A stretch of DNA of 64,000 nt, taken from Vermamoeba vermiformis. Taxonomy: Eukaryota. The DNA is taken from positions 186,001 to 250,000 of the forward strand of contig JBEWZL010000083.1 of NCBI GenBank assembly GCA_045837725.1. Direction: 5' to 3'. The notes under the pieces were generated by a model. The model worked only from the letters and a program-made list of their open reading frames with translations, had not been told where the DNA came from and ran no database searches. Positions 1-64,000 of this stretch are shown in pieces (positions within the stretch are counted from its first letter, which is position 1; each line of letters begins with the position of its first letter). The translations under genes were made by a program, and so were the position numbers.

Positions 1-1067
1 CGCGCGCAGTTGGAGGACAGCAAAAGCGACAGCTGTGACAGCAGACACCACGCACTGCTCATTCGCGTGCTTGCGGAACAACTCCAGTGCAAGCCCGAGC
101 AGGTATACCCGCTGTCTGTATACCGTTAGTTGTTCCGCGCTAATCATTGCAACTATTTCACGGACAGATCCGCGAGTTCGAGCTGTGTGTGTGTGACACG
201 CAGCCAGCAGCATTGGGCGGGGCACTGAACGAGTTCATCTTCTCCGCGCAGCTCGACAACTTGATGTGCTCGTACTTGGCCGTGCAGGCACTCATTCGCG
301 CGGAGGGTGCGGAGGCAGATCCGAACATCAAGCTGGTGGCACTGTTCGACAACGAGGAGTGTGGCAGCGAGTCCGCGCAAGGAGCCAACAGCAACATGTT
401 GCAGCAGGTGATTGAGCGCGTGATTGCCAGTCTCAATCAGCAGCGGAACAACTCCGCCGAACTGACGCACGTGACGCTGCGCAAGTCATTCCTCGTCAGC
501 GCGGACATGGCCCACGCCATTCACCCGAATGTAAGTGCAGCTAATTATAGCCCCTGCTGACAGCTGTCACTAGTACCCCTCCAAGCACGAGCGCAATCAC
601 GCCCCGGGCATGCAGCGCGGACCAGTCATCAAGCACAATCCTAATCAGGCAAGTGCACTTAGTGTCACGTGATCACTGACCAATCGCCGTGCAGCGCTAT
701 GCCACCACACCTGTCACCGCGCACCTCTTGCGTCTGATCGCCGAACAGCAGCACATTCCTTTGCAAGAATTCGTCGTGCGCAATGACTCCCCGTGCGGCA
801 GTACGTACTGGCACTGTGCCACTGTTGTGTGTCGCACTAACCCCGTCCTACACAGCCACCATCGGTCCCATTCTCGCCTCCAAGCTCGGTGTGCGCACAG
901 TGGATCTGGGTCTGCCGCAGCTGAGCATGCACTCCATTCGCGAGATGGCTGCTGTCGACGACCTCGTCTACGGACTGGATCTGCTCCGCGCAGTGTACCG
1001 CTCCTTCGCGACTGTCGATGCCACTCTCGTAGTCGACAAGGCCCTCGCGGATGTCACGCTGAACTGA
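1..1067 (+). CDS. DNPEP: Aspartyl aminopeptidase (peptidase M18), 3' part; multi-exon, 5' end outside the window
   Basis: Spliced exons give M18 motifs [50 protein letters not shown] and QLSMHSIRE. Stop at 1065-1067. Confidence 0.93.
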
Positions 1068-1631
1068 GCGGAGAATATTGCCCAATTTGTACACACGTCA
1101 TTCGTGTGGCTAAACACTTGGCGCATAAAATAATTGTCGAATGTTTCGTACAAAATACGTTAATGCAGTTTGATAATCCACAACCCCCATCAAATGCACT
1201 TCTCAAGGCACCAAAGAGCCGTGGGAATGGTATGGCCCAATAATACTACCCCTCCACTCCGTTATCAGGACTTGACTACGAAAAGGCAATCGAAAGTGGA
1301 GAGGTGTGGCTAGTTTATCGAGCCCTTAACTCATATTCAAGAAGTAGAAATATGTCACACCCGTGTTTATTCTTTTTGTACAACGACATACAACTATTTA
1401 ACTGTAGTATTCTAGCCCACTAACAACTTTTGCAAGCGATACATTTGGTTGTAAATGCGGTGCGAGTGCCAAGTGCGCGTGAAGATTGAGAATTCTCGCC
1501 CAGCAAATTGGACGAAATTTCGTGTCACGTGCCTCCTTGGGATTGTCGAGGTTACCTGCACGGAGCTGAATAAAAACCCAACGCGTCTGTTCGGGGCATT
1601 ACATTCAATCCTACTGATATAACCAACACAC

Positions 1632-3021
1632 ATGGAGTCTTCACAACGACGATTGCGCACCGTATTGAGCCACTTGAACGAACAGCCGCAAGCTCAATCT
1701 GTTCGCGTTCAACATACTAAAGCTTCTCTCCCTGACAAGAGCGATAATGACGTTGTGATCGTCAGGTAATTATTATTAATAACGATAAATTGCAACCTTG
1801 ATTATTGCACGATCAGATTGATTTATTATTATTTCGAATATTATTATTAATTTCAAAATTAGTGCTGTCAGAACACCCATTGGTAAATCCAAGAGAGGAA
1901 ATTTGAAGGACACTCACTGGACTGATATGTTGGCCCATGTCTTGAAGGAAGTTGTCGAGCACGATCCCAAAGTCAAATCCGGCATTAAGAAAGAAGACGT
2001 CGATGACATTCACGTCGGTATTGTGCTCGCACCAGGAGGTGGTGCCACTCAAGCACGTCAAGCCATGTTCTTGGCTGGCTATCCCGTCGAGACTTCGATC
2101 ACCACGCTCAATCGCCAATGCTCCTCTGGCTTGCAAGCAGTGGCCAACATTGCTGCTGCGATTAAGAACGGCTACATCAAGGTCGGTGTTGCCGCTGGTG
2201 TCGAGTCCATGAGCGGTCACGACATGATCCGCGCCGTGGGTGAAGTGAACGAGAAGATCTTCGACAACGCGCAGGCACGTGACTGCTTGCTGTCCATGGG
2301 CCAGACCTCCGAGAACGTCGCGGAACAGTTCGGTGTGACGCGCGAGGACCAAGATCAATTCGCCTACGAGTCCTATCGCAAGGCCGTGGCTGCCATCAAG
2401 AGCGGAAAATTCAAAGAAGAAATTGTTCCGCTGGAGACTGAAGTCGTCAAACAAGACGGCACGCGCGTCAAAGTGACGGTGAGCGAGGACGAGGGACCGC
2501 GCGAGACTACACTGGAGAGCTTGAAGAAGTTGAAGCCCGCGTTCAAGCCCGACGGCAGCAGCACCGCCGGCAACAGTTCGCAGACGAGTGACGGAGCCGC
2601 TGCGGTCTTGTTGATGTCGCGCGCTGAGGCCAGGAGACGCGGACTGCCCGTGCTCGGCAGATTCCTCGGCTTCCACGTGGCTGGTGTGCCCCCCGCAGTG
2701 ATGGGCATTGGACCAGCTGTGGCTATTCCGGGTCTGCTCAACAAGTTCAACTTGACTGTGGATCAGATCGACGACTTTGAAATCAACGAGGCCTTTGCAT
2801 CGCAAGCACTCTACTCCATTCGCAAGCTCGGCATCAACATCAACAAGGTCAATCCCTTGGGTGGTGCCATTGCCCTCGGTCATCCTCTCGGCTGCACTGG
2901 TGCGCGTCAGGTCAGCACGCTCTTGTACCAGATGCGTCGCGAGAAACAAAATCTCGGCGTGATCTCGATGTGCATTGGTACTGGCATGGGTGCTGCTGGT
3001 CTGATTCAAGCTGAGTATTAA
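1632..3021 (+). CDS. ACAA1: Peroxisomal 3-ketoacyl-CoA thiolase; 2 exons, intron ~1766-1862
   Basis: Thiolase motifs NRQCSSGLQA, EINEAFA, GAIALGHPLG and SMCIGTGMG. The N-terminus MESSQRRLRTVLSHL contains the PTS2 nonapeptide RLRTVLSHL (1650-1676). Confidence 0.93.
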
Positions 3022-3150
3022 GTCATAGTACCTGCCCCCTATTGTAATCATAATAATCAAATTTTGCATAAAATCTGATTTCAACCGAGTACAATCTTGC
3101 TTGTAAGCCTGAGTGCATTACTATTGTAACAACTAACCCTTACGGTACAA

Positions 3151-6100
3151 TTAAAACAACACATCCGCTACATGCACGCATTGTTTGTCGTGCTGCAGTG
3201 CCACGAGATTGACGTAACACTGCTGGTGCGCGGTGCCCCAATGCAGATACACGTGCACCAAGGCGTGCACTGGCTGCGCGACTGTCTTGCTCTTGGCGTT
3301 GAACAGCTCCACTTCAATGCGATACAGGCCCGGCACTGCACGGCGCAACAAGTACTCTTCAGGCCCGAGACCATTGGCCATGTCCTTGCTCAACGTGCCG
3401 CCGTTCTGCGTCGTGTTGTTGAAGGCGTAGCAGTGCGCCAAGCCGGGCTCGTACACGTGCAGATTCAGATCCACTTGATCCAGATCCCACTGCACCGTCA
3501 CGCGCAGATCAATCTCGAGTGGAATGTCGAGGTCTATCTTCTGGTGGTGCAGCAGCTGCATCAACTTGTCGCACTGCGAGTAGTGCTCGTCCAACAGCTC
3601 GCTCATCAGTCGCACCGCGCGGTTCACTTCCATCAGTGCCACCACTTCTACTTGCGTGAAGCGCACGTCCCACTCTTTTTCCTAAAATAGAAGGTGTCAG
3701 TTTCGTGTCATCACGTGATAGTATTTTAATTCATTCCAACGATACTCACGATGACATCTGTCAAAAGTGTCAATGCACGTGTCAAGTCTCCGCGCACTCC
3801 TCTGCGCACCAGCACACGTGCCAGATCGAGATAACTTTGCGGTTCTTCACTGCGGAGTGCCAGCACGCGGTCGTAGAGGTGTATTGCGTGCTCAATCAGC
3901 GCGTGTTGTTCGCACGCGTAGGCCAACAGTCGCATCCACTTGTGCTCGTTGAGCTGCGACTCGACCATGTTGGACAGCACGCGCAGTCCGACACGTGACA
4001 GCTCTGCGCCCTGGTTGAGTAATTTGCAGCCGAGGTGCAAATAAAAGTACGGAGTGCGGTGCGTGACGGAATTATAGTAATTCCGCAGTGCCTGTTCAGT
4101 GCTCACGTGCTCCTCGCGCAGCTCCGCAGACTCGTACAGGTGCAGCGTGACTGTCTTGCCGAGCGGCGTGCAGTGCTGGCGCGATCTATTTTTAGCGTAC
4201 ACGAATGAGGGTGTGGCACGTGACACCGGAACAATATCCTGACTGAAGTCCATCAAGTTGTCCTGTTCTTCCAAGAATGAGCTGTATTCCGAGGGCTCGG
4301 AAGAATTGTCGCTGCACGATGCAATCTCCGAGGTGGGAGATGCAGAGCGAGATCGCACCAAGCGTTGTTCCGGCGAGGCAGCACGTGAAGTGATACGACG
4401 TCGTTTGGGCAGTGCGCTGAGCTCTGCGTCACGTGCTCGTTTGCGCGAGTCAGTAGCGACCCGCTCTTCGGGTAATTCCGGGGAATAGTTCGGGGAGGTC
4501 GGGGAGTAATCGGGGGACGCGGGTGAGTAGTTCGGGGAACAGGCGGAGTACACGGGACTGTGCTGCGCGGAAGTGATGTTCATCGCCTCATTCTGATTGT
4601 ACGCGCACGAGGTCGGGGCGGAGTACTGCGAGGTCGGGGAGTAATCAGGGGAGGCGGGCGAATACTCCGGGGAGTGTGGCTCGTAACGCGGACTGCGGGG
4701 CGAATAGTGCGGGGAGGTCGGGGAGTAATCGGGGGACACGGGTGAGTAGTGCGGGGAAGTAGGTGCGTACTGCGGGGAGGTCGGGGCATAGCGCGGGGAG
4801 GTCGGGGTGTAGTTCGGGAGATTGAGGCTGTGATGCACCGAGTGCGGGAGGTAGTTCGGGGAGACCGGGGAATAATTCGGGGAGGAAGGTGAATAGCTCG
4901 GGGTGACGGGAGAATATGTCGGGGAGGTCGGGGTGTAGCGCGGGGCAGTCGGGGTGTAGCGCGTAGTTTGAGGCAGCAAACGAGGCTGCAAAACTGCAAG
5001 TGACACGTGTCGTTCAGCGTGTTGCGCCATGTAGTGCGAGAACGTGTCTGCAAAGTTGAGCGAGCTAAAAATAGGTCGGGAATATTCTTGGCGCCACATA
5101 GCCATCAGCAGCTCAGGGCTCTGATCGCGTGTCATCTGCTGATTGACAGGTGTCACTTCGAGTGTCGCACAGCGATCACTGTCGTGCGTGTCGACCAGGG
5201 CAGAGATGCGTTCAGATTCGAGTTCGCTGTAATGGCGCGGTGGCACGTGATGCAGTGTCATGCAGGGTTTGACACCTGTCATCGACCAGTCACGTGACCA
5301 CCAATCCAATCGGCGCTGCCACCAGTCCAAAGCATGGTGCCATCGATGGCGCTGCTTGTTGAACGCTTTTCTTTTTTTGGCAGCGAGCAAGAGGTGATAC
5401 TGCTGGTGGCACGTGGCATGGCTGGCGGGCGGTTCAATCTCGTAGCGGAGATACTGCGAGACATCATCGAGTACGATTAAGGAAGTCGCGCCAGGAGTGA
5501 CCAGGCCAAACAGCCGTCCTATTTTTAGCAACGCTTTCTTGCTCTGCTCTTCGTTCTGATTGGTCACCAACATCTCTTCGATCTTCTTGGAGGCTAATTA
5601 TAGAACTGGTCAGCACCATTACTATAAATGGCAAGCAACGTACCGAAGAACTTGGGAATGAGGGGTGCAGCGGTGACGTCATCGAGCTGAATGGTGAGAG
5701 TCACGTGCTTGCTGACCACCACGCGACTGCCATAGCCAAAGTTCTGCAACGGATTAGAATGAGCATAACCAAATATGGTAATATCGATGCGTACCATGGT
5801 GATGGGCACGGTGATGGAGTTCGATTTTTTCACTGAATCTGAAGTGACAGGTGTCACCGTGACTTTTCCTGTCAAAATGAAGTTCGCGCGGGTCAAAGGA
5901 GTGGCACGTGATGGATAAGTCTCCAGCGCGACACCGGGTATCTCCGCGCTGAGATTCAAAAACGAGAAGTGAGGTCTGCCCACCGTTCTGAGCACGTGAT
6001 CGATGCTGCTGTTTTGCAGATTAAAAAACACGCCACCCTGTCAAATGACACGTGTCAAACAGAGATCTCAGCCAACCATGTCACGTGACTTACCGTAGTC

Positions 6101-7410
6101 TGTGCGAGTGCGCGCAAGAGAGCAGCGTTGTGCACGACATTGGCAGTGACGGCATACACTGGCGCAGCTATTTTTAGCTCGGTGAAATTAACGCGCGCTC
6201 CAATAGATGAAATTCCGTCGGAGAACAACAAGATGTAGTCGAACACGTGATTCAGTTTGACACGTGTCATAATGCTGAGATCAGTCGCGCCATCGTACTC
6301 AATGCTTTGCAGAAATTGCAGCAGTTGGGTGACATCGCGCTCTTGCTTAATTTGGAAAATGCGTTCTTCTTCGCACTCATTTCTAAATATGTACACGACG
6401 AGCTTGACGGGCGCAGTCAACTCTTGATTTAGTAATTGCCTCATCAAACTGCGAGGGTCAGTACGATTGCTTAATTAGGAAATAAGTCACTGACCTGAAC
6501 TCAACGCTCTTGTCAGTGGCACGACTCAACGATGCATCCCAAAATAGACCAATTGTCTTGGGTTCATTGACACGTGTCATTGACTGCTCGTTGACTTGCG
6601 GCACGTGACAGCGCGCAATGAAGTAGTGACAGCTGTCAAAGTAGGTGCTGTCATCGGGGTCAGTCAGATCTGACGCGCGTTGCGGTCTGATCGCGCGAGT
6701 GACAGTTGCGCCATCACGTGGGTCAAATTGAAGTGTCAAACCACGTGACATCCTGAGATTGGTGACACGTGTCATGGCCTGGTGACCAGCCAACTTGAAA
6801 TTAGCATCGCGTGCTGCAATATCCGGGGCGGTGAGTGTCACGTGCTGCGTGAGTTCATTGTGCGTGATCACGTGACAGCTGAACGTGTCAATCGGTGCGT
6901 TGAATGAGAGGGGCACGCGACACACTCCCGTGTCAATCAGGGACACGAATCGCAGTCGAATGCGTCGGCCAGACTTGGGCACTGGGTACACGCGAATGCG
7001 GTATACATTGCCAGTCACGTGCTCGCAGATTGCAATTCTGCCCGCGACAGTAGATCTGACCGCGTTTTCAAAGGCCACTTGAGCTTGTTCGCGCTCAACG
7101 ACCACGCCCTGGACAAGCACGGAATCTATGTCAACCTCAAAGCCGGACACAGTGGCGCCTTCAGTGAGCACCAAGGTGATCTCTGCCTCCACGCCAGTGC
7201 GCGAGGTGGAATTGACAAAGTGGATGTCCACTTCTGTCTCTAAACCACGAGAGATGAGCGCGAGGGATAGGGAATTTGTAACTAATTTATGTAATTGGAT
7301 TATTTACCTGCAAGATAATTATTTAATTCGATTTTTAGGCTGAGATCGCGGATTTGAAGTTGTTGGCCATCGTCCTTCGCAACGACTTTGATACAACTCG
7401 TATCCGCCAT
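3151..7410 (-). CDS. VIT + vWA-like + TPR + DUF2135/YfaP-type protein with an inserted Pol II CTD-like heptad array
   Basis: ATG at 7410, first intron 7307-7240. VIT-like AETEVDIHFVN..GATVSGFEVDIDSVLVQGVVVEREQAQVAFE; vWA-like LFWDASLS..YDGATD..LFSDGIS; RSEEPQSYLDLA; C-terminal DLRVTVQWD..DLNLHVYEP..GLGPEEY typical of DUF2135. Confidence 0.8.
4470..4958 (-). repeat. 21-nt tandem coding repeat encoding ~20 YSPTSPx-like heptads
   Basis: Translation reads YTPTAPR YTPTSPT YSPVTPS YSPSSPN YSPVSPN ... YSPTSPH YSPRSPR ... YSPASPD YSPTSPN YSPE; the plus strand shows recurring ggggaggtcggggagta units. Confidence 0.95.
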
Positions 7411-7745
7411 ATTAGTGCACTCGCTCACAATATACTATAACAGCCTTAGTTGTGGTGTTCAACGGCCAAAATAAAGAATAATAAATTTCAAAGACTTAGC
7501 AAGTTTTCAAGGCCGAAAAAGATTAGAAGATTCTAACAGCATTAGCGGACTAAAGTTGTTCGTTTGTGCTTGAAGGCCGCCAACATCTTGTTGTGCAAGT
7601 CGGACCTAAATCGCAAATTATGCCGAGTAAATTTCTACCGAAGAGTCGGATCGCGATACCAACAGTTGATCTCAACTGAGAACCACAAAACAAGTATTCG
7701 CACAAATACTACAATAGTCCAATAGACTACTAGTAGCGACTGCAC

Positions 7746-8850
7746 ATGGGTCTGGAAGAGAGTTATGAAGTGCCCCCACCCTGCACTGCGGTGCCCTGCA
7801 TGCCCCCACAGGGTTCTAATGTTGTATATGAACGTGCTTATGATCAATATGGACGTCCTATTATTGTAGTGCATCAACAACCACCGCCGCGCACGCAGAT
7901 GAATTATGCAACAACGTAAGATTTTTATTTTAACTTTTACCGTTGGAATACTACTAGGACATGTATATACTATTTGTATTATTATTATTGCTTCAATTTA
8001 ATTTCGTATTAATTTGCGACTGACTGCCTTTAGCGTACCACAAGCGCACACCACTCCACCCCTGCAGCCCAGGTACCCAGGCTACATGCAGAGCTATCAG
8101 CCCCCGCCACAGTACCCCCTGCACACCACTACCAATCCCTATGCGACGGTGAGTACTGCGCAGTATCCTGGTCAGTACGCACATCCGAGTCCCGGTGCGC
8201 TGTTGACTACACCAGGGTACTACTACATGCCTGCGAGTACTGTCAATGTGCCAGCAGCCACCACTAGCACCGCACCCACTGCTGTCCAAGTGCCCACGAG
8301 TGCTGTCAGTGTGCCGAACACTGCGCTGTCACACGTGGCACTGCCCGTACTCGCACCACTCGTGTCAAATACTGAGCAGCGACACATGTCAAACACCGAC
8401 CTCCCCGCATCCACTGTCACTGCAGCGGTCACTGCACCCACCGATCACGTGACTGTGCCGCACACCGCAGATTCAAACATTGATCAACAACACGTGTCAA
8501 ATTCCGATTCGAACGGTGGCACACTGCCAGGGCTCACTCCGCTCGTGTCAAACACTGACTCGCAACCCGTGTCTAACACCAACCTCGAAATCAAGTGTGA
8601 CACATTGCCAGCCAGTGACCCAGAGCCCCTCGTGTCATTCACCAATGTGACTGTCATCAACAGCGCGCCCTTGCCTGGTGTTGAGACCAAAATTAGCGCT
8701 GAAAGTGAGACTAAAAATAGCAGTGCGAGTACAGTGCAGCACAGTGACGCCAACAGCAGCGAATCACCAGCCCGTGTCAAGAGATCGTTCAATCCACTGC
8801 CGCGTCGCCAGCCTGCTGTCAAAGCCTATCTCGCGCACGAGGAGCTGTAA
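7746..8850 (+). CDS. Hypothetical low-complexity Pro/Tyr/Thr/Ser-rich protein
   Basis: Exon 7746-7915 splices in frame (GTAAG..TTTAG) to the ORF at 8034-8850. No recognisable globular domain; the true start may be further upstream. Confidence 0.6.
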
Positions 8851-9137
8851 TGGACCCCCACATCTATCATGACACGGTGACGCGCGATGTAAATAGTATT
8901 ATCATAAATCTTGTTCATAGCAGCTCTTGCAAATATGATTTGAGCGTTGGTAGATGTATTAATAACATTCACCATCAGAGTTGTTGCGTAGTCTTTTCCT
9001 TATTAGGGAAAGTGAGTAAGATTTCGATTACCATAAATTTCATGCAACAAAATCCCCTGTTCGAAACTGAAACAAGATAAAAACAACCACAGTAGATCAA
9101 ATTATATCTCAGTCATCACAGCCACACCACAGCCTTC

Positions 9138-11676
9138 ATGGAGGATAACAGTTCCGTCAAGTCGCTAGCGGAGCGGTTTCAGCAAAAGATCTTTGCCCAA
9201 GCGCCGATCGACTCGTTGGGCCTTTCTCCAGTAATGACGAATTTAAATTCATTCACAAGGCATTATTAACACTCTAATACGCAGCGAGGGCCAATAAAGC
9301 GACCTCAAAGTGTGCCTGATGATGAGATCAGGGTTAACACAGCACGCGAACGAAAAGACTCGAAGGAATCCATTAGCGTGCCCACTACACCTATGAAAGC
9401 CATACCTAAGGGAATGCAAATGCCACGCAAGAACTCTGAACCTATTGGTATTTAAAAATTGACACAGATCCAAAAATCTTTTAAATTTTAGTGGCCAACA
9501 CCTGATTTTGATTCGCAACTATTAAATCTTCTTTTGAACATGTATTATAACTGATTTTCCTAACGATTCTGCATTTCCAGTTAAAATTGCCGATAAAGAG
9601 ACCAATCCGCTTAACAAACGCCATAAAATCGTTAGTGAATTGCTAGAGACAGAACAAAGCTATATCAAGTCCTTGCAATTTATATTTGATGTAAGTGCTA
9701 GATTTCAGTAGATACGGTCCTATAAACGCATGTCATAATAAGTTTTTAACTGACATCCACACAGAAAGCTTTGACACCTCTGCGAGATGACAACAAAACA
9801 AATAAAGAGAATCCAATATTGAAATTAGACGATATCTTATCGATATTTTCAAATTGGGAGGTCATTCTGAAGTGTCATATCACGCTCGGAGATACAATCG
9901 CTGAACGGCTCAAGACGTGGGATGACAATCAAAAAATTGGCGAAATATTCCTCGAGGAAGTACGTACATAGAGCGCATTATCATTTCAACACTGGATTCT
10001 GACAATTTATAGACTAAATTCATCAAACTCTACACCTATTATGTCAACAATTTTGACCAAGCGAGATCTGTGTTAACAAAGTGCCGCGAGAACAATAATA
10101 GATTTCGAGAGTTCATCGAGGTACGCGATAGGCAATCGAATTACATTTGTACCGTCAGAACAGATTATTAATTCACTCGCAGACTCTCGAGCGCGATGAA
10201 GCCAGTCGCGGGCTGTCCTTCGACTCGTATTTGATCATGCCCGTACAACGCATACCGCGCTACGTCTTGTTGCTGCAAGATCTGCTCAACAACACCGTCA
10301 AGGAGCACCCTGACTACGAGAACATTGTCGGTGCGCTGGGTCGAGTCAAAGACTTTGCCAATTACATCAATGTCAGCAAGCGTCAGACCGAGAACTTGGA
10401 GAAGTTGCGCGCCATTCAAGACAAGCTGGAGAGTGGTGCGGATAATATTGTCAAAGAGGGCAGAAAATTTGTACGCGAGGGTGCAGCAGAGGTGAAAGAC
10501 AAGAAGAAAAATGTGAAGGCGCAGTTGTATCTCCTCTCTGATCTCCTTCTCATTACCAAACCCAAAAAAGGAAAAGAAGCGGTGATCGCAGATCTCGACC
10601 TGACAGCCTGCGCAGTGACCGATCAAAGCGAAGATCCACCAGGGTTCACCATCGCGACACCTAATGGTCAGTGGCGCGTGACATTTGACGACAAAAAGAC
10701 CAGTGACAGCTGGCAGAGTGCACTGAACACGCAGGTGAAAGAGACCATTGAGAACTTGGTTGGGAACTCCCCGAAACAAGAAGGTACTACTGCCAATAAG
10801 TGCTATTTATATTCCGTACTAACCTAGTGATCAGAGAACATTGAAGAGTTGATTGCAGACTCGGAAGAACAGAAACAAAAGAACTATCTGATGCGCATGA
10901 AGATCATGAGTGAGCTCGTCGAGAAAGAAGAAGAATACGTGCACATATTGAAGCTGATCACAAACTTGATCACGCGCTTGAAGAGCTCCGCTGAGGACGG
11001 CAACAAAGTGATCACGCTCGATATGATATTGAGCATCTTCAGCAGTTGGGAGATGTTGAGCAAGTGTCACGAAGATCTGCTCGCGGTGTTCAAAGGCAGA
11101 CTTGAGCACTGGCAAGACAAGCCACTCATTGGCGATGTGTTCATTGACAAGGTATGCACCATGACACGTGTCACTTGCGTACTAACAGCGCTGCAGAATA
11201 CAGGATTTTTCAAGTTGTATCGCCACTACGTGACCAACAGAACGGAGCAGACGAAGGCCCTTGAAGACGCGCTCGCTGCAGCCCCTTTGTTTGTCATTGC
11301 CATCACGGTATTAATATCACTGTTGACATTGCAGGACTTGAACTGACACGCCACCCCTCAGGAGATTGAAGCGATGGAGAAGAAGAAAATTGAAAAGATG
11401 TTGGAAGAGCCCTGTCGCCGCTTGTCGAGCTATTATTTCACGCTGCAAGAACTGCTGCGCAACACTAGTCGCGATCATCCCGACCATCAGAACTTGATTG
11501 CAGCTGTCAAGTACGTGCAAGAGATGAACAAGTCCAACAACGAGCAAGACGACTACTTCCCGGACTCGCCCTCCCAGACCACGAGTCGTCCTGAGCTCAA
11601 GAAGAAGCGGTCAAACTCCAACTTCAACGGCATGTTGAAGCGACGCAACACGCAGGACAAGAAGGACAAGAAGTGA
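9138..11676 (+). CDS. RhoGEF with DH-PH-DH architecture
   Basis: DH1: KRHKIVSELLETEQSYI..SYLIMPVQRIPRYVLLLQDLL..HPDY. PH: KFVREG..LYLLSDLLLITK..W. DH2: RMKIMSELVEKEEEYV..EPCRRLSSYYFTLQELL..HPDH. Confidence 0.9.
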
Positions 11677-12075
11677 GCTGTCTAACCGCGCAGCTTGTAT
11701 TTATTGCTTTGTAACATAAAGGACGAGATTTCAATTGAGTTAAATGAACTACATAGTACACTGTCTTGCATAAACTGCATTGGTAGATCCGTGGAAATTT
11801 CGCGAATCACACCCAGATTTTTTATCAAATTTAATAAGATTTTTTTGTCGTGCACGAAAATCTCAAAGGCAATCTAAACATTCATTTTAACAAGTGGTAA
11901 CCACCTTCAGTCTGTCCAGGTAATGATGATTTGTAGTGCTTGTTATTGCCGTTTTTGTAATCCAGAGGCAGATTCAATTTTAAATTTCCATTACAAAATT
12001 GTTTCTTATTGGCATAATCTTTTAATATTTTTGATAATATTTAAAAATAATCGCTTTATTGAACGATTGATTCAG

Positions 12076-14075
12076 ATGAGCGACGAAAGAGAACTTACCC
12101 CGCTCGAAAAAGAAGAGCAACGATTGCTGAAACACGTGAACAGAGGTGGCACTACCCCCCGTGGTCCTGTGACGCCTAGAACTGCCTCGCAGCCTGACTG
12201 GTAAATTTGATTTTATTGCTGAAAATCTTTTTAATATTTGGTAAAATGTACAAAAATAATAATCCCTCTATTCTATTCATTAGGAAAAAGAAGCAAGAGG
12301 AAGAAGAAAAGAAACGCCAGCAAGAGAAAGCACAACAAGAAGAAGAGAAAAAGAAGCGTTACGAAGAAGAACGCAAAAAGCAGATCGAAGCAGAAAAACA
12401 ACAAAAGCCACAACCACAAGTAGTTAATACCCCTGTTGCGGCCACCACTCAATCTCAACAACAAGTCCCTCGCTCACCTTCAGTTGGTATGTAGCGACGA
12501 GTTGAAATTTCAGCGCATCCATGTGACAGACAGCGACATTTAAATCATCCACATCATATATATACCAATCGTACCTCCATAATACGTGATTCGTGCTAAT
12601 GTGGTTATTATCATGCAGTTACAGAGTCCGTCGATGCAGGTCTGGCGCACAGCGATGAGCGCGCCAAGAAAGAAGCCGCGCGCATGGCCAAGATGATGGG
12701 CGGACAAGCGGTGCAACATCAAGAGAAGCCGCTCACTTCACCGCGCAACTATCCCTTGCCCGACAAGCCTCAAACTGGCACCAAGTTTGAACTCGATTTG
12801 TGGAGTGAAATCAATCGTGCGCGTGGAGCACCGCAAGAGTTCATTCCCACGCTGCAGGGCATGTTGAAGCGATTCACAGACAAGGCCTATCACGACAACG
12901 AGACTGGTGCCACACTGCAGACACACGAGGGTGCGGCGGCGGTGGAAGAGGCACTCAAGTTCTTGCAGCATCAGAAGCCCAGTGGCATGGAGGGCTGGCT
13001 CAAGGTCGCTGAAGGACTGAGCAAGAGCTGTCAAGAACTCGTCGCCAAGCAAGGTCCCAAGGGTGAGATGGGCGCCACTGAGAGCGAACAAGAGGCCACC
13101 AAGCGATTGCAAGCGCACGGTCAGTTCCAGGGCAAGTGTTTGCAAGCTGTGGCCTACACTGCCCTCGCCCCTCGCGACATTGTCGTGCACTGGCTCATCG
13201 ATGACGGTGCGCCATCACGTCCCAACCGTCACGCCCTCTTCGACGCGTCAGTCAAGTTTGTCGGTGTGGCCTCTGGTCCGCACACCACTGCTCGTCGCAT
13301 GGTCGCGGCAGTGTTCGCAGAGGACTACACCGCTGCTGATCAGGCACCGCGCAACACTTCACACGGCACTGCTGCACAGGCTGAAGAGAATGTCACGCGC
13401 AGCCCTGCTCAATTCCAAATCGGTACTTTGAACGAGAGTCCCGATGGCAAGTCCTATCACGTCAAAGTGAGCAACTTGCAAGGCACAGTGGACTGCCTCA
13501 AGCTGCAGCTGATCGAGAAGAACACCATGCTGCACTTGACGCAAACACTCACCGCGGGCAACAAGGTCACCGAGTCCCATCAGAAGTTTGGTCTGCCCTT
13601 CGCCTTCCCTGCCGCTGATGTCGCAGCCGAGTACGCGCACAGTGCTGGCACGCTCACTATTTTCTTGAAGAAGCCGCACGTGACGGACGACAAAGAACAC
13701 ACCGTGAGCACCTTCATCGTGAGTGCCAATGCGAGCACGAGTGAGAGCAAGGTGAACATTCAGCCCGAACAGCGACCAGACTGCATTCTGTTCAAATGCG
13801 TGCCCTCCAAGCACAACACGGAGATCAAGCTCGTGATTGCTGGCAAGAAGCTCGCCTTCCACTGCACGCACTCGTTTGATGACGTCGATGAGACTGGCGA
13901 GGCTGTCGTGCGCACTTTGAAATCAACGCAAACATTCACCTTGCCGTGGGCCGTGTCGTTGGACCTCATCACGCTCATTCCATCAGAGACTGAGCCGCAA
14001 GTGAAGGTCATGAAGCCCCTGCCCGTGCAAGTAAGCACCACCCCTGTGGATGTACCGATCAAGGCACTGCCTTAA
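12076..14075 (+). CDS. Charged coiled coil + CAP (SCP/PR-1)-like domain + C-terminal HSP20/alpha-crystallin-like repeats
   Basis: CAP-like EINRAR..AVEEALKFL..WLIDDGAPSRPNRHALFD..VGVASGPH. The C-terminal QKFGLPFAFPAADVAAEYAHSAGTLTIFLKK resembles the alpha-crystallin F-x-LP..A-x-Y..G-x-L-T-I motif. Confidence 0.75.
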
Positions 14076-14207
14076 ATGTTCTGAATAAACGCACTATTTT
14101 CCGTTGTAGCACTCGCTGATTTATACTCCGCGTACTCTTTTATTTACATTAAAAAACACAATCCAATGGATTCATGATATATTCAATCATATTAGTAGCT
14201 GAGGGCA

Positions 14208-15393
14208 CTACCTCCGCTTGAGCTTGTCCGGCAGCAGCGCATCAGTGATGTGTTCTGCACCCACAAAGAACACCTTGCGCGGCTGTGTCTCAATGCTCGA
14301 CAAGAGAGGGGTGATCAGTGCACCGAACTCGCCTTCGATATTCGAGGCACGCCACACTTCGAGCAGTGCCTCAGCCACCGCTGGATCTGACGGGTCCACG
14401 TCCTCAATCACCACGAACACTTGGCGCCCATTCAGTTCTGCTGCTTCCACGCGCTCAGCCAAGGTGCGCAGACTCTTGGCCGTGGAGTAGCCGCGCACGT
14501 GCACGAGTACGAATGCGTCGCTGAACTGCAGCGCGTGTTGGGGCCAGACTGCGTGCTCGGCAGAGTGCCAGTGGACCTTGTTGCCGCGCTCACTGCTCCA
14601 TTCAGCACTCTCTGCTGACTCGCGCGTGGGCTGCTTAAAATAGCTCTTGGCGGCATTGCTGAGTGGATCTGCATCGATGCACGTCAACATGCTCTCGTGC
14701 AGCACGTGATCTAATGTGAACAAGGTCTGTGGCACGCACGAGTCAGTATACCGCTGAAAAATAGTTTTTGCCTAAATCAGGAAATAGTATATTTTCACCT
14801 ACCTTGCCCACACCGCAACCAAATCCAATGTATTCTACGTGCGTCATATTGGGTTGAGCCATATTCAATATGTGCACCAGTGCGTCATTCACATTCGGTT
14901 CAAATCCGACTTTGTTGTTGACTTTCCTCCACGTCAGCTCATTGAAGCCATATTTGTGCTCGCTGTTGTCGAATTCAGCTTGAGTGAGCCATATTTTTTG
15001 CGTCTCTAATTGATTCCGATTTTTGAGGATTGTGTCATAAGGTACCTGGATTCAATTATTTATGAGCGATCGCTAGTGGCACCAATTATGATTCAATTTC
15101 TTTGCTTCAAAACACGAATAACATTGATAACGGAGCATTAAATTTAATGCTGCGGATTAATTAGCACAATCTGATTAATATAAATTAATTTCTGTAATTA
15201 CCTGAATGGATTCGTCTGTAATTAGCAGCTTGTCGTAAAAAAACACAATGTCTTCGGATTGAAAGAAGGTCGCGAATATAGTCAACACAATGCACACGGC
15301 CATAACCACTGACAGCGTCCTTCGGCTCTTTTTAATCGATCGAAAAGGTACGCGCTGCGGTGCTTTGAGAATATTGACGATTTTGTTCAGCAT
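14208..15393 (-). CDS. Hypothetical type II membrane protein (possibly glycosyltransferase-like)
   Basis: Basic N-terminus, then a TM helix (TLSVVMAVCIVLTIFATFF); at least three exons with GT-AG junctions. The family assignment is a guess from topology. Confidence 0.5.
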
Positions 15394-15636
15394 CTTGTTG
15401 CCGCAGATATGTGTGATGTTGCGCAACTTTCGGTTGTAAAGCAACAATTATTAGTGCTGCAATAGCTACGATTAGATTAGATTTCAGGTGAAATTTCGTT
15501 TCTCTGTGGAAAACGTTCGCCGAGGACTGTGCGGATCGGAGAAAGTTCTGTGTTGTGAAATTCAACGGGATATTACTTAGAAACACTAATTAGTTGGCCG
15601 AATACTATATTTGCTGCGACTGCTACAGCTTTATTT

Positions 15637-16215
15637 CTAGGCCGTTTGACTCCAGTGCAAGCGCATCAATTTGTCGCGCAATATTTCCATATTTGGACGC
15701 ACTTCTGGCGACACTTCAGTGCACTCTTTGAAGATCTGAATCAGTTCGTTGTAGGATTCGTGCAGCTGCACCACCACAGTTGTTAGTCAATACACTAACT
15801 AGCTAGTATTGTACGTACCGAGGGCAATTGCGGGCGTTTGCCGCTGACCACAAACTGCGGCACATCGAATGCGTCTTCGTCTTCGTAGGGCTGTTTGAGC
15901 GCGAGCAGTTCGTACATCAACATGCCGAAAGACCAGACTAGTGACACGTGTCAGTGGGGGCACGTGGTGGAGTGGTCAGTGCATTGACTTACCATCGATG
16001 GCAAATGAATACGTCGCCATGTTCTGTGATCGGAACACTTCCGGTGCCATCTGCAACAACATTAGATTGAATTTCCAAATTAGGAAATGCCGCATTCATA
16101 CGTAGCAATAAGTGCCAACAGTAGTCTTGGCCTGTTGTGACTTGCTGACTCGTTTGGCCGTGTCAAAGTCACCAATGGCGCACTGTTTGACGTCGCCGTG
16201 CACATCGAGATTCAC

Positions 16216-16246
<31 letters not shown>

Positions 16247-17737
16247 ATGATCTGATGTTTGTGCAGGAACGCCATGCCCGAGGCTATGTCTACGCACCAC
16301 TTGGTGATGTGTTTGGCGGAGAAGGTCTTAAAGTCTTTCTGATTGGTCAACTCGTCCTTCTTCTTGTTGACAATGTGGCGCAGCGAGCAGTTGTACTTGG
16401 TGATGTAGAGGCGGATCTTGTCGCCCGTCTTCTCGTGGAACAGATAGCGACAGATGTTGAGGTGGTAGGGCAAGTTCTCGAGCAGTTCAATTTCACTCTC
16501 AAACGCCTTGATGTTGCTGTCACTCAATTGTTTCACGTCCAGTTCTTTCATCGCGCACAGCCAGCCATCCACGTGACATGCAAAGATGCCTGCATTGCTG
16601 CCACCAGTCTCGGCGATCTTTTCGTTGATTTGCACGTTGTTCAAGTCAATAAATTTGCGTCCGAGAGCTTTCAAGACCGACGGATCGAGCGACACGTCTT
16701 TGTTGTTGCTCGCATTCAGACTCAGAGTGCTCGTGCTCGCGTGCAGTGCGTCAGTGCTCGAACTGCGCTGCAAGTCGGAGAGCTGCGACTTGAGCTTGGT
16801 CTCGGAGGCCTCGAGGGCGGCGAGTCGTTTGGTCAGTGCACTCAATGCCGTGCGACTCTCTTCGTCCGTCAGCTTGGCCTCGAGACGCGACACGGCCAAT
16901 CGAAATCCATCGGAGCTTTCAGTGACACGTGTCACGTGACCGACTAACAGCCGTTCAGTCTGCGGTGACATCCTGCGACAAAAGTGAGTGAGCCGAGCTG
17001 AATGAGAATGAGTGCAGTGCGTACTGATTGCCCAAGCAGTGCAGCACTTTGAGCGGGGCAGGACGACTGTTGAGTGCGTCTAATAATAGCTTGGCTGAGG
17101 GGTCATCGAGCGCTGTGAAATTGACGTTGAGTGTGTCGATGGATCTGTTTGACTTCATTGCTCTATCGCGCAGTTAGTGCCAGTACGATCAATAACGTTA
17201 TATATATACGCACTCTGATAGTGATTTGAAGTTGTCTGCCGTCATATCATTGCCGTCGAGCTGTTGCTATGATTAACAACACGATCCAAGTTCTGCAATT
17301 ATTGATAATAATATGAATATGTACGTACAAATACTTCTTTGACGTGCGTGTTGGTTTTTAAACCGCCAAACAGTTCCTAATAAGCACGGGAATTAATATT
17401 TCAAATTTTAATTTAGCAGATTCCATTTCGTTCCCAAACGGACGGTAGTCCTAATTAAATGAATATTATACCTGCAATTGGTCATGTCGTAAATTCTTAT
17501 ATCTAAAATCAGCGGAGATAACTGTTGGATCATTGTTTTTCACTTTTTGAATCTGTTCTTCGGGCGTTGAGACCTAAATAGGACAATAAAAGTGTTTAAT
17601 ATTACTATAAATATTATCCAATAATTAAATATATTTACAATAAACTCCGCGACGGCAATTGCGTCATCATCGTCGTCATCCACAGTGGTGTATTCAGAAA
17701 TGTTAGGGCGTAATGATTGTATGAACTGGAAGTCCAT
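15637..17737 (-). CDS. Ser/Thr protein kinase with N-terminal tropomodulin-like LRR domain and coiled coil
   Basis: Kinase motifs CAMKEL, HRDLKPDNV, IGDFDTA, MAPEV and DVWSFGM. N-terminal exons give KVKNNDPTVISADF..GLKTNTHVKEV..AMKSNRSIDTLNV. Confidence 0.85.
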
Positions 17738-18039
17738 CGCGAGTGTATATGTGGTCTCTGTATCAACTGGAACGTCAAAAGATTTGTTATGCAGCCCTGG
17801 GACGAGTTTATCCGATCGGGCCTTGTGATTTTTGGTTGGATCAGAATTTACGACTTTCACAGCCAAATAATGAAACTTTACATAGTTTAGTAATATGGAA
17901 TTCAATTGCATCAATTTGTACCGACAATGGTGATTCCTGCGCCTCATGAAGTTCAGCGAACACAAAATCGCCGAAATGCCAGGTTAAAAATCAGCGTGCG
18001 GAATTCGTTCAATTTCATATTCTCATCAACTATAGTACC

Positions 18040-19716
18040 ATGCGACAATACGAGGCTATATTACACGGCTTGACGGCTCTAAAGAGCTTGTCTGTGCTAA
18101 GTTTGGATGCAGTTTTGTCGCTCAGCGTGGTCTTTGTATTGTATAAACACGTCAAAGTTGAGAAAATTACATGGCGATCATATTCATTATACGCACTTAT
18201 TATTTTGAATTTTGGTGCGCTGGCTGGTCTTGATCTGATGTTCCCAAATTGGAATTCACCTTGGTTAACTGTTGTAATGCTTGTTTGCACTGCTACTTCT
18301 GCTTTATTACACTGGATATTTCCAATCCCATCGGTAATTAAAATTCTGATCATTTTGTAAGCCGTATAACTGACCTCCGATCCAGCTCCCGAAATTAACG
18401 CAGCCGATCGGAACCAAAACAATCAAATGGACCACCACGGTTCAATATTTCAATATTAGAGGTGACAAAGAGATACAAGATAGGTATACTCAGCCTGTTG
18501 TAGCTAGGTGAATGCTAATTATAATTCAGGGAGATTCATGCGCGTATTTGGTATCCCGCCGAGACTGTTGAAGGCTACAATAAGAAGAGTTATTATGGAC
18601 CACTTGAAAGCTCTAAACGTAAGTCATTGATCGCAATAAAGACTTGCTAATGCCAGCAGATGCGGAGTGGTTTTACCAGAATATCACTCACTTCGCACTG
18701 ACCGATGTCAATGCTCGCTATGACGCGCCATTATCGAATATGAAAGCCAAATATCCAGTGATCATATTCACACACGGCCAAGAGAGGTACTCCACTCAAT
18801 GTTGCTCTCTCGTACTGGATCTAACCTCTATTGTGTAGCTTGCCAGAGAACCACACATTTGTGCTCGAGAAGCTAGCGAGCAAGGGCTTCATCGTGTTTG
18901 GTCTGTATCACAACGACTTGAATGGCAAGTATCCAGGACCACTCTCATTCCGCTTGATGGAAATTGCAGCCACCGTGCACCAGCTCGTTGCGATGAACAG
19001 CGCAGCCAGTGACTTCTTCAGCAACAGACTCGACTTCACACACGGTGTAGGACTGCACGGTCACTCACTGGGTAAGTCATGCAGACCTCACTTTGACACT
19101 TCTGACACGTGTCACAGGCGGTGCAACATCCTTCTTCGCGAGCACGGACTTTGAGAGCCTGTCGCGGCGCTATTTGAGTGACTTGCCCGTGCCTCTGACG
19201 TGTTGCAGCTGCAGTGATCCGTGGATGTGGATCGTGATGAAAGACAACTACCACGTGACACGACCACTGCTGCTGATCAAGAGCGATCACTGGCTGGGAC
19301 GCGACGACGACCTCGACAAAATTCATCACTTCTCGCGCGTCAAACTGCGCGTGCCTGTCGCGGTGGTCACCATGAAGAACACGTGGCACTACAACTTTGG
19401 AGGTACGTATTTGCTGTCCCTCGCTGCAGACCTCTCATTGACACGTGTCATCATCACAGACATGGTCTTCAAGCTCGTGTCGCCGCTCGGTCTCAAAGTA
19501 TTTCCGCGGTCATGGCGCTGCGAGGGCAATTTGACCACGCCCATGCTCGGTGAACACGGTCAACGCGGAGTCAACACGCTGAATCACGTGATTCAATTCG
19601 TCGAAGAATTCCACACGCACCACCTCGTTGACGGCTCCACGGCTCCATTCCAACCCTCGACTGCGCTGATGACGAGTGACACGTGCTCGGTGGAGCTCAA
19701 CTTGCCCAAGCAATAA
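18040..19716 (+). CDS. PAF-acetylhydrolase-like alpha/beta hydrolase with N-terminal TM helices
   Basis: RIWYPA, YPVIIFTHG, LASKGFIV, nucleophile GHSLGG across an intron, DPW, and His motif HYNFGD; hydrophobic N-terminal exon. Confidence 0.8.
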
Positions 19717-20104
19717 TCGAGGACTAGTCTTGTTAAAGGGTGGTTCAATCTATGTAAATAATATATTATTCTGTATTGCCGTTCAGTACGTGGTGGCAAT
19801 TGTACCAGTTGCATGTTATTTTCTGGTTTGTGCACTGAGAACACTTCAAGTGTAACGGAATAATGGTGCCACCACTTGAAAATACTAAGCACGCACGCCC
19901 CTGAAGTGCCACTAGAATATTGTAGGTAATCCTTCCGATCACGTGGTTCATTCCCACGAAGTTACGAATTGAATTGACACGCCTCAGTCTTTTGGCGAAT
20001 TCAAAGAGCACATTATTTTTATTTTATATTCAGATTGACCACACTTGTACTACTATTGTATTTATAATTTGAATTGTATTATAGTTAGTTAAAGAATAGA
20101 AACG

Positions 20105-22712
20105 ATGGATCAAGGAGAACCAGAAGCACGATGGTATTGGCTGGATGAAGACCGCGAATGGAAAAAATTCATGAAATTAGACAGTGATTTAATTGAGATT
20201 GCTTCACAGTCTGGAGACAAGGTCGTTAAAATTCTGGGTGGATTGTATGAAGCGGATATCGATGCTCGTGCTTACAAGAAAGTTTCTACTGGTTTTGTTC
20301 GCAAGATTATGAGGTAATTATTAATATTTGATGATAACGCTGCTTTTATTCAAAAACTAAATTCAATAAAGAAATTTAATTAGCAACGAATTATTGTTTA
20401 CAGTTGTTAACGATCATACCATCGTCCATGTATTATTAATGCTCTAAAATAGCATACGTGGTATTTTTGAAGTATTATTTTCAATATAAATAGAATTTCA
20501 ATTCCCGATCTAACCAGTTTTCTTTCAAAGATCAACTTGGTTTGCAGAGGACTCGAAAGTGAATGAAAAAGGAGAAAAGAATTCCATCCCATTCATGGAA
20601 GATATTTGTCAGCGCTTAGAAGAGGCCTATTTGACCGAGCAGTTTGGCCCGAAAATTCCCGTTGGATTAGACTTTGCAGTTGTTCTGTCTCGCGATGGCA
20701 ATCACAAACAAGTGCAGTACGTGCCTCTGATCTTATCGCATATCATTCACTAACGCCGCATTCAGTGAAACAATAGCGACAGACGTCATTCGCGTGACAC
20801 GTGGCTACAAGAACAGAACTGTGCGCGAGGCCACACGTCGCCGCGACAGCACGGAATATCAGCCGCGCGAGCAGTACTCGTACGGCACCGTGCCGTCCAT
20901 TCAAGAGCGCATTGGCAGCTCACCGACCACTGCGACGCTGCCACCACTCCGCGGCTCTCCAGGGACCAGTCGCACCAATTCAGTGTCGCTCTCCCCGACC
21001 TCCACGCGCATCACTGACTCGGCGCCGAGTGTGCGCAACAGTGTCTTCCTCGAGGGCTACTTGCACAAGCTGGGCGAGAAGTTCAATGTCTGGGACAATC
21101 GCTGGTTCGTGTTGAATGCCGACTACTTGGTCTACTTCAGCAACAAGGTGAGTCCTGTCGTATATGTTGCTCAATAGTACCTCGATGAGTGCTGACATGT
21201 CTGCCAGTCACGTGACAAAGAGAAGGGTCGTATTGCCCTCTCCGCGGTGCAGAAGTGCGAATTGGCCCCGCCCAGCAGCAAACACGGCGCGAGTGGCACT
21301 GTGTTCATGTTGCACACTCCGAAACGAACCTATCAACTGCGAGCTTGTAAGTGACACCTATCAGTCAGTACATTGCACCATTCTCACACTAATTTGTAGC
21401 TTCACGCCGCGATGCCGAGGCGTGGATCGAGGGCATCAACAAGAACATGCGCGGTGAGAGTCCCAATGCCCCTACAGCCCCCGTGGCCACAGTGGAGGTG
21501 AAACAAGTGGTCAATGATGACAAGGGTGTCGTGGTCAGTGTGCAGAACGAGTCGCGACCTCTCAGCGGAGATTTCAGCAAACAAGTAGCTGTCAATCCCT
21601 TGCAACAGACCTCACCAATGCTGGGTCCGCAGCCCATTCCTCTGTCACAACTGCCCAATTCACCGTACAACAACGCACCAGGCAACAGAATGTCCATGCC
21701 AGGCCAGAGCATGTCACAGCCGATGTTAGGCCAGGGACAGCTGATGGGCAATCAAATGGGCCCTGGCATGCCTCAACAGCCTGTCGGAGGTCCCATGATG
21801 AACCCTGGCATGCAGCCAATGGGCCAGATGGGTCAAATGGGCCAAAATCAACCAATGATGAACCCAGGCATGATGGGCAATCAAATGAGCCCTGGCATGG
21901 GTCAAAACCCCGCAATGATGAACAGTCCCGGGCAGAGTCCAGTCATGCAACGACCAATGGGCCAGAGCCCAGGCATGATGGGCAATCAAATGGGCCAGGG
22001 CATGCCTCAATCACCAATGATGGGCCAGAACTACAATCAGCCCAACATGGCCAGTCCCATGCAGAGTCCCATGATGAGTCATCAGCCCATGAACACCGGC
22101 ACCTATCAAATGGCCCCGCAAGCCAACAACCCAATGATGATGGGTCAAGGCCAGCCCATGACAGGTGGTCAGAACTATCGTCTGTCACAGCAGTACTCGC
22201 AGCCAATAGGCACTCAAAACACTATGGGCATGACTCAGCCAATGATGCCGCAGATGGGTCAGGGCACTATGAACCCTCAAATGGGCAGTCCAATGATGGG
22301 ACAAGGCACCATGAATCCACAAATGGGCACTCAAATGGGTCAGATGACTGGTCAAGGCATGTCCTCCACTCAGACACCCGGTGGCTGGCCTCCAGGTTAC
22401 GCACCTCCCCCTCCAAACAATGCTGGTCAGTACGGCAATCCCTCCATGTACAATCAGTACAGCTCACCCTCGCAATCACCCTCCTTGTCGCAGTACACGC
22501 CTTCAGCCACCAACCCCTTTGCACAACAAGTAGGTCAAGCTGGTCAACCCCAATACGGCTACAATCCTCAGAACACTGGCCAATACAACCCGCAACAGCC
22601 TCAGAGTCCCTCGCAATATGGCAACACAGCCTACGGACAACAGCCTGGTCAATATCAGCCCACTCCCGGTACTTACGGCACTTCGAATCAAATGTACAAT
22701 TATCGCCAATAA
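20105..22712 (+). CDS. Tandem WWE + PH domain protein with a long Q/M/G/P/Y-rich low-complexity tail
   Basis: WWE1: WYWLDEDREWKKF..LIE..RKIMR. WWE2: STWF..PF..LEEAY. PH: EGYLHKLG..WDNRWFVL..RTYQLRA..AWIEGI. The tail spans ~21600-22712. Confidence 0.85.
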
Positions 22713-22804
22713 GTGCTTGGCTGTGAACAATTAAACTGTAAATTTTGAGTTCAGGTGATCAAACGGATTTACTATGTACAAATAACACCAGTAATACTAT
22801 TACT

Positions 22805-24349
22805 CTAGTGTTGTGACTGACGGGCAGGCAAGTCCTCGTCATCGTTCTCAGTCTCTTGCACTTCATCGTACGCATCAGGCTGTTCAGGCAATACACCGTT
22901 CTGCTTGCGTCCCTCCCACTGCGCGACTTCGCGTTGAATGACATGTGCGCGCATGTCTTGATTGCTGATCGCGTCATTTGAACGAACATCTTGTCGCTCG
23001 ACGTCATTCATCTCTTCGTCTTGGGCCTCGCGTTTCTTGTTGCTTTTCTTTAGTTTTTTCTGCGCACTCTTCTTCTTGTGATGGAACCACAAATAACCAA
23101 TAGCGACATAGAGACCGGTCGGGAACACGAGAATAATCACCGCGTAATAGGGCTCTAAGAACAAGAAGAAATACAGCGTGGGAAATATCAGCCAGACCAA
23201 GATGCGTGCTCGTCGTTCAATGAATGGCACGGCGTGGCGATGTTTTTTGTTGTCTTGCAGCACGATAATGCCAATGTTCTCGATAATGCCGAGAATAATA
23301 ATCGCGTAACAAATGATCATGAACCAATCTGCAATCATAATCGCACCTACAGGACCAATATTAGCGGTGAATAGACGACAACAATACCAATGATGTCACG
23401 CACCAGTGAACGGCACATTCATGCCGCTGTGGAAATAGACTTGTGCCACCAGTGACGAGGTCAATATGCCCAATCGACCGACGACATTGCTGATGGGAAT
23501 GCTGAACGAGATGAGCGCGGAGACCATGATGAATGAGGGCGGCAAGAACGATTTGATCGACAACGGAATGGGTCGCTCGATGTAAAAAGTAAATGTCAGC
23601 TGACTGTAGGAGCGTTGTTCTGCGGGATAAAACAGCGAGCCAATGGTGATGTCCCACGAGGTCGAATTGAATTCCCAGCCTCGCAATCTCAGCTGCGGAG
23701 ATATGCCGCTAATGCTCCATATTAATCCGTGTCTATTGTACTTCACTGCACTTACGAAATATTCTCCAATTCGTGATAGACCTGTTGCGTGCTGTCGTAC
23801 AACTCTGACTCCATCACGAACTCTGTCCACGACATTATTAGATCGGTATACATCAGTATATCGTACTGTCGCATTCACTCACGCAAAGCTTGTTTGTCGC
23901 GCGGATATTGTTGGGTCTGAGGTTTGAACGCAAAGGTCGCTTGAACTCTGTAGTATTTGGGCATGGAATCGATGCGCGACAAGCGATAAGTGTTGCCTAG
24001 TCTCAATGTGTCGTTGAAATAGGGCTTGTTGTTCTCATCGCGCGTGTAGAGCAGCAGATCCATGTTGACAGTGCCAGCACTCAGATCCACCGAGTCAACA
24101 TTCAACAAGAATACAGCCACGCCTATTGATCTCTGTGCATGGACAGTAGCGGTGATCTGATAGGATAATTTTAATGTTAGATCCGCTCAGAGATTTAGTT
24201 AAAAATTAGACAATTTGACCTTGAATTTCAACTCGATTTCATAAACATTAACAGCCTATTGTTTTGCATTTCAGGAGTTATATAATTGGATAATCGTCAA
24301 ATATTACCATAAATAATAATAGTGTCAATAGGGATGTGGATCGGATCAT
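22805..24349 (-). CDS. Cys-less (Pro-loop) pentameric ligand-gated ion channel subunit, copy A
   Basis: Signal peptide MIRSTSLLTLLLFM/ITATVHA; ECD LLNVDSVDLSAGTVNMDL; Pro-loop YPRDKQ; pre-M1 Arg (IER); M1 SFLPPSFIMVSALISF; M2 RLGILTSSLVAQVYFH; M3 ADWFMIICY. Confidence 0.85.
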
Positions 24350-24569
24350 TTTCGATAATAAATAAAATTAAAAATACAAAGCTGTGTGCATATCTCGCGC
24401 TTGTTAGAATAATAAAAGTAAACACCAATTGCACCTGGAAAACAAGGCACGGTGTGAACTTTCAACCAATATTTTTTGAAGCAATTTGTCGGAAATTTCA
24501 CACAAAATTTGTTTTGATAACCCAAGATTCGAAAGACACACCAGTGACTAGACTAGTGACTCACTTACC

Positions 24570-26344
24570 TTATTTCTGTGCTGGCAATTCATCAGTCGAG
24601 TTGTCAGTCGAATACTGGTCCGAGAAATCGATGGATCTGCGTCGCGTGCTCATGTTTTCGAGTTCTTTGTTGATGACCACACCTGCACCCGACGGTTAAC
24701 GACTACTAGTATTATGAATATATATATATTCACATCACTTACTGCGCATGTCCTGCGAGGTCATGTAGTCCATGTCAATTGACTTGCGCGGCTGTTCAAA
24801 GTCCTTGTCGTCGTCTTTGCACTTGCTCTTGTCTAACTCTTCGCTCTTTTTCCTCGCCTTGCGTGCTTTAACGGCGAAGCGAATGTATCTAACGGATAAT
24901 TAGTATTATAGGACGTATATGAATATTATTTTGTACCCGATCGCAACGTAGATCGCAGTTGGCATGACGAGAATGATAATAGCGTAGTAAGCTTCCATAA
25001 ATAAGAAGAAATATAATGTAGGACATATCAACCATACTAAGATGCGTGCTCTAGACAAAAAATGTTAAATTCAAGCTGGATCCAGCGGCAGATTTCATAC
25101 CTCGACTCAATGAACGGTACAGCGTACTTGTACTTCTTGCTGTTCACTAAGAATACTATAACTATATTCTCTATAATGCCTAAGATGATGATAGAATAAC
25201 AAATGAACATGAACGAGTCCGCAATCATTACAGCACCTGTTCGCTTGAGATCAGATCCAGCCCAAAAAAAAAGAATAAAATGGACCTACCAGTGAACGGT
25301 ACATTCATACCGTTGTGAAAGTACACTTGCGCGACGAGGTTAGAGTTTAGTATGCCTAGTCTGCCAATGACATTGGTGACAGGAATGCTGAACGAGATGA
25401 GCGCGGAGACCATGATGAATGAGGGCGGCAAGAACGATTTGACCGCGAGAGGTGTCGGACGCGTGATGTTGAACATGAATGTGAACTGACTGAATGTGCG
25501 TTGCTCAGCGGGGTAGTAGAACGGACGCACTGTAGTGTTCCAAGTAGAACTTGTAAAGTCCCAGCCACGCAGTCTGATCTGCGGTGATACGCCACTGTGT
25601 AGCATGAGATTAGTACGTGCCCTTAAATACAATTGTTACATTATACTGGTTACCTCAAATCGTCCATTGCATAATAAACCTGCTCGTTCACATCGTACAA
25701 TTCGGATTCAATGACCAGAGCTACCGTAATACTGATTAATACCTTGCTACATACCAATGAAAGATATATATATTCATATGTACTTACGAATAGTCTGCAA
25801 GTCGACTGGATAGCTCGCTGTTTGCGGCGCAAAGCTGACTGTCGCTTGGATGCGATAAGCGTTCGACTGCGTGGTAATTTTCGAGTTCCTATTCGTGTTT
25901 CCTAGTCTCAATGTGTCGTTGAACCATGGTGAACCATCTGTGCGACGAAAATAGGCAAGGACGTCAATATTAGCTATGCCTGCGTTGAGATCTATCGTGT
26001 CCAAATTGAGTAATTCAATAGCGACGCCAATTTGTCGTTGTGCGTGCACCATAACACTCTAATAATACATAATTAATAAATAATGCTTTACAGAATTAAA
26101 AGAATATTGCAGTCGGTTAATAAATTAATTATTATTTCCGAAATTGACAGAACAACTAAAGAAATTGCCACTAACCAACTAGCACACGCAAACATATATT
26201 ATTTTAGTGAGTCAATAAATGTGTTTTCAGTAGGATCCGAGTGACAATGAATTTCAAATCTCGTTTCGCGATCAAGTTATGCACCAAATATGAACCTACC
26301 AAGCAAGCAATGGTCAATATCAGCGTCAGTAAAGTGCGTCTCAT
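24570..26344 (-). CDS. Cys-less (Pro-loop) pentameric ligand-gated ion channel subunit, copy B (tandem paralog)
   Basis: Signal peptide MRRTLLTLILTIACL/SVMVHA; Pro-loop YPVDLQ; M1 identical to copy A; M2 RLGILNSNLVAQVYFH; M3 ADSFMFICY; several shared intron positions. Confidence 0.85.
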
Positions 26345-26730
26345 TGTGGAGACTTCAATGGAGCAGGATCCTGCCTGCGCAGCTGTGGTGTTACAATTTT
26401 CAAAAAATATTCGACTAAACAACACGGACGTTGCTAATTAACGCTCAATCCGAGTAATTGTAATGCACGGAGGCAATCTTAAGTGAATATGAGGTAATAC
26501 ACGAGGGATGTGACGAGAAATAAGTTATCGTAGGCGCATCCTCGCTTACTTCGAACGCCAGCCAATAAGTTACCTACTTTTGGTCAGTCCTACATCTCAG
26601 ATCGCGTGTTGATAGTGTCGCTCAGTTGTGGTCTCAATATTGAGCACGAATCTCGTTTGCCCGCCAATTTAAAACGGCTCTAAACGCCTGACGAGCTCAA
26701 ATTCAACTGCGGCCAAAGGATTACACCACA

Positions 26731-27889
<1,159 letters not shown>

Positions 27890-28214
27890 ATGCGTATGTC
27901 AACTTGTCTATTTGTTTATTATAGAGGCTAAGCTGGTACCCTCTTAATTGTATATTACACGCCTACCTTAGCTCTTTTTTTTGCCTGCACTTCGCACGAA
28001 TTGTAAATACCCTCGTTGGAATAAATTGTACCTAATTCTTTGCCTAAACGTATTTCTAAATACGGATTAAAAAACATCGAGCCTCAGTTTGTTGTTCTTT
28101 AATCTTGTTGTTGATATTTGCCGGACATTGTGTACATCCGTTTTGACATGTCGGTCAATTTGTTATAAGGGCTTTATTCACAAATTAATAAGAGTTGTAT
28201 TAATACATTACAGC

Positions 28215-30283
28215 TCAACTCTGCAGCAGGGCCTGTAACTTGTCTACAGTGTCTAATTTGACTTGCTTGAACTCGTTGGTCATCGTCTCTAAGATGCTCA
28301 CATTCTCGTGGATCAGTCCTTCAGCGAGTTTCAACACATCGACGAGTGGTTCGACCTCACGCGGGGACACAATCTTTTTGACGACTTTGCGGGTGGTGAT
28401 CGAGGTCTTTTTGAGCTGCGAATGTAACCAGTGCATGTACACCGTCAGGTCACTGCACGAGAGGAGATTAGTAAGAGTGTATTAATAGTGATTAGTACAG
28501 TAGGAGTCGTACTTGTTTTGTCGCTTGAGCTCTGCGATTTGTTCCTCGAGATCCACTTTAATTGCAATAAGGCGATGCACTTCAGCAATGGCGTCATCGA
28601 GTTTAGTATTCAAATCAGGGTCTTGAGGGGACACATCTTTGAGCCAATTAAACAACTCCGCTGCTTTTTGATTTGCTTCTCGCAATTGAGCTTCGAGTGC
28701 ATCCACCTGAGAATGAATTCGGTAAACAACTGCGTGGTTATTTGCCATTAATACGATAATGAATATACCTTTCTATTGAGCTCCTCGTTCAATATTTCGT
28801 AGCTCTGCAATTCAGCCTGCAGACTATTGTGAGTTTGCGGCGTCTGATCTTTGATCGATATTTGCAGTTCAATAATCTTCTTGGAATAGCTGTTAGCCTT
28901 CTTGTTCAGCTCTTGAATGGTGACTTGCGTCTCTTTTTGGTTCTTCAATAAATAGGCAATTTCATGCGAGTATTTGTTCGTGATCATTTCGTTCTGTTGT
29001 TGGGCCTCTAATACTATTTTTTCTTTCTGCGCCAATAACGTCTCTAATTGCGCCTTTTCTTCTCTATTGTTATAATCGATTAGATTTGAAAAATCCAAAA
29101 TGACACGCATTTCCATATTAGGAAAATTAAAGAAAATTCAAAGTCGTTACGTACTCTAATTTCTGAATAGCCTCTTCATCGCGCACTGTAATTGTTCCTT
29201 GTAAATCTAACTATAAAGAGTGCATATTAATATTATCAAAATTAAAGTACACGATCTGATCCACTTACGTTCTTAAAGTATGACAGTAATAGCATTGTAA
29301 GCCGTTCGTTATTTACTTTATTCTTCGTATAGTCATCGACAGTTATTAGTGTTGGTATGCCGAATTTTTTGAGTGCAATTGTGTTAATTAATCGGAACAG
29401 ATCCGCGGGGTGTAACTAGCGGTAAATTAATTAACAGAACCAGCGCTAGTTAAGACTTACATTGTTAAGAGCTGGTAGTTCCAATGATGGGCCTACTAGA
29501 TGTTTAATCAAGACTGCCGTTGTCACTCCTGATTTCCAGCTGAAATATCAATAATTAAAATCGTCCTCGGGTTATAAAGGGCTTATCGATATTATTATGA
29601 TATTATCAATGGTAACATTACTACGGTTACATTATTAACGATAATTGGACGCGTCGGTTAAAATATCTGTACCTGTCGCCAAAGTCAACCGGTAATTCAA
29701 CTTCTTTGTTGGTGGCTAGAATATTACGGACCCATACTAATAATACAAATCTATCTATTTTTTGAAAATGTGCAATCAAGTTCCACAGAAATTCAGAGAT
29801 CAAGTCGAAGTTTTTCCATTCCAACAAGTCTAACGTAAATGTTAATAATTATGCTTATATGATATCAGTGCATACCTTCTGGAGCTATTGGGGCTTTAAT
29901 ATTCAATTTTGAACGTATATGCAAGAGTAATTTATTTATCCGCGTGAGAGATCTGACGGTTTCGTTGTTGCTCTCGGTGGGACGTTCAATATTAAATGGC
30001 AATTTACTATCTGATAATTGTTCGACTATTTTGCATAATATTCGGCCATCAGACAGCTCTTGTAACGAATTGATATCGTTATTTTGTGTTCTGAGCCACC
30101 GAAGCAAGACTGCCTGTGAAATAGGAATAATTAATTATGATAGTTAGAATAATTATCGACGGCACTATATTTCATCCAAGTAGATGTGTGAAGTATCTTG
30201 GAGATCGCGGTCTTCATTATCGATAATTTCCTCCTAAACAGTTTGCTTACCTCGAAGCCAGGTTGTGGTGGAGCAGCAGCCAT
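28215..30283 (-). CDS. Tandem calponin-homology (actin-binding) + coiled-coil protein
   Basis: CH1: LLRWL..LQELSDGRILCKIVEQLS..LLEWKNFDLISEFLWNLI. CH2-like: LVWV..DFGDSWKSG. Heptad-rich C-terminal exons. Confidence 0.65.
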
Positions 30284-30657
30284 GGTGTTGCAAATTATGC
30301 GTGCTTGACAAGTGTTGCACTCGAGGCAATAAATAAATTTTAACACCGATCCAATTCAGCTGTTGTAATCACTCCAACACTACAGGCACAACATAATATC
30401 AAATTTATTCCGTGTATTCTACAGATCTGCTACCTACAAGTGTTTGAGTCATTAGCCGTTTCAAAACCGATCCAACAAAACCGTGGCGCCACGTATTTGA
30501 ATAATTTGCTCGCGTGCCTACTGAGTATCTAAATAAATATCTGATGACGAATAATATCAACGACGGATTTGTGAACGATTCAATCGACATTTTGACGTTC
30601 TTGGTTCGTTTTTAAAATTATAACTTGTAAACAAAAGAGCAACACAAAATGACCTAA

Positions 30658-33600
30658 ATGGACCCGTACGATATCGCCACGCCTAATAAGCCATATTATG
30701 GCATGAGTATTGGGCCATATTATGCTGATGAAGACGACAAAGATGACGAAGATCTGTCAATTCCAGAGATCAAGGACATTTCACCGCCAAAACAGCCCAC
30801 AAATTTATTAGCACCTATATTACACATGCCTATTCAGACATTGACGCAGAGTAATGTAGGCACGGTTCGTTCTCACACTCCGCCGCCACAGAACCACATC
30901 TCGATCAGCGACAAAACTAATTTTCAATTGCTGCAAGATGAATTTAAAAATTTATTGCAACAAACTCAGCAATTAGTAGGATTAATATTAGGCAACGAGA
31001 CGACCGTAAATAATAATAACACTCCACGGACGAGCAGTATTTCAGATCTTTCAAAATCTATTAGCCAGCTCTCAATACGAGGCTATAGCGAGTATATATT
31101 GGACAACGATGATTTAGCCCGTGCAAAAGAGAAGGATCAGAGTGCACCGCCCAGTCCTGCACTTCACAAACTGAAAATGGTGGATGTACCCGTGCAAGTA
31201 AAGCAGCAAGCTTCAGAATTGGCAGAGCAATTGGAAGAGATTAAGAAGAGGACCGAGAACTTGCAAGAAGATCAAGCGCGAGGTGAAAGCATTGACTGGA
31301 ACAAGAGTTTTCAAGAAGTGCTGCGCTTACCGGACTATGATCCGCAACAAAGACTATTCAAATTCGATAAAATTAGAGAGATCGCAAGGAATTTTGAACG
31401 GACAGGTAATTTTAATATTTTTTAACGAGTTTGCAAGTCCAGAAAATAATTTCGACGTCGATCGGCATTTTATTAATCGGCGTTGATACAGCTGAAATGT
31501 TTGGCAAGATTATTATCTCTGAAATATTCGTGCCTAAAAAATACAAGACAATCAAGCCTGTCACTGGCCTTGGAGGCTATGCTGGAGGTACGTTGAAAAA
31601 AACAGAATTCTGTTTTAATTGCAAGGACTAATACCCATTCCTTTTAATATTAGGCGAGAAATATATATACAACGGCATCTTATTTAAATTCGCAATCGAT
31701 TGGAAAGGTAATTCTAGAAGCAGATCCGGACTGGGAAAACTCACTTTGCTATTTTTAGACATATATGGCAGTGATGAATTTGCAATGAAAGCAGCGGGCC
31801 ATGAACTCAAAGTGAGTGACATTATAATTATAATATTGATATGACTGGTATTTAACGTCAATTTTACGGCAGGGCTTAATGCAAGTGTTTACGAGCAACG
31901 TAACGGGCATTAGCGTGCCTTTAATGACTTTGGTATGATTATAATTATTACTATATGCTAGTTCAGTGGTTATAACATTGATCTACATGCGGAATATTTC
32001 AAATAGCTCGAATAGTTAGAAAGTTTTCGTTCGTGGATCAAGTTGTTGAATTTCAAGCCTTACAAAATGCTGTGAAATGCGGCCTAATATCCTAATATTA
32101 ATATAGATCGATTATTTGGGCTTCAGACTGGTCGCTGAGAGTATTTTGCCGATCAATCGTACCACTATCGTCTATGGCTCAGCAGATGCAGGAATGTACG
32201 TCGAGATGTTACATTCTAATAGTAATCGAAACTATATACTGATACAATGCCATATAGTACTGTCCATGCATCGCGTCCGGAAGTGAATGAACGAATGAAA
32301 CAGCTCGGAGACAAGCTGCATCTGGCTGGTCACGTTGTTGGCCGCAACAAAACCAATACGCACTTGCTGCACACTGCTGGTGACATGGGCACGTGTTCTT
32401 GATGACATTTCCTTATTTGGCAGTATTCTAACTTACTTATTCAAATAGAGGGTCATTTAGGCTACGATGGTGAATTTTATCTCGTGGGCAAGTAGCGCAT
32501 CTATATGAATAGTATTGGCTTAATATTAACACTGTGGTCCTACATAGATTTTGCACGATTGATGCCACCCACACCACCCGTTAGAAAGTGAGTTTGAACC
32601 ACGTTTCATATTATTAGCTGAATACTAATTGACATTTCCATATTTAGTAATCGCACGAGTTATCTGTATCAACTCTTTAGACCTGAATTCGTGAAGAGTT
32701 ACAAGGTGCATTTGTGTTCAGGTGTGTCCACTAAGGATGTTATTATTGCATCCCCAAGACTAACAACTATAATCCCGCCACAATAGACTCGTTCTCCAAG
32801 CTCGACGAACACGATCCAGACAAAGCACGGCACGAGAAACAGCTGCGTGATGCATTCAAGTTCATGGTTGAAAAATTAATCCCGGAATTTGTGCGCAGAT
32901 TAGGCACGTGATAAGCAAATCAAAACATATACTAGATGCAGTATTAATATTTATTCTAGACTCAAAGTTCTGCAAACACAATGACGGTGATTTGGTCGAT
33001 TTGGTGCATCAAAACGGCATCAATTTGCGGTAAGAAAAATACACTTATAAATATATGACACGTGTCAATAACACATACGACAGCTACTTGTCAATCGTAC
33101 GAGCACTGTCGCAGAACTCTTATTTGAAGATGCAACTCTTGCTCGAAATGTGCGCACGAACGATCAAATGTAAATTGTTGGAAGAATTGCGCAAGACTAA
33201 GAAAAAGAAAAGGTACGGGAACGATAATACTATTATATAATGGGCGATATTAACATTGAATGATTTACAGAGTATTTGCCTTGGAGCCCTATCACGAGGT
33301 CGTGTTGGATATTTTCAATTTAATTCTCGGCAACAATGACAACTTGGAGAAAGCGTCAGGAATATTTTGGAACAATATTCGGTAATATCAATCAATATTA
33401 ATTATTCGATATTAGTAACTGACAGGGTGCCATTAGTGATCGCATGTCGCGTCAGTTCGAAGGCTTTCCCTCGGACAATTTGTTGCTCGAAGAGATCGAG
33501 TCAGGCAGCGTCGATGTCGCCCTCGCCATCGCACACAATTGTTGCACACATTCAACGGTGAGTGAGACGTACTCGTGGCAGCTGTGGTTCCAATGTTACA

Positions 33601-35334
33601 CGTGTGGCCTCGTGAAGGACGAAGGTGTGTGCGAGGTCTGTGCCTTCAAATGTCACGCCGGACACAATCTCTCTGAAGCACGGCTGTCAATGTTCTTCTG
33701 CGACTGCACGCACCACTGCAAGGCTAAGAACAAAGAGAACAAACTCGTGTCCGTGGACTTGGACCGCGCTGAAAAGAGTCCTGGCAGTCTGTTGCGTGAA
33801 ATATTCCGCGCATTTGGATTCGGCCAATTGTTTGAGCGCATTGAAACATTGGCAGGCATTAAGATTTCAACGCACGCCAAGGCAGAACTCAAAACTAATC
33901 CGAACACGTTTGTGTTTGTCATGCCTGACATTGAAAAGCTCGGTAAGTAGACGATAATCAAATAATGACATGTATTTGACACGTGTCATTTAGTATGTCG
34001 CACCAAGCAGATGACACTCGTGACATTTGCTGAAGCTCACGCGCTGCATTTGCAATCACTGACGCGCACTGGACGCGAAAAAGAACGACTGTTTGAAATG
34101 TCCATTAAGAAGTTTGAGACTTCGATCAACTCCAGCCCTAGGTATACATTTCCTTATTTGGCAATAACGCCGTATCTAATGCAATTGTTACTAGCCACGA
34201 GGTGATGAATGCGTACGCTGATGCGCTAGTTCAGCAAGCATTTGAACGAGATCCAGTGGACTTGAAGCTGCTCAACTCAGCCATTGCGCGCTACAAGAAC
34301 ACGAAGAACATTGACGCACTCAAAGAGATTGTCGTGCGATTGTACAGCAAGCGTGACAAGTTGAGCCATTCAAAGCTGTTCTGCGACGCCATGTCAGACA
34401 TCTTTCAAAAGAGCTGCGACATTATTTCACGACTGTCCAATTACTCCAATCTCAACTTCATTGCCAACTACGGCGAATACCTCACCGAACTAGACTTGCG
34501 CTATGGATTGAGCATTGATGGCGAGATGTTGACTAAACTGGCCCGTGGTTGTACGAGGCTGTGCTCGCTCAAGTTGTCAAGCATCAAGCTGAAAGAGGGT
34601 ACGCTATTAATAGTTCTTATCGTGAATGTAATTTAACCCAATTGTCGCGTAGATTCGAGTATTCGAGAGTTCTTCACCAACTGCACCTCACTGTCTGTCG
34701 TTGAGTTAGCCAAACTGCCCATCACTGGTACGTTTAACAATAACGATACATTCAAAGCCACTAACACGCGTGTTTAACAGATGAAACTGTGGGCTTGATG
34801 GCCCAATACTGCACGAACATTCAGTCGCTGGACTTGTCGGCGTGCGATGAATTGACGAATGAAATCAGCGTGCTCAGCTCACTCAAGAACTTGCGCCTGT
34901 TTGTCATGCGCGACAATCCCAACTTGACAGACATTTCGTTCTTGGCGCATTGCACTAAGCTCGAGCACTTGGACTTGGGCTCGTGCAAGATGTTGAACGA
35001 CGATTCATTTGCAGGCCTCTCCGACAACTGCAAGAAGTTGCGTGACTTGCAATTGGACTATTTGATCTTCGTCACAGATCAGCTCTTGATACCGTTCTTC
35101 AAGCACTGTCGTCTGCGTACTGTCAGCTTGCGCGGCTGTCAACAGATCACTGACGCGTCACTGCGCATATTGTTGGAGCGCGTCGAGCACTTGGAGTACA
35201 TTTGTGTGCGCAATTGTCCGCGCGTCAGTCAGCGCGTCATTCGCAAGTTCATGGCACACGATCACGTGCTTGCGGATGTGCAGTCGAGTGGTGACATAAT
35301 GCCCGAGGACGAGGAGGAATTCATGTTCGAGTAA
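30658..35334 (+). CDS. Clu-domain protein with UBR-type zinc finger and C-terminal AMN1/FBXL-type LRRs
   Basis: Clu-like motifs GGYAGGEKYI..GILFKFAID, AMKAAGHELKGL, GDMEGH.GYDG.FYLVDFARLMPP and HQNGINLRYL. UBR box CTH..CYTC..VCEVCAFKCHAGH..FFCDC. Cys-containing LRRs at 34450-35250. Confidence 0.85.
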
Positions 35335-35970
35335 TGGCATCACCAGTTATCTTTGTTTTATAATTCTTGTAAAATAGCATTCGAAATCGAGCATGATCCG
35401 TTCTTTGCTACTCCGCATCTACCTCTGGGAGCACAAACAGCAGACGAAATTATCACGAGGGGATAGTAATGTTTCAGCAGTGGACGATCGACTGCCTGGG
35501 TCGTCGTAAAGCGTGTACTGGATGATTGAGGGTACGCGTGCTTTTAAAATCTCCTCCAAAATTAGGCAAATATTCTTTGAATCACGCACCTAAATTATTC
35601 GCGTCGTATCAACCACGTACACTTTAGCATTGCAATAGTGCCGCATTCAAGTTCAGATCTAAACATTTCTTATTTTTCTACAAATCGATTTCGAGTTGAA
35701 CGTTTGGATAAACTAAATTAAATGTCTGTCACGCCTTGTGTGCGATAATATGGCAAAATTAGGGTTGCCTCACCAAATTTCTTTCTCTTTTCTGGTGGAT
35801 CTCGGCTGCACGGATAATTTTGGGTAATTTCTTGCGGTATTTCATGGCAATCGGCCCAAATCATGCGATGTCTTAAAAATAAATAATATCGAACTAAAAC
35901 TTTCATTTCAATTTAAAAACAACACCTTACCGAACACATCTCTTCAAAAACCTTAAAAAAAATCAACACA

Positions 35971-36379
35971 ATGCGCGCTCTTTTGATCTCTCTCGTGGTC
36001 TTGGCTGCTGTAGCCTTTGCTGCTGCTCAATCTAATAGCAACTTCACTGGTCCTGCTTGCTACTCCCGCTATGTCAATGGTTGCCAACAAGAACTCAACA
36101 CTTGCTTGAGCTGGAACAATCGTCCTGCTTGCAATTGCTACGGCTTGACTATGCAGTAAGTAATGCGATATAAATATTGAATTTTGTAGCGATACTCACC
36201 GAGTTTTCCGCAGATGCCTCTGGAGCTTGGGATGTGCCTCTGAAGACCTCACAAATGCTTGCTATAATGCTTGCGGTACTGGCGATGCTAGCAAAGTTTG
36301 TGTTGTCAACTCTGCTGCTTTCTCTGGTGTCAGCATGGTCGTCGTCTTGGGCGCTGCTCTTTTGGCTCTCTTCCACTAG
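35971..36379 (+). CDS. Small Cys-rich, probably GPI-anchored surface protein (2 exons)
   Basis: Signal peptide MRALLISLVVLAAVAFAAA. Splicing 36156-36213 gives 10 Cys and the C-terminus NSAAFSGVSMVVVLGAALLALFH, typical of a GPI signal. Confidence 0.8.
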
Positions 36380-36478
36380 ATCTGCCATGAATTAACACCC
36401 CTTATTTAATCAAATAATTAATATTTGTAAATAGAGTTATTTCTTATCGTTAGAATTTGAAATAAACTTCTTTCGTAA

Positions 36479-39211
36479 ATGAATGTCTCTCTGTTAGTTT
36501 TGGTCATAATTTTATTTCTGCCAGAACAAAGCAACGCGGATTCAGATTTTTGGCACGCAGTGCATGTTGCAGGAAGGAATAGTGTGAAGTGTTCACTCAG
36601 GTTTTACACGACCGCAGCAGACATCCAACAATGTAAGTTTCCTTCTCGCGTACAGAATTTTTTCGCTACCCAAATTGTACGGTACTATGGTGAAGACTTA
36701 GTAAGGCTATACAAAGACAGAAGCAATCGATCTATATTTACGCTCGCGGATACGTATCTTTGATGTTCTTTCGTAGCTAACATTGCTACTTTTTCACCGA
36801 ATTTCCGGCAGTATTTCGAGCTTGAGGACTTTTGCCAAGCGACAAGGACAGCATTTTGCTATTACCAATCAACTTAAATGTATAGAAGATAAATACGAGT
36901 AATCATGCTCATTACTAACAAATTGAAAAAGCCTACTAATGGCGCGGGATCCGTTATCTTACTTCGCGGTACCTTCTCGCCAATCCATTCTGGTAAATTT
37001 CAGATTACAGTCAGATACCTTAACTTACTTAATATGAAAGGTCACTTGCATGTTTTGGATCTTGCGCGACAATTTATAATTGAAAAGCAATCCCAAAAGT
37101 TGCTTGGAGGTAAAAAATGTTTACGTATGCTTTGTCCATATTCGTGTACTCATAATATATTAGAATACCTTTCCCCAATGCATTACAAATGCGAGATGGA
37201 GAAGTTAGGCGATGACTCGATCCCTACCTATCATCGCCTGAATATGATCAGAGAGGTGTTGCAGCGACAAGACAAGCTCATGTTGTTTGATTGGGAGTGT
37301 CACAGAGACGAGCCTGCTGATACGTAAGCGAATGATTGATAGTTAACTTGCAATGTAAAGACGCGACCGTTTCATAATCTTTGTATGGCACTCTTTATGA
37401 ATGCAATAATGACACTTTGACATATTGACACGTGTCACCAACAGGCTCGAAGTGACTGAAGAATTCAAATCAAGATTGCTGCGCAGTGTCCCTGAGCTCA
37501 GCGAGGACAAGCTGCAATTGTACTACGTTTGTGGCATGGTACGAAGGTGTTTGAAGTTAACTGCGGATCTAATAGCGATTGTACCTAGGACTCACTTCCC
37601 AAAGGTATTTCAGAGGCGTGGTTCAAGAACTACAATCTACTTTGTGTCGTGAATAGAGAGGGCGATGAAAAGCAGTACAATGAATTGAAAGAGCGCTATC
37701 CTGAGCACGTGCACCAGATCAAGGGCGAGACGCGCAATGTGCGGTCAGAAATGATCAGAAAAACATTGAGAGACTCGAAAGAGCTCGAAGAGGACGACAA
37801 GGTGCAAAAAATATTGAAATTTGTGCACTTAGAAGAGGTCGCAAAGTACATTGTCAAACACAATCTGTGGGACAAGGAGGAGAAGGTTGGAGGCAGCTTC
37901 CGTGAATGTTGCAACTAATTGCCTTATTAGGAAAAAGGAGTCGATCACTCAGAGCTGTTCCCGACCATCTTCAAGAACTTTGGGCTGTATAATTTCAAAA
38001 TAGGCAACAACCAATTTTGGGTCGAGAAGGCTATGAGCACGGAGATGGGCAAGCCTAAATTCATCGTGTCCGTGCTCAACAGCGACAAGTTCGAGATGAA
38101 GTATTTCATCGGCAATGTCAGCGTCGATTCAATCTCCGAAGACGAGATCGAGTTCAACATCAACACGCTCAGCAACCTCAGCAAAGTGTTGCACATGAGC
38201 GAGCAAGAAGAAGACACGCTCGAAGAAGAGGCATTGCAGCACAGCGCTGAGGGCGATGAGTTCAGCGGAAAATTAAAAGTGACGATCACACATCACTTGC
38301 GCATTCCCAAAACAGGCAAGTGCACCTACTTCAACGAGCTGTTCCCAGATTATCGCTGGTTCATTCTGCCGTTCTACAACAGCAACTCCGACGACCTCGA
38401 CTTCGCCACCAAGACAAAGTATCTCGCTTACGGCATGGCGAAATTTCACATGGCCTCGTCCCTGGTCAGTGTCTCGCGCACGACCGAGCTCAACATCAAA
38501 GAAATGCGTGACGCGTGTCAAAAACTTGTCAAGTTGAACGACAAGTTTGGCACCATGGCGCAGTGGCTCAATGAATTTGAACAGAGTGCGTTGTTCGACG
38601 AGTGGGAGTACTTGCCTAAAATGTACATTCACAACGACTTTCAGCCCAAGAACATTCTCTTGCACAACAAGAAACAGCTCACCACTGGTAACGGAAAAAA
38701 TTGTAGTATATTTAGAATGGACTTACCTAATTTGGAAATATTCCGTAGTGTTCATCATCGATGCCGAGGGAGGCATCTTTGGTCCACGCATCTTCGATTT
38801 GTATTTCTTGCTGCTGTGGAATGACAAGGCTGAAGGGCTGAACGAAGAGAATTATCCGCGCAGATTCAGCTCGGTGATGCACATCTATCAGAAGCACGCA
38901 CCGACATTGACACCCACTGAGAAGCGTTTGTTGGCCCCTGCACTGGCCATCAAGGCCATCATGACTGCCACGGTATGAATCGGCACGTTATTAATTATGA
39001 ACTGGCACTGTATTTATGTCTTACTATCAATCGACAGGCCGTTGGAAATGAAGCAGTGAATCCAGACTGCGTTGCACCCAAAGAAGTGCTGCAAGAGGTG
39101 TTGAACGGTCACATTAGAGGATTTGACATGTTGACACGTGTCAAAGCAGGTGAGGAATTAGTGCAAATAATTGACTCGAGCTACAAGAAGAAGGATACAA
39201 TCGCCGCTTAA
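36479..39211 (+). CDS. HxGH nucleotidyltransferase (NMNAT/cytidylyltransferase-like) fused to an APH/choline-kinase-like phosphotransferase; 5' end uncertain
   Basis: GTFSPIHSGH, YLSP, HRLNM, DWEC and YVCGMD, then an in-frame splice (~37886-37930) into MAKFH..IHNDFQPKNILL..FIIDAE..GPRIFDL. Confidence 0.75.
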
Positions 39212-39330
39212 TGTCAAGCGAACTATTGCGTTATTTTCAATGATAATTAAATCAACAAAGCGATTTTGAAACGTCGTTAATTTTAACAGTTCTATAATAC
39301 AATTTAGGACTTACTACTACACAAATCACG

Positions 39331-42300
39331 TTACTTTTTCTTCGCCAAATCATCGCGTAATTTTCCAACCAATGCCTCGAGTGCTTTGTTCTTATCTTCC
39401 AATTCTTTTATACGCGCTGTTTAAATGTTAGATCTGTATCGCGGTCGTAAGATTTCAATGCGTACCTGACTGCTTGGCTGTTAGTTCCCGCAGCTGTTCA
39501 ACTTCGGTCTTGTTCTTAGTTGGCGAGCCAATTGGCGGGGGAGCAACGATGAGGGGCTTGGAAGTGACAGATTTGAGTGGACTGTTCGGATCTGACACGA
39601 GGTCCTTAATGATCATTGTTCCTGCACCAAAATTCTCGTAGTCGTCGTCCTCGTCTTCGTTGTTGACATTATTCACACGCGGCGCTGTCTCTCTGAAAAT
39701 GACAGTCTTGCCGTCAGCCACGAAGATCTCGTCGTCATCGGGCAGGTTGAAGTTGTCGTCTTTGATGACCATTGTCACGCCAAAGTCGTCGGTGAGGTCG
39801 TCCTTGGTGATCATCGTGTCAATGCCATTCTTGAACACCATCGTGCCCGAGTCCTCGTCGTATTCATCAATGTCCTCCAACACTTTGATCGTACCGCCAC
39901 CCGAGATCTGATACTCGTTCGAGTCCTCTTTGATGATCATCGTGCCGCCGTCCATTTCAACAATTTCCAAATCATCTTTGACAATCATCGTTGACTCCTC
40001 ATCGCCAGAGTCCATGGGACTGCGCACTGGACTGCGAATGACGGGTGAGCCTGGCCGCGAGAGTCGTTCAGCAGGTGGGTCGGGCCGTCTTTGCGCGGTG
40101 TGCCAGTGAGTTTCGGCTTGGAACTCGACGGTGGAATGGGCGGGATATTGCCCGGCGCGGTAATTCGTTTGTTGACCTTTGGTGAGGCAGGGTAGTCGGT
40201 GTTGACTAAGGGTCGTGCGGCCAAATCACCGTCAGAGACTGTGCGTTTTGTCGGTGGTTTGTTGGGGGTCGGTGCTGACTGGGGTTTTTCTACGAGGAAA
40301 TCTGGCGGCGGTGGCAAGACATTGGTGTTTCTTGTGCGCGTTACCTCGGGTGCATTCATGCTCTGAGTGCACTGTTAGAACACGAATATAAACCTGATAT
40401 TAATCAACGGTACCTTTCGCTTTTCGAGTGCAATTTCCATTCGATCTCGCAGCACATTAGGTCCCTTGACATTCTTGAAGAACGGATGTGACAGCAGTTC
40501 CATGGCTGTTGGTCGCTTGGCAGGATCTTTTTGCAAGCACAAAGCAATGAAATCGTTCAAGTCATCGGACCACTCACTGGGGTCTTTAAATGTCGGGCTC
40601 GGGTGTTGCGGACTGGTCACCTGTCGCATGGCTCTAAAAATAGGAATGGCACTGTTGGGTGGTGCGCCATCGCCCATTTCAATCGCTGTAATGCCCAGCG
40701 ACCAAATGTCACATTTGCTGTCGTATTGTTTCTTTAAAATAACCTCCGGGGCCATCCTATCAACGTAATATTTAATAACATATCTCTTAGACTTGCCGAA
40801 ATTTCACGTACCAAAGTGGTGTGCCAACGGTTTCAGAAACTTCTTTGACTTGACTTTGCAATTGATCTGACACGCCAAAATCGGCGATTTTAACTTCACC
40901 GCGCTCATTCAACAAGATATTTGCTGCTTTGACGTCTCTGTGAATGATATTTTGACTGTGTAAGTACGTCAGGGCCTTGACTGCGCTGAAAATAACGAAT
41001 TTGATTTGTTCTTCGTCGAGTGGCTCTTCACCGGTCAAAATTAAGTCTTTAATTGAGCCCAAGGCACAATAATCCATCAAAATCTTCAAAATGATCGTTA
41101 GAAAAAGAAAATGTTAAAAAAGATGAATGCGTACCCAAACGTGTTTTCCTTTCATTACGGTGCCAAAATAGCTGACCACGCATGCATTTTTACATTTCTT
41201 CAAAATTTCGACTTCTTTTTTGATGGACTCGTAATTGTCTACGTTTTGGATCTCTTTGATTGCCAATTCAAAATTAGTTTCTTTGTGCACTCCTTTGTAT
41301 ACTGCACCAAAAGATCTAATAGTCGGAAATATTAAAATACAATTTCTTTCAGTATTGCCTAATTAGGCATACCCTTGGCCGAGCTTCTCTTGCACTTGAA
41401 ATATTTCTTCGGGATTGTTGCCTTGCCACTCAAAATTCAAATTGACGTGGTAATGATGTTGCCAATTGTACGGCATGCCAATACCCTCTATTAAATGAAT
41501 TAACAAAGAGCCTCTAATTAAGCCAAAGTATTGTCAGAATATTACCGTCGCCTTCAACAGCAGGTTTTTTAACTTTTTTGCTCGCAAGGTTGCTACTCGA
41601 CACGGCTCTTTTATCAAGCACCAATGACTTTCGTTTTAATTTCTTCGCGGTCACAATTTTATCTCCGCGCTTGTCTTCACTTATCAAATTATCTGTCGAA
41701 TAATGTCGTTAATAAGCTTATCTAGTACGGCATTAACTACGTACCCAAGTGATAAAGAATGATCAGTTCGTTCGAGTTCATGTTGCGCGTCTTATATACA
41801 CCTTGTTTGCGCGACAAATAGAACTCTTGTTTGCCACCGCCGAAGATAAACAGCTTGCTTTTTGACGCGTTCAAATTGGCTGTGTGTTGACATCGACCAG
41901 TCAGCGCGGAATTAGCTCCGCCCAATGCACTCTTCATCTCACATTTCTTCCAAGTGTTGGCAGCTAAATGGCGTTAATATCATAATATCTTATAGCAATT
42001 GACGGGACTTACTCAGATCTAAAATACTGACGTCATCGAATGCACTCGTTTTGGACGTGGATTGCAACTTGTCACCAGATCCGCCAAATACCAACAAATT
42101 GTCACGATAAAAAGTCGTTGTGTGCGAGAAACGAGGCGTTGGGATATCGCCTCCCATCGATATTTTGGCCCAGGTATTATTTCCTAATTAGGCAATCGTT
42201 AAAATTGTTATGAGAACCAAAGATATTTTGTTCGCGTACTGATGTCAAACGAGTAAAAGTCGTTAAAAGTTCCCCATTGGCCGCACGCTCCACCAAACAA

Positions 42301-43355
42301 ATACATCTGCGTTTCCGAGCTGTCGTTGAGTGTCATCGTGTGACCTGATCGCGGACTCGGCTTGTGACCACGTGTGTCAATGGTCTCCCACTTTTGAGTC
42401 ACTATCGCAACGAAAAGTTAATTGGATTTTTAAAATTAGCCAAAATCTTGCACTGGCATGCAAAATAATAATGATAGCATAGTACTAAGCGAGTGTATAA
42501 ATCGACTTAATTATTAGTTTTTTTTGAACGTGACTGTAAATTAATTAATTTTTTACCTGTGTCAAACCGCACAATTTGGTTGGTAAATGTCGAATGATTA
42601 CGACCGCCAAAGAAATAAATTGATTTTCCTACTGCGGTGGCTGTATGACCTGAACTTGGCTGCGGTGCTTTCGACGAGATCCGATTCCAGTCCATCCGCT
42701 CTAAGAAGTTTAAAAAGGTTATTTCACGCGCCAAAACCGTAGATCCGCATAAAAGTTTGAAATAGACAAAATCTTAAGCGAATACGAATTATTTGTGCGA
42801 TAGATACCTGTATCAAGCACGAATATGCTCTTGAGGCATTTGTAACCGTCAAATCCACCAAATAAATACAGTTTGTCGCCAACATTGCTGCAAGTATGTA
42901 AACAGCGCGGTGAGGGCCGCTCTGCCAATGTAACGACCGATTTCCACTCCATTATACCTAGTAAGGAAAAGAACGTCAGATCGAGCTTATTTAACGCAAA
43001 TAAAATTTATCTTTGATCAAGCTGCTTTGCAATTATTTTAATTAATATTTAGAGTATATAAAAGAAAGGATTATGGAGGATAAGACGGGAGTTTTCAACA
43101 TCAGTTGGGAAAGTTTAAAAAAATTCAATTTTAAGTAAACCAAGTTAAATATCACTTCTATGCTAAATTTATCGTGCAAAATATTCCATATTTCATACCA
43201 TCAGTATTGAGAATATAACTATCGTTTAACAAAGCTCGCTTTCCATCATCTCCTCCAAAAATAAATAATTTGGTTCCATCGCCTAGCGGAGTCGTTGTGT
43301 GGCATGACCGAGGTGGAGGAATGGTCGTATTAAATGAGGGAATAATCCACGACAT
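39331..43355 (-). CDS. Kelch-repeat + STE20/MST-like kinase + acidic TM-motif linker + short coiled coil
   Basis: About six kelch repeats (PPPRSCHT..LFIFGG; PSPRSGHT..MYLFGG). Kinase EKLGQG, ILMDYCALGS, IHRDVKAANILL, IADFGVS, GTPLWMAPEVI and DIWSLGITAIEM. Confidence 0.9.
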
Positions 43356-43574
43356 TTAACAACGGTATTTTGGAAATCCGACGAGATGGAATCTGAATTT
43401 TTGCTGACTGCAGTTTATCTATTGATAGTGCTGTCTGCTCTTTCTTTGTGTTATGATAGTTTAAGCGAACGAGGGACAAATTCGCCAAAACCAAACTGTC
43501 ATAATCTTGTCCGCGGGAGATAACTCTGCAGATCGCAATCGGTTCTAATAATAGTTGTTTATTGGTGTATTAAT

Positions 43575-46500
43575 TTACACAATGTTGTACAGGGTTTGGG
43601 CAGAGGTCGTAGTACCATCAGTACCGCCAATAATGAACACAAAAGGACGTTGCTTGACACAAGAGATCAAGCTCAAACTAGTGCCACTCCAGCCTGCATT
43701 CCAGCTAGAACCAAATGCTGCGACATCAGTTAACGAGCCTGCCTTGCCTTGAGATGATGAGGCACCGCCTGTAAAGCCGATCTGACCGCTGGTTGTCTTG
43801 TACACGAACATGCAGTAGCCAGCGCGAGCCAAGGGACCATTGTCGGAATTGGTTGTAGCAGTGAAGGTCAATTGTCCATCAGCACTCAACTGAGTAGTTT
43901 CAATTGTCTGAATAAAAAGAATTAAAATCGATAAATTTAAACGGATCCAAAAATAGCACCATACCTGACTGAACGAATTACCAGCGATACGACCACCACC
44001 AATGTAGATTTGCAATGCACCGGCAGGAACTTGGCTCAAAAACTCGTTGGTAAGCGTGACAGACGAGTGTCCGTAGCGTGCAGTGGCGAGGGAGTTCGTG
44101 CCATCGGTCCAAGCCGTCATGGTTTGGTTTTCACGGTCCTTGGCACTGGCTGCGGGGCTGACAGTAATCGTAGTAAACTCGTACGTGGCAAGAGGAGTAG
44201 AAGCATCGGCCAGACCACCGAAGCTGAAGATGAAGTACTGGTCGGTGGTCGAGGGTGTCGCGGTGCTGAGCAAGGTGCCCCAGGCGCGAGGCGAGTTCAA
44301 GCTGATAACTGCTTGCCAAACACCGAGACTGAGAGGAGGCAGAGGGGTGACACTTGCGTCAACGTTACCACTGATATCCTCGTGGTAGGTGGTGTTGACT
44401 TGCGCCAACAAACCAAACTCACTCGACGAGCCATTCACTGTACGGTAGACGCGATATCCCACGGCATCGGGAACTAAACACAACATGAGCAACAAGCGTC
44501 TAAAACTAATAGTTAGCACTTACTGGCATCCCAAGTCAGATTGACGTGGAAGTTTCCGATATCAGCACTGAGTCCAGCGGGGAGATAGATCGTGAAAATG
44601 TCACCGGGCAAGGACTCGCCGCCAGGGTTGATGGCATCATCAGCAGCAAAGACGGCGCTGACGCGGTACAAGAAGGCACCTCCTTGATTGAAAATGGCAC
44701 CAGCAGTCTCACCGCGAACTAATGAAGTGTCGGCAGTGACAGAAGGAGTTGCGAGTGGGTTCAGAATGTGCGATCTATACACTGCACTTGTAGGGCCTGT
44801 GCCGTTGTTACCGCATTGAACATAGACGAATTGGCCTTAAAGGAAAGTCAGTAACGAGAACGAGCCAGTTCAAATGCTACTTACTAACAGTGACAGCGGA
44901 AGTGAATGTGCACGGAGTAGGGAGTTGATTGCGTTGTTTGCTCCACGTGCCCAACTTGCCGAAAATATCGAGCTGCATGATGTTAGTTTGAATAGATTTA
45001 ACTTGGTGGTAATCAGTTACTTACAGGAGCTGAATCGATAGTGCTGTAAGCAGAAGGCACAGAGTCGGCGTAGGTAATTCCTGTTGCTGTGTCACCACCA
45101 ACGGCGTACAAGACACGAGTAGAGGTTGAAGGCTGGCCAATAGTCAACGAGGCAGCACGACGAGGTGAGGCCATGGATGAAGTGGCAGAAAAGTCGTCAA
45201 GATTCATCGCAGAGCCCTTGACAGAGAAGCCAGTGAAGCGGGCAAAGGCATCATCAGAGTTGACGACGGTGACAGTGCAGACCACCGACTTACCGCCACC
45301 AGTCAAAGCATAGATTGAGTTCAATGGAACGGTGACAGCGATAGTAGTGGCAGTTTGGCTGGTGATTGTTGCGTTGAACTGACCATTGGTAGTGCCAAAA
45401 ATGTTCGAGCAAGAGAGTTGCACTGCAGTGACATTGTCGAAATTAGCGCCGTTGATTGAAGTAGCAGAGGATTGGCCGCTCACGAGACCGTCAGGCGAGA
45501 TTGAAGTGATGACAGGAGGTGGTTGTTCAGTCACAACGATGGCGTCACGCATCACACCGACTTGACTGTCAGGAAGTGGATTGACGACAATCAAGTCGTA
45601 TGAACCCACGGAGATCTTGGAGGTGTCAACGCTGGCAGTGATAGATTGGCCGTTGATGTACGACACACCGCGCAAGGCAATGGCATTAGAGCCAGCACGT
45701 GACAAGTAAGCACGAGGGATGGGTTGGAATTGATCTCCGGAATTAGCGGCGACAACAGTGATGGAGGCAGAAGTAGCGTTGATCCAAATGAACGAAGGAT
45801 CGACGGATTGAATTACGATGCCTGATTCAGCGCGCACAATGAGGCCGCTGCGTAACAAGCCGAAGCAGCCAGAGACGTCAAATTGCGACACAACAATGAT
45901 ATCGTAGGTGCCGTTGGATAAAGCGAGTGGTTCAATATTCACTAACAACTCGTTGAAAGTAGTTCCGTAGCTCACAATGTTGCTCGTCATGTTGAAAAGT
46001 TCGCCCGTTTGAGTGTTGCGGAAGATTAATTCCTCCACGCTGGAGTTCAATCCGCTCGTGTAAAGTGTCACTAGATCATGTCAATAATGCATTTTAGCTA
46101 TACTAATTCTTTTACCTTGAATGGAGGCGTTTTGATAAATAACTGGCGGGTCGGCGAACAAAACGAGCGTGTTAATGGATGAAGAAACTGAAAGGCGGAG
46201 TTAGTTAGGTGTAATGTCTATATCTAATCACGTACCATCAAGGCTTGCTTCAGCGGAGCTGTTGCAGGGATCGGCGTTGACCACTTTGATTTTTCTAGGC
46301 GCGGTGTTTGTTGGATCTGCCGATAAAAAAAAAAATCGCGTGTCAGCATTGATTCACGGAAGATGAAGAAATGAAATTTACCTTGTGTCGGTAATGCAAT
46401 ATTGATTGAATGGCAATCAAATACATTCGGGCGTCTGTAAATTTGTAGGTCTGAAAAAAAAGTTAGGTCAGATCTGCCGTTAAGTTTCTTCTGTTCTTAC

Positions 46501-46780
46501 CTTCACAATCGCCTAAAGTAAAGTCTACATTTACGTCATCGACAGTCACAACAGGTAGTTTGCCTTCAATATTCAGAAAGCCGTTTCCAAAAACTGTGAT
46601 ATTTACGGCATCTGCGGAGGGACAGATCGAGCTCGGGTAAACAGAGGTTACATTAGCGAAATGTGTCTCGCAAGGGACTGGTCGCGGAATCAACGTCGCT
46701 AACAATATGACGAGCAGCACAACTGTACCAGCGATGGGCACCCAGATCTTCCAAGCGTACTGACCAAACTTTTCGTTCAT
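43575..46780 (-). CDS. N-terminally anchored IPT/TIG-repeat + kelch-like extracellular protein
   Basis: TM IWVPIAGTVVLLVILLATLI; IPT-like repeats (VTSVYPS..ITVFGNGF; PPVITSISPD..INGANF); kelch-like SPRRAAS..LYAVGGD, ARYGHS..IYIGGG and VFIIGG. Confidence 0.75.
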
Positions 46781-47554
46781 TTATGTGCTTGTATTGATTT
46801 GAGGTGAATAGAATAATAAAATGGTCGATGCTCCAACGCCATTTTATATGTTTCAGCAATATCTATGTGCCAATAAGGATTCAAATTTGCCGACACTAAT
46901 TTTGGCAAATATTACGTTGCAGGGCGTAATGAAACCTTAAATTAAAGGTCTCGGAGATTAACCACACTCTAGTCACGATAGTATACATGACAAGGAATGA
47001 TAAATAGGTTAATGTTTGCTGCAGAAGCTTCCGGATGTGGTCGGTTTGTCCAACGGCCAATATTTTCGGCAATGGACCAAAATCAAATTTACGGTAATGA
47101 CATAAAATATTCCGTATCTTATTCTTGTAAATTTTGTCAGTTGTACCAACTACAAAACCGAAAGAAGATTACTGAAATTGAATTAATTGCTTCGAAAATA
47201 ACCGTTATCGTTCTACTTGTAGGATATCAACGTAATTTCATCGATGGGATTATTCATTAAATTATTTTAGTGGATATTCGTGATTTTGTAGAATTTAGAA
47301 TAAAAGCTTATATGACCGGTGGATCAACTTCCAATTCAACAAGATTAACAACGCCGATTGTAGCCACGTGTGCTAACGATTCTAATTCATGATATGCACT
47401 GTGGATTAACAGCATGTGGTAAAGCTAAACTGCGAAATTACTAGATCTTTTTTTTGACGCGCTGTTTTGACAGAAAATTGGTAGCTTGCGGTCATTATAA
47501 AATAATCTTTTATTTACGTGTATACAGCAACGAGGATATTGTAGATTGGTAAGA

Positions 47555-49149
47555 ATGCGGTTTGAACTCGTCGTTGCAATTTTGTTTGGATTCCTTGCTG
47601 TGGGTCTAGGTAACGTTTCGATTACTAATTTTAAAAATTAGACTACTTTATCAAAAAATATTTTATAGATACAGCAATTGAATCAAATTATTATTATTGA
47701 CAGATCTGTCACCAGAAATTTTGAGTTTGATCCGCATTCTTGTGCGATTAGCGTAATATTAATTCTGCTAAAGCATCCAATCACGTTTAATAAATTGACG
47801 TAAACAATTTGACTATAGTCAAATTGACAAGCTCTGAACGTACTTCCAGAAAGATCCGCCTGCTGTCAACAGAATAGAATCTTCTAGGTTCTAATGTGTA
47901 CTCTTTTGTTTAGGTCAAATAACCCCTCTAATTCTCAATGCACCTCATGAGGCATCTATTCGCCAAGGAGAGTACTTGGACTTCGCTTACAGCTTTTCTC
48001 TCGGCGGAGAGAATGAGGATGTGGTAATTCGCGTTGAAGGAGATAGTAAGTATTTCGATTATAAGCACGCTCTCACTAACCACATTGCATCTAGCTGGCG
48101 ATATTTCATTGTTTGCATCAACTACGCCTGAGCCCAGACGGTAAATAGCTCAGCCCTCTGTAGTGCGGATCTAACCTTGAAATTACAGCGACTCTTACGA
48201 ATATAACTGGCGCTCATTGGACGGCGTTCATGATACACTCTATATCCCACGAAGACTTGCTACTAACCGCAAGGTGTACGTTTCTGTTTTCGGAGGAGCA
48301 GATTCAGTTTTCACGATTCGAGTTTATTCTCAACAAGGTACGTGTGAACGAATCATAATATTGTCACATATCTAATATTGTATTTCAGTCTTCTTGCCAT
48401 TCGAGAACTTGCTTACTCCCACCAACATCTACGACAGCGAAAGTCAATTCTACGCTTTTTGGGCAGCTGTTCCATCGAGTGATACTGTTGGACAATACAG
48501 ATTGAACGTCACTTTCTTGCGGTATGATACATCGTTATTAATTAGTACAAACGAATTCATGGTGTGCGATCCAGCTGATTAACTTACGATTCATTGAAGT
48601 GGCTCAGCAAATGTATTCATCGGATATCGCAATGCCGTGCCAGTGCCTGAATCCAACGACTTCAGATACGCCATTGAAGATATGCCTGCAGATCAAAATT
48701 CGTTGCTCATGACTGTTGAGGATGTGATGCCTGGTACGATTTCAACTCAGCTTTAATAGGAAATTTAGCTGTTATTAATATTCTTTGTATCATAGGCTGG
48801 TATTTTATTCGCGTTATTGGCACTGCAGAGGAGACTCAATTTACTATGCAGATGTTCCCTCCTGGCGCAGAAATACCAAGTAGGTAGAAGTGCTGCTAGT
48901 ATTATAATTACTTAAAAATGGTATAGGACCTGATGTACCCGAATTAACGCCACTTACTCTTGGCCTTATTGTTGGTGCATCCGTTTTTGTTGGAGCCATT
49001 GCAATTTCAGCCACTATTTACTTCTCATGCCGCGCTTATCAAAAGAGAGTAAGTCTAGCTCGTAATTAAAACGTGTTAATATTAATATTACTATTGTTTA
49101 GCAATTGAACAGAGAAGTCGCGTACCACAGAGTGCGAGAGAACTTGTAA
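47555..49149 (+). CDS. Hypothetical type I membrane protein with beta-rich ectodomain; many short exons, mostly missing from the ORF track
   Basis: Signal peptide MRFELVVAILFGFLAVGL; exons such as GDISLFASTTPEP, VYVSVFG and GWYFIRVIG; TM LTLGLIVGASVFVGAIAISATIYF followed by a basic tail. Confidence 0.65.
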
Positions 49150-49321
49150 TTTTGTTGTAATTATGCTGTCATTTATTTAGTTCCACGTGTTTAATAAATA
49201 TGCCACTGCAATGAATTCGAGAGTACTAAAATGAAGTTCACAATTGTTGCTGTTCGCTGGCCAGCATAAAAATCAGAATTATTTGAAAACGCCATTATTT
49301 TTACAAGCAAACAACACTTGC

Positions 49322-50470
49322 ATGCTTCGCAAAGCAGGTAATTACCTACTTTAAACACCCAAATAGTAATAGTTTTATGAAACGTCTCTGTAAGTAGAGC
49401 AATGAACCAACGAATTTCATGTATGTAGGACTGCTCCTTATCAATAATTGCCCGTTATGAGCTCTGCGCGAATAACTGGTATTAACATGTTTAATTTATT
49501 AATAATATGAATTCTGATTTTAAAATTTGAATAATGAAAACGGTATGGCAGAAAAAGTTAGGATTATTCAATATCTCAACCTAGCTCTAGAATTCTACCA
49601 TCTCGTAATAACATAAAAAATATCAATTACCACGACATATATGCTTAAAAGTTAGTGTCAGATACTTTTTCAAGACCTTTACGTGCAATTTCGTTTATGA
49701 AGCAGATCTGATAACATCTAATTAATTTAATTAATAATTACCAATTTTTAAATTGCTATGACCGATTTATTTCATTATTAACTGATGTTCGTTTTCCAGT
49801 TGGTGGATTGAGCGCGAACAAGCAGCTCTCTACGGAGAGCTCGCTGCCGCCGATGGCACAACCATCTATGCCGTCGATGGCCCCGCGCAAGCCTTTAATG
49901 ACAGACATGCCAATGCCCATGAGTCAGATGGCGATGCCCAGCATTGCTCCTCGAAAGGCCTTGAATACTGAGCCTGTGATTCTGCCGGTATGTTGTATAT
50001 TAAGATAGATCGGTGTGATGTAGCAAACAGCGCTATTCTAATGATGCACGTAACTTGAGTTTGACGGATTTGATCCTTTCAGTCTTCTCCGCAATACTCT
50101 CCGACCTCTCCAAGTTACAGTCCTTCACCTAGGAAACCGCTTCATACTGAATTAGTGCCTGTGAGCATTACTCGCACCAACTTTGTGAGTTTTCCAATTA
50201 CTGATCTGATCTATTTTTAGACTTCTAATGTTGCCTCATTTGGTATGGCGCCAAGAAAGCAATTGAGCACAGAACCAGTAAGTACTTCTCTTCGTCCGAA
50301 TATTCAAGAAGATTACTTATCGGAGTACAGGTGGAGGCAAAGCCAGATCGCTCTCGGGTGATGAACAAGGTGCAGCGTTCAATCAAGGCGCGCAGTCAGC
50401 TGAAGACAGGCGACGATGAAGTCCAGACTTTGGGTGAAGGTCTTAGTGCACGCAGTCAATTGACCACAGA
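49322..50470 (+). repeat. Degenerate coding repeat resembling histone H3 residues 14-23 (x-APRKQL-x-T-E)
   Basis: RKAVGGLSANKQLSTE (exons 1-2), MAPRKPLMTD (49877), IAPRKALNTE (49943), SPRKPLHTE (~50125), GMAPRKQLSTE (50242), and weaker IKARSQLKTG and GLSARSQLTTE. Confidence 0.8.
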
Positions 50471-53400
50471 AGATGACTACTCGTCCAGTTCCTTCGACTT
50501 GTCGTCCATGGCCATGAGTAACATGATTCAGCCGAGCATTAATTTTAGACGCCAAATGCAGACGCAACAAGAGCCCTCAGTGACGACATTCACGAACACT
50601 GACAGCGACGACTACTGGTCACAAGTCAATGTGCAACAGCAGCAACAGACGCAGCAGTTGTTGCAATTGGAGAACTTGTTGGTGCAACAGTCCAAGATCA
50701 ACAACTTGCACGCGCAACCGACTGTTATCGATGTCTTTGCAGCTATTCAGAAGGAAATGAGCGACGATCGATCGGTGCCACGTGACAGCCGAGTGGTGTT
50801 GTACAACGACGTGCCTTATGTCCCCGCTCAAGCCATTGCATCTACTTCACAACTAGACAACGAGTTAAACAAGTTGAATGAGTTGTTCGAGGCTGGATTT
50901 ATCATCAAAGAACAATACCATAAGAGGAAAAGAGATCTCATCGAAATGAAGGATCGATCGTTCGATGTCACCGTGCCACACTCAGATTACAGTTTCATTG
51001 CTCTGTCCTCAGGCAAGAGACAGCGCACTGAAGGCTCAACACGCAGCACTAATCGTAACATTCGTGTCTTCATTTCATCGACTTTCCGTGACATGTCTGA
51101 TGAGCGTGAGGCCATCATGAAGAAAGCAATTCCTGAGCTCCAAAAACTTGCTAAACAACGTGGTGTATTCTTGACAGCTGTAAGTACAAAAAATGTTGTT
51201 CATATCAACTTCTTACTAATATTTCCTAGGTCGATCTTCGCTGGGGTATCACGAGCGATCAAACCAACGAAGGCAATACATTGAACATTTGCTTGGCTGA
51301 AGTGGACAGATGTCGTCCGTACTTTGTCGGTCTCTTAGGTCAACGTTATGGTTGGAGTCAACCTTCATCGCGATCTAAGGAGACTGGACTGTTGAACGAA
51401 GCAGATCATCTCTTGAAGAAGACTTTTGACCGCGCACAACTCAACTACCCTTGGCTCGGTGACTACCGTGACCGGTCAGTGACTGAGTTGGAGGTAAGTC
51501 CTGGCTAGATTTCATTGCGTAAAGAGGGTATTAATCAGAATTTAGGTTCGACACGCTGTGTTGAATGATCTTCAAAGTGACAGCGCATCTCGTGCATTGT
51601 TTTACCTCCGCAGAAGCACACCAGGGTAAGTAGTGAAAAATAGGTGTTTCTATTTGCATAGTATTAACAACAATTAGATCCCGCGACGATGACCCCCGTT
51701 TGACTACATTGAAGGACGAGCTGTCGTCTTCATCTCTCAAATGTGCTCAATACAACTCTGTTGACGAGTTGGCACGCAAGCTCGTTGAAGACTTCAAAGT
51801 GCTGCTCGATCGTGATTTCCCCGCCAGCTCTGCCCCAGGTCCTCTCGACATTGAACGTGCCGGTCACATGGCCTTCCAAGAGTCGCGCTCTCGCGTGTAC
51901 ATTGGTCGCAAGCACTACTTTGACAAGATCAACGAACACTTCTCAAAGCCCAATCCCGGTCCTATTGTTGTCGTAGCTGACTCAGGTCTCGGTAAGAGTG
52001 CCTTGATGGCCAACTGGATGGTGCAGTACGCTGGTGGCGACGATGGTCGTCATTTGGTCATTTCAAACTACATTGGTTGCACAGCTGCTAGCACAGATCT
52101 CGGGCGATTGTTGCGCCGCATTTGTGCCGAAATTCAAGACTTCTGGAAGATCGACAAGCCAATCCCTACGGAGCTACCAAAACTCATCGAGAAATTCCCA
52201 GAATGGTTGAATGAAGCTGATGCACGCGGAGGCTGCACAATTTTGTTCGATGCAATTAACCAACTTGAAGCCAAGGACGACGCACACCTCTTGCGTTGGT
52301 TGCCGCGCAAGTTCCCTCCCTCTGTTCGAGTTCTCGTCTCTACTACACCCAGCACTTGTTTGCAATGGTTGAAGGATCGCGAATGGAACACAATGACTGT
52401 CGAGCCATTGACCACTGAAGAACGCAAGAATTTGATCGAAGAATACCTAGGTCAATACGGCAAAAAGATGACTCAAGCGCAAATTCAAAGGTAAACAGGT
52501 CGTACTACACTAGCGAGTGCTTTTCTAACACGTGAAACAGAGTTATGGCGTCCAATGCCTGTCAAAACCCTTTGTACTTGCGCACACTGTTAGAAGAGAT
52601 CAGAGTGTTCGGCAGCTTCGAACAGCTCGATGCGCACATTGACAGATATCTCCGTGCACAATCACCGCCTGAGCTCTTCCAACTTATCTTCCAACGTCTC
52701 GAACAAGATATTACCACTGTCGTCAACAGCTCTGTCTTCTCGGGTGCCAAATTGACCCTCGTATCCGCCGTGCTGGCTCTGTCTTGGGTCGCTCGTCGTG
52801 GTCTGACTGAAGTCGAGTTACTTGAACTGTTGGGCATCACAGCCTCGCAATGGGCTCCTCTTCACTTGGCCCTCGAAGAAGCTCTCGTGTCCCGTTCAGG
52901 TTTCTTCACGTTCTTCCACGACTACATGCGTCAAGCAGTCGAGTCGCGATACATTCGCAATGCTCAACCTACGTACCGCAAGGCCATCATTGAGTACTTC
53001 ACCAAGAGTCAATCCCAACGATGACAAGCGCGTGTACGAAGAGGTTCCTTATCAACTTGAACAATTGCAAGACTGGCGTGGCTTGGCAACGTTCATCACC
53101 GACTTGAAGAACTTTGACAAGTTGTCGCGCGGTGACAGCAAGTTCGATTTGTACCGCTACTGGCGCGCTGTCTCGAAGATGGGCGGTCAAGACCCCGAGA
53201 GCATGATCTTCAACAAGATTCAAACTCTCGCCAAGGAGACACCCGAGGAGAGTCGCAACACTGTGATGGACTGCCAAGCACAAGTCGGCAAGTTCTTGGA
53301 AGACATTGGCACGTACGAAATGGCCGAGACTTTGTACAGAGATTCCCTCTCACTCGCAGAGGAGCTCTACAAGCCCAACAGCAAAGAGGTGTTGGCGCGT

Positions 53401-54953
53401 GTCGACGACTTGGCTTACTTGTTGGTACGTATAATGATACTCGCGAGTATGACGCGTTTACTAATTCCTTCAATAGCGTCTCCGCGGTAAATACAACGAC
53501 GCTTTGCCTTTGTACAGCCGAGCCTTGCAAATCAAACAGGCACTCAGCCGCGAAGAGGACGCACAGTTGGCTCAAATCATGAACAGCACCGCCGTCTTGT
53601 ACAGATTGCGCGGTGAATACGACAAAGCCGAACCGTTGTACATGAAGGCCTTGGCCATTCGTCAGCGAATCTTTGGTGAGATCCATGAAGACGTGGCACA
53701 GTCGTACAACAGTTTGGGCTGTTTGTTGCAAGACATGGGTCGTTACAAGGAGGCTGAAGAGAACTTCTTGAAGTCCATCACGCAACGAGAGTTCTTGCTC
53801 GGTGTCAATCACCCTGATGTCGCCATGTCACTCAAGTACGTATCGACAGCATCAGCTGAGCGTTATATATCTTTTGCTAACCATTCCGTTACTAGTAACT
53901 TGGCTGGATTGTACTTGGACTGGAGCAAATACGACAAAGCCGGTCCGATCTACAAGCGCGCCTTGTCCATCTATCAAATGGTCTACGGTGAAAATCACCC
54001 GAACTACGCGCAGACCTTGAACAGTACGTGTTCCTATTGTCTGAGTAATGACCTGACATTTCCTTTTTAGGTATGGCCGGTTTGATGCAAGAACAAGGCA
54101 AGTTCTCCGAGGCCGAAGTGTTGTACAAGAAGACAGTGGCCATCAAAGAAAATCTCTTGGGCAGCATGCACCCTGAGCTTGCTCTCACGCTCAACGACTT
54201 CGCCGTGCTTTACGCGCGTCAAGATAAGTTCCCTGAAGCTGAAAATCTTTACCGCCGAGCCTTGCAAATCCGCAAGACAGTGTTGGGAGAAAATCATCCC
54301 GATTTCGCGCAGTCGCTCAGTAAGTCTACAACTACCTCCTCAATGCTCAATCTAACGCGTCAATAGAAAACTTGGGCTCGTTGTTCCAAGACCAAGGCCG
54401 CTACCCCGAAGCCAAGGCCAACTACGAGCAATGTCTGCGCATTCTCGAAGCTTCATTCGGTCGCAAGCACATGGACGTGGCGAGTGCCTTGCATCACTTG
54501 GCAGCCATCAATCAGCTGCAAGGCCTGTACAACGAGGCTATTCCGCTCTACAACCGCGCCCTCGACATTTACTACGAGTTGTTGGGCCCCGTGCACGCAG
54601 ACATTGCGTTGTCATTGAACGACTTGGCCATTTTGTACTTCAAACAGGGCAACAACAAGAAGGCCGAAGAGTACTACTTGAAGTCGATTGACAACTACAC
54701 GCAAGTGTTCACTCGTGTGCACCCTGATGTCGCTCAAGCACTGCTCAATATTGCTCAGTTCTACAAAGCAACTGGTATGATGAAATAGGTTGACACGCGT
54801 TTATTCAGCATAACTAACATATCTTTTATTTTAGGTCAAACCGCCAATGCCAAGAAGTTCTACCAGGAATCGATTGACATTTTCACGCAAACACTTGGTG
54901 CCTCGAACCCTCGCACGCAGAACGCTGTTGCAAGCTCCAAGAGTTTGAAGTAG
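49322..54953 (+). CDS. NPHP3/TEP1-like STAND protein: H3/CTD-mimic N-terminus + SHOCT + DUF4062 + NACHT-like NTPase + TPR array; one apparent frameshift near 53007
   Basis: SHOCT-like LNKLNELFEAGFIIKEQYHKRK; DUF4062 IRVFISSTFRDMSDER..DLRWG..CLAEVDRCRPYFVGLLGQRYGW; Walker A ADSGLGKS; Walker B ILFDAINQL; NPLYL; kinesin-light-chain-type TPRs (HPDVA, HPELA, HPDFA). Confidence 0.88.
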
Positions 54954-55105
54954 TGCGACAAATGAATCTCAGATCCGTTGTGGATTTTGATGTAGATGTT
55001 GTAGATTTAATGTGATAAATATCTGTTTATCAGCAAAATTTATTCGTTTGTTTTCTTTAGCTATTTACATTTTATTTACAAATTATTATTAATTTTATGT
55101 TATTA

Positions 55106-57603
55106 TTATTCGTCGTCATCTCTCTTGCTTTTGACGCTTTGTAATGTGGCCAAGGTCGCTGAGCGTTGCATCGTAAACATCCTATGATAGGTTAGATTAT
55201 GTTGTTGGGGCTCATACGGAAGCATCAACTTACATTCGTTTCAAGCGAGTTCTGCGTGCTTCTTTTCGATTCAATTCGCTCTGCACCATGTTCGGGTCCA
55301 CGCTGTTGAACACTTCCAAATTGAGCGTGTAAGTGTGATCAGTGCTCGTGACTTCACTCTTCTCTTTGCGCGCTGAGTTGGGAGGCGAAGAGAGTGGCGA
55401 CACGGGCGAAGAACGACTCGTGAAGAAGTTTGACGGCAAGGACGAGGACAAGGGGCCAGATGTCAAAGTGTCATTCGAGTTGACAGGTGTCACGTGATCA
55501 AGCTCTTTGTCTCCTTCCTGTGACTGCTCTTTGGTCTTCTTTTTGTCGAGTCCTTTGAACAAGTTCTTGCTGCTCAATCGCTTCAGGAGTTTTTTGGCCT
55601 TGTTGCCAATACTCGCCAAATTTGATTTTTTGCGCGGACTCGTAGTGTTAGTGTTTGACACTTCAGCTGCACGTGATTGTTCGAAGAGTTTTTCTTTGGA
55701 TGACACTTTGACACGTGCCAACTTCGGAGACCTCGGGCTAGAACTAGCAACGTTTTGACGCGGGCTTACGTTTGACATGTCGTTTGACGCTGGTGGCTCG
55801 TCTTCGAATTTGACGGTCAAATTGAGTTGCGTGCGCTGTCTCTTGAGCACCGGCGACAGCTCTAGTGGTGTGACATTCGGTTTGACACCTGTCATTTGTG
55901 GTGCTGAGTTGACGCGCATTGCTTTGCTGTCAGTGACGGCACTTGATTTATCGACCGCGGACACAGATTTAGGAATGACAGGTGTCACTGTCGCTGTCAT
56001 CTGCATGACTGCTGGTTTGACACGTGTCACAGGCAATGTTGCAACTGGCACGGGCGAGACAGATTGACACGTGCTCTCGACCTCGGTGGTGTCAAACGAT
56101 GATCTGTACGTGCTGATGGTCTCAAAGCTCAGTTCACTCTCGCTCGAACTCGCATCTGGATCGAGCAACATGCCGCGCGAGATCAAGTACCGTTGTGTCG
56201 CTTCGAGCAGGCGCAGTTGTCTGGACCGCTGTTTCACAAACGAGTAGTCGTGCTTGTCAGATGAAATTTCATTCGCGTTGCGGGCTCGAGGCTCGTTCAG
56301 ACCAGCGCTAATTTTAGAACTCTTTTTGCGCGCGTAATCGGCTTCATCAGCTGTTCTCGAGCGTTTTCGATGTTGAGTTCGTGCACCACGTCTTATATTA
56401 GAAATTAATAAGAGATAATTATTTAGAATTCCTAAAATTATGATTCGATTTCAAGATCGGATGTTACCTTTGTTTCAAAGGACTTAAATCAACCAGTTCT
56501 TCGCTGTCTGATTGGTAGGACCACGTAATGCTGTCCTCTTCGCTTTCAGACTCGATAAAGCTGCTGCCGCTTTCTCGTTTGGCTTGCTTCAATCGATCCG
56601 TAAACAACATCATATTTTCTAAAAAAGGAAATTACAACCTGTTTCAATATTCGGCATTTGTGTGGACTACAAGATCAATAGTATTTGAAAGCGTACTATC
56701 AATTTTAGACCTTGTTAACGAAAGCTTACCAAGAGATCTGGCTGGCGGCTGGTTTTTCAGTTTTACGGCTTGAAAGTCCAATCTTTCCTTCCTATATGCA
56801 TTAAAACATTAATATTGGATTTATAATATTCAATTAAATGTCTTGCACGAGACGGTTCTGCGAAGTTAGGTGCAATAATTTTGAAAATTAGATCAAAAAC
56901 AAATTGGTATTTTGATTCTCGTAATAGAGGACGATACAAACCTTAAAGGACCTGGAGATAATCCATTGTCTCTATTCATTGAGTCTAAAGCCGGAATAAA
57001 TTAGCTACCATAAACCAGATCGAAAAGGGATCTTGTTTTTCAGGATCTGACAACTATTGATTCAAAATGTCGAAATATTGAGTAAATGTCCGAGTATTAT
57101 TGCTTGTTGTTCATCATTGATAAATCTTTTTCAAATTACACAAGACCACACTGTAATTTGAGATGCGCCACGTGAAAACAGATTTCGTTCGCAAGAGCAC
57201 AAATATCGAGCGTTATCAAAAGAAGAGATAAATTAGGTAAAATTAACTGTTATAAACCAATTTAAGCTCTAAATTTGAAACTGAAAGCGAACGGGTAGTT
57301 TTCAAAGTTTAATTTAATTTAGTGACGCGCAATCCAATTAAAGTTACCGTTGTAATTTAATTACATACCGATTTCTACATCCATATCTGCAGAGCGGCTT
57401 ATATTAGGTTTTTGTTGTCTTCTTTTCATTGCAGGTGAATTGGGGGAAGATCTGGTTCCGACGCCCAGTTTGACATCTTGATCCGCCGTCGCTTTTCCTT
57501 CTTTATAATTGGAATTCAACGAGCTCTTGCGAATGTGTTGCGATATTTTACGTCGCACAAGCTCGTTATTGGAATACGAGCGAGTTTTATGTTTGATCTC
57601 CAT
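55106..57603 (-). CDS. Hypothetical Ser/Lys-rich, largely disordered protein
   Basis: The 335-aa ORF at 55230-56237 splices in frame to a terminal exon (stop at 55106); several upstream exons have GT-AG junctions. No domain recognised; 5' structure uncertain. Confidence 0.6.
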
Positions 57604-57835
57604 CCTCCGACCACAGATTCGATAGCAGCGGCCGTTGCTGGTGGCTTAGAACTAATATTAATATTGTTGTGTGTTGTCGTTCGTTCAATTTGCGGGAAAT
57701 TTAATCTCATAAAGCCAAAAACACGAAATAAAGCGAAAAGATTTTCTTGTGACACACGTCAAAAATTAAAAGTCAAATTGCCAAATTATTCCACTGCCGA
57801 AGACCGGTATAAACCTACACTGATCGGAACTGATT

Positions 57836-60514
57836 ATGAAATGCTCATTATGGCGAGCAACAGTGCTCCTGGGAAGAAATTTTCCTCATCCGACGAAATC
57901 ACAGAGCGCGTCAATATTTCAAGCGAAGAACACAAAGCCCACTACACGACACAAGAAACATAAGACATTGATTTCAAATGCGACACGATGCTCGTACACA
58001 CGTAAGAAGGTTGTCAAAACAAACTTGGCAGTGTAAATAATAACTCAAAAAAATTAGATGTGCAATTTTATTCGACACAGAAGCGAGATACATTGCTTGA
58101 TGTTGATGACGAAAATGATATAGGTATGTAATTACGAACGGAAAATTGCGAGAAAAAATAGAAAGAAATAGTTTTAATTTTTTTATGAATATTAGACTTT
58201 CAATTATTTTTCAAGCTCTTTAGTTGCGGTAAAACGACCACAAAACGCGCAAAAAATACTAAAAAATTTAGACAATTTGATAGAACGTGGATATTTGCTT
58301 GCAGACGAGGATCCAAACCAGGCACTAAATATTTTCAATCGAATAATTGCTATCGATGAGACTAATGAGCGAGCACTATACGGAAAAGGTAACATGTTGT
58401 GTGTATTATAAACAGCAACTGACAAATTTACTTGACTTATAGCCGTAGCGCTAGAAAAGCTCGATCGGTTGGATGAGGCCCTGGCCTACCTAAATAGACT
58501 CTCTACATTGCACCCAGCCACATCCATATCACTACTAAGAGCAGAGATTAATTACAAGTTGGTATGCTGGCTACAAAATCGCTGTAACGGATCTGACTGA
58601 ACTTTAGCGAAATTTCGAAGTAGCCAGACTCGACCTGGAAGAGACAGTATCGATCTACCCAAATAACAAACGAGCGTGGGTGTTATTAGGGCACACAATG
58701 AGCGAGTTAGGCAGAGAGTTTGCAGCTTACGCGTGCATTTGTTTGGATCGCGCATTGGAGCTAGATCCGTACGATACTGCTGTGCTTGAAGCGCTGTGCG
58801 AGTACAGATATCGACTAGGCGCGATGTTCTTCGACTTTACCATCAGAGATATGAAGAGATTGCTCGCTGTGGACCCGTGGTTGGAGCAGATCTGGCTCAA
58901 ACTAGCCTCCGTCTACACCGACATTGGAGAATACGAAGACGCATTGCAAGCATTAGACCACGTCCTAAATAAGGATCAAGACTCATACCTGGCCCTATTT
59001 AACAAGTCTATGGTGTTATTCCGCTTGGAACAGTTTGAGCCAGCGGAACAACTCTTGCTGCGCTGTTTTGACCTGAAAACAGCCAATGAGAAGCAGCTAG
59101 GCAAATGCTTTGAGTTATTGACGTTAATATACACCAGTCAGGTATGGCTATATGATAATTCATATGTAATTTTAACGTGACTATGTAGGGCAAGGTTGAA
59201 GAACGAAAAAAATTGTCGCAAAGCTTTGTGGAACGATTTCCGATGAGTGTGGCAGGCTGGTTTTATTTAGGACGTGCTTACATGACGAGTGACATGGCCA
59301 TTGCAATGAAGTACTTTGAACAAGCGCTCAGCATCGACAGCAATCACCTGCGGTCATTGGACGGCATGGGCTGTGCGCTGTTCACGAACGGAAAATTAGA
59401 CGAATCAGATAAATATCTGCAAAGAATATTTAACATCAATTATACATTTGAGATCGGCGAGACATTCGGTACGTCATTCATGAACGGTGCTTAAAATAGA
59501 TTGTTGACGAACTCTTCGCAGTGGAAGAACAGTTGTACGGCCAAGCTCATGCCCTGCTCGATCATTTGATGCAGCAATATCCGCAGCACGTGCCTCAACT
59601 GTATTACTCCAAACAGTTCGTGGCTGCGCGGCAAAAAGACTACGCGACGGAATTCAATTATTTCTTGAAAGTGTTGCAGACCTCCGAGAGTCTGATCGAT
59701 GCTGCCAACTATTTGGGCATGACGTAGGTACCGTAATAATAGCGAAGTTCATTCTAATAATTCTATCCAGCAATAACTGGTCAGGGGCCATGAAGATTCT
59801 AGACGAATTAATCCAACAAAATCCGCGCAATGTACACGCACACATTGAACTGGCCAATTTATTGCTCGAAATGGTAAATCACTGACAAATACATTGCTCA
59901 CAATTGACACGTGTCACAGAACGAGCCTGAAGACGCACTGGCCAGGATAGCTATTGCAGAACAAATCAATCCATACGAATCTGAAGTGGTGAATGCAAAG
60001 ATGACAGCGCTGTCGCAGATTGACGCGCGACTCGACGAGGCTGTGCAGCTGATTCACATGCACAAAGATCGCTCTACCGCGCACATGGCCTGGAGCGAAG
60101 TGCACAGACGACGAGGTAGGCCAAACGAACACGGCAACAGAATTGTTTTAACAACATTGTTCGATAGGTGAATTCAAAGAGGCACTGCGACGGTGGGAGA
60201 TTGGCTGGAGATTGAACAATCCTGATCTCCCAACTGGCGGCTCCCTAGTCTATCGATACGCGTTGTGGCGTCAAAAAGCGAAGATTTTGGAATCGATGCA
60301 CGACACTCGCGCAGCTATTGACGAGTACTCGAAGGTGTTGCAGATCAATCCGAACGAGATGTGGTCATTGGAACACTTGGCAGAGCTGTGTTTGGACTGT
60401 GACCGCGTTGACGATGCACTCGCTGCAGTTGGGCGGTTGTTGGCACAACGACCCATGCACGACACTGGTCTTGCACTTAAGCGACAAATATTGGCCAGAA
60501 AAAAGATGACGTAA
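57836..60514 (+). CDS. TPR-repeat protein with probable mitochondrial presequence
   Basis: Many TPR-consensus helices (ALELDPYD, YEDALQALDHVL, AIDEYSKVLQINPNE). The N-terminal ~60 aa are basic, lack acidic residues and end in ..RCSYTHVQFYST. Confidence 0.75.
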
Positions 60515-60714
60515 ACTGATGCTTGCGAGCATTATTTACACTCGCACCACGGCTGTGTGAAGTCGTTCAGCAGCACTGTCGGAGTTGCTCCGTAGCAATT
60601 GGCGTGATATCTACGATTGCCGCTTCTTTCACTAGCTCGTGAATATCTCGCAGAATACCTTCGCAAATAGAAGAAAATTATTATTTGTCTTGTTACCCAG
60701 AATTACCACAATCT

Positions 60715-63430
60715 ATGTACTTCGTGCGGGCATCTTTTGCAAGCCGAGCAATTATTTGTTGCGTGCGCCAGGTCTCAAGACGCTCGCTCTATTCTAAATT
60801 AGAATCTAAGGGAAGTAAAAACCCTTTTCTTGAAGCTCAAACCGATGGTATGCGAATATGGAACTAACAGTTGTAAAATAATGCTTACCTATTTAACCCT
60901 TTTAGGTGCCAAATCAGCTTTTAACAAGAAACCAAATCCGCAAATCTGTGTCGCTGGATCACAAAAACGCTTATATTCGCCTGATAACATTCAGCCTGCG
61001 ACAGTGTAAGGGCACAAAATTATTATGTGAGTATTTGAATTAATTTGAGACAGGCCGGGCGCTGGATTTCAGATTTTGTGGAATCAAGTCGTGGATGTGG
61101 AAGCCAAGCTTCACTTTATGGAAAATAGGAGTGTCGAAGTTAAACAAGTGTTCGATCATTTCGTGCAGTCTCTCCTTGCCCAGTACGAGCTCGTGCCTTC
61201 TAACGATGTTAAATTGCGCATCGTCCTCGCTTCGCAAATGGTTGGCAGCGGCAAAACGTTGTTCGGGCGGTCATTTTTATCCGCAGCTTCCAGCAGGCGA
61301 GAGGAGTGGCAGCAGTTGTACCAAACAAAAGGCGAAAAGTTCGTTGTGGAAGAAATTCTAGCCGCCGAACACGTCGAGTTTAACTTATCTAGACTACCCG
61401 GCAACTTCACCATTGAACAAGCAACGTCGTTTTTCTTAAACTTGTTGTGCAATGCTTTGGTTGGGAAAACTGGTCGCAGTGAAACACCTTTAACTCGTGA
61501 AGAGCTTGAGCTACACTGGAACAACCGCGCAAATTTGGTTGTTGACGATATATTATCTTATTTTCAACGACGACTGCAGTGCAAGCTATTTATACACCTT
61601 GATGAAGTGGATTATGTATTACAAACAGAAGCGGGGGTATGTCACTCCAATGCTTGACCTATTCATTAATCATCGTTTGCAGTGCATTCCAACTCCTGAT
61701 GCAATCCAACGTCTGTATGACTTTTGGAGATTGTTCATCAATGCTATTGTTCAGCATTCTTTGTGTTATTGCTCTGGTCGTTCCCCTTCACTACTGAAGT
61801 TGGGCAGAGGGTACTACAGTTCAAGGCTGAATATGGGATCTGCACCTGCAAGTGTTGCCCCTATCTTCTTTGACAGACTATTTCCCAATAACATTGCTAA
61901 TACTATCAAACAAAATTATCCCACTGCATTCTCAAGTTCTCATAACAAATTGGAGGGTAAGTGTGACATAGTGCACAGTTCTATTGCTAACAACAAGCAG
62001 AAAAAATCCAGTTACTTGCAGACCAGGTGTACTACTGGACTGCTGGCATTCCAAGGCTTGTTCATGCAGCCATTGCATATTATCAAAAGAATTACTGTCC
62101 AAATGATCAGTCTGCACCAGGTGATTTGGATACACTGATGCCCAAAGATCTGATTGCCAAATGGAGCAAATTTGTGGCAGTACTGTTCTATTTCTCCAGC
62201 AATTGTTGCTGAGCTAGGAAATTATGCAGCCTTAAAGGACAACCCAGAACTCCAAAGGCTCTATCTCAAGGTTGCTCAAGATGCCCTTATGGCCACTCCT
62301 TATAGCGCTTGACTTGTCACTTGAGCCATCACTTGACATTCTACAACAGCTATGGATCCTTGGCATTTACACTGCAAAAACATCTCAGTTACAAGTATGT
62401 AACAATTGCCATTCTAATTCAAGCTCCTACTAACTATGGATTTAGTCTGAGCCAGCAACCTTAACTAGAAGCAGTAACGGAAAAGTATGCATCATATATA
62501 TTTCTGTAGCCTCCTAACATGACACTTTAGGTTATTCTATACCCAATCCTTCCAAGGGTAGTCTTTCAGTACCTTACTCAAACACAAGCTCTGAATGACC
62601 CAGTATTCAGAACAGTTCCCTCTGATTACTTCAATCCAGAGCCAGTAAGCAAGCCAGAGAACTGGCTAGAAACAAAGGGAGTGGAGTGCTTTGCTTACAG
62701 AATCAAAGACAAATTTCAGCATGTCATTCCAAATCACAAGACAATTGACATAGACTACCAGGCAGCCAATCTCTTTCCATTCTTAATGGGCACTTGTCTT
62801 GCCAAATCAAAATTTGAGCCACTTAGAAATGCATTCCACCTCCCTAAAATGATGAAAGCAGAGTGAGTAACAACTACTGCTAAGAATTAGAACTGACCTT
62901 ATAGCTCCAGGTCTGAGGCCAAGGAAGGAAGAATTGTGCTGACGCTGAAAACTGAACTCAACAGTGAAGCACAAGTGGCACAAGCCAATGTTTCACAGTG
63001 GAAAACAATTTTGGCTTATGTTGAAACTGGCTTGTACATTCCCTTTGATAAGTCCTCTTCAGGTGATGCCTATTATTTTTGGAAAAACTCAAGATCAATA
63101 GATACTCTTGTGTTTCAATTCAAAGCAGGAATGCAAGCACTGTCACTTTCAAGCATTTCCACAGAAGTTAACAAAGCTGTTGGCTCACTTCCAAGCACCG
63201 TCAGAAAAGCAGTGGTTGTCTTTATTGGAGGTTATTCAGGTGCATTGCAAAAGTATGCTGTTGCTAACTCCAACTATGCTTGGAAAATCCAAGTCGATAA
63301 ACTACCTGCCAATGCAAAGTTAAGATCATTAATGGAAGCAAGAAAATTGGATGTCTTGATTCTAAACGAAAGTGGCCAAGAGCTGCTACTGTCATCATTT
63401 GTATTGTCACGAACAGGGTTAAGGCAATAA
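60715..63430 (+). pseudogene. Crinkler/RHS-type P-loop NTPase + restriction-endonuclease-fold gene, apparently disrupted by two frameshifts
   Basis: Walker A MVGSGKT, Walker B FIHLDEVD, WTAGIPR, and C-terminal SSGDAYYF..LVFQFKAG (PD-(D/E/Q)xK-like). The frame shifts near 62150-62200 and ~62307 with no usable intron. Confidence 0.6.
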
Positions 63431-63470
63431 AACTATTTTACATTGCATCAATAATTCGTGACGATATATC

Positions 63471-64000
63471 CTATCCTCGCAAGTGGCCGTAAGAGCCAAA
63501 CTGTTCGTTCCACAGCTCAAATTCTCTCACAGACTCGGGCTTGACGGACGGTTTGATGACTTGCAAGGCCCGTTTAAAGTCATTCAGCAGCACTGGTCGG
63601 AGTTGTTCCGCAGCAATCCGCGTGATATCTCCGCGATGTTGTTGGGTCATGTCACGAATTGGAAACATGGCGGCTTCTTTCACGAGCTCACGAATATCAC
63701 TCGCGGAATAACCTTGTAATGACATGTGTCAATAATCAAGTGTCAAAGTGTCACAAATACATACCGCGTGTGTCTTGCACTATGACACTTAGGTCTTTGC
63801 TGGACAGATTGACGGAGATATCTTTGAGATTTTTCAAGATCATTTGTGATCGCGCATTCTCTTCGGGCAATGGAATGTAGATCCGCTTCGGCTGTAATAA
63901 AACAGGTCAATACAAGCGTCGATATTATTAATACAATGTCCTTGCCATTCGTCGTCGCATGGCCTCATCGAGGTCGTCAGGTCTGTTCGTGGCACCCAAC
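63471..64000 (-). CDS. Spastin/fidgetin/katanin-family AAA ATPase, 3' end (partial)
   Basis: VGATNRPDDLDEAMRRR, KRIYIPLP, GYSASDIRELVKEAA and Vps4_C-like KPSV..WNEQFGS. Confidence 0.9.

Follow-up and report, generated by a model that had tools for sequence, protein, structure and literature searches.

Two TGIF1 homeodomains were co-crystallised with the sequence TGACAGCTGTCA, bound on opposite faces of the DNA (PMC6158717). The cyanobacterial palindrome HIP1 is over-represented 15- to 300-fold and sometimes exceeds one copy per gene (PMC5861425), and has been linked to orphan methyltransferases (PMC4390886). Trichomonas introns carry a fixed 12-nt motif combining branch site and 3' end (PMC13548475). 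Here we describe a 12-nt palindrome, TGACACGTGTCA, whose enrichment was analysed within a 64-kb stretch of Vermamoeba vermiformis DNA (the window); 5.2 kb of one relative served for comparison.

The window holds 15 exact copies of TGACACGTGTCA and 8 variants with an S-S centre, for which 100 dinucleotide-preserving shuffles gave expectations of 0.01 and 0.02, with never more than one exact word or S-S variant in any shuffle. The preliminary description had reported both sets and a near-zero background, and every copy was recovered where it had been placed. Two more centre variants, at 3752 (TC) and 63720 (TG), bring TGACA-NN-TGTCA to a total of 25, with an S-S centre in 23 of the 25 spacers; the palindrome recurs about once per 2.6–4 kb. 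The geometry is strict: inverted half-sites occur 25 times with a spacer of 2 but 0–2 times at each of the other spacings between 0 and 12, and everted or direct arrangements likewise number 0–2 each. Of the ten one-mismatch neighbours of the word, seven have their mismatch in the central pair (P = 2.7e-4), so the half-sites are the constrained part. The palindrome does not extend past 12 nt, complementary flanking bases being present in just 2 of the 15 exact copies. Since the runners-up among other 12-nt palindromes reach only 2 copies each in the window, the excess is confined to one specific word and does not concern palindromes in general; altogether, a 12-letter palindrome lies in genes at about a thousand-fold above chance.

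The intronic copies are listed here (exact unless a variant is named; branch distance is that from the branch A to the intron end).

558..569, plus strand: TGACAGCTGTCA variant in the 43-nt intron 531–573 (joint 530/574 seen in raw reads and in 3 sets of contigs); a preceding C makes CTGAC; motif ends 4 nt from the intron end.
6046..6057, minus strand: predicted 56-nt intron 6038–6093; 8 nt from the intron 3' end; TTGAC at branch distance 17.
11162..11173, plus strand: predicted 45-nt intron 11152–11196; adjoins the 5' splice site, with a separate CTAAC branch site downstream in the same intron.
15942..15953, minus strand: RNA-confirmed intron 15938–15992; CTGAC at branch distance 13.
19103..19114, plus strand: RNA-confirmed 46-nt intron 19072–19117; CTGAC at branch distance 12; CAG immediately after.
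19439..19450, plus strand: RNA-confirmed 57-nt intron 19403–19459; TTGAC at branch distance 18.
33056..33067, plus strand: predicted 54-nt intron 33030–33083; mid-intron, 16 nt from the 3' end.
33977..33988, plus strand: predicted 51-nt intron 33943–33993; TTGAC at branch distance 14.
37426..37437, plus strand: predicted intron ending at 37444; branch distance 16; two more TGACA shortly upstream.
59905..59916, plus strand: predicted 46-nt intron 59874–59919; TTGAC at branch distance 12; CAG immediately after.
63720..63731, minus strand: TGACATGTGTCA variant in an intron at about 63714–63775 of an AAA-ATPase gene, with an AAG acceptor; ends 7 nt from the intron 3' end; two additional TGACAC upstream.

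The remaining copies lie in coding exons.

3752..3763, minus-strand VIT-domain gene: TGACATCTGTCA variant, read as LTDV; a predicted 5' splice site is 2 nt away.
5144..5155, minus-strand gene: GG-centre variant, VTPV.
5270..5281: CC-centre variant, MTGV; GTCACGTGAC lies 18 nt off.
5845..5856: GG-centre variant, VTPV.
6258..6269, minus strand: exact copy, MTRV.
6568..6579, minus strand: exact copy, MTRV.
6627..6638: TGACAGCTGTCA variant, within FDSCHY; the sole copy in the other frame.
6763..6774: exact copy, MTRV.
16923..16934, minus-strand protein kinase gene: exact copy, VTRV; RNA-derived contigs continuous over 16102–16971; overlaps GTCACGTGAC.
39132..39143, plus-strand gene (..FDMLTRVKAGEE..): exact copy, final coding exon; stop codon 76 nt on.
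55481..55492, minus-strand ORF 55233–56450: GG-centre variant, VTPV; overlaps GTCACGTGAT.
55883..55894: CC-centre variant, MTGV.
55976..55987: GG-centre variant, VTPVI.
56018..56029: exact copy, VTRV.

Thus 11 of the 25 copies fall in tiny introns that account for about 6% of the window, 14 in coding exons and none in intergenic DNA, though genes and long ORFs leave some 36% of the window uncovered; within the window, the word is intragenic, as had been proposed. Introns and intergenic DNA are equally AT-rich (GC 0.39 in both), yet introns are the densest in copies, which indicates that the distribution tracks transcription, a pattern also compatible with an RNA-level role. These assignments rest on gene models that are crude, the predictor having found 8 of 15 RNA-confirmed introns. 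RNA-derived contigs or reads confirmed the introns holding 558, 15942, 19103 and 19439 and the exonic position of 16923; those of 6046, 11162, 33056, 33977, 37426 and 59905 are predicted from GTA..YAG boundaries and open flanking frames, and that of 63720 was called by eye, from the sequence and an encoded GYSASDIRELVKEAAM motif. The RNA data, splice boundaries and open frames agree with the nine intronic exact copies counted in the preliminary description; membership stood, and the strand required correction, the introns of 6046 and 15942 being on the minus strand.

In nine of the 11 intron copies (all but 11162 and 33056) the left half, yTGAC, occupies the usual branch-point position. The branch A lies 12–18 nt from the intron end in 8 of 10 scored palindrome introns (a set that excludes the 63720 intron), against a median of 14 in 46 other introns, which bears out the branch-like YTGAC noticed before. 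The eight copies said to stop 3–9 nt short of the 3' AG end 3, 3, 4, 4, 5, 7, 8 and 9 nt from the intron end, a placement expected if the left half doubles as the branch site. On the sense strand of introns TGACA outnumbers TGTCA by 30 to 11, with 10 of the 11 TGTCA inside palindromes; once palindromes are set aside, 20 sense-biased TGACA remain where 3.2 are expected. Extra sense TGACA are present in 5 of 10 palindrome introns and 9 of 52 others (P = 0.04), and the extra half-sites of the palindrome introns are all in sense orientation (7 to 0).

The exonic copies depend on synonymous codon choice. Predicted coding sequence contains 14 TGACA-NN-TGTCA, compared with 0.20 expected after synonymous-codon shuffling (maximum 2) and 1.04 under a null that also keeps codon-junction context (maximum 4); these 14 comprise 12 true exonic copies and two in-frame introns (11162, 19439) read through by the predictor, the exonic copies 6568 and 39132 being absent from the predicted set. 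The background test proposed earlier thus leaves the excess unexplained, and the same nulls uphold the view that the DNA word, rather than the peptide, is kept. Codon usage by itself yields only 0.0011 and 0.0004 copies for the two open frames of predicted coding sequence. The six exact exonic copies had been described as all reading (M/V/L)TRV; among all exonic copies TxV is the reading in 13 of 14. Codon usage alone favours that frame about 3:1 (P = 0.10), so an exclusive TRV frame is not supported as evidence and the frame carries no signal of its own. Half-sites are enriched on the sense strand in both orientations (TGACAC 31 against 9.2, GTGTCA 26 against 11.6 in synonymous shuffles), and family words make up five of the six most enriched of 4096 hexamers.

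In relatives the exonic copies persist at 69–89% identity and change by point substitutions. The first codon alternates between M and V alone, both xTG (3 sites), and substitutions at the centre (R to P, R to H, S to T/N) leave T and V unchanged. In sets of five relatives, TRVTN at 6763 (first residue M or V only, both xTG codons), TPVI at 55976 (first residue V or M) and TRV at 56018 are invariant in all five; at 6627 D, C and H are retained 5/5 around a middle S, N or T; and 55481 is matched by VTRV in four and VTNI in one. The site at 55883 is kept in 3/5, with IAGA instead in 2, and 6568 shows TRV in 2 (one 100% identical overall), a centre change to THV in one and loss in 2. Of 70 motif-residue cells in these alignments, 63 (90%) are unchanged; the alignments are 81–86% identical overall, so the figure does not demonstrate extra constraint at the amino-acid level. 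Relative L001 matches all 12 bases of the 16923 copy, the overall identity of that stretch being 84%, and in its orthologue of the 15942 intron CTGACAC is retained but the intron is shorter by 2 nt, which breaks the palindrome. No exonic site compared shows a 4-residue indel, so the copies are not recent insertions.

E-boxes are tightly clustered about the copies. Eight of ten TCACGTGA sites lie no more than 150 nt from a copy, against 1.6 expected inside genes; for the 57 other CACGTG sites the count is 26, against 8.9 (both P < 0.0005).

An artefact of composition or codon usage, or the by-product of a repeated protein motif, is vanishingly improbable as a source of this pattern. CA/TG dinucleotides are indeed over-represented (1.22), codon usage accounts for the frame preference and half-site hexamers drop to z = 2–5 when codon-junction context is modelled, but the dinucleotide, codon-usage, synonymous and context-aware nulls rule it out for the 64-kb window, the proteins concerned are unrelated (VIT-domain, kinase, disordered and unnamed) and 11 copies are non-coding. 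It is also very improbable that the copies are what a mobile element left behind, be it a miniature inverted-repeat element, the footprint of an excised transposon or an element that generates introns and scattered the word. Such an origin could draw on the 10-mer TGCAGACCTC common to introns 19072–19117 and 19403–19459 of one gene, and on the 30 9-mer pairs shared among copy flanks (random-site control mean 8.2, maximum 17); the shared words, however, are nearly all half-site, E-box or 5' splice-site words and do not make up a longer element. Nor are there target-site duplications, copies in intergenic DNA, where insertion is best tolerated, or presence/absence indels at 7 exonic sites across 5 + 5 relatives, and the L001 intron is present with its copy decayed.

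A eukaryotic counterpart of HIP1, abundant because a modification, nicking/repair or recombination enzyme of a DNA-maintenance system recognises the word and not for gene regulation, would share with HIP1 the hyper-abundance of a short palindrome (PMC5861425); the word is also accommodated in coding sequence by codon choice and persists in relatives, HIP1 has its methyltransferase link (PMC4390886), and a modification could target the CpG at the centre. We regard it as unlikely, because such a signal would be genome-wide and here intergenic copies are lacking, GG/CC and GC centres are tolerated, a poor match to a single restriction-type word, and one-step CACGTG neighbours, which short-patch-repair drive would deplete, are not depleted (z < -2 in 2 of 17 scored). 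CpG observed/expected in the window is 1.07, giving no sign of heavy CpG methylation. Possible, if doubtful, is a pre-mRNA element in which UGACAC is an extended branch site whose availability to U2 is modulated by the adjoining GUGUCA, through weak self-pairing or pairing with an upstream UGACA that leaves the branch site in a loop, exonic copies acting as splicing-regulatory or decoy branch sites. The restriction of all 25 copies to transcribed DNA, the branch-point spacing, the sense bias of intronic TGACA and the extra sense TGACA of palindrome introns all speak for it, as do the Trichomonas motif (PMC13548475) and four predicted folds (introns 6038, 19072, 33943 and 59874) in which the right half is taken up by an upstream copy, leaving the branch site unpaired. 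A splicing hairpin as first suggested is not supported: the 12-mer alone forms just 4 bp at -2.1 kcal/mol, and nine palindrome introns have ordinary folding z-scores (-2.0 to +0.8, the same as five control introns). An RNA hairpin also gives no reason why the centre should be strictly S-S or the palindrome perfect. Exons hold 14 of the 25 copies, without a consistent splice-site relation, exon half-sites are enriched in both orientations, two intron copies are off the branch position, and a branch-site role does not predict E-box clustering.

Our tentative preference is for a candidate site, TALE-homeodomain-like in geometry, at which a DNA-binding protein would dock as a dimer; the site is located within transcription units, and its intron copies re-use the branch site. 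The unit would be a 12-bp element of two inverted TGACA half-sites with a fixed 2-bp G/C spacer, CG preferred, and the putative binder a homodimeric or paired sequence-specific protein; half-site, spacing and tolerated centre match TALE-class dimer sites. Several observations count against this reading. Animal TALE dimer sites have GC or GG at the centre and the dominant centre here is CG; copies are missing from intergenic and promoter DNA, the usual place for transcription-factor sites; the all-sense extra half-sites are not predicted by a pure DNA model; no DNA-binding protein gene was found in the 64-kb window; and the L001 intron has lost the palindrome but kept the branch half. The TALE comparison made earlier holds, as the TGIF1 co-crystal DNA is TGACAGCTGTCA, the sequence at 558 and 6627 (PMC6158717).

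We infer that a protein binds, that it is TALE-like and that binding has an effect. Selection would then retain copies in transcription units, as islands together with CACGTG E-boxes, and a gene may have only two cheap ways to hold one: in 41–57-nt introns, where the left half TGAC(AC) would be the branch site itself, or in tolerant protein segments, where the choice among synonymous codons spells it out (xTG ACA sst GTC Axx). The role of such sites may be in gene-body regulation or chromatin, perhaps repressive or acting through polymerase pausing.

As the preliminary description had it, the palindrome TGACACGTGTCA occurs 15 times in the window, each copy where it had been placed, against 0.01 expected, and none of 100 dinucleotide-preserving shuffles contained more than one. 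Allowing any G or C at both central positions (S-S centre) raises the number to 23 (0.02 expected), and allowing any centre raises it to 25, the additions being 3752 (TC) and 63720 (TG). This family, TGACA-N2-TGTCA, thus reaches about one copy per 2.6 kb. Its geometry is strict: against 25 inverted pairs at a spacing of two, the remaining spacings between 0 and 12 yield only 0–2 pairs each, and the everted pair at spacer 2 is found once. The two central positions are the most variable part of the family (CG 15, GG 4, CC 2, GC 2, TC 1, TG 1), and seven of the ten one-mismatch neighbours of the exact word are altered there (P = 2.7e-4). Of the 16 copies of GACACGTGTC, 15 retain the outermost T and A, which lie 6 bp from the centre, and the base following TGTCA is preferably of A/T type, G being rare (3 of 50 arms). 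Matches at 0, 1, 2 and 3 mismatches number 15, 10, 14 and 38, where by our arithmetic chance would give about 0.004, 0.14, 2.3 and 23, so that exact copies form a large share of the family. The runner-up 12-nt palindromes in the window reach two copies each, which limits the enrichment to one specific word and rules out a general palindrome-making mutation process. The palindrome ends at 12 nt, complementary flanking bases being present in just two of the 15 exact copies.

The window is gene-dense eukaryotic DNA, with genes for an M18 aminopeptidase, a thiolase, a large VIT-domain protein, RhoGEF, kinases, a NACHT-TPR protein and an AAA ATPase. The best named homologues of the thiolase are from Amoebozoa (~60–62% identity), and unnamed environmental proteins match it at 97–98%. 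No homeobox was matched among the 57 ORFs scanned in the window, and Rfam and tRNA scans of the window found nothing, including no U2 snRNA. RNA evidence for positions 1–20000 (transcript-like contigs of three runs, and the raw RNA reads of one more) gave at least 15 splice joints, whose introns have GT (or GC)..AG ends and measure 41–132 nt, mostly 41–57 nt; in the 15 joints listed, all introns start with G[TC]A. The working set of 62 introns comprises these 15 RNA-confirmed ones, 3 identified by hand and the remainder from a gene predictor, which recovered 8 of the 15 and, being crude, served only to size the compartments and to build the codon nulls. Across the 62 introns, the branch-like motif closest to the 3' end was CTAAT in 15, CTAAC in 14, CTGAC in 11, TTGAC in 7, TTAAT in 4 and TTAAC in 4, with none in 7. 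Several features of these genes and introns are worth recording in their own right:

649–694: RNA-supported GC-AG intron (GCAAGT..CAG) holding GTCACGTGAT adjoining its CTGAC branch site.
4495–4935, within the minus-strand ORF 3729–5597: seven copies (eight in the window) of the 10-mer GAGGTCGGGG, the antisense of a run of heptads resembling the RNA polymerase II CTD (YSPTSP-type; Pfam PF05001 match), in a large protein that also matches the VIT domain and DUF2135.
10132–11343, plus strand: two adjacent ORFs with the halves of a RhoGEF domain in reversed order, the C-terminal half with a PH-like match first and the N-terminal half second, which suggests tandem RhoGEF genes or a rearrangement.
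50229–54953, plus strand: gene of ~1,300 residues with DUF4062, NACHT and nephrocystin-3-like TPR; its ~10 predicted introns hold no palindrome and have CTAAT, CTAAC or TTAAT branch sites.

All 25 palindromes fall within transcription units, 11 in introns and 14 in exons, as follows (for 11162 and the copies from 5144 to 6763, the exon or intron calls were made without RNA joints):

558, 15942, 19103, 19439: intronic, confirmed by RNA.
6046, 11162, 33056, 33977, 37426, 59905: intronic by splice-site and open-frame analysis.
63720: intronic, from reading of the sequence.
16923: exonic, from continuous RNA contigs.
39132: exonic, from reading of the last exon.
6568, 6627, 6763, 55481, 55883, 55976, 56018: exonic, translated in the proteins of relatives.
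3752, 5144, 5270, 5845, 6258: exonic, in long ORFs.

Annotated introns make up 3,725 nt (5.8% of the window) and contain nine of the 15 exact copies (P = 2.7e-8), an excess that would still have P = 1e-5 if half of the introns had been missed. Outside predicted genes, long ORFs and introns (23,138 nt, 36% of the window) there are 0 of 25 copies; the compartment count flagged 39132 as lying outside the annotation, yet it is coding when the last exon is read. Our arithmetic puts this absence at 0.64^25 = 1.4e-5, or about 0.01 if the ~10 genes involved are taken as the units. Base composition does not explain the bias, since introns are as AT-rich as the unannotated remainder (GC 0.39 in both) and yet have the highest palindrome density. 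Along the window, palindrome density tracks the GC-richer genes, and the first 20 kb holds 15 of the 25 copies.

About 10 of the 62 introns carry the palindrome, and most others have CTAAC, CTAAT or CTGAC alone. Eight of the ten palindrome introns in the set have the [CT]TGAC of the palindrome itself 12–18 nt from the intron end, compared with a median of 14 (range 7–29) for the branch distance in 46 other introns. The spacing of 3–9 nt before the AG noticed earlier is therefore accounted for by a branch site at its normal distance. At 59874–59919 the script chose an upstream CTGAC, with the palindrome's TTGAC at 12, and the intron of 63720 has the same branch-site pattern. The exceptions are 11162, just 3' of the 5' splice site in an intron that has its own CTAAC further downstream, and 33056, in the middle of its intron. 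From the yTRAy consensus and the distance, the left half of the intron copies is predicted to serve as the branch site in lariat formation. The hexamer TGACAC would also lengthen the possible pairing with the conserved segment of U2 snRNA that recognises branch points. On the sense strand of the set, introns have 30 TGACA against 11 TGTCA, of which 10 are within palindromes; with the palindromes removed, TGACA still occurs 20 times against 3.2 expected, and the depletion of TGTCA (1 observed, 3.8 expected in introns) is not significant (P = 0.11). Extra copies of TGACA, in sense orientation only, are present in five of the ten palindrome introns. The suggestion of a splicing hairpin is not supported: alone, the 12-mer folds into a 4-bp stem at only −2.1 kcal/mol, and the folding z-scores of nine palindrome introns (−1.98, −1.99, −0.37, −0.52, +0.07, +0.81, 0.00, −1.33, +0.63) are like those of five control introns (−1.58 to +0.86).

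Two introns of one gene, 19072–19117 and 19403–19459, both have TGCAGACCTC followed 2–4 nt on by TTGACAC, a shared arrangement that hints at intron duplication within the gene. The extended 5' splice site GTAAGTCA, whose GTCA is complementary to the branch TGAC, was found in three of the ten palindrome introns (6038–6093, 15938–15992 and 19072–19117) and in one of the 52 others (P = 0.012).

The exonic copies are held at the level of DNA or RNA, not as peptide. Over 9,660 predicted codons, codon usage would yield 0.0011 exact copies in one open frame and 0.0004 in the other. For the whole family, 14 copies in predicted coding sequence (12 truly exonic plus two in in-frame introns read through, with two exonic copies missed) compare with 0.20 (maximum 2) after within-gene shuffling of synonymous codons and 1.04 (maximum 4) under a model conditioned on the first base of the next codon. 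The excess thus withstands, within the window, the codon- and context-aware backgrounds that had been proposed as a check, and we give virtually no credence to a compositional or codon artefact. The half-sites are enriched in both orientations in predicted coding sequence (TGACAC 31 against 9.2, GTGTCA 26 against 11.6), and five of the six most enriched hexamers there are CACGTG, TGACAC, TGTCAC, CTGTCA and TGTCAA; once codon-junction context is modelled, the z of the half-sites drops to 2–5 and that of CACGTG remains 8.8. The preliminary description had also seen, in the constant reading frame of the exonic copies, a DNA word driving the peptide. Thirteen of 14 are indeed read as TxV, but codon usage predicts this frame by ~3:1 (P = 0.10), and the argument therefore adds nothing.

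Comparison with relatives indicates the age of these copies. The ORF 55233–56450 was compared with the proteins of five relatives (69–86% identity), and the minus-strand VIT-domain ORF with those of five (80–100% identity). Conservation of the encoded TRV, the proposed test, was partial: it is kept in five of five relatives at 56018 and, as (M/V)TRVTN, at 6763, but at 6568 in only two of five, with THV in one and loss in two. At 55976 TPVI is kept in all five, preceded by V or M, and at 6627 all five keep D-x-C-H, with S, N or T as x. The VTPV of the window at 55481 is VTRV in four relatives and VTNI in one, and 55883 reads IAGA in two of five. None of the seven exonic sites shows a four-residue indel in these proteins (5 + 5), so the exonic copies are old and have been altered by point substitution, commonly in the central positions or by an exchange of one xTG codon for the other. 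T and V (or D and C) are retained in 63 of 70 cells (90%), compared with alignment identities of 81–86%, and an additional protein-level constraint on these residues is thus not demonstrated. A metagenome scan with a 485-aa ORF found two short loci, L001 and L002, both from one relative. The former has 76–85% DNA identity to the window and keeps 16923 exactly; in its orthologue of the 15942 intron, CTGACAC is followed by GTCA, 2 nt shorter, so that the branch half survives but the palindrome does not.

Of the 80 CACGTG in the window, 65 are outside palindromes, and predicted coding sequence has 59 against 22–25 expected. Eight of ten copies of TCACGTGA are within 150 nt of a palindrome (1.6 expected under random placement within predicted genes, P < 0.0005), as are 26 of 57 other CACGTG (8.9 expected, P < 0.0005), and the USF/Cbf1-like GTCACGTGAC clusters beside palindromes as well. 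The copies therefore lie in islands, chiefly at 5.1–6.8, 55.4–56.1, 16.9 and 19.1–19.6 kb. Overlaps at 16923 and 55481 form TGTCACGTGA. The pattern of a repair-driven 'sink' around CACGTG was not seen. Flanks of the copies share 30 pairs of 9-mers against a control mean of 8.2, almost all of them half-site, E-box or 5' splice-site words, and no longer repeat.

Two other classes of short words were noticed in the window:

541, 4186, 5065, 5519, 5594, 6168, 8711, 17080, 31749, 34604, 40634, 43545, 50211, 56308: CTA(W)4TAG, 14 copies against 0.63 expected, eight being CTAAAAATAG or its complement.
1774, 8957, 20319, 28198, 29225, 32096, 49080, 57656: examples of the over-represented AT-rich palindromes TATTAATA (15 copies) and TAATATTA (10 copies).

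The former, which we take to match the MEF2-type MADS-box consensus, has six copies in predicted coding sequence and three in introns, one of them within the 43-nt intron of the 558 variant; its co-clustering with palindromes in the window is not significant (P = 0.07). The AT-rich palindromes, unlike the main one, are mostly outside genes (16 of 25 in unannotated sequence) and may be promoter or terminator words.

SELEX sites of TALE homeodomain proteins have GC or GG/CC centres. One such dimer site (TGIF/MEIS/PKNOX type), TGACAGCTGTCA, was crystallised with two TGIF1 homeodomains on opposite faces (PMC6158717, citing PDB 6FQP). The family described here has the same half-site, inversion, 2-bp spacer and 12-bp extent, and includes that very sequence at 558 and 6627 and six GG/CC centres in all; the preference for A/T-type flanks, with G rare after TGTCA, is also alike. 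It differs in its main centre, CG in 15 of 25 (GC, GG or CC in eight), which gives a CACGTG core, in its density of one per 2.6 kb, and in its location, TALE sites being in promoters and enhancers and the copies here in exons and introns. We know of no TALE protein of Vermamoeba vermiformis. CACGTG, the E-box or G-box, is the site of bHLH, bHLH-ZIP and some bZIP dimers. It is inside all 15 exact copies; however, the E-box core is invariant, whereas 10 of the 25 palindromes have other centres with both TGACA arms kept, and the conserved outermost T/A makes the site wider than the usual E-box footprint. A bZIP protein with an ACGT core would not tolerate GG, CC or GC centres.

At the level of introns, the nearest parallel is the fixed motif ACTAACACAYAG of Trichomonas (and Giardia), which joins branch site and 3' end (PMC13548475, Table 2, citing Vanacova et al. 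2005). It likewise takes up a conserved 12 nt at the end of short introns, beginning with a yTRAC branch site followed by AC and lying at a short, constrained distance from the AG; as described, it is non-palindromic, includes the AG, is not in exons and is in essentially every intron, unlike the palindrome, which marks some 10 in 62. Among hyper-abundant words, the cyanobacterial HIP1, GCGATCGC, is similar, as described in PMC5861425 and PMC4390886, in being a short perfect palindrome, vastly over-represented (about one or more per gene), placed within coding sequence, evolutionarily persistent and of unsettled function. It is, however, bacterial, 8 bp long, genome-wide including intergenic DNA and tied to known methyltransferases, whereas the word described here has 12 bp and a variable centre and is restricted to the transcription units of a eukaryote with spliceosomal introns. 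A scan of viral contigs with a 14-mer returned 99 loci, of which 98 are single-copy, consistent with chance. The other, L031 (IMG/VR, 1–9659), is phage-like with 60% GC and has 16 TGACA-NN-TGTCA in 9.7 kb, nine of them the exact 12-mer, several directly after a Shine-Dalgarno-like GGAG, spelling stop TGA, CAC, start GTG or ATG, and TCA; this gene-junction use of the word is unrelated to that in the window.

Our tentative reading, by analogy and short of being probable, is that the palindrome is a putative site for a dimeric DNA-binding protein, the TALE homeodomain site being the closest known. It is based on the strict inverted geometry, on conserved arms around a variable, mostly G/C centre, on the orientation-symmetric enrichment in exons and on the clustering with dimer sites of a second class. 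The position in introns would then be an accommodation to a branch site already there, since introns of 46–57 nt have little free sequence and the branch site supplies 5–6 of the 12 bases. The main difficulty is the absence of intergenic copies: confinement to transcribed DNA fits a role of the palindrome at the RNA level equally well, and the extra sense-only TGACA of the palindrome introns leans the same way. We consider an RNA element rather unlikely.

A maintenance signal like HIP1 could draw on the over-representation in coding sequence, where codon-aware nulls were survived in this window (14 against 0.20 and 1.04); we hold it improbable. The 64 kb has 0 intergenic copies and no sign of a repair-driven sink. 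An origin as a miniature mobile element or excision footprint would be very surprising, for the 10 proteins of relatives have no indel at the seven exonic sites, the flanks have only palindrome-family words in common and the palindrome is not extended.

A broader proposal, which we regard as doubtful, is that in this poorly sampled protist lineage the canonical sites of dimeric transcription factors are placed selectively inside transcription units and excluded from intergenic DNA. Such a gene-body code would consist of the TALE-type palindrome, the flanking E-boxes and possibly the MEF2-like CTA(W)4TAG, written via synonymous codons and by takeover of the intron branch point; for example, a repressor or pausing factor might mark gene bodies and couple polymerase progress to the recognition of short introns. 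The one 12-mer would then have two readers, a protein dimer on double-stranded DNA and the U2 snRNP on RNA. Full-text searches for the 12-mer, the 10-mer core and the 8-mer core returned, among the matches listed, only primers and the plant G-box/ABRE, and a search by terms found no paper. TALE-type dimer sites, E-boxes, extended branch motifs and hyper-abundant palindromes are each already known singly. We did not find in the literature their combination, i.e. a TALE-type palindrome confined to transcription units that acts as branch site in roughly every sixth intron and elsewhere is spelled by codons, as seen in 64 kb plus 5.2 kb of a relative. An RNA element or HIP1-like signal would, by the literature searched, still be undescribed in a eukaryote.

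For practical purposes, the palindrome is found in roughly every sixth intron here and predicts its branch point, the 12-mer is a ready bait for seeking the putative binding protein, and palindrome density, as a mark of the lineage, could help to sort contigs when aquatic samples are mixed. If the dimer reading is true, one word would carry two overlapping codes, a dimer site in DNA and a branch site in pre-mRNA, with the exonic copies adding a third constraint, on codon choice. This would be a clear natural case of multi-layer coding and would mean that genes themselves, and not the DNA ahead of them, can be where the sites of sequence-specific factors are concentrated.

Follow-up and report, generated by a model that had tools for sequence, protein, structure and literature searches.

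The window (the whole stretch of 64,000 nucleotides that was analysed) is eukaryotic DNA with short GT-AG introns and carries, at about 49331-54953 (+), a gene that is spliced and expressed in all four of the sequencing runs whose contigs were compared with it. The gene product is an NLR-like STAND protein, in which a DUF4062 domain (NIR, TIR-like NADase) is followed by a NACHT domain and TPRs, and whose N-terminal extension bears an array of short motif copies with a likeness to the tail of histone H3. The gene model was checked with contigs of four runs from four studies aligned to window 48900-55100, run X5 being RNA on record and the other three RNA by guess; identity to the window is mostly 95-99% for these contigs which, as assembled sequences, may lack rare isoforms. 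The features of the locus are the following:

49322-49337 (+): first exon of the original prediction, unsupported by the RNA contigs
49331-49420 (+): 5' exon, holding the short frame at ATG 49377 and ATG 49402 (MNQRIS plus the first base of F); joint 49420>49800 in X5
49800-49987 (+): coding exon with motif copies 1-3; joints 49420>49800 and 49987>50221
50083-50184 (+): skipped open frame with GT-AG flanks, containing Rpb1-CTD-like heptads and then SPRKPLHTE; bypassed by the joint 49987>50221 in all four runs
50221-50277 (+): coding exon, its copy FGMAPRKQLSTE being the most H3-like of the internal ones; RNA joints and translation
50331-51179 (+): coding exon with looser copies, a Q-rich stretch, a segment conserved in the homologues P0001-P0003 and the start of DUF4062
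51230-51625 (+): rest of DUF4062 (NIR) and linker, in two exons (51230-51493 and 51546-51625); Pfam and joints
51678-52490 (+): exon of the NACHT P-loop NTPase (GLGKS); Pfam and joints
52541-53424 (+): helical domain and first TPRs, with an extra base at 53006-53008; contigs and P0001
53477-54953 (+): five TPR exons (53477-53835, 53896-54023, 54071-54319, 54367-54774 and 54835-54953); TPR_12, TPR_10 and joints

Four exons had originally been proposed for the 5' part of the gene, of which 49800-49987 and 50221-50277 agree with the RNA contigs whereas 49322-49337 and 50083-50184 do not. The joint 49987>50221 is present in each of the four runs and 50277>50331 in three of them, and all the predicted joints from 50277 on are found in the contigs, down to the stop at 54951-54953; the motif exons are thus joined to the NTPase, as had been foreseen. 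The open frame at 50083-50184, which had been proposed as an exon and encodes the copy SPRKPLHTE, is skipped in four of the four runs, with zero cover by bin depths, and could represent either an exon in decay or a rarely included cassette.

Regarding the 5' end, the sole upstream joint into 49800 among those listed is 49420>49800 (GT..AG, run X5, side 88), based on one contig of X5 together with cover in X1, whose contig also covers 49399; a joint 49337>49800 is absent among the RNA-contig joints listed. Cover of the 5' exon amounts to about 85-90 nt in the bin 49314-49520 (X1 and X5), its limit near 49331 being set from contig ends only. With the exon extended to 49420, the ATG at 49322, provided that it is transcribed, opens a frame of 10 codons (MLRKAGNYLL-stop), and the residues LRKAV, which had been read as the beginning of the protein, do not belong to it. 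The ATG at 49402 is in frame across 49420>49800, gives the product the N-terminus MNQRISFGGLSANKQLSTE and is the likely translation start, supported by the opening MMNARMSTSGL of P0003, which shares M-N-x-R-hydrophobic-S-x-x-G-L with the window. If initiation occurred at the next in-frame Met, located in exon 2 (49800-49987), the most N-terminal motif copy would be missing from the protein. Ahead of 49402 lies an upstream frame at 49377-49397 (+), with an ATG at 49377 in weak context and six codons (MKRLCK-stop), and in its neighbourhood run X5 has small indels (49375, 49379 and 49399).

Further downstream, the window has one extra base at 53006-53008 compared with all contigs of the four runs. 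It interrupts the reading frame at the passage from the helical domain to the TPRs, where P0001 reads through as a single frame of 1397 aa extending from the Met of MAPRKQLSTEP to the end of the TPRs. This frameshift may be an assembly error or a strain-specific broken or null allele. Transcripts 95-99% identical to the gene region 49200-52500 occur in runs labelled with at least eight organisms, as well as in biofilm and root metagenomes; this spread, for which four runs were aligned and small-share runs are uninformative on habitat, points to either a free-living microbe of wide distribution or a companion of cultures.

The domain assignment comes from Pfam matches along the exons. DUF4062 (PF13271) scores 25.3 and 35.6 bits on two exon pieces (the end of 50331-51179, and 51230-51493) for a cut-off of 24.7, and NACHT (PF05729) scores 37.9 bits on 51678-52490 for a cut-off of 26.7, with the Walker A sequence GLGKS present. 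After the NACHT domain, TPR_12 (127 and 152 bits) and TPR_10 (81-88 bits) reach the end of the gene, and the helical and TPR models of NPHP3 also match. Within the DUF4062 match, a glutamate (E321 of P0001, in CLAEVDRC) is invariant in P0001-P0003 and is a candidate for the catalytic residue of the NADase. No Pfam family matches the extension ahead of DUF4062, which is about 370 residues long. According to three 2026 preprints, DUF4062 is a TIR-like NADase ("NIR") of bacterial anti-phage systems, of human TEP1 and, at the N-terminus, of many eukaryotic NLR-like proteins, and its role as an immune NADase has been recognised only recently; the NIR preprint describes most eukaryotic NIR proteins as NLR-like with NIR at the N-terminus. 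The eukaryotic NIR-NLR-like proteins (TEP1, NWD1, NWD2 and TTC41, with NPHP3 as a borderline case) likewise combine DUF4062, a NACHT-type NTPase and repeats. In contrast to these, NIR is not N-terminal in the present protein, in which the H3-like array, the Q-rich stretch and the conserved segment come first.

Among the homologues, P0001 is 81% identical to the window over exon 5 (50331-51179), and P0007, a genomic read-through call, is identical to exon 49800-49987 at 57 of 62 residues, one of the changes being Met>Ile at the hydrophobic position of the motif. P0003 shares 50% identity with P0001 over 1199 aligned residues (NIR-NACHT-TPR), the remainder of its extension being largely unconserved, and the array is absent from the called frame of the equally distant P0002 (51% identity). 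An exhaustive HMMER search of exon 2 (49800-49987) against 1.84 billion representatives returned only P0007 (92% identity), and word-index searches with residues 1-340 and 1-135 of P0003 returned only P0003 itself, the former being crowded by Q-rich candidates. When residues 1-240 of exon 5 (50331-51179) were compared with the ESM Atlas, no usable match came out. Besides, a first metagenome scan gave none and a second gave 21 loci, including three close relatives at 84-90% identity, with the N-terminus covered by none of the 21. The carriers of the array found among billions of proteins are the close relatives P0001 and P0007, plus P0003 only.

Within the expressed exons, translation of the forward strand gives seven motif copies:

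49808-49837 (+): LSANKQLSTE
49877-49906 (+): MAPRKPLMTD
49943-49972 (+): IAPRKALNTE
50245-50274 (+): MAPRKQLSTE
50382-50411 (+): IKARSQLKTG, a looser copy
50442-50471 (+): LSARSQLTTE, a looser copy
50538-50567 (+): INFRRQMQTQ, a looser copy

Of these, MAPRKPLMTD, IAPRKALNTE and MAPRKQLSTE lie where the original prediction had placed them. The pattern hydrophobic-[ASNK]-[PSAVF]-[RN]-[KRS]-x-[LIM] is fitted by eight copies in the window, seven of them in expressed exons, and the six-frame scan of the 64-kb window found no motif copy outside the gene. The narrower pattern [RN][KS].L.T[EDG] has seven matches when the whole window is translated in six frames, each of them at 49817-50471, for 1.3 expected from composition, a count that is merely descriptive since the pattern was derived from the copies themselves. 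What the internal copies have in common is only hydrophobic-x-x-R-K-x-hydrophobic. In H3 numbering, the 14 copies of the window and P0003 taken together have R17 in 13 cases, K18 in 10, and L, I or M at the L20 position in all 14; the K14 position, originally described as hydrophobic, indeed holds L, I or M in 13 of them and K in none, and the K23 position is acidic in the window copies.

Among the three APRK copies, the codons for A, P and R differ at third positions, and the DNA-level repeats between copies are only 72-73% identical; judged by this divergence, the copies are old. When the window is compared with P0001, SIKARSQLKTGDD is identical at 13 of 13 residues and SARSQL.TEDD at 10 of 11, and the linker between them contains an indel with 3 of 12 columns identical; such conserved islands beside a diverged linker indicate that the motif copies are under constraint. 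The window and P0003 are unlike in the number of copies and in their spacing. In addition, a 33-nt direct repeat at 49913-49945 and 50508-50540 (+), 73% identical and encoding MPMSQMAMPSI and MAMSNMIQPSI, means that the repeat unit reaches upstream of the motif, and an IQPSI..RR.MQ unit directly before the poly-Q of P0003 matches this upstream-extended unit.

The likeness to histone H3 is most extended at the N-terminus. Residues 3-19 of MNQRISFGGLSANKQLSTE align gap-free with H3 7-23 and are identical at 8 of 17 positions (R8, S10, G12, G13, K18, Q19, L20 and T22), with K9 replaced by I and K14 by L, and with R8 and S10 contributed by the true first exon. The original prediction had also put this likeness at 8/17; it stands, but by way of ATG 49402 and not of the exon 49322-49337 on which the original alignment was built. 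The N-terminus of P0003 is identical to H3 7-23 at 9 of 17 positions (A7, R8, S10, T11, G13, A15, P16, R17 and K18), with K9 replaced by M and K14 by L, so that the window and P0003 lineages retain partly different H3-identical positions. Upstream of the shared core, five of seven P0003 residues are those of H3 7-13 (P about 9e-6 per 7-mer), a match that was spotted ahead of its test and carries some forking-path inflation. Over 388,889 control 17-mers, taken from the rest of the window, the 21 metagenome loci and four homologues, the ceiling was 7/17. The analytic probability per 17-mer is about 2e-6 for at least 8/17 and about 1.3e-7 for at least 9/17, the two N-termini being homologous and thus not fully independent samples.

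Away from the N-terminus, the picture is more uneven. Identity to H3 12-23 is 8/12 for FGMAPRKQLSTE, 3-6/12 for the other window copies and 2-3/12 for the five internal copies of P0003; in the two lineages available, the H3-identical positions are thus retained in the N-terminal copy of P0003 and not in its internal ones. An isolated match at 8/12 would arise by chance about 0.006 times per window, or about 0.5 times in every 10^7 residues, so that one copy alone would be unconvincing, and it is because the P0003 homologue gives a match of its own that the case is raised above this level. When the 50221-50289 piece was compared by phmmer with 177,635 PDB sequences, 14 of 14 matches were H3 N-terminal peptides, with E-values of 0.54-1.1, and residues 1-30 of P0003 gave five of five (E-values of 0.38-1.0), none of these E-values (0.38-1.1) being individually significant; one of the peptides matched has a Met at position 14. 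At E<=10, the same PDB search with five other window pieces (whole exon 2, copies 1, 2 and 3, and copies 6-7) returned no match. Altogether, the likeness to H3 very probably exceeds chance, and what appears to be conserved is the H3 tail minus the amines of K9 and K14.

As best explanation, to which we would give an even chance, the array may be a lysine-less, non-modifiable pseudo-substrate resembling the H3 tail and mounted on an NLR-like NADase. The start of the extension resembles H3 from about residue 7 to 22, with hydrophobic residues at the K9 and K14 positions and with R8, S10, G13 and K18 retained, and looser versions of the K14-L20 segment (hydrophobic-x-x-R-K-x-hydrophobic) come after it. 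The partner of the array would be a protein whose usual ligand is the H3 tail; the hydrophobic side chain would occupy the pocket of the lysine as in K-to-M histone mimics, and this engagement would be tied to the state of the NLR-like NADase, as bait or as regulator. Such a reading starts from what is observed, namely the sequence likeness and its conservation, the expression and the domain architecture, whereas binding, a partner of host or pathogen origin and a link to the activation of the NADase are inference. As the carrier is an NLR-like protein with a NADase-type domain, a bait role is conceivable. In its most specific form, for which the prospects are slim, the lysine-less H3 tail would trap SET-domain methyltransferases of intracellular bacteria or giant viruses, with capture leading to NAD+ depletion; if true, this would amount to effector-triggered immunity based on a natural "oncohistone-like" bait in a free-living microbial eukaryote.

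The main rival, less probable but a serious contender, is that the array is a multivalent docking motif unrelated to H3, which would serve another partner or the regulation of the NADase or NACHT domain, the H3 likeness being a coincidence or an irrelevant relic. Across the 14 copies, only the two hydrophobic residues and R-K are conserved, often after P-S, and the upstream part of the repeat unit (MPMSQMAMPSI / MAMSNMIQPSI, 73% identical as DNA) is un-H3-like. The weak internal copies of P0003, at 2-3/12, also mean that the family-wide core could serve an unrelated partner, and PDB E-values near 1, with five pieces lacking a match, fit the same explanation. This rival has more difficulty with the N-terminal identities of 8/17 and 9/17, which pass the control ceiling, with the 5/7 match upstream of the core in P0003, and with the fact that both positive PDB searches gave H3 peptides only.

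A more specific version follows the original prediction of a bait for H3K14-directed enzymes: the array would trap, or serve as a tripwire for, an H3K14 methyltransferase that intracellular bacteria inject into amoebae. In the LegAS4/RomA preprint, the SET domain is described as reading G12-R17 and preferring G-K-X-P/A, a context that the Legionella enzymes reportedly require; they also reportedly need small residues at the G12/G13 positions, hold P16 in a pocket and contact R17, and norleucine took the place of K14 in the crystals. A G-hydrophobic-X-P/A sequence that fits this context occurs in two of the seven expressed window copies (GGLSA and FGMAP) and one of six P0003 copies (SGLAP), another P0003 copy (HGLSV) having V at the P/A place, and near-identical transcripts in runs labelled with many organisms, and in biofilm and root metagenomes, are as expected for a free-living microbe. 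Against this stand the S or P found at the G13 position in most copies and the hydrophobic K9 position, which is superfluous for such a reading. Moreover, that preprint makes nucleosome engagement dependent on the reading of H3R2/K4 by the ankyrin domain, and no copy mimics H3R2/K4. An H3K14 methyltransferase is a possible but narrow target, and we regard this version as improbable.

Equally hard to sustain is a neutral relic, i.e. a captured H3 gene fragment or low-complexity repeat drifting at the 5' end, as might be suggested by an extension without family matches, an array in two lineages only and a copy number and spacing that vary between the window and P0003, but which is disfavoured by the codon and orthologue evidence, since synonymous sites differ between copies whose residues are retained, motif islands are conserved beside a diverged linker, and the motif survives at 50% identity of the folded domains where the rest of the extension is largely unconserved. 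Several common short motifs (D-box RxxL, cyclin RxL, 14-3-3, calcineurin PxIxIT, SH3 PxxxPR, WDR5 A-R-S/T, basophilic kinase and CK2 sites) were also set aside, their spacing or anchor residues presumably misfitting some of the copies.

Descriptions of histone mimicry have so far presented it mostly as a trick of pathogens, or as an oddity of the mammalian germline and tumours (EZHIP). Pathogen histone mimics, such as the tail of influenza NS1, are short H3-tail-like linear motifs that engage chromatin factors. They are made by the pathogen and keep the modifiable lysine, whereas the array considered here is encoded by the host and is devoid of K9 and K14. EZHIP is described as a natural H3 K27M-like inhibitor of PRC2, acting as a competitive inhibitor of the SET methyltransferase. 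The present protein would be akin to it in having a short histone-tail-like peptide within a non-histone protein and a hydrophobic residue at the position of the target lysine, any inhibition by the present protein being putative. It differs from EZHIP by the H3 context (7-22, with K9 and K14, instead of K27), by its several copies and by its carrier, an NLR-like NADase of a microbial eukaryote. A further parallel may be seen in NLRs with integrated decoys or tripwires (plant NLR-IDs, NLRP1B; PMC4246468 and PMC13037943), which similarly combine an NLR-type chassis with a segment that imitates the host target of pathogen enzymes. The decoys of those receptors, which are experimentally supported, are either folded domains or targets of degradation, in contrast to the candidate short linear mimic proposed here.

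A host-encoded H3-tail mimic on an NLR was found in none of the matches listed by a non-exhaustive literature search. The ingredients are all known, namely histone mimicry, K-to-M inhibition, integrated decoys and NIR-NLR-like proteins, and it is their combination that is unseen among the literature matches listed. If the pseudo-substrate reading is true, an H3-tail look-alike of the host fused to NIR-NACHT-TPR would join histone mimicry, integrated decoys and NIR immunity, and would offer a handle on what the eukaryotic NIR-NLR-like proteins sense as well as on whether protists stand guard over the machinery that modifies their chromatin or set a bait for the enzymes of invaders. Even on a cautious reading, selection has maintained an array of short linear motifs at the start of an NLR-like protein.

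Elsewhere in the window, a VIT-domain protein (PF08487, 57.5 bits) lies at 3729-7303 (-), where the open frame downstream of the VIT domain contains a long run of Rpb1 CTD-type heptads (PF05001, 59.9 bits); this makes it the second protein of the window, other than a polymerase, to carry a "nuclear tail look-alike". At 21393-22712 (+), a frame of 439 codons exceptionally rich in Met, Gln, Gly and Pro, with repeats of the MGQ/PMM type, is located downstream of a PH-like segment.

What the first reader, a model, noticed from the sequence alone, without database searches (positions are those of the whole stretch)
50083..50184. Hidden 102-nt exon encoding a perfect Pol II CTD heptad fused to an H3-like repeat
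Seen: between TTTCAG and GTGAGT, with phase-0 junctions on both sides, the exon reads SSPQ-YSPTSPS-YSPS-PRKPLHTELVPVSITRTNF. It is absent from the ORF track. Because it is symmetric it could be skipped without a frameshift, and an alternative in-frame donor lies at 50161. Two different nuclear-motif mimics are directly joined.
Basis: seen in the sequence. Interest (0 to 1): 0.75.

Follow-up and report, generated by a model that had tools for sequence, protein, structure and literature searches.

The report
Alternatively spliced repeat exon in NLR-like gene
The "hidden exon" is a real, optionally included coding exon, shorter than proposed, that adds one more copy of a family-specific short repeat to the floppy front end of an immune-receptor-like protein; its likeness to the RNA polymerase tail and to histone H3 looks incidental.

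Summary
The sequence is as described: AG|50083..50184|GT, phase 0 on both sides, with a perfect YSPTSPS. RNA-derived contigs show a real cassette exon. No contig uses donor 50185, which would leave a 36-nt intron. One run (X2) holds both inclusion (depth 7.41) and skipping (4.5). Two runs (X6, X1) hold only skipping.

The gene (about 49335-54953, + strand) encodes a nephrocystin-3-like DUF4062(NIR)-NACHT-TPR protein. Its low-confidence N-terminus carries eight copies of a unit of the form hydrophobic-x-P-R-K-x-L-x-T-E. The cassette is one of these copies. The unit recurs in the N-termini of 3 of 21 long-N-terminus homologues and in 0 of 21 shuffles.

The CTD likeness is marginal: Pfam 20.1 bits against a 20.3 cut-off, and 0 of 156 homologues have YSPxSP. 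The H3 likeness is not significant (E 0.76) and belongs mainly to the next exon.

The cassette supplies all five SP/TP sites of the N-terminal region. This is an ordinary in-frame cassette exon with a modestly interesting context.

The parts
49335..49420 (+). 5' exon, form A. An ATG at 49402 reads MNQRIS plus 1 base; donor GTATGT at 49421 (phase 1).
   Evidence: X6 contig piece 49335-49420 joined to 49800 (skips 379, GT..AG, depth 9.94). Frame.
49392..49478 (+). 5' exon, form B, with a longer donor. An ATG at 49457 reads MSSARIT plus 1 base; donor GTATTA at 49479 (phase 1).
   Evidence: X1 contig piece 49392-49477 joined to 49799/49800 (skips 321, GT..AG, cut +1, depth 7.43). Frame.
49800..49987 (+). 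Exon 2 (188 nt), carrying three repeat units: GGLSANKQLSTES, PSMAPRKPLMTDM, PSIAPRKALNTEP.
   Evidence: contig pieces in X1, X2 and X6. for the units. Four of five listed differences here are synonymous.
49988..50082 (+). Intron upstream of the cassette (95 nt, GTATGT..TTTCAG) in the inclusion form.
   Evidence: joint 49986/7>50082/3, skips 95, GT..AG, in X2 (depth 7.41).
50083..50160 (+). Cassette exon as used in RNA: 78 nt, phase 0/0, SSPQYSPTSPSYSPSPRKPLHTELVP. It holds one perfect heptad, five SP/TP sites, an SPRK site and repeat unit 4.
   Evidence: X2 record 3 spans 49958-49986 | 50082-50160 | 50221-50250..
50161..50184 (+). It is intronic in every contig seen.
   Evidence: no joint starts from 50184, and the joint 50160>50221 removes this stretch.
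50161..50220 (+). Intron downstream of the cassette (60 nt, GTGAGC..TTTTAG), with a branch-point-like TACTGAT at 50199-50205.
   Evidence: joint 50160>50221, skips 60, GT..AG, in X2 (7.41). Sequence.
49988..50220 (+). Single 233-nt intron of the skipping isoform.
   Evidence: joint 49986/7>50220/1 in X6 (9.94), X2 (4.5) and X1 (7.43).
50221..50277 (+). Exon 4 (57 nt, phase 0/0): TSNVASFGMAPRKQLSTEP. This is the most H3-like repeat unit.
   Evidence: pieces and joint 50277>50331 (X2, X1). H3.3 match at E 0.76.
50331..51179 (+). Exon 5 (849 nt). It holds repeat units 6-8, a Q-rich stretch, a confidently predicted helix hairpin (residues 172-209 = 50844-50957) and the start of DUF4062.
   Evidence: pieces. 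DUF4062 25.3 bits; pLDDT below 50 over residues 9-89 and 82-90 over the hairpin.
51230..54953 (+). Rest of the gene: DUF4062/NIR, NACHT, NPHP3-type helical domain and TPR_12/TPR_NPHP3 repeats, with the stop at 54951-54953.
   Evidence: DUF4062 35.8 bits, NACHT 37.9 bits, TPR_12 148 and 155 bits on window exons; tblastn of P0002. ORF ending at 54953.

Best explanation
The segment is a real, alternatively included, frame-preserving cassette exon. It is 78 nt (50083-50160), not 102 nt. It lies in the N-terminal low-complexity region of a nephrocystin-3-like NLR-type protein: a DUF4062/NIR TIR-like NADase domain, then NACHT, then TPR.

That N-terminal region is built from small phase-0 exons. Each carries one or more copies of a clade-specific short linear motif, roughly [S/G]-[I/M/L]-[A/S/N]-[P/x]-R-K-[P/Q/A]-[L/I/M]-x-T-[E/D]. 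The cassette is the fourth of eight copies.

Shown:
- the exon is present in mature RNA beside a skipping form;
- it carries the family repeat;
- it sits in a region predicted without structure.

Inferred:
- Inclusion raises the number of motif copies from 7 to 8.
- Inclusion also inserts the only proline-directed phosphorylation cluster of the N-terminal region: five SP/TP sites, including the only S-P-x-K type site, SPRK. In SPRK a serine replaces the alanine of the other APRK copies.
- Splicing would thus give an isoform whose docking array can be regulated by phosphorylation.
- The resemblance to the Pol II CTD comes from a Y/S/P-rich linker in front of the motif. The resemblance to H3 residues 15-22 comes from the motif consensus. 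Neither is the conserved, selected feature.
For: Splicing:
- X2 holds 49987>50083 and 50160>50221, both GT..AG, at depth 7.41.
- X2 also holds the skipping joint 49987>50221 at 4.5, with shared flanks at 11.4. By word depth that is about 62% inclusion.
- X6 (9.94) and X1 (7.43) hold only the skipping joint.
- All three runs' contigs lack the introns, so they derive from spliced RNA.

Repeat membership:
- The regex [PAS]R[KR].[LIM].T[ED] hits 4 times in the six frames of the 64-kb window. All four are in exons of this gene, and one is in the cassette.
- Eight units were extracted.
- An HMM built from the eight units hits the N-termini of P0002 (4 hits), P0004 (4) and P0008 (2). It hits none of the other 18 of 21 homologues with 80 or more residues before DUF4062, and 0 of 21 shuffled controls.
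- P0008 has YQPSSPSYAPRKPLMQ, a cassette-like unit.
- The cassette aligns to the exon-2 unit PMAQPSMPSMAP--RKPLMTDMPMPMS (tblastn E 0.017).

Constraint:
- P0158 is an ORF called on a relative's unspliced DNA (92% identical in exon 2). It reads the cassette in another frame.
- The six visible differences are explained by five third-position synonymous changes and one E>G change in the cassette's own frame.
- 33 of 38 listed differences in exons 2-5 are synonymous.

Gene identity: Pfam on window exons gives DUF4062 35.8 bits (cut-off 24.7), NACHT 37.9 (26.7) and TPR_12 148/155. The 81%-identical P0002 gives TPR_NPHP3 269 bits (cut-off 100). DUF4062 is reported as a TIR-like NADase at the N-terminus of eukaryotic NLR-like proteins (bioRxiv 10.64898/2026.09.04.749371, passages read).

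Phospho-cluster: the first 174 residues of the skipping isoform have 0 SP/TP sites, and the 26-residue cassette has 5, including SPRK.

Disorder: pLDDT is below 50 with no secondary structure over residues 9-89 of exon 5, which hold units 6-8 (alignment of 8 sequences).

Mimicry not conserved: 0 of 156 homologues have YSP.SP. Pfam Rpb1_R scores 20.1 against 20.3. H3 matches at E 0.76.
Against: - Inclusion is seen in one run only (X2). Its record says 'RNA?' as a guess.
- The inclusion contig's flanks are 29 and 30 letters, just under the 31 that the tool asks for before a record counts as bridging.
- Contigs cannot tell alternative splicing of one gene from two alleles, strains or paralogues that splice differently. 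X6 does show two sequence variants in exon 5.
- All contigs differ from the window by about 1.6-2.7% in exon 5, so they come from relatives or other alleles, not from the window's own sample.
- The raw-read poly(A) run X24 gave 0 reads of 12.9 million read, so it is no test.
- The one difference in the cassette in X2 is non-synonymous: P>L at 50123, in the partial second heptad.
- The P0158 argument cannot see changes at second codon positions of the cassette frame, and it rests on six sites.
- The partner of the motif, any phosphorylation, and any effect on the NACHT/NADase module are all untested.
- By the flanking composition an exact YSPTSPS is very improbable (about 3e-7). 'Incidental' therefore leans on the size of the scan and on lack of conservation, not on local chance.
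- No protein of 85-2000 residues in the 5.8-billion-protein database contains the exon in frame (weak evidence).
Confidence: 0.62

Rival explanations
1. Splicing noise, or an allele- or strain-specific exon without function. The cassette is a decaying or newly exonised repeat unit, included in some transcripts or some genotypes, and adds nothing the protein needs.
For: Two of the three runs with contigs (X6, X1) show only skipping. X6 shows variant contigs in exon 5, so mixtures of alleles or strains exist. The only change seen inside the included exon is non-synonymous. No database protein contains the exon. The orthologue P0002 starts downstream of it.
Against: Inclusion is the major form in X2 (7.41 against 4.5). 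The exon keeps frame, carries an intact copy of the family motif and has canonical GT..AG sites with a branch-point-like TACTGAT. In a relative, 5 of 6 visible changes are synonymous third-position changes in its frame. The homologue P0008 has a similar S/P/Y-rich unit as part of its protein.
Confidence: 0.2
2. Functional Pol II CTD mimic. The 15-residue stretch SPQYSPTSPSYSPSP is recognised by CTD kinases, phosphatases, prolyl isomerases or CID domains, and so ties this NLR-like protein to the transcription machinery or makes it a competitor or sensor for it.
For: Eleven consecutive residues are identical to consensus CTD (YSPTSPSYSPS aligned with YSPTSPSYSPT). The best hits among solved-structure sequences are CTD peptides (E 1.1e-3). 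These are chains of 20-42 residues, and the match spans about two heptads of them. Non-Rpb1 CTD mimics exist in yeast, in Trf4 and Sen1 (PMC4186968, PMC7110113; listing and abstracts only). Exact YSPTSPS is improbable from local composition. A neighbouring gene in the window also carries CTD-like heptads outside Rpb1.
Against: There is one full heptad only, and Pfam scores it below the gathering cut-off (20.1 against 20.3). 0 of 156 homologues have YSP.SP. The second partial heptad is broken (P>L) in the one RNA that includes the exon. The nearest cassette-like unit in P0008 reads SSPSYAPRKPL, which keeps the PRKPL core and not the heptad. Nothing shows that the protein is nuclear.
Confidence: 0.07
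3. Histone H3 tail mimic or integrated decoy. The repeated unit copies H3 residues 14-20 with a hydrophobic residue in place of K14. It acts as pseudo-substrate or bait for enzymes or readers that act on the H3 tail, for instance pathogen effectors, and couples their presence to activation of the NLR-like module.
For: GMAPRKQLSTE aligns with GKAPRKQLATK of H3.3, 8 of 11 residues identical. The hydrophobic residue four places before the K is kept in most copies here and in P0004 and P0008. NLRs with integrated decoys are an established concept (PMC4246468, PMC13037943; listing and abstracts). Bacterial effectors that methylate H3K14 are known (PMC10104843; abstract).
Against: The H3 match is not significant (E 0.76-1.0). 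The commonest form of the motif in this family has P where H3 has Q. Several copies are far from H3 (ARSQLKTG, NFRRQMQT, INSRKPMS). The related P0013 has yet another form (SYSRPLD). The cassette's own copy (SPRKPLHTE) is among the less H3-like. There is no functional data.
Confidence: 0.04

Closest known systems
Nephrocystin-3 (NPHP3) and other eukaryotic NIR/DUF4062-NACHT NLR-like proteins (TEP1, NWD1, NWD2, TTC41)
   Same: The window exons match DUF4062, NACHT, the NPHP3 helical domain (below cut-off) and NPHP3-type/KLC-type TPRs. The NIR domain lies on the N-terminal side of the NACHT, as described for most eukaryotic NIR proteins.
   Different: A 250-residue extension precedes the NIR domain. 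It consists of eight copies of a short basic-P-L motif, a Q-rich stretch and a helix hairpin. Most of the 156 homologues have only about 8-20 residues there; 21 of 156 have 80 or more. Part of the extension is alternatively spliced.
RNA polymerase II Rpb1 C-terminal heptad repeat (Pfam PF05001) and known CTD mimics (Nrd1-interacting motifs of yeast Trf4 and Sen1)
   Same: One exact YSPTSPS followed by YSPS, with 11 consecutive residues identical to consensus CTD. Like the yeast mimics, it is a short CTD-like stretch in a non-polymerase protein (PMC4186968, PMC7110113; abstracts only).
   Different: There is no tandem array. It scores below Pfam's cut-off, lies at an N-terminus, is not conserved in homologues, and no binding to any CTD-interacting domain has been shown.
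Histone H3 N-terminal tail (residues about 14-22) and histone mimics
   Same: The neighbouring exon's GMAPRKQLSTE shares APRKQL.T with H3.
   Different: The match is statistically insignificant. The motif is repeated eight times in variable forms, and its conserved core is R-K-[P/Q]-[L/I/M]. The cassette's own copy has P for Q and H for A. That viral and other histone mimics exist is recalled, not checked here.
In-frame cassette micro-exons in disordered regions that add or remove short linear motifs and phosphosites
   Same: It is a symmetric phase-0 exon of 78 nt in a low-confidence, low-complexity region. Both isoforms keep the frame. The exon carries a motif copy and clustered SP/TP sites.
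   Different: It is seen here in an unidentified eukaryote with 50-60-nt introns. Regulation and consequence are unknown. This general class is recalled from the literature, not searched here.

Membership tests
Alternatively spliced cassette exon | Inclusion junctions on both sides present in RNA | tested here: met
   X2 joints 49987>50083 and 50160>50221, GT..AG, depth 7.41. One run only, with flanks of 29-30 letters.
Alternatively spliced cassette exon | Skipping junction present in RNA | tested here: met
   49987>50221 in X6 (9.94), X2 (4.5) and X1 (7.43).
Alternatively spliced cassette exon | Both forms come from one gene in one genotype | tested here: inconclusive
   Contigs cannot separate alleles, strains or paralogues. 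X6 shows two variants in exon 5. Raw reads (X24) gave 0 laid.
Alternatively spliced cassette exon | Frame preserved in both forms | tested here: met
   78 nt (and 102 nt) are multiples of 3, and translations of both isoforms are open.
Rpb1 CTD heptad repeat (PF05001) | Score at or above Pfam's gathering cut-off | tested here: not met
   20.1 bits against a cut-off of 20.3 (E 7.3e-4). The 48-residue ORF scores 18.1 bits.
Rpb1 CTD heptad repeat (PF05001) | Consensus heptad YSPTSPS present | tested here: met
   one exact copy at 50095-50115, followed by YSPS.
Rpb1 CTD heptad repeat (PF05001) | Tandem array of many heptads at the C-terminus of the Pol II largest subunit | tested here: not met
   There are about 1.6 heptads in the N-terminal region of a DUF4062-NACHT-TPR protein.
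Rpb1 CTD heptad repeat (PF05001) | Heptad conserved among homologues of the host protein | tested here: not met
   0 of 156 homologues have YSP.SP. In X2 the second partial heptad reads YSLS.
Functional CTD mimic | Binding to a CTD-interacting domain, or modification by CTD kinases or phosphatases | not testable with these tools
Histone H3 tail / histone mimic | Significant sequence similarity to the H3 tail | tested here: not met
   H3.3 at E 0.76 and H3.2 at E 1.0, for the neighbouring exon. The cassette peptide's search of solved-structure sequences returned no histone.
Histone H3 tail / histone mimic | H3-specific residues kept across the repeat copies | tested here: not met
   the copies vary (PRKPL, PRKAL, PRKQL, ARSQL, FRRQM; SRKPM and PRKPI in P0004). 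The core is R-K-[P/Q]-[L/I/M].
NPHP3-like NIR(DUF4062)-NACHT-TPR NLR-like protein | DUF4062/NIR domain above cut-off | tested here: met
   window 51230-51496 scores 35.8 bits (cut-off 24.7); exon 5 scores 25.3 bits.
NPHP3-like NIR(DUF4062)-NACHT-TPR NLR-like protein | NACHT NTPase domain with a P-loop | tested here: met
   window 51682-52491 scores NACHT 37.9 bits (cut-off 26.7). GLGKS is seen.
NPHP3-like NIR(DUF4062)-NACHT-TPR NLR-like protein | NPHP3-type TPR domain above cut-off | tested here: inconclusive
   Single window exons score 88.1 and 94.4 bits, below the cut-off of 100. The full 81%-identical orthologue P0002 scores 269 bits. TPR_12 is far above its cut-off on window exons.
NPHP3-like NIR(DUF4062)-NACHT-TPR NLR-like protein | Catalytic glutamate of the NIR domain and NADase activity | not tested
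   The window has CLAEVDRC. A C-x-x-E-[IVL] motif occurs in 117 of 156 homologues, but I did not map it onto the published catalytic residue. Activity cannot be tested here.

The most novel reading that the evidence does not exclude
The N-terminal array is a set of integrated bait motifs on an NADase-type NLR. It would hold eight H3(14-20)-like pseudo-substrate copies, each with a hydrophobic residue where H3 has K14, plus an optional CTD-like, proline-directed phospho-module supplied by the cassette exon. Enzymes of intracellular parasites or viruses that act on the H3 tail or the Pol II CTD would dock on or modify the array and so trigger the NACHT-NIR module. Alternative splicing would set which class of enzyme is sensed.
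Probability: 0.04. Interest if true: 0.85.

Novelty: new member of a known kind. Interest (0 to 1): 0.3.

Why it matters
As it stands, this corrects a gene model. The NLR-like gene has at least two N-terminal isoforms, and no predicted protein found in the public database holds the optional exon.

It also flags an uncharacterised repeated short motif in front of the NIR (DUF4062) NADase domain in a small clade of eukaryotic NLR-like proteins. NIR domains have only just been shown to be NADases in bacterial immunity and in human TEP1, and what controls the eukaryotic NLR-like forms is open.

An N-terminal docking array whose copy number and phosphorylatability are set by splicing would be one concrete, testable control point. 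If the mimic or decoy reading were true, it would extend the integrated-decoy principle to short linear motifs in a protist NLR. The present evidence makes that unlikely.

Tried and rejected
- Raw-read test of splicing: X24 (poly(A) RNA, same species label as X1) gave 0 reads laid of 12,895,792 read, about 2% of the run. This is no test.
- Related DNA in metagenomes: a protein-guided scan with exon 5 found 593 pattern matches but no relative. An exact 22-nt pattern from the heptad-coding part found 0.
- Own genome: none is held. I could not count heptads genome-wide or fetch the organism's own Rpb1 or H3.
- Earlier notes of this scan: none for this genome.
- ESM Atlas on the pre-DUF4062 240 residues: no usable hit.
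- Rfam and tRNA scans of the window: 0 matches, so no RNA gene explains the segment.
- Origin by DNA repeat or transposon, or by copying from the heptad-rich gene at about 4.4-5.0 kb: the best non-self blastn match of 49988-50220 is 13 nt (E 0.18). Rejected.
- Database proteins containing the exon: a 34-residue query was too short. The 48-residue ORF found none at E up to 10 among proteins of 85-2000 residues. Exon 2 found only P0158, an ORF called through the intron of a relative's DNA.
- My first guess of a start exon at 49322-49337 is rejected. RNA contigs show 5' exons ending at 49420 or 49478.
- SHOCT-domain idea for the helix hairpin: Pfam gave no such match at E up to 0.01. Not claimed.
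The codon-position argument therefore rests on its protein sequence only.
- Supplements of the NIR preprints were not seen. They may list this clade.
Full report
**1. Observation**

It lies between ...cctttcag and gtgagt..., and it translates to SSPQYSPTSPSYSPSPRKPLHTELVPVSITRTNF. The upstream exon ends at 49987 in phase 0 and the downstream exon begins at 50221 in phase 0. A second in-frame donor, GTGAGC, lies at 50161. YSPTSPS occurs once in the six-frame translation of the 64-kb window, and that is here.

**2. RNA evidence**

One search for public runs and one lay were allowed. I laid four runs on 49200-51300.

- The raw-read poly(A) run X24 gave 0 reads of 12.9 million read, so it is no test.
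- The contigs of X6, X2 and X1 cover the exons and not the introns, and they carry GT..AG joints. They therefore derive from spliced RNA.
- They differ from the window by about 1.6-2.7% in exon 5, so they come from relatives or other alleles.
- The skipping joint 49987>50221 is present in all three runs: X6 at depth 9.94, X2 at 4.5, X1 at 7.43.
- Only X2 holds the exon. Record 3 runs 49958-49986 | 50082-50160 | 50221-50250 at depth 7.41.
- The two X2 branches sum to about the depth of the shared flanks (11.4). That is what a splice bubble looks like, and it gives roughly 62% inclusion.
- The included exon ends at 50160, so it is 78 nt and encodes SSPQYSPTSPSYSPSPRKPLHTELVP. The intron behind it is 60 nt.
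- No contig uses the donor at 50185. That donor would leave a 36-nt intron with the branch-like TACTGAT only about 19 nt away. The other RNA-supported introns here are 50, 53, 60, 95, 233, 321 and 379 nt.

Caveats: this is one run, its RNA label is a guess, and the flanks are 29-30 letters. Contigs also cannot separate isoforms from alleles.

**3. The gene**

The exons belong to a + strand gene from about 49335 to the stop at 54951-54953. Pfam on window exons gives the following:

| Domain | Score (bits) | Cut-off (bits) |
|---|---|---|
| DUF4062 | 35.8 | 24.7 |
| NACHT | 37.9 | 26.7 |
| NPHP3 helical domain | 21.4 | 27.9 (below cut-off) |
| TPR_12 | 148 and 155 | 30.1 |

The 81%-identical database protein P0002 scores TPR_NPHP3 at 269 bits against a cut-off of 100. 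The gene is therefore a nephrocystin-3-like NLR-type STAND protein.

DUF4062 was reported in 2026 preprints to be a TIR-like NADase ('NIR'). It acts in bacterial antiphage systems and in human TEP1, and it sits at the N-terminus of many eukaryotic NLR-like proteins. Human NPHP3 showed no activity under the conditions tested (10.64898/2026.09.04.749371, passages read; the other preprints were seen only in the listing).

**4. What the exon encodes**

The 250 residues in front of DUF4062 are unusual for the family. Of 156 homologues (6 and 150), only 21 have 80 or more residues there.

In the window protein this region holds eight copies of a short unit:

1. GGLSANKQLSTES
2. PSMAPRKPLMTDM
3. PSIAPRKALNTEP
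4. YSPSPRKPLHTEL (the cassette)
5. FGMAPRKQLSTEP
6. RSIKARSQLKTGD
7. EGLSARSQLTTED
8. PSINFRRQMQTQQ

- The stricter pattern [PAS]R[KR].[LIM].T[ED] occurs four times in all six frames of the window, and all four are in these exons.
- An HMM of the eight units finds 4, 4 and 2 copies in the N-termini of P0002, P0004 and P0008. It finds none in the other 18 long N-termini and none in 21 shuffled controls.
- P0013 has a visibly related but different repeat (SISYSRPLD and similar) that the HMM does not reach.
- P0008 has YQPSSPSYAPRKPLMQ, a Y/S/P-rich lead-in to a PRKPL copy, like the cassette.
- The cassette aligns with the second unit of exon 2: PQYSPTSPSYSPSPRKPLHTEL against PMAQPSMPSMAP--RKPLMTDM (E 0.017).
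- There is no DNA-level repeat or transposon origin.

The cassette is thus a diverged copy of the gene's own repeat unit.

**5. Constraint**

- Of the 38 differences between the window and the RNA contigs that the tool listed in exons 2-5, 33 are synonymous. Two further differences were not shown by the tool.
- P0158, the only hit to exon 2, is an ORF called on a relative's unspliced DNA. It runs through the intron and reads the cassette in another frame.
- Its six visible differences inside the cassette are each explained by one base change. Five of these are third-position synonymous changes in the cassette's own frame, and one is E>G.
- Changes at second positions of the cassette frame would mostly be invisible this way, so the evidence is modest. 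It points to a coding constraint.
- Against this, the one difference in X2's included exon is P>L, in the partial second heptad.

**6. The two 'mimics'**

CTD:
- Eleven consecutive residues equal consensus CTD, and the best hits among solved-structure sequences are CTD peptides (E 1.1e-3).
- Pfam's Rpb1 repeat model gives 20.1 bits against a cut-off of 20.3.
- There is one full heptad only.
- None of the 156 homologues has YSPxSP.

H3:
- The likeness is strongest in the next exon. GMAPRKQLSTE against GKAPRKQLATK scores E 0.76, which is not significant.
- The cassette's own copy has P and H where H3 has Q and A.
- The family's conserved core is R-K-[P/Q]-[L/I/M], preceded four places earlier by a hydrophobic residue.

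I therefore read both resemblances as by-products of a Y/S/P-rich linker and of the motif consensus. One point in favour of something more: by the composition of the flanking region an exact heptad is very improbable (about 3e-7 for 26 positions). The cassette is compositionally distinct from its neighbours.

**7. Likely working**

- Shown: there are two in-frame isoforms, and the optional part carries one motif copy.
- Shown from sequence: the first 174 residues of the skipping isoform contain no SP or TP at all. The 26-residue cassette contains five, including the only [ST]-P-x-[KR] site, SPRK, which sits exactly where the other copies have APRK.
- Predicted: the region with units 6-8 has pLDDT below 50 and no secondary structure. 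A helix hairpin at exon-5 residues 172-209 is confident, at 82-90 (eight-sequence alignment, so weak evidence for disorder).
- Inferred: the array is a multivalent docking region for an unknown partner, in front of the NADase-type effector domain. Inclusion of the cassette adds an eighth copy that, unlike the others, can be switched by proline-directed phosphorylation.

I put about 0.9 on 'real coding cassette exon that belongs to the repeat family', about 0.85 on 'mimicry not the selected feature', and about 0.3 on the phospho-switch idea. The overall figure is 0.62.

**8. Comparison and novelty**

In-frame cassette exons that add motifs and phosphosites to disordered regions are a known kind; this is recalled, not searched. 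The NLR-like family is known.

What is new is small:
- an unannotated isoform;
- a corrected exon boundary;
- an undescribed repeat in a few NIR-NACHT-TPR proteins.

I found no paper on this repeat. The searches were not aimed at it specifically, and APRKQL had 0 occurrences in all 12 papers listed. Supplements were closed.

The boldest reading not excluded is an integrated decoy of short H3-like and CTD-like baits on an NADase NLR. I give it about 0.04.

**9. Verdict**

This is an ordinary mechanism in a moderately interesting protein. Interest 0.3.

Noticed in passing
window 3726-7303 (-), heptads at about 4479-4961: A different gene encodes a VIT domain (57.5 bits). Further on it has about two dozen degenerate CTD-like heptads (YSPVSPD, YSPTSPH, YSPRSPR, YAPTSPQ and others). 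These match Pfam's Rpb1 repeat model at E 1.7e-16 (59.9 bits against a cut-off of 20.3). This is a far stronger non-polymerase CTD-like array than the finding itself, in the same window.
   Followed up: partly
window 49335-49478 (+): There are two alternative donors for the 5' exon: 49420|GTATGT in X6 and 49478|GTATTA in X1. Each leaves a different in-frame ATG (49402 or 49457) and ends in phase 1, so the two forms give different first 7-8 residues. They come from differently labelled runs, so they may be strain differences.
   Followed up: partly
window 50279-50517 (+): Run X6 holds two variant contigs of exon 5 (depths 6.51 and 5.5). One has a 3-nt AGA insertion after 50424. The other has 21 unlike letters between 50279 and 50363. 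The orthologue P0002 also lacks three residues (EAK) here. This points to alleles, paralogues or mixed strains.
   Followed up: no
window 50844-50957 (+), exon-5 residues 172-209: A confidently predicted helix hairpin (pLDDT 82-90) has the pattern ELxKLxELFxxGFIxxxEY. It is shared with P0003, P0008, P0009, P0013 and P0021 just upstream of DUF4062. No Pfam family matches it at E up to 0.01.
   Followed up: partly
runs /: The stretch is held at 95-99% identity in runs filed under at least three different organism codes (A, B, D) and in a biofilm metagenome. A deep poly(A) run with the same species label as X1 gave no read. The source may be an associate or contaminant of the labelled organisms rather than those organisms.
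   Followed up: no
window 48908-49048 (+): The upstream ORF ends in a hydrophobic, transmembrane-like stretch (LTLGLIVGASVFVGAIAISATIYF), followed by a GTAAGT donor in phase 0. It appears to belong to a separate upstream gene, because its phase does not fit exon 2.
   Followed up: no
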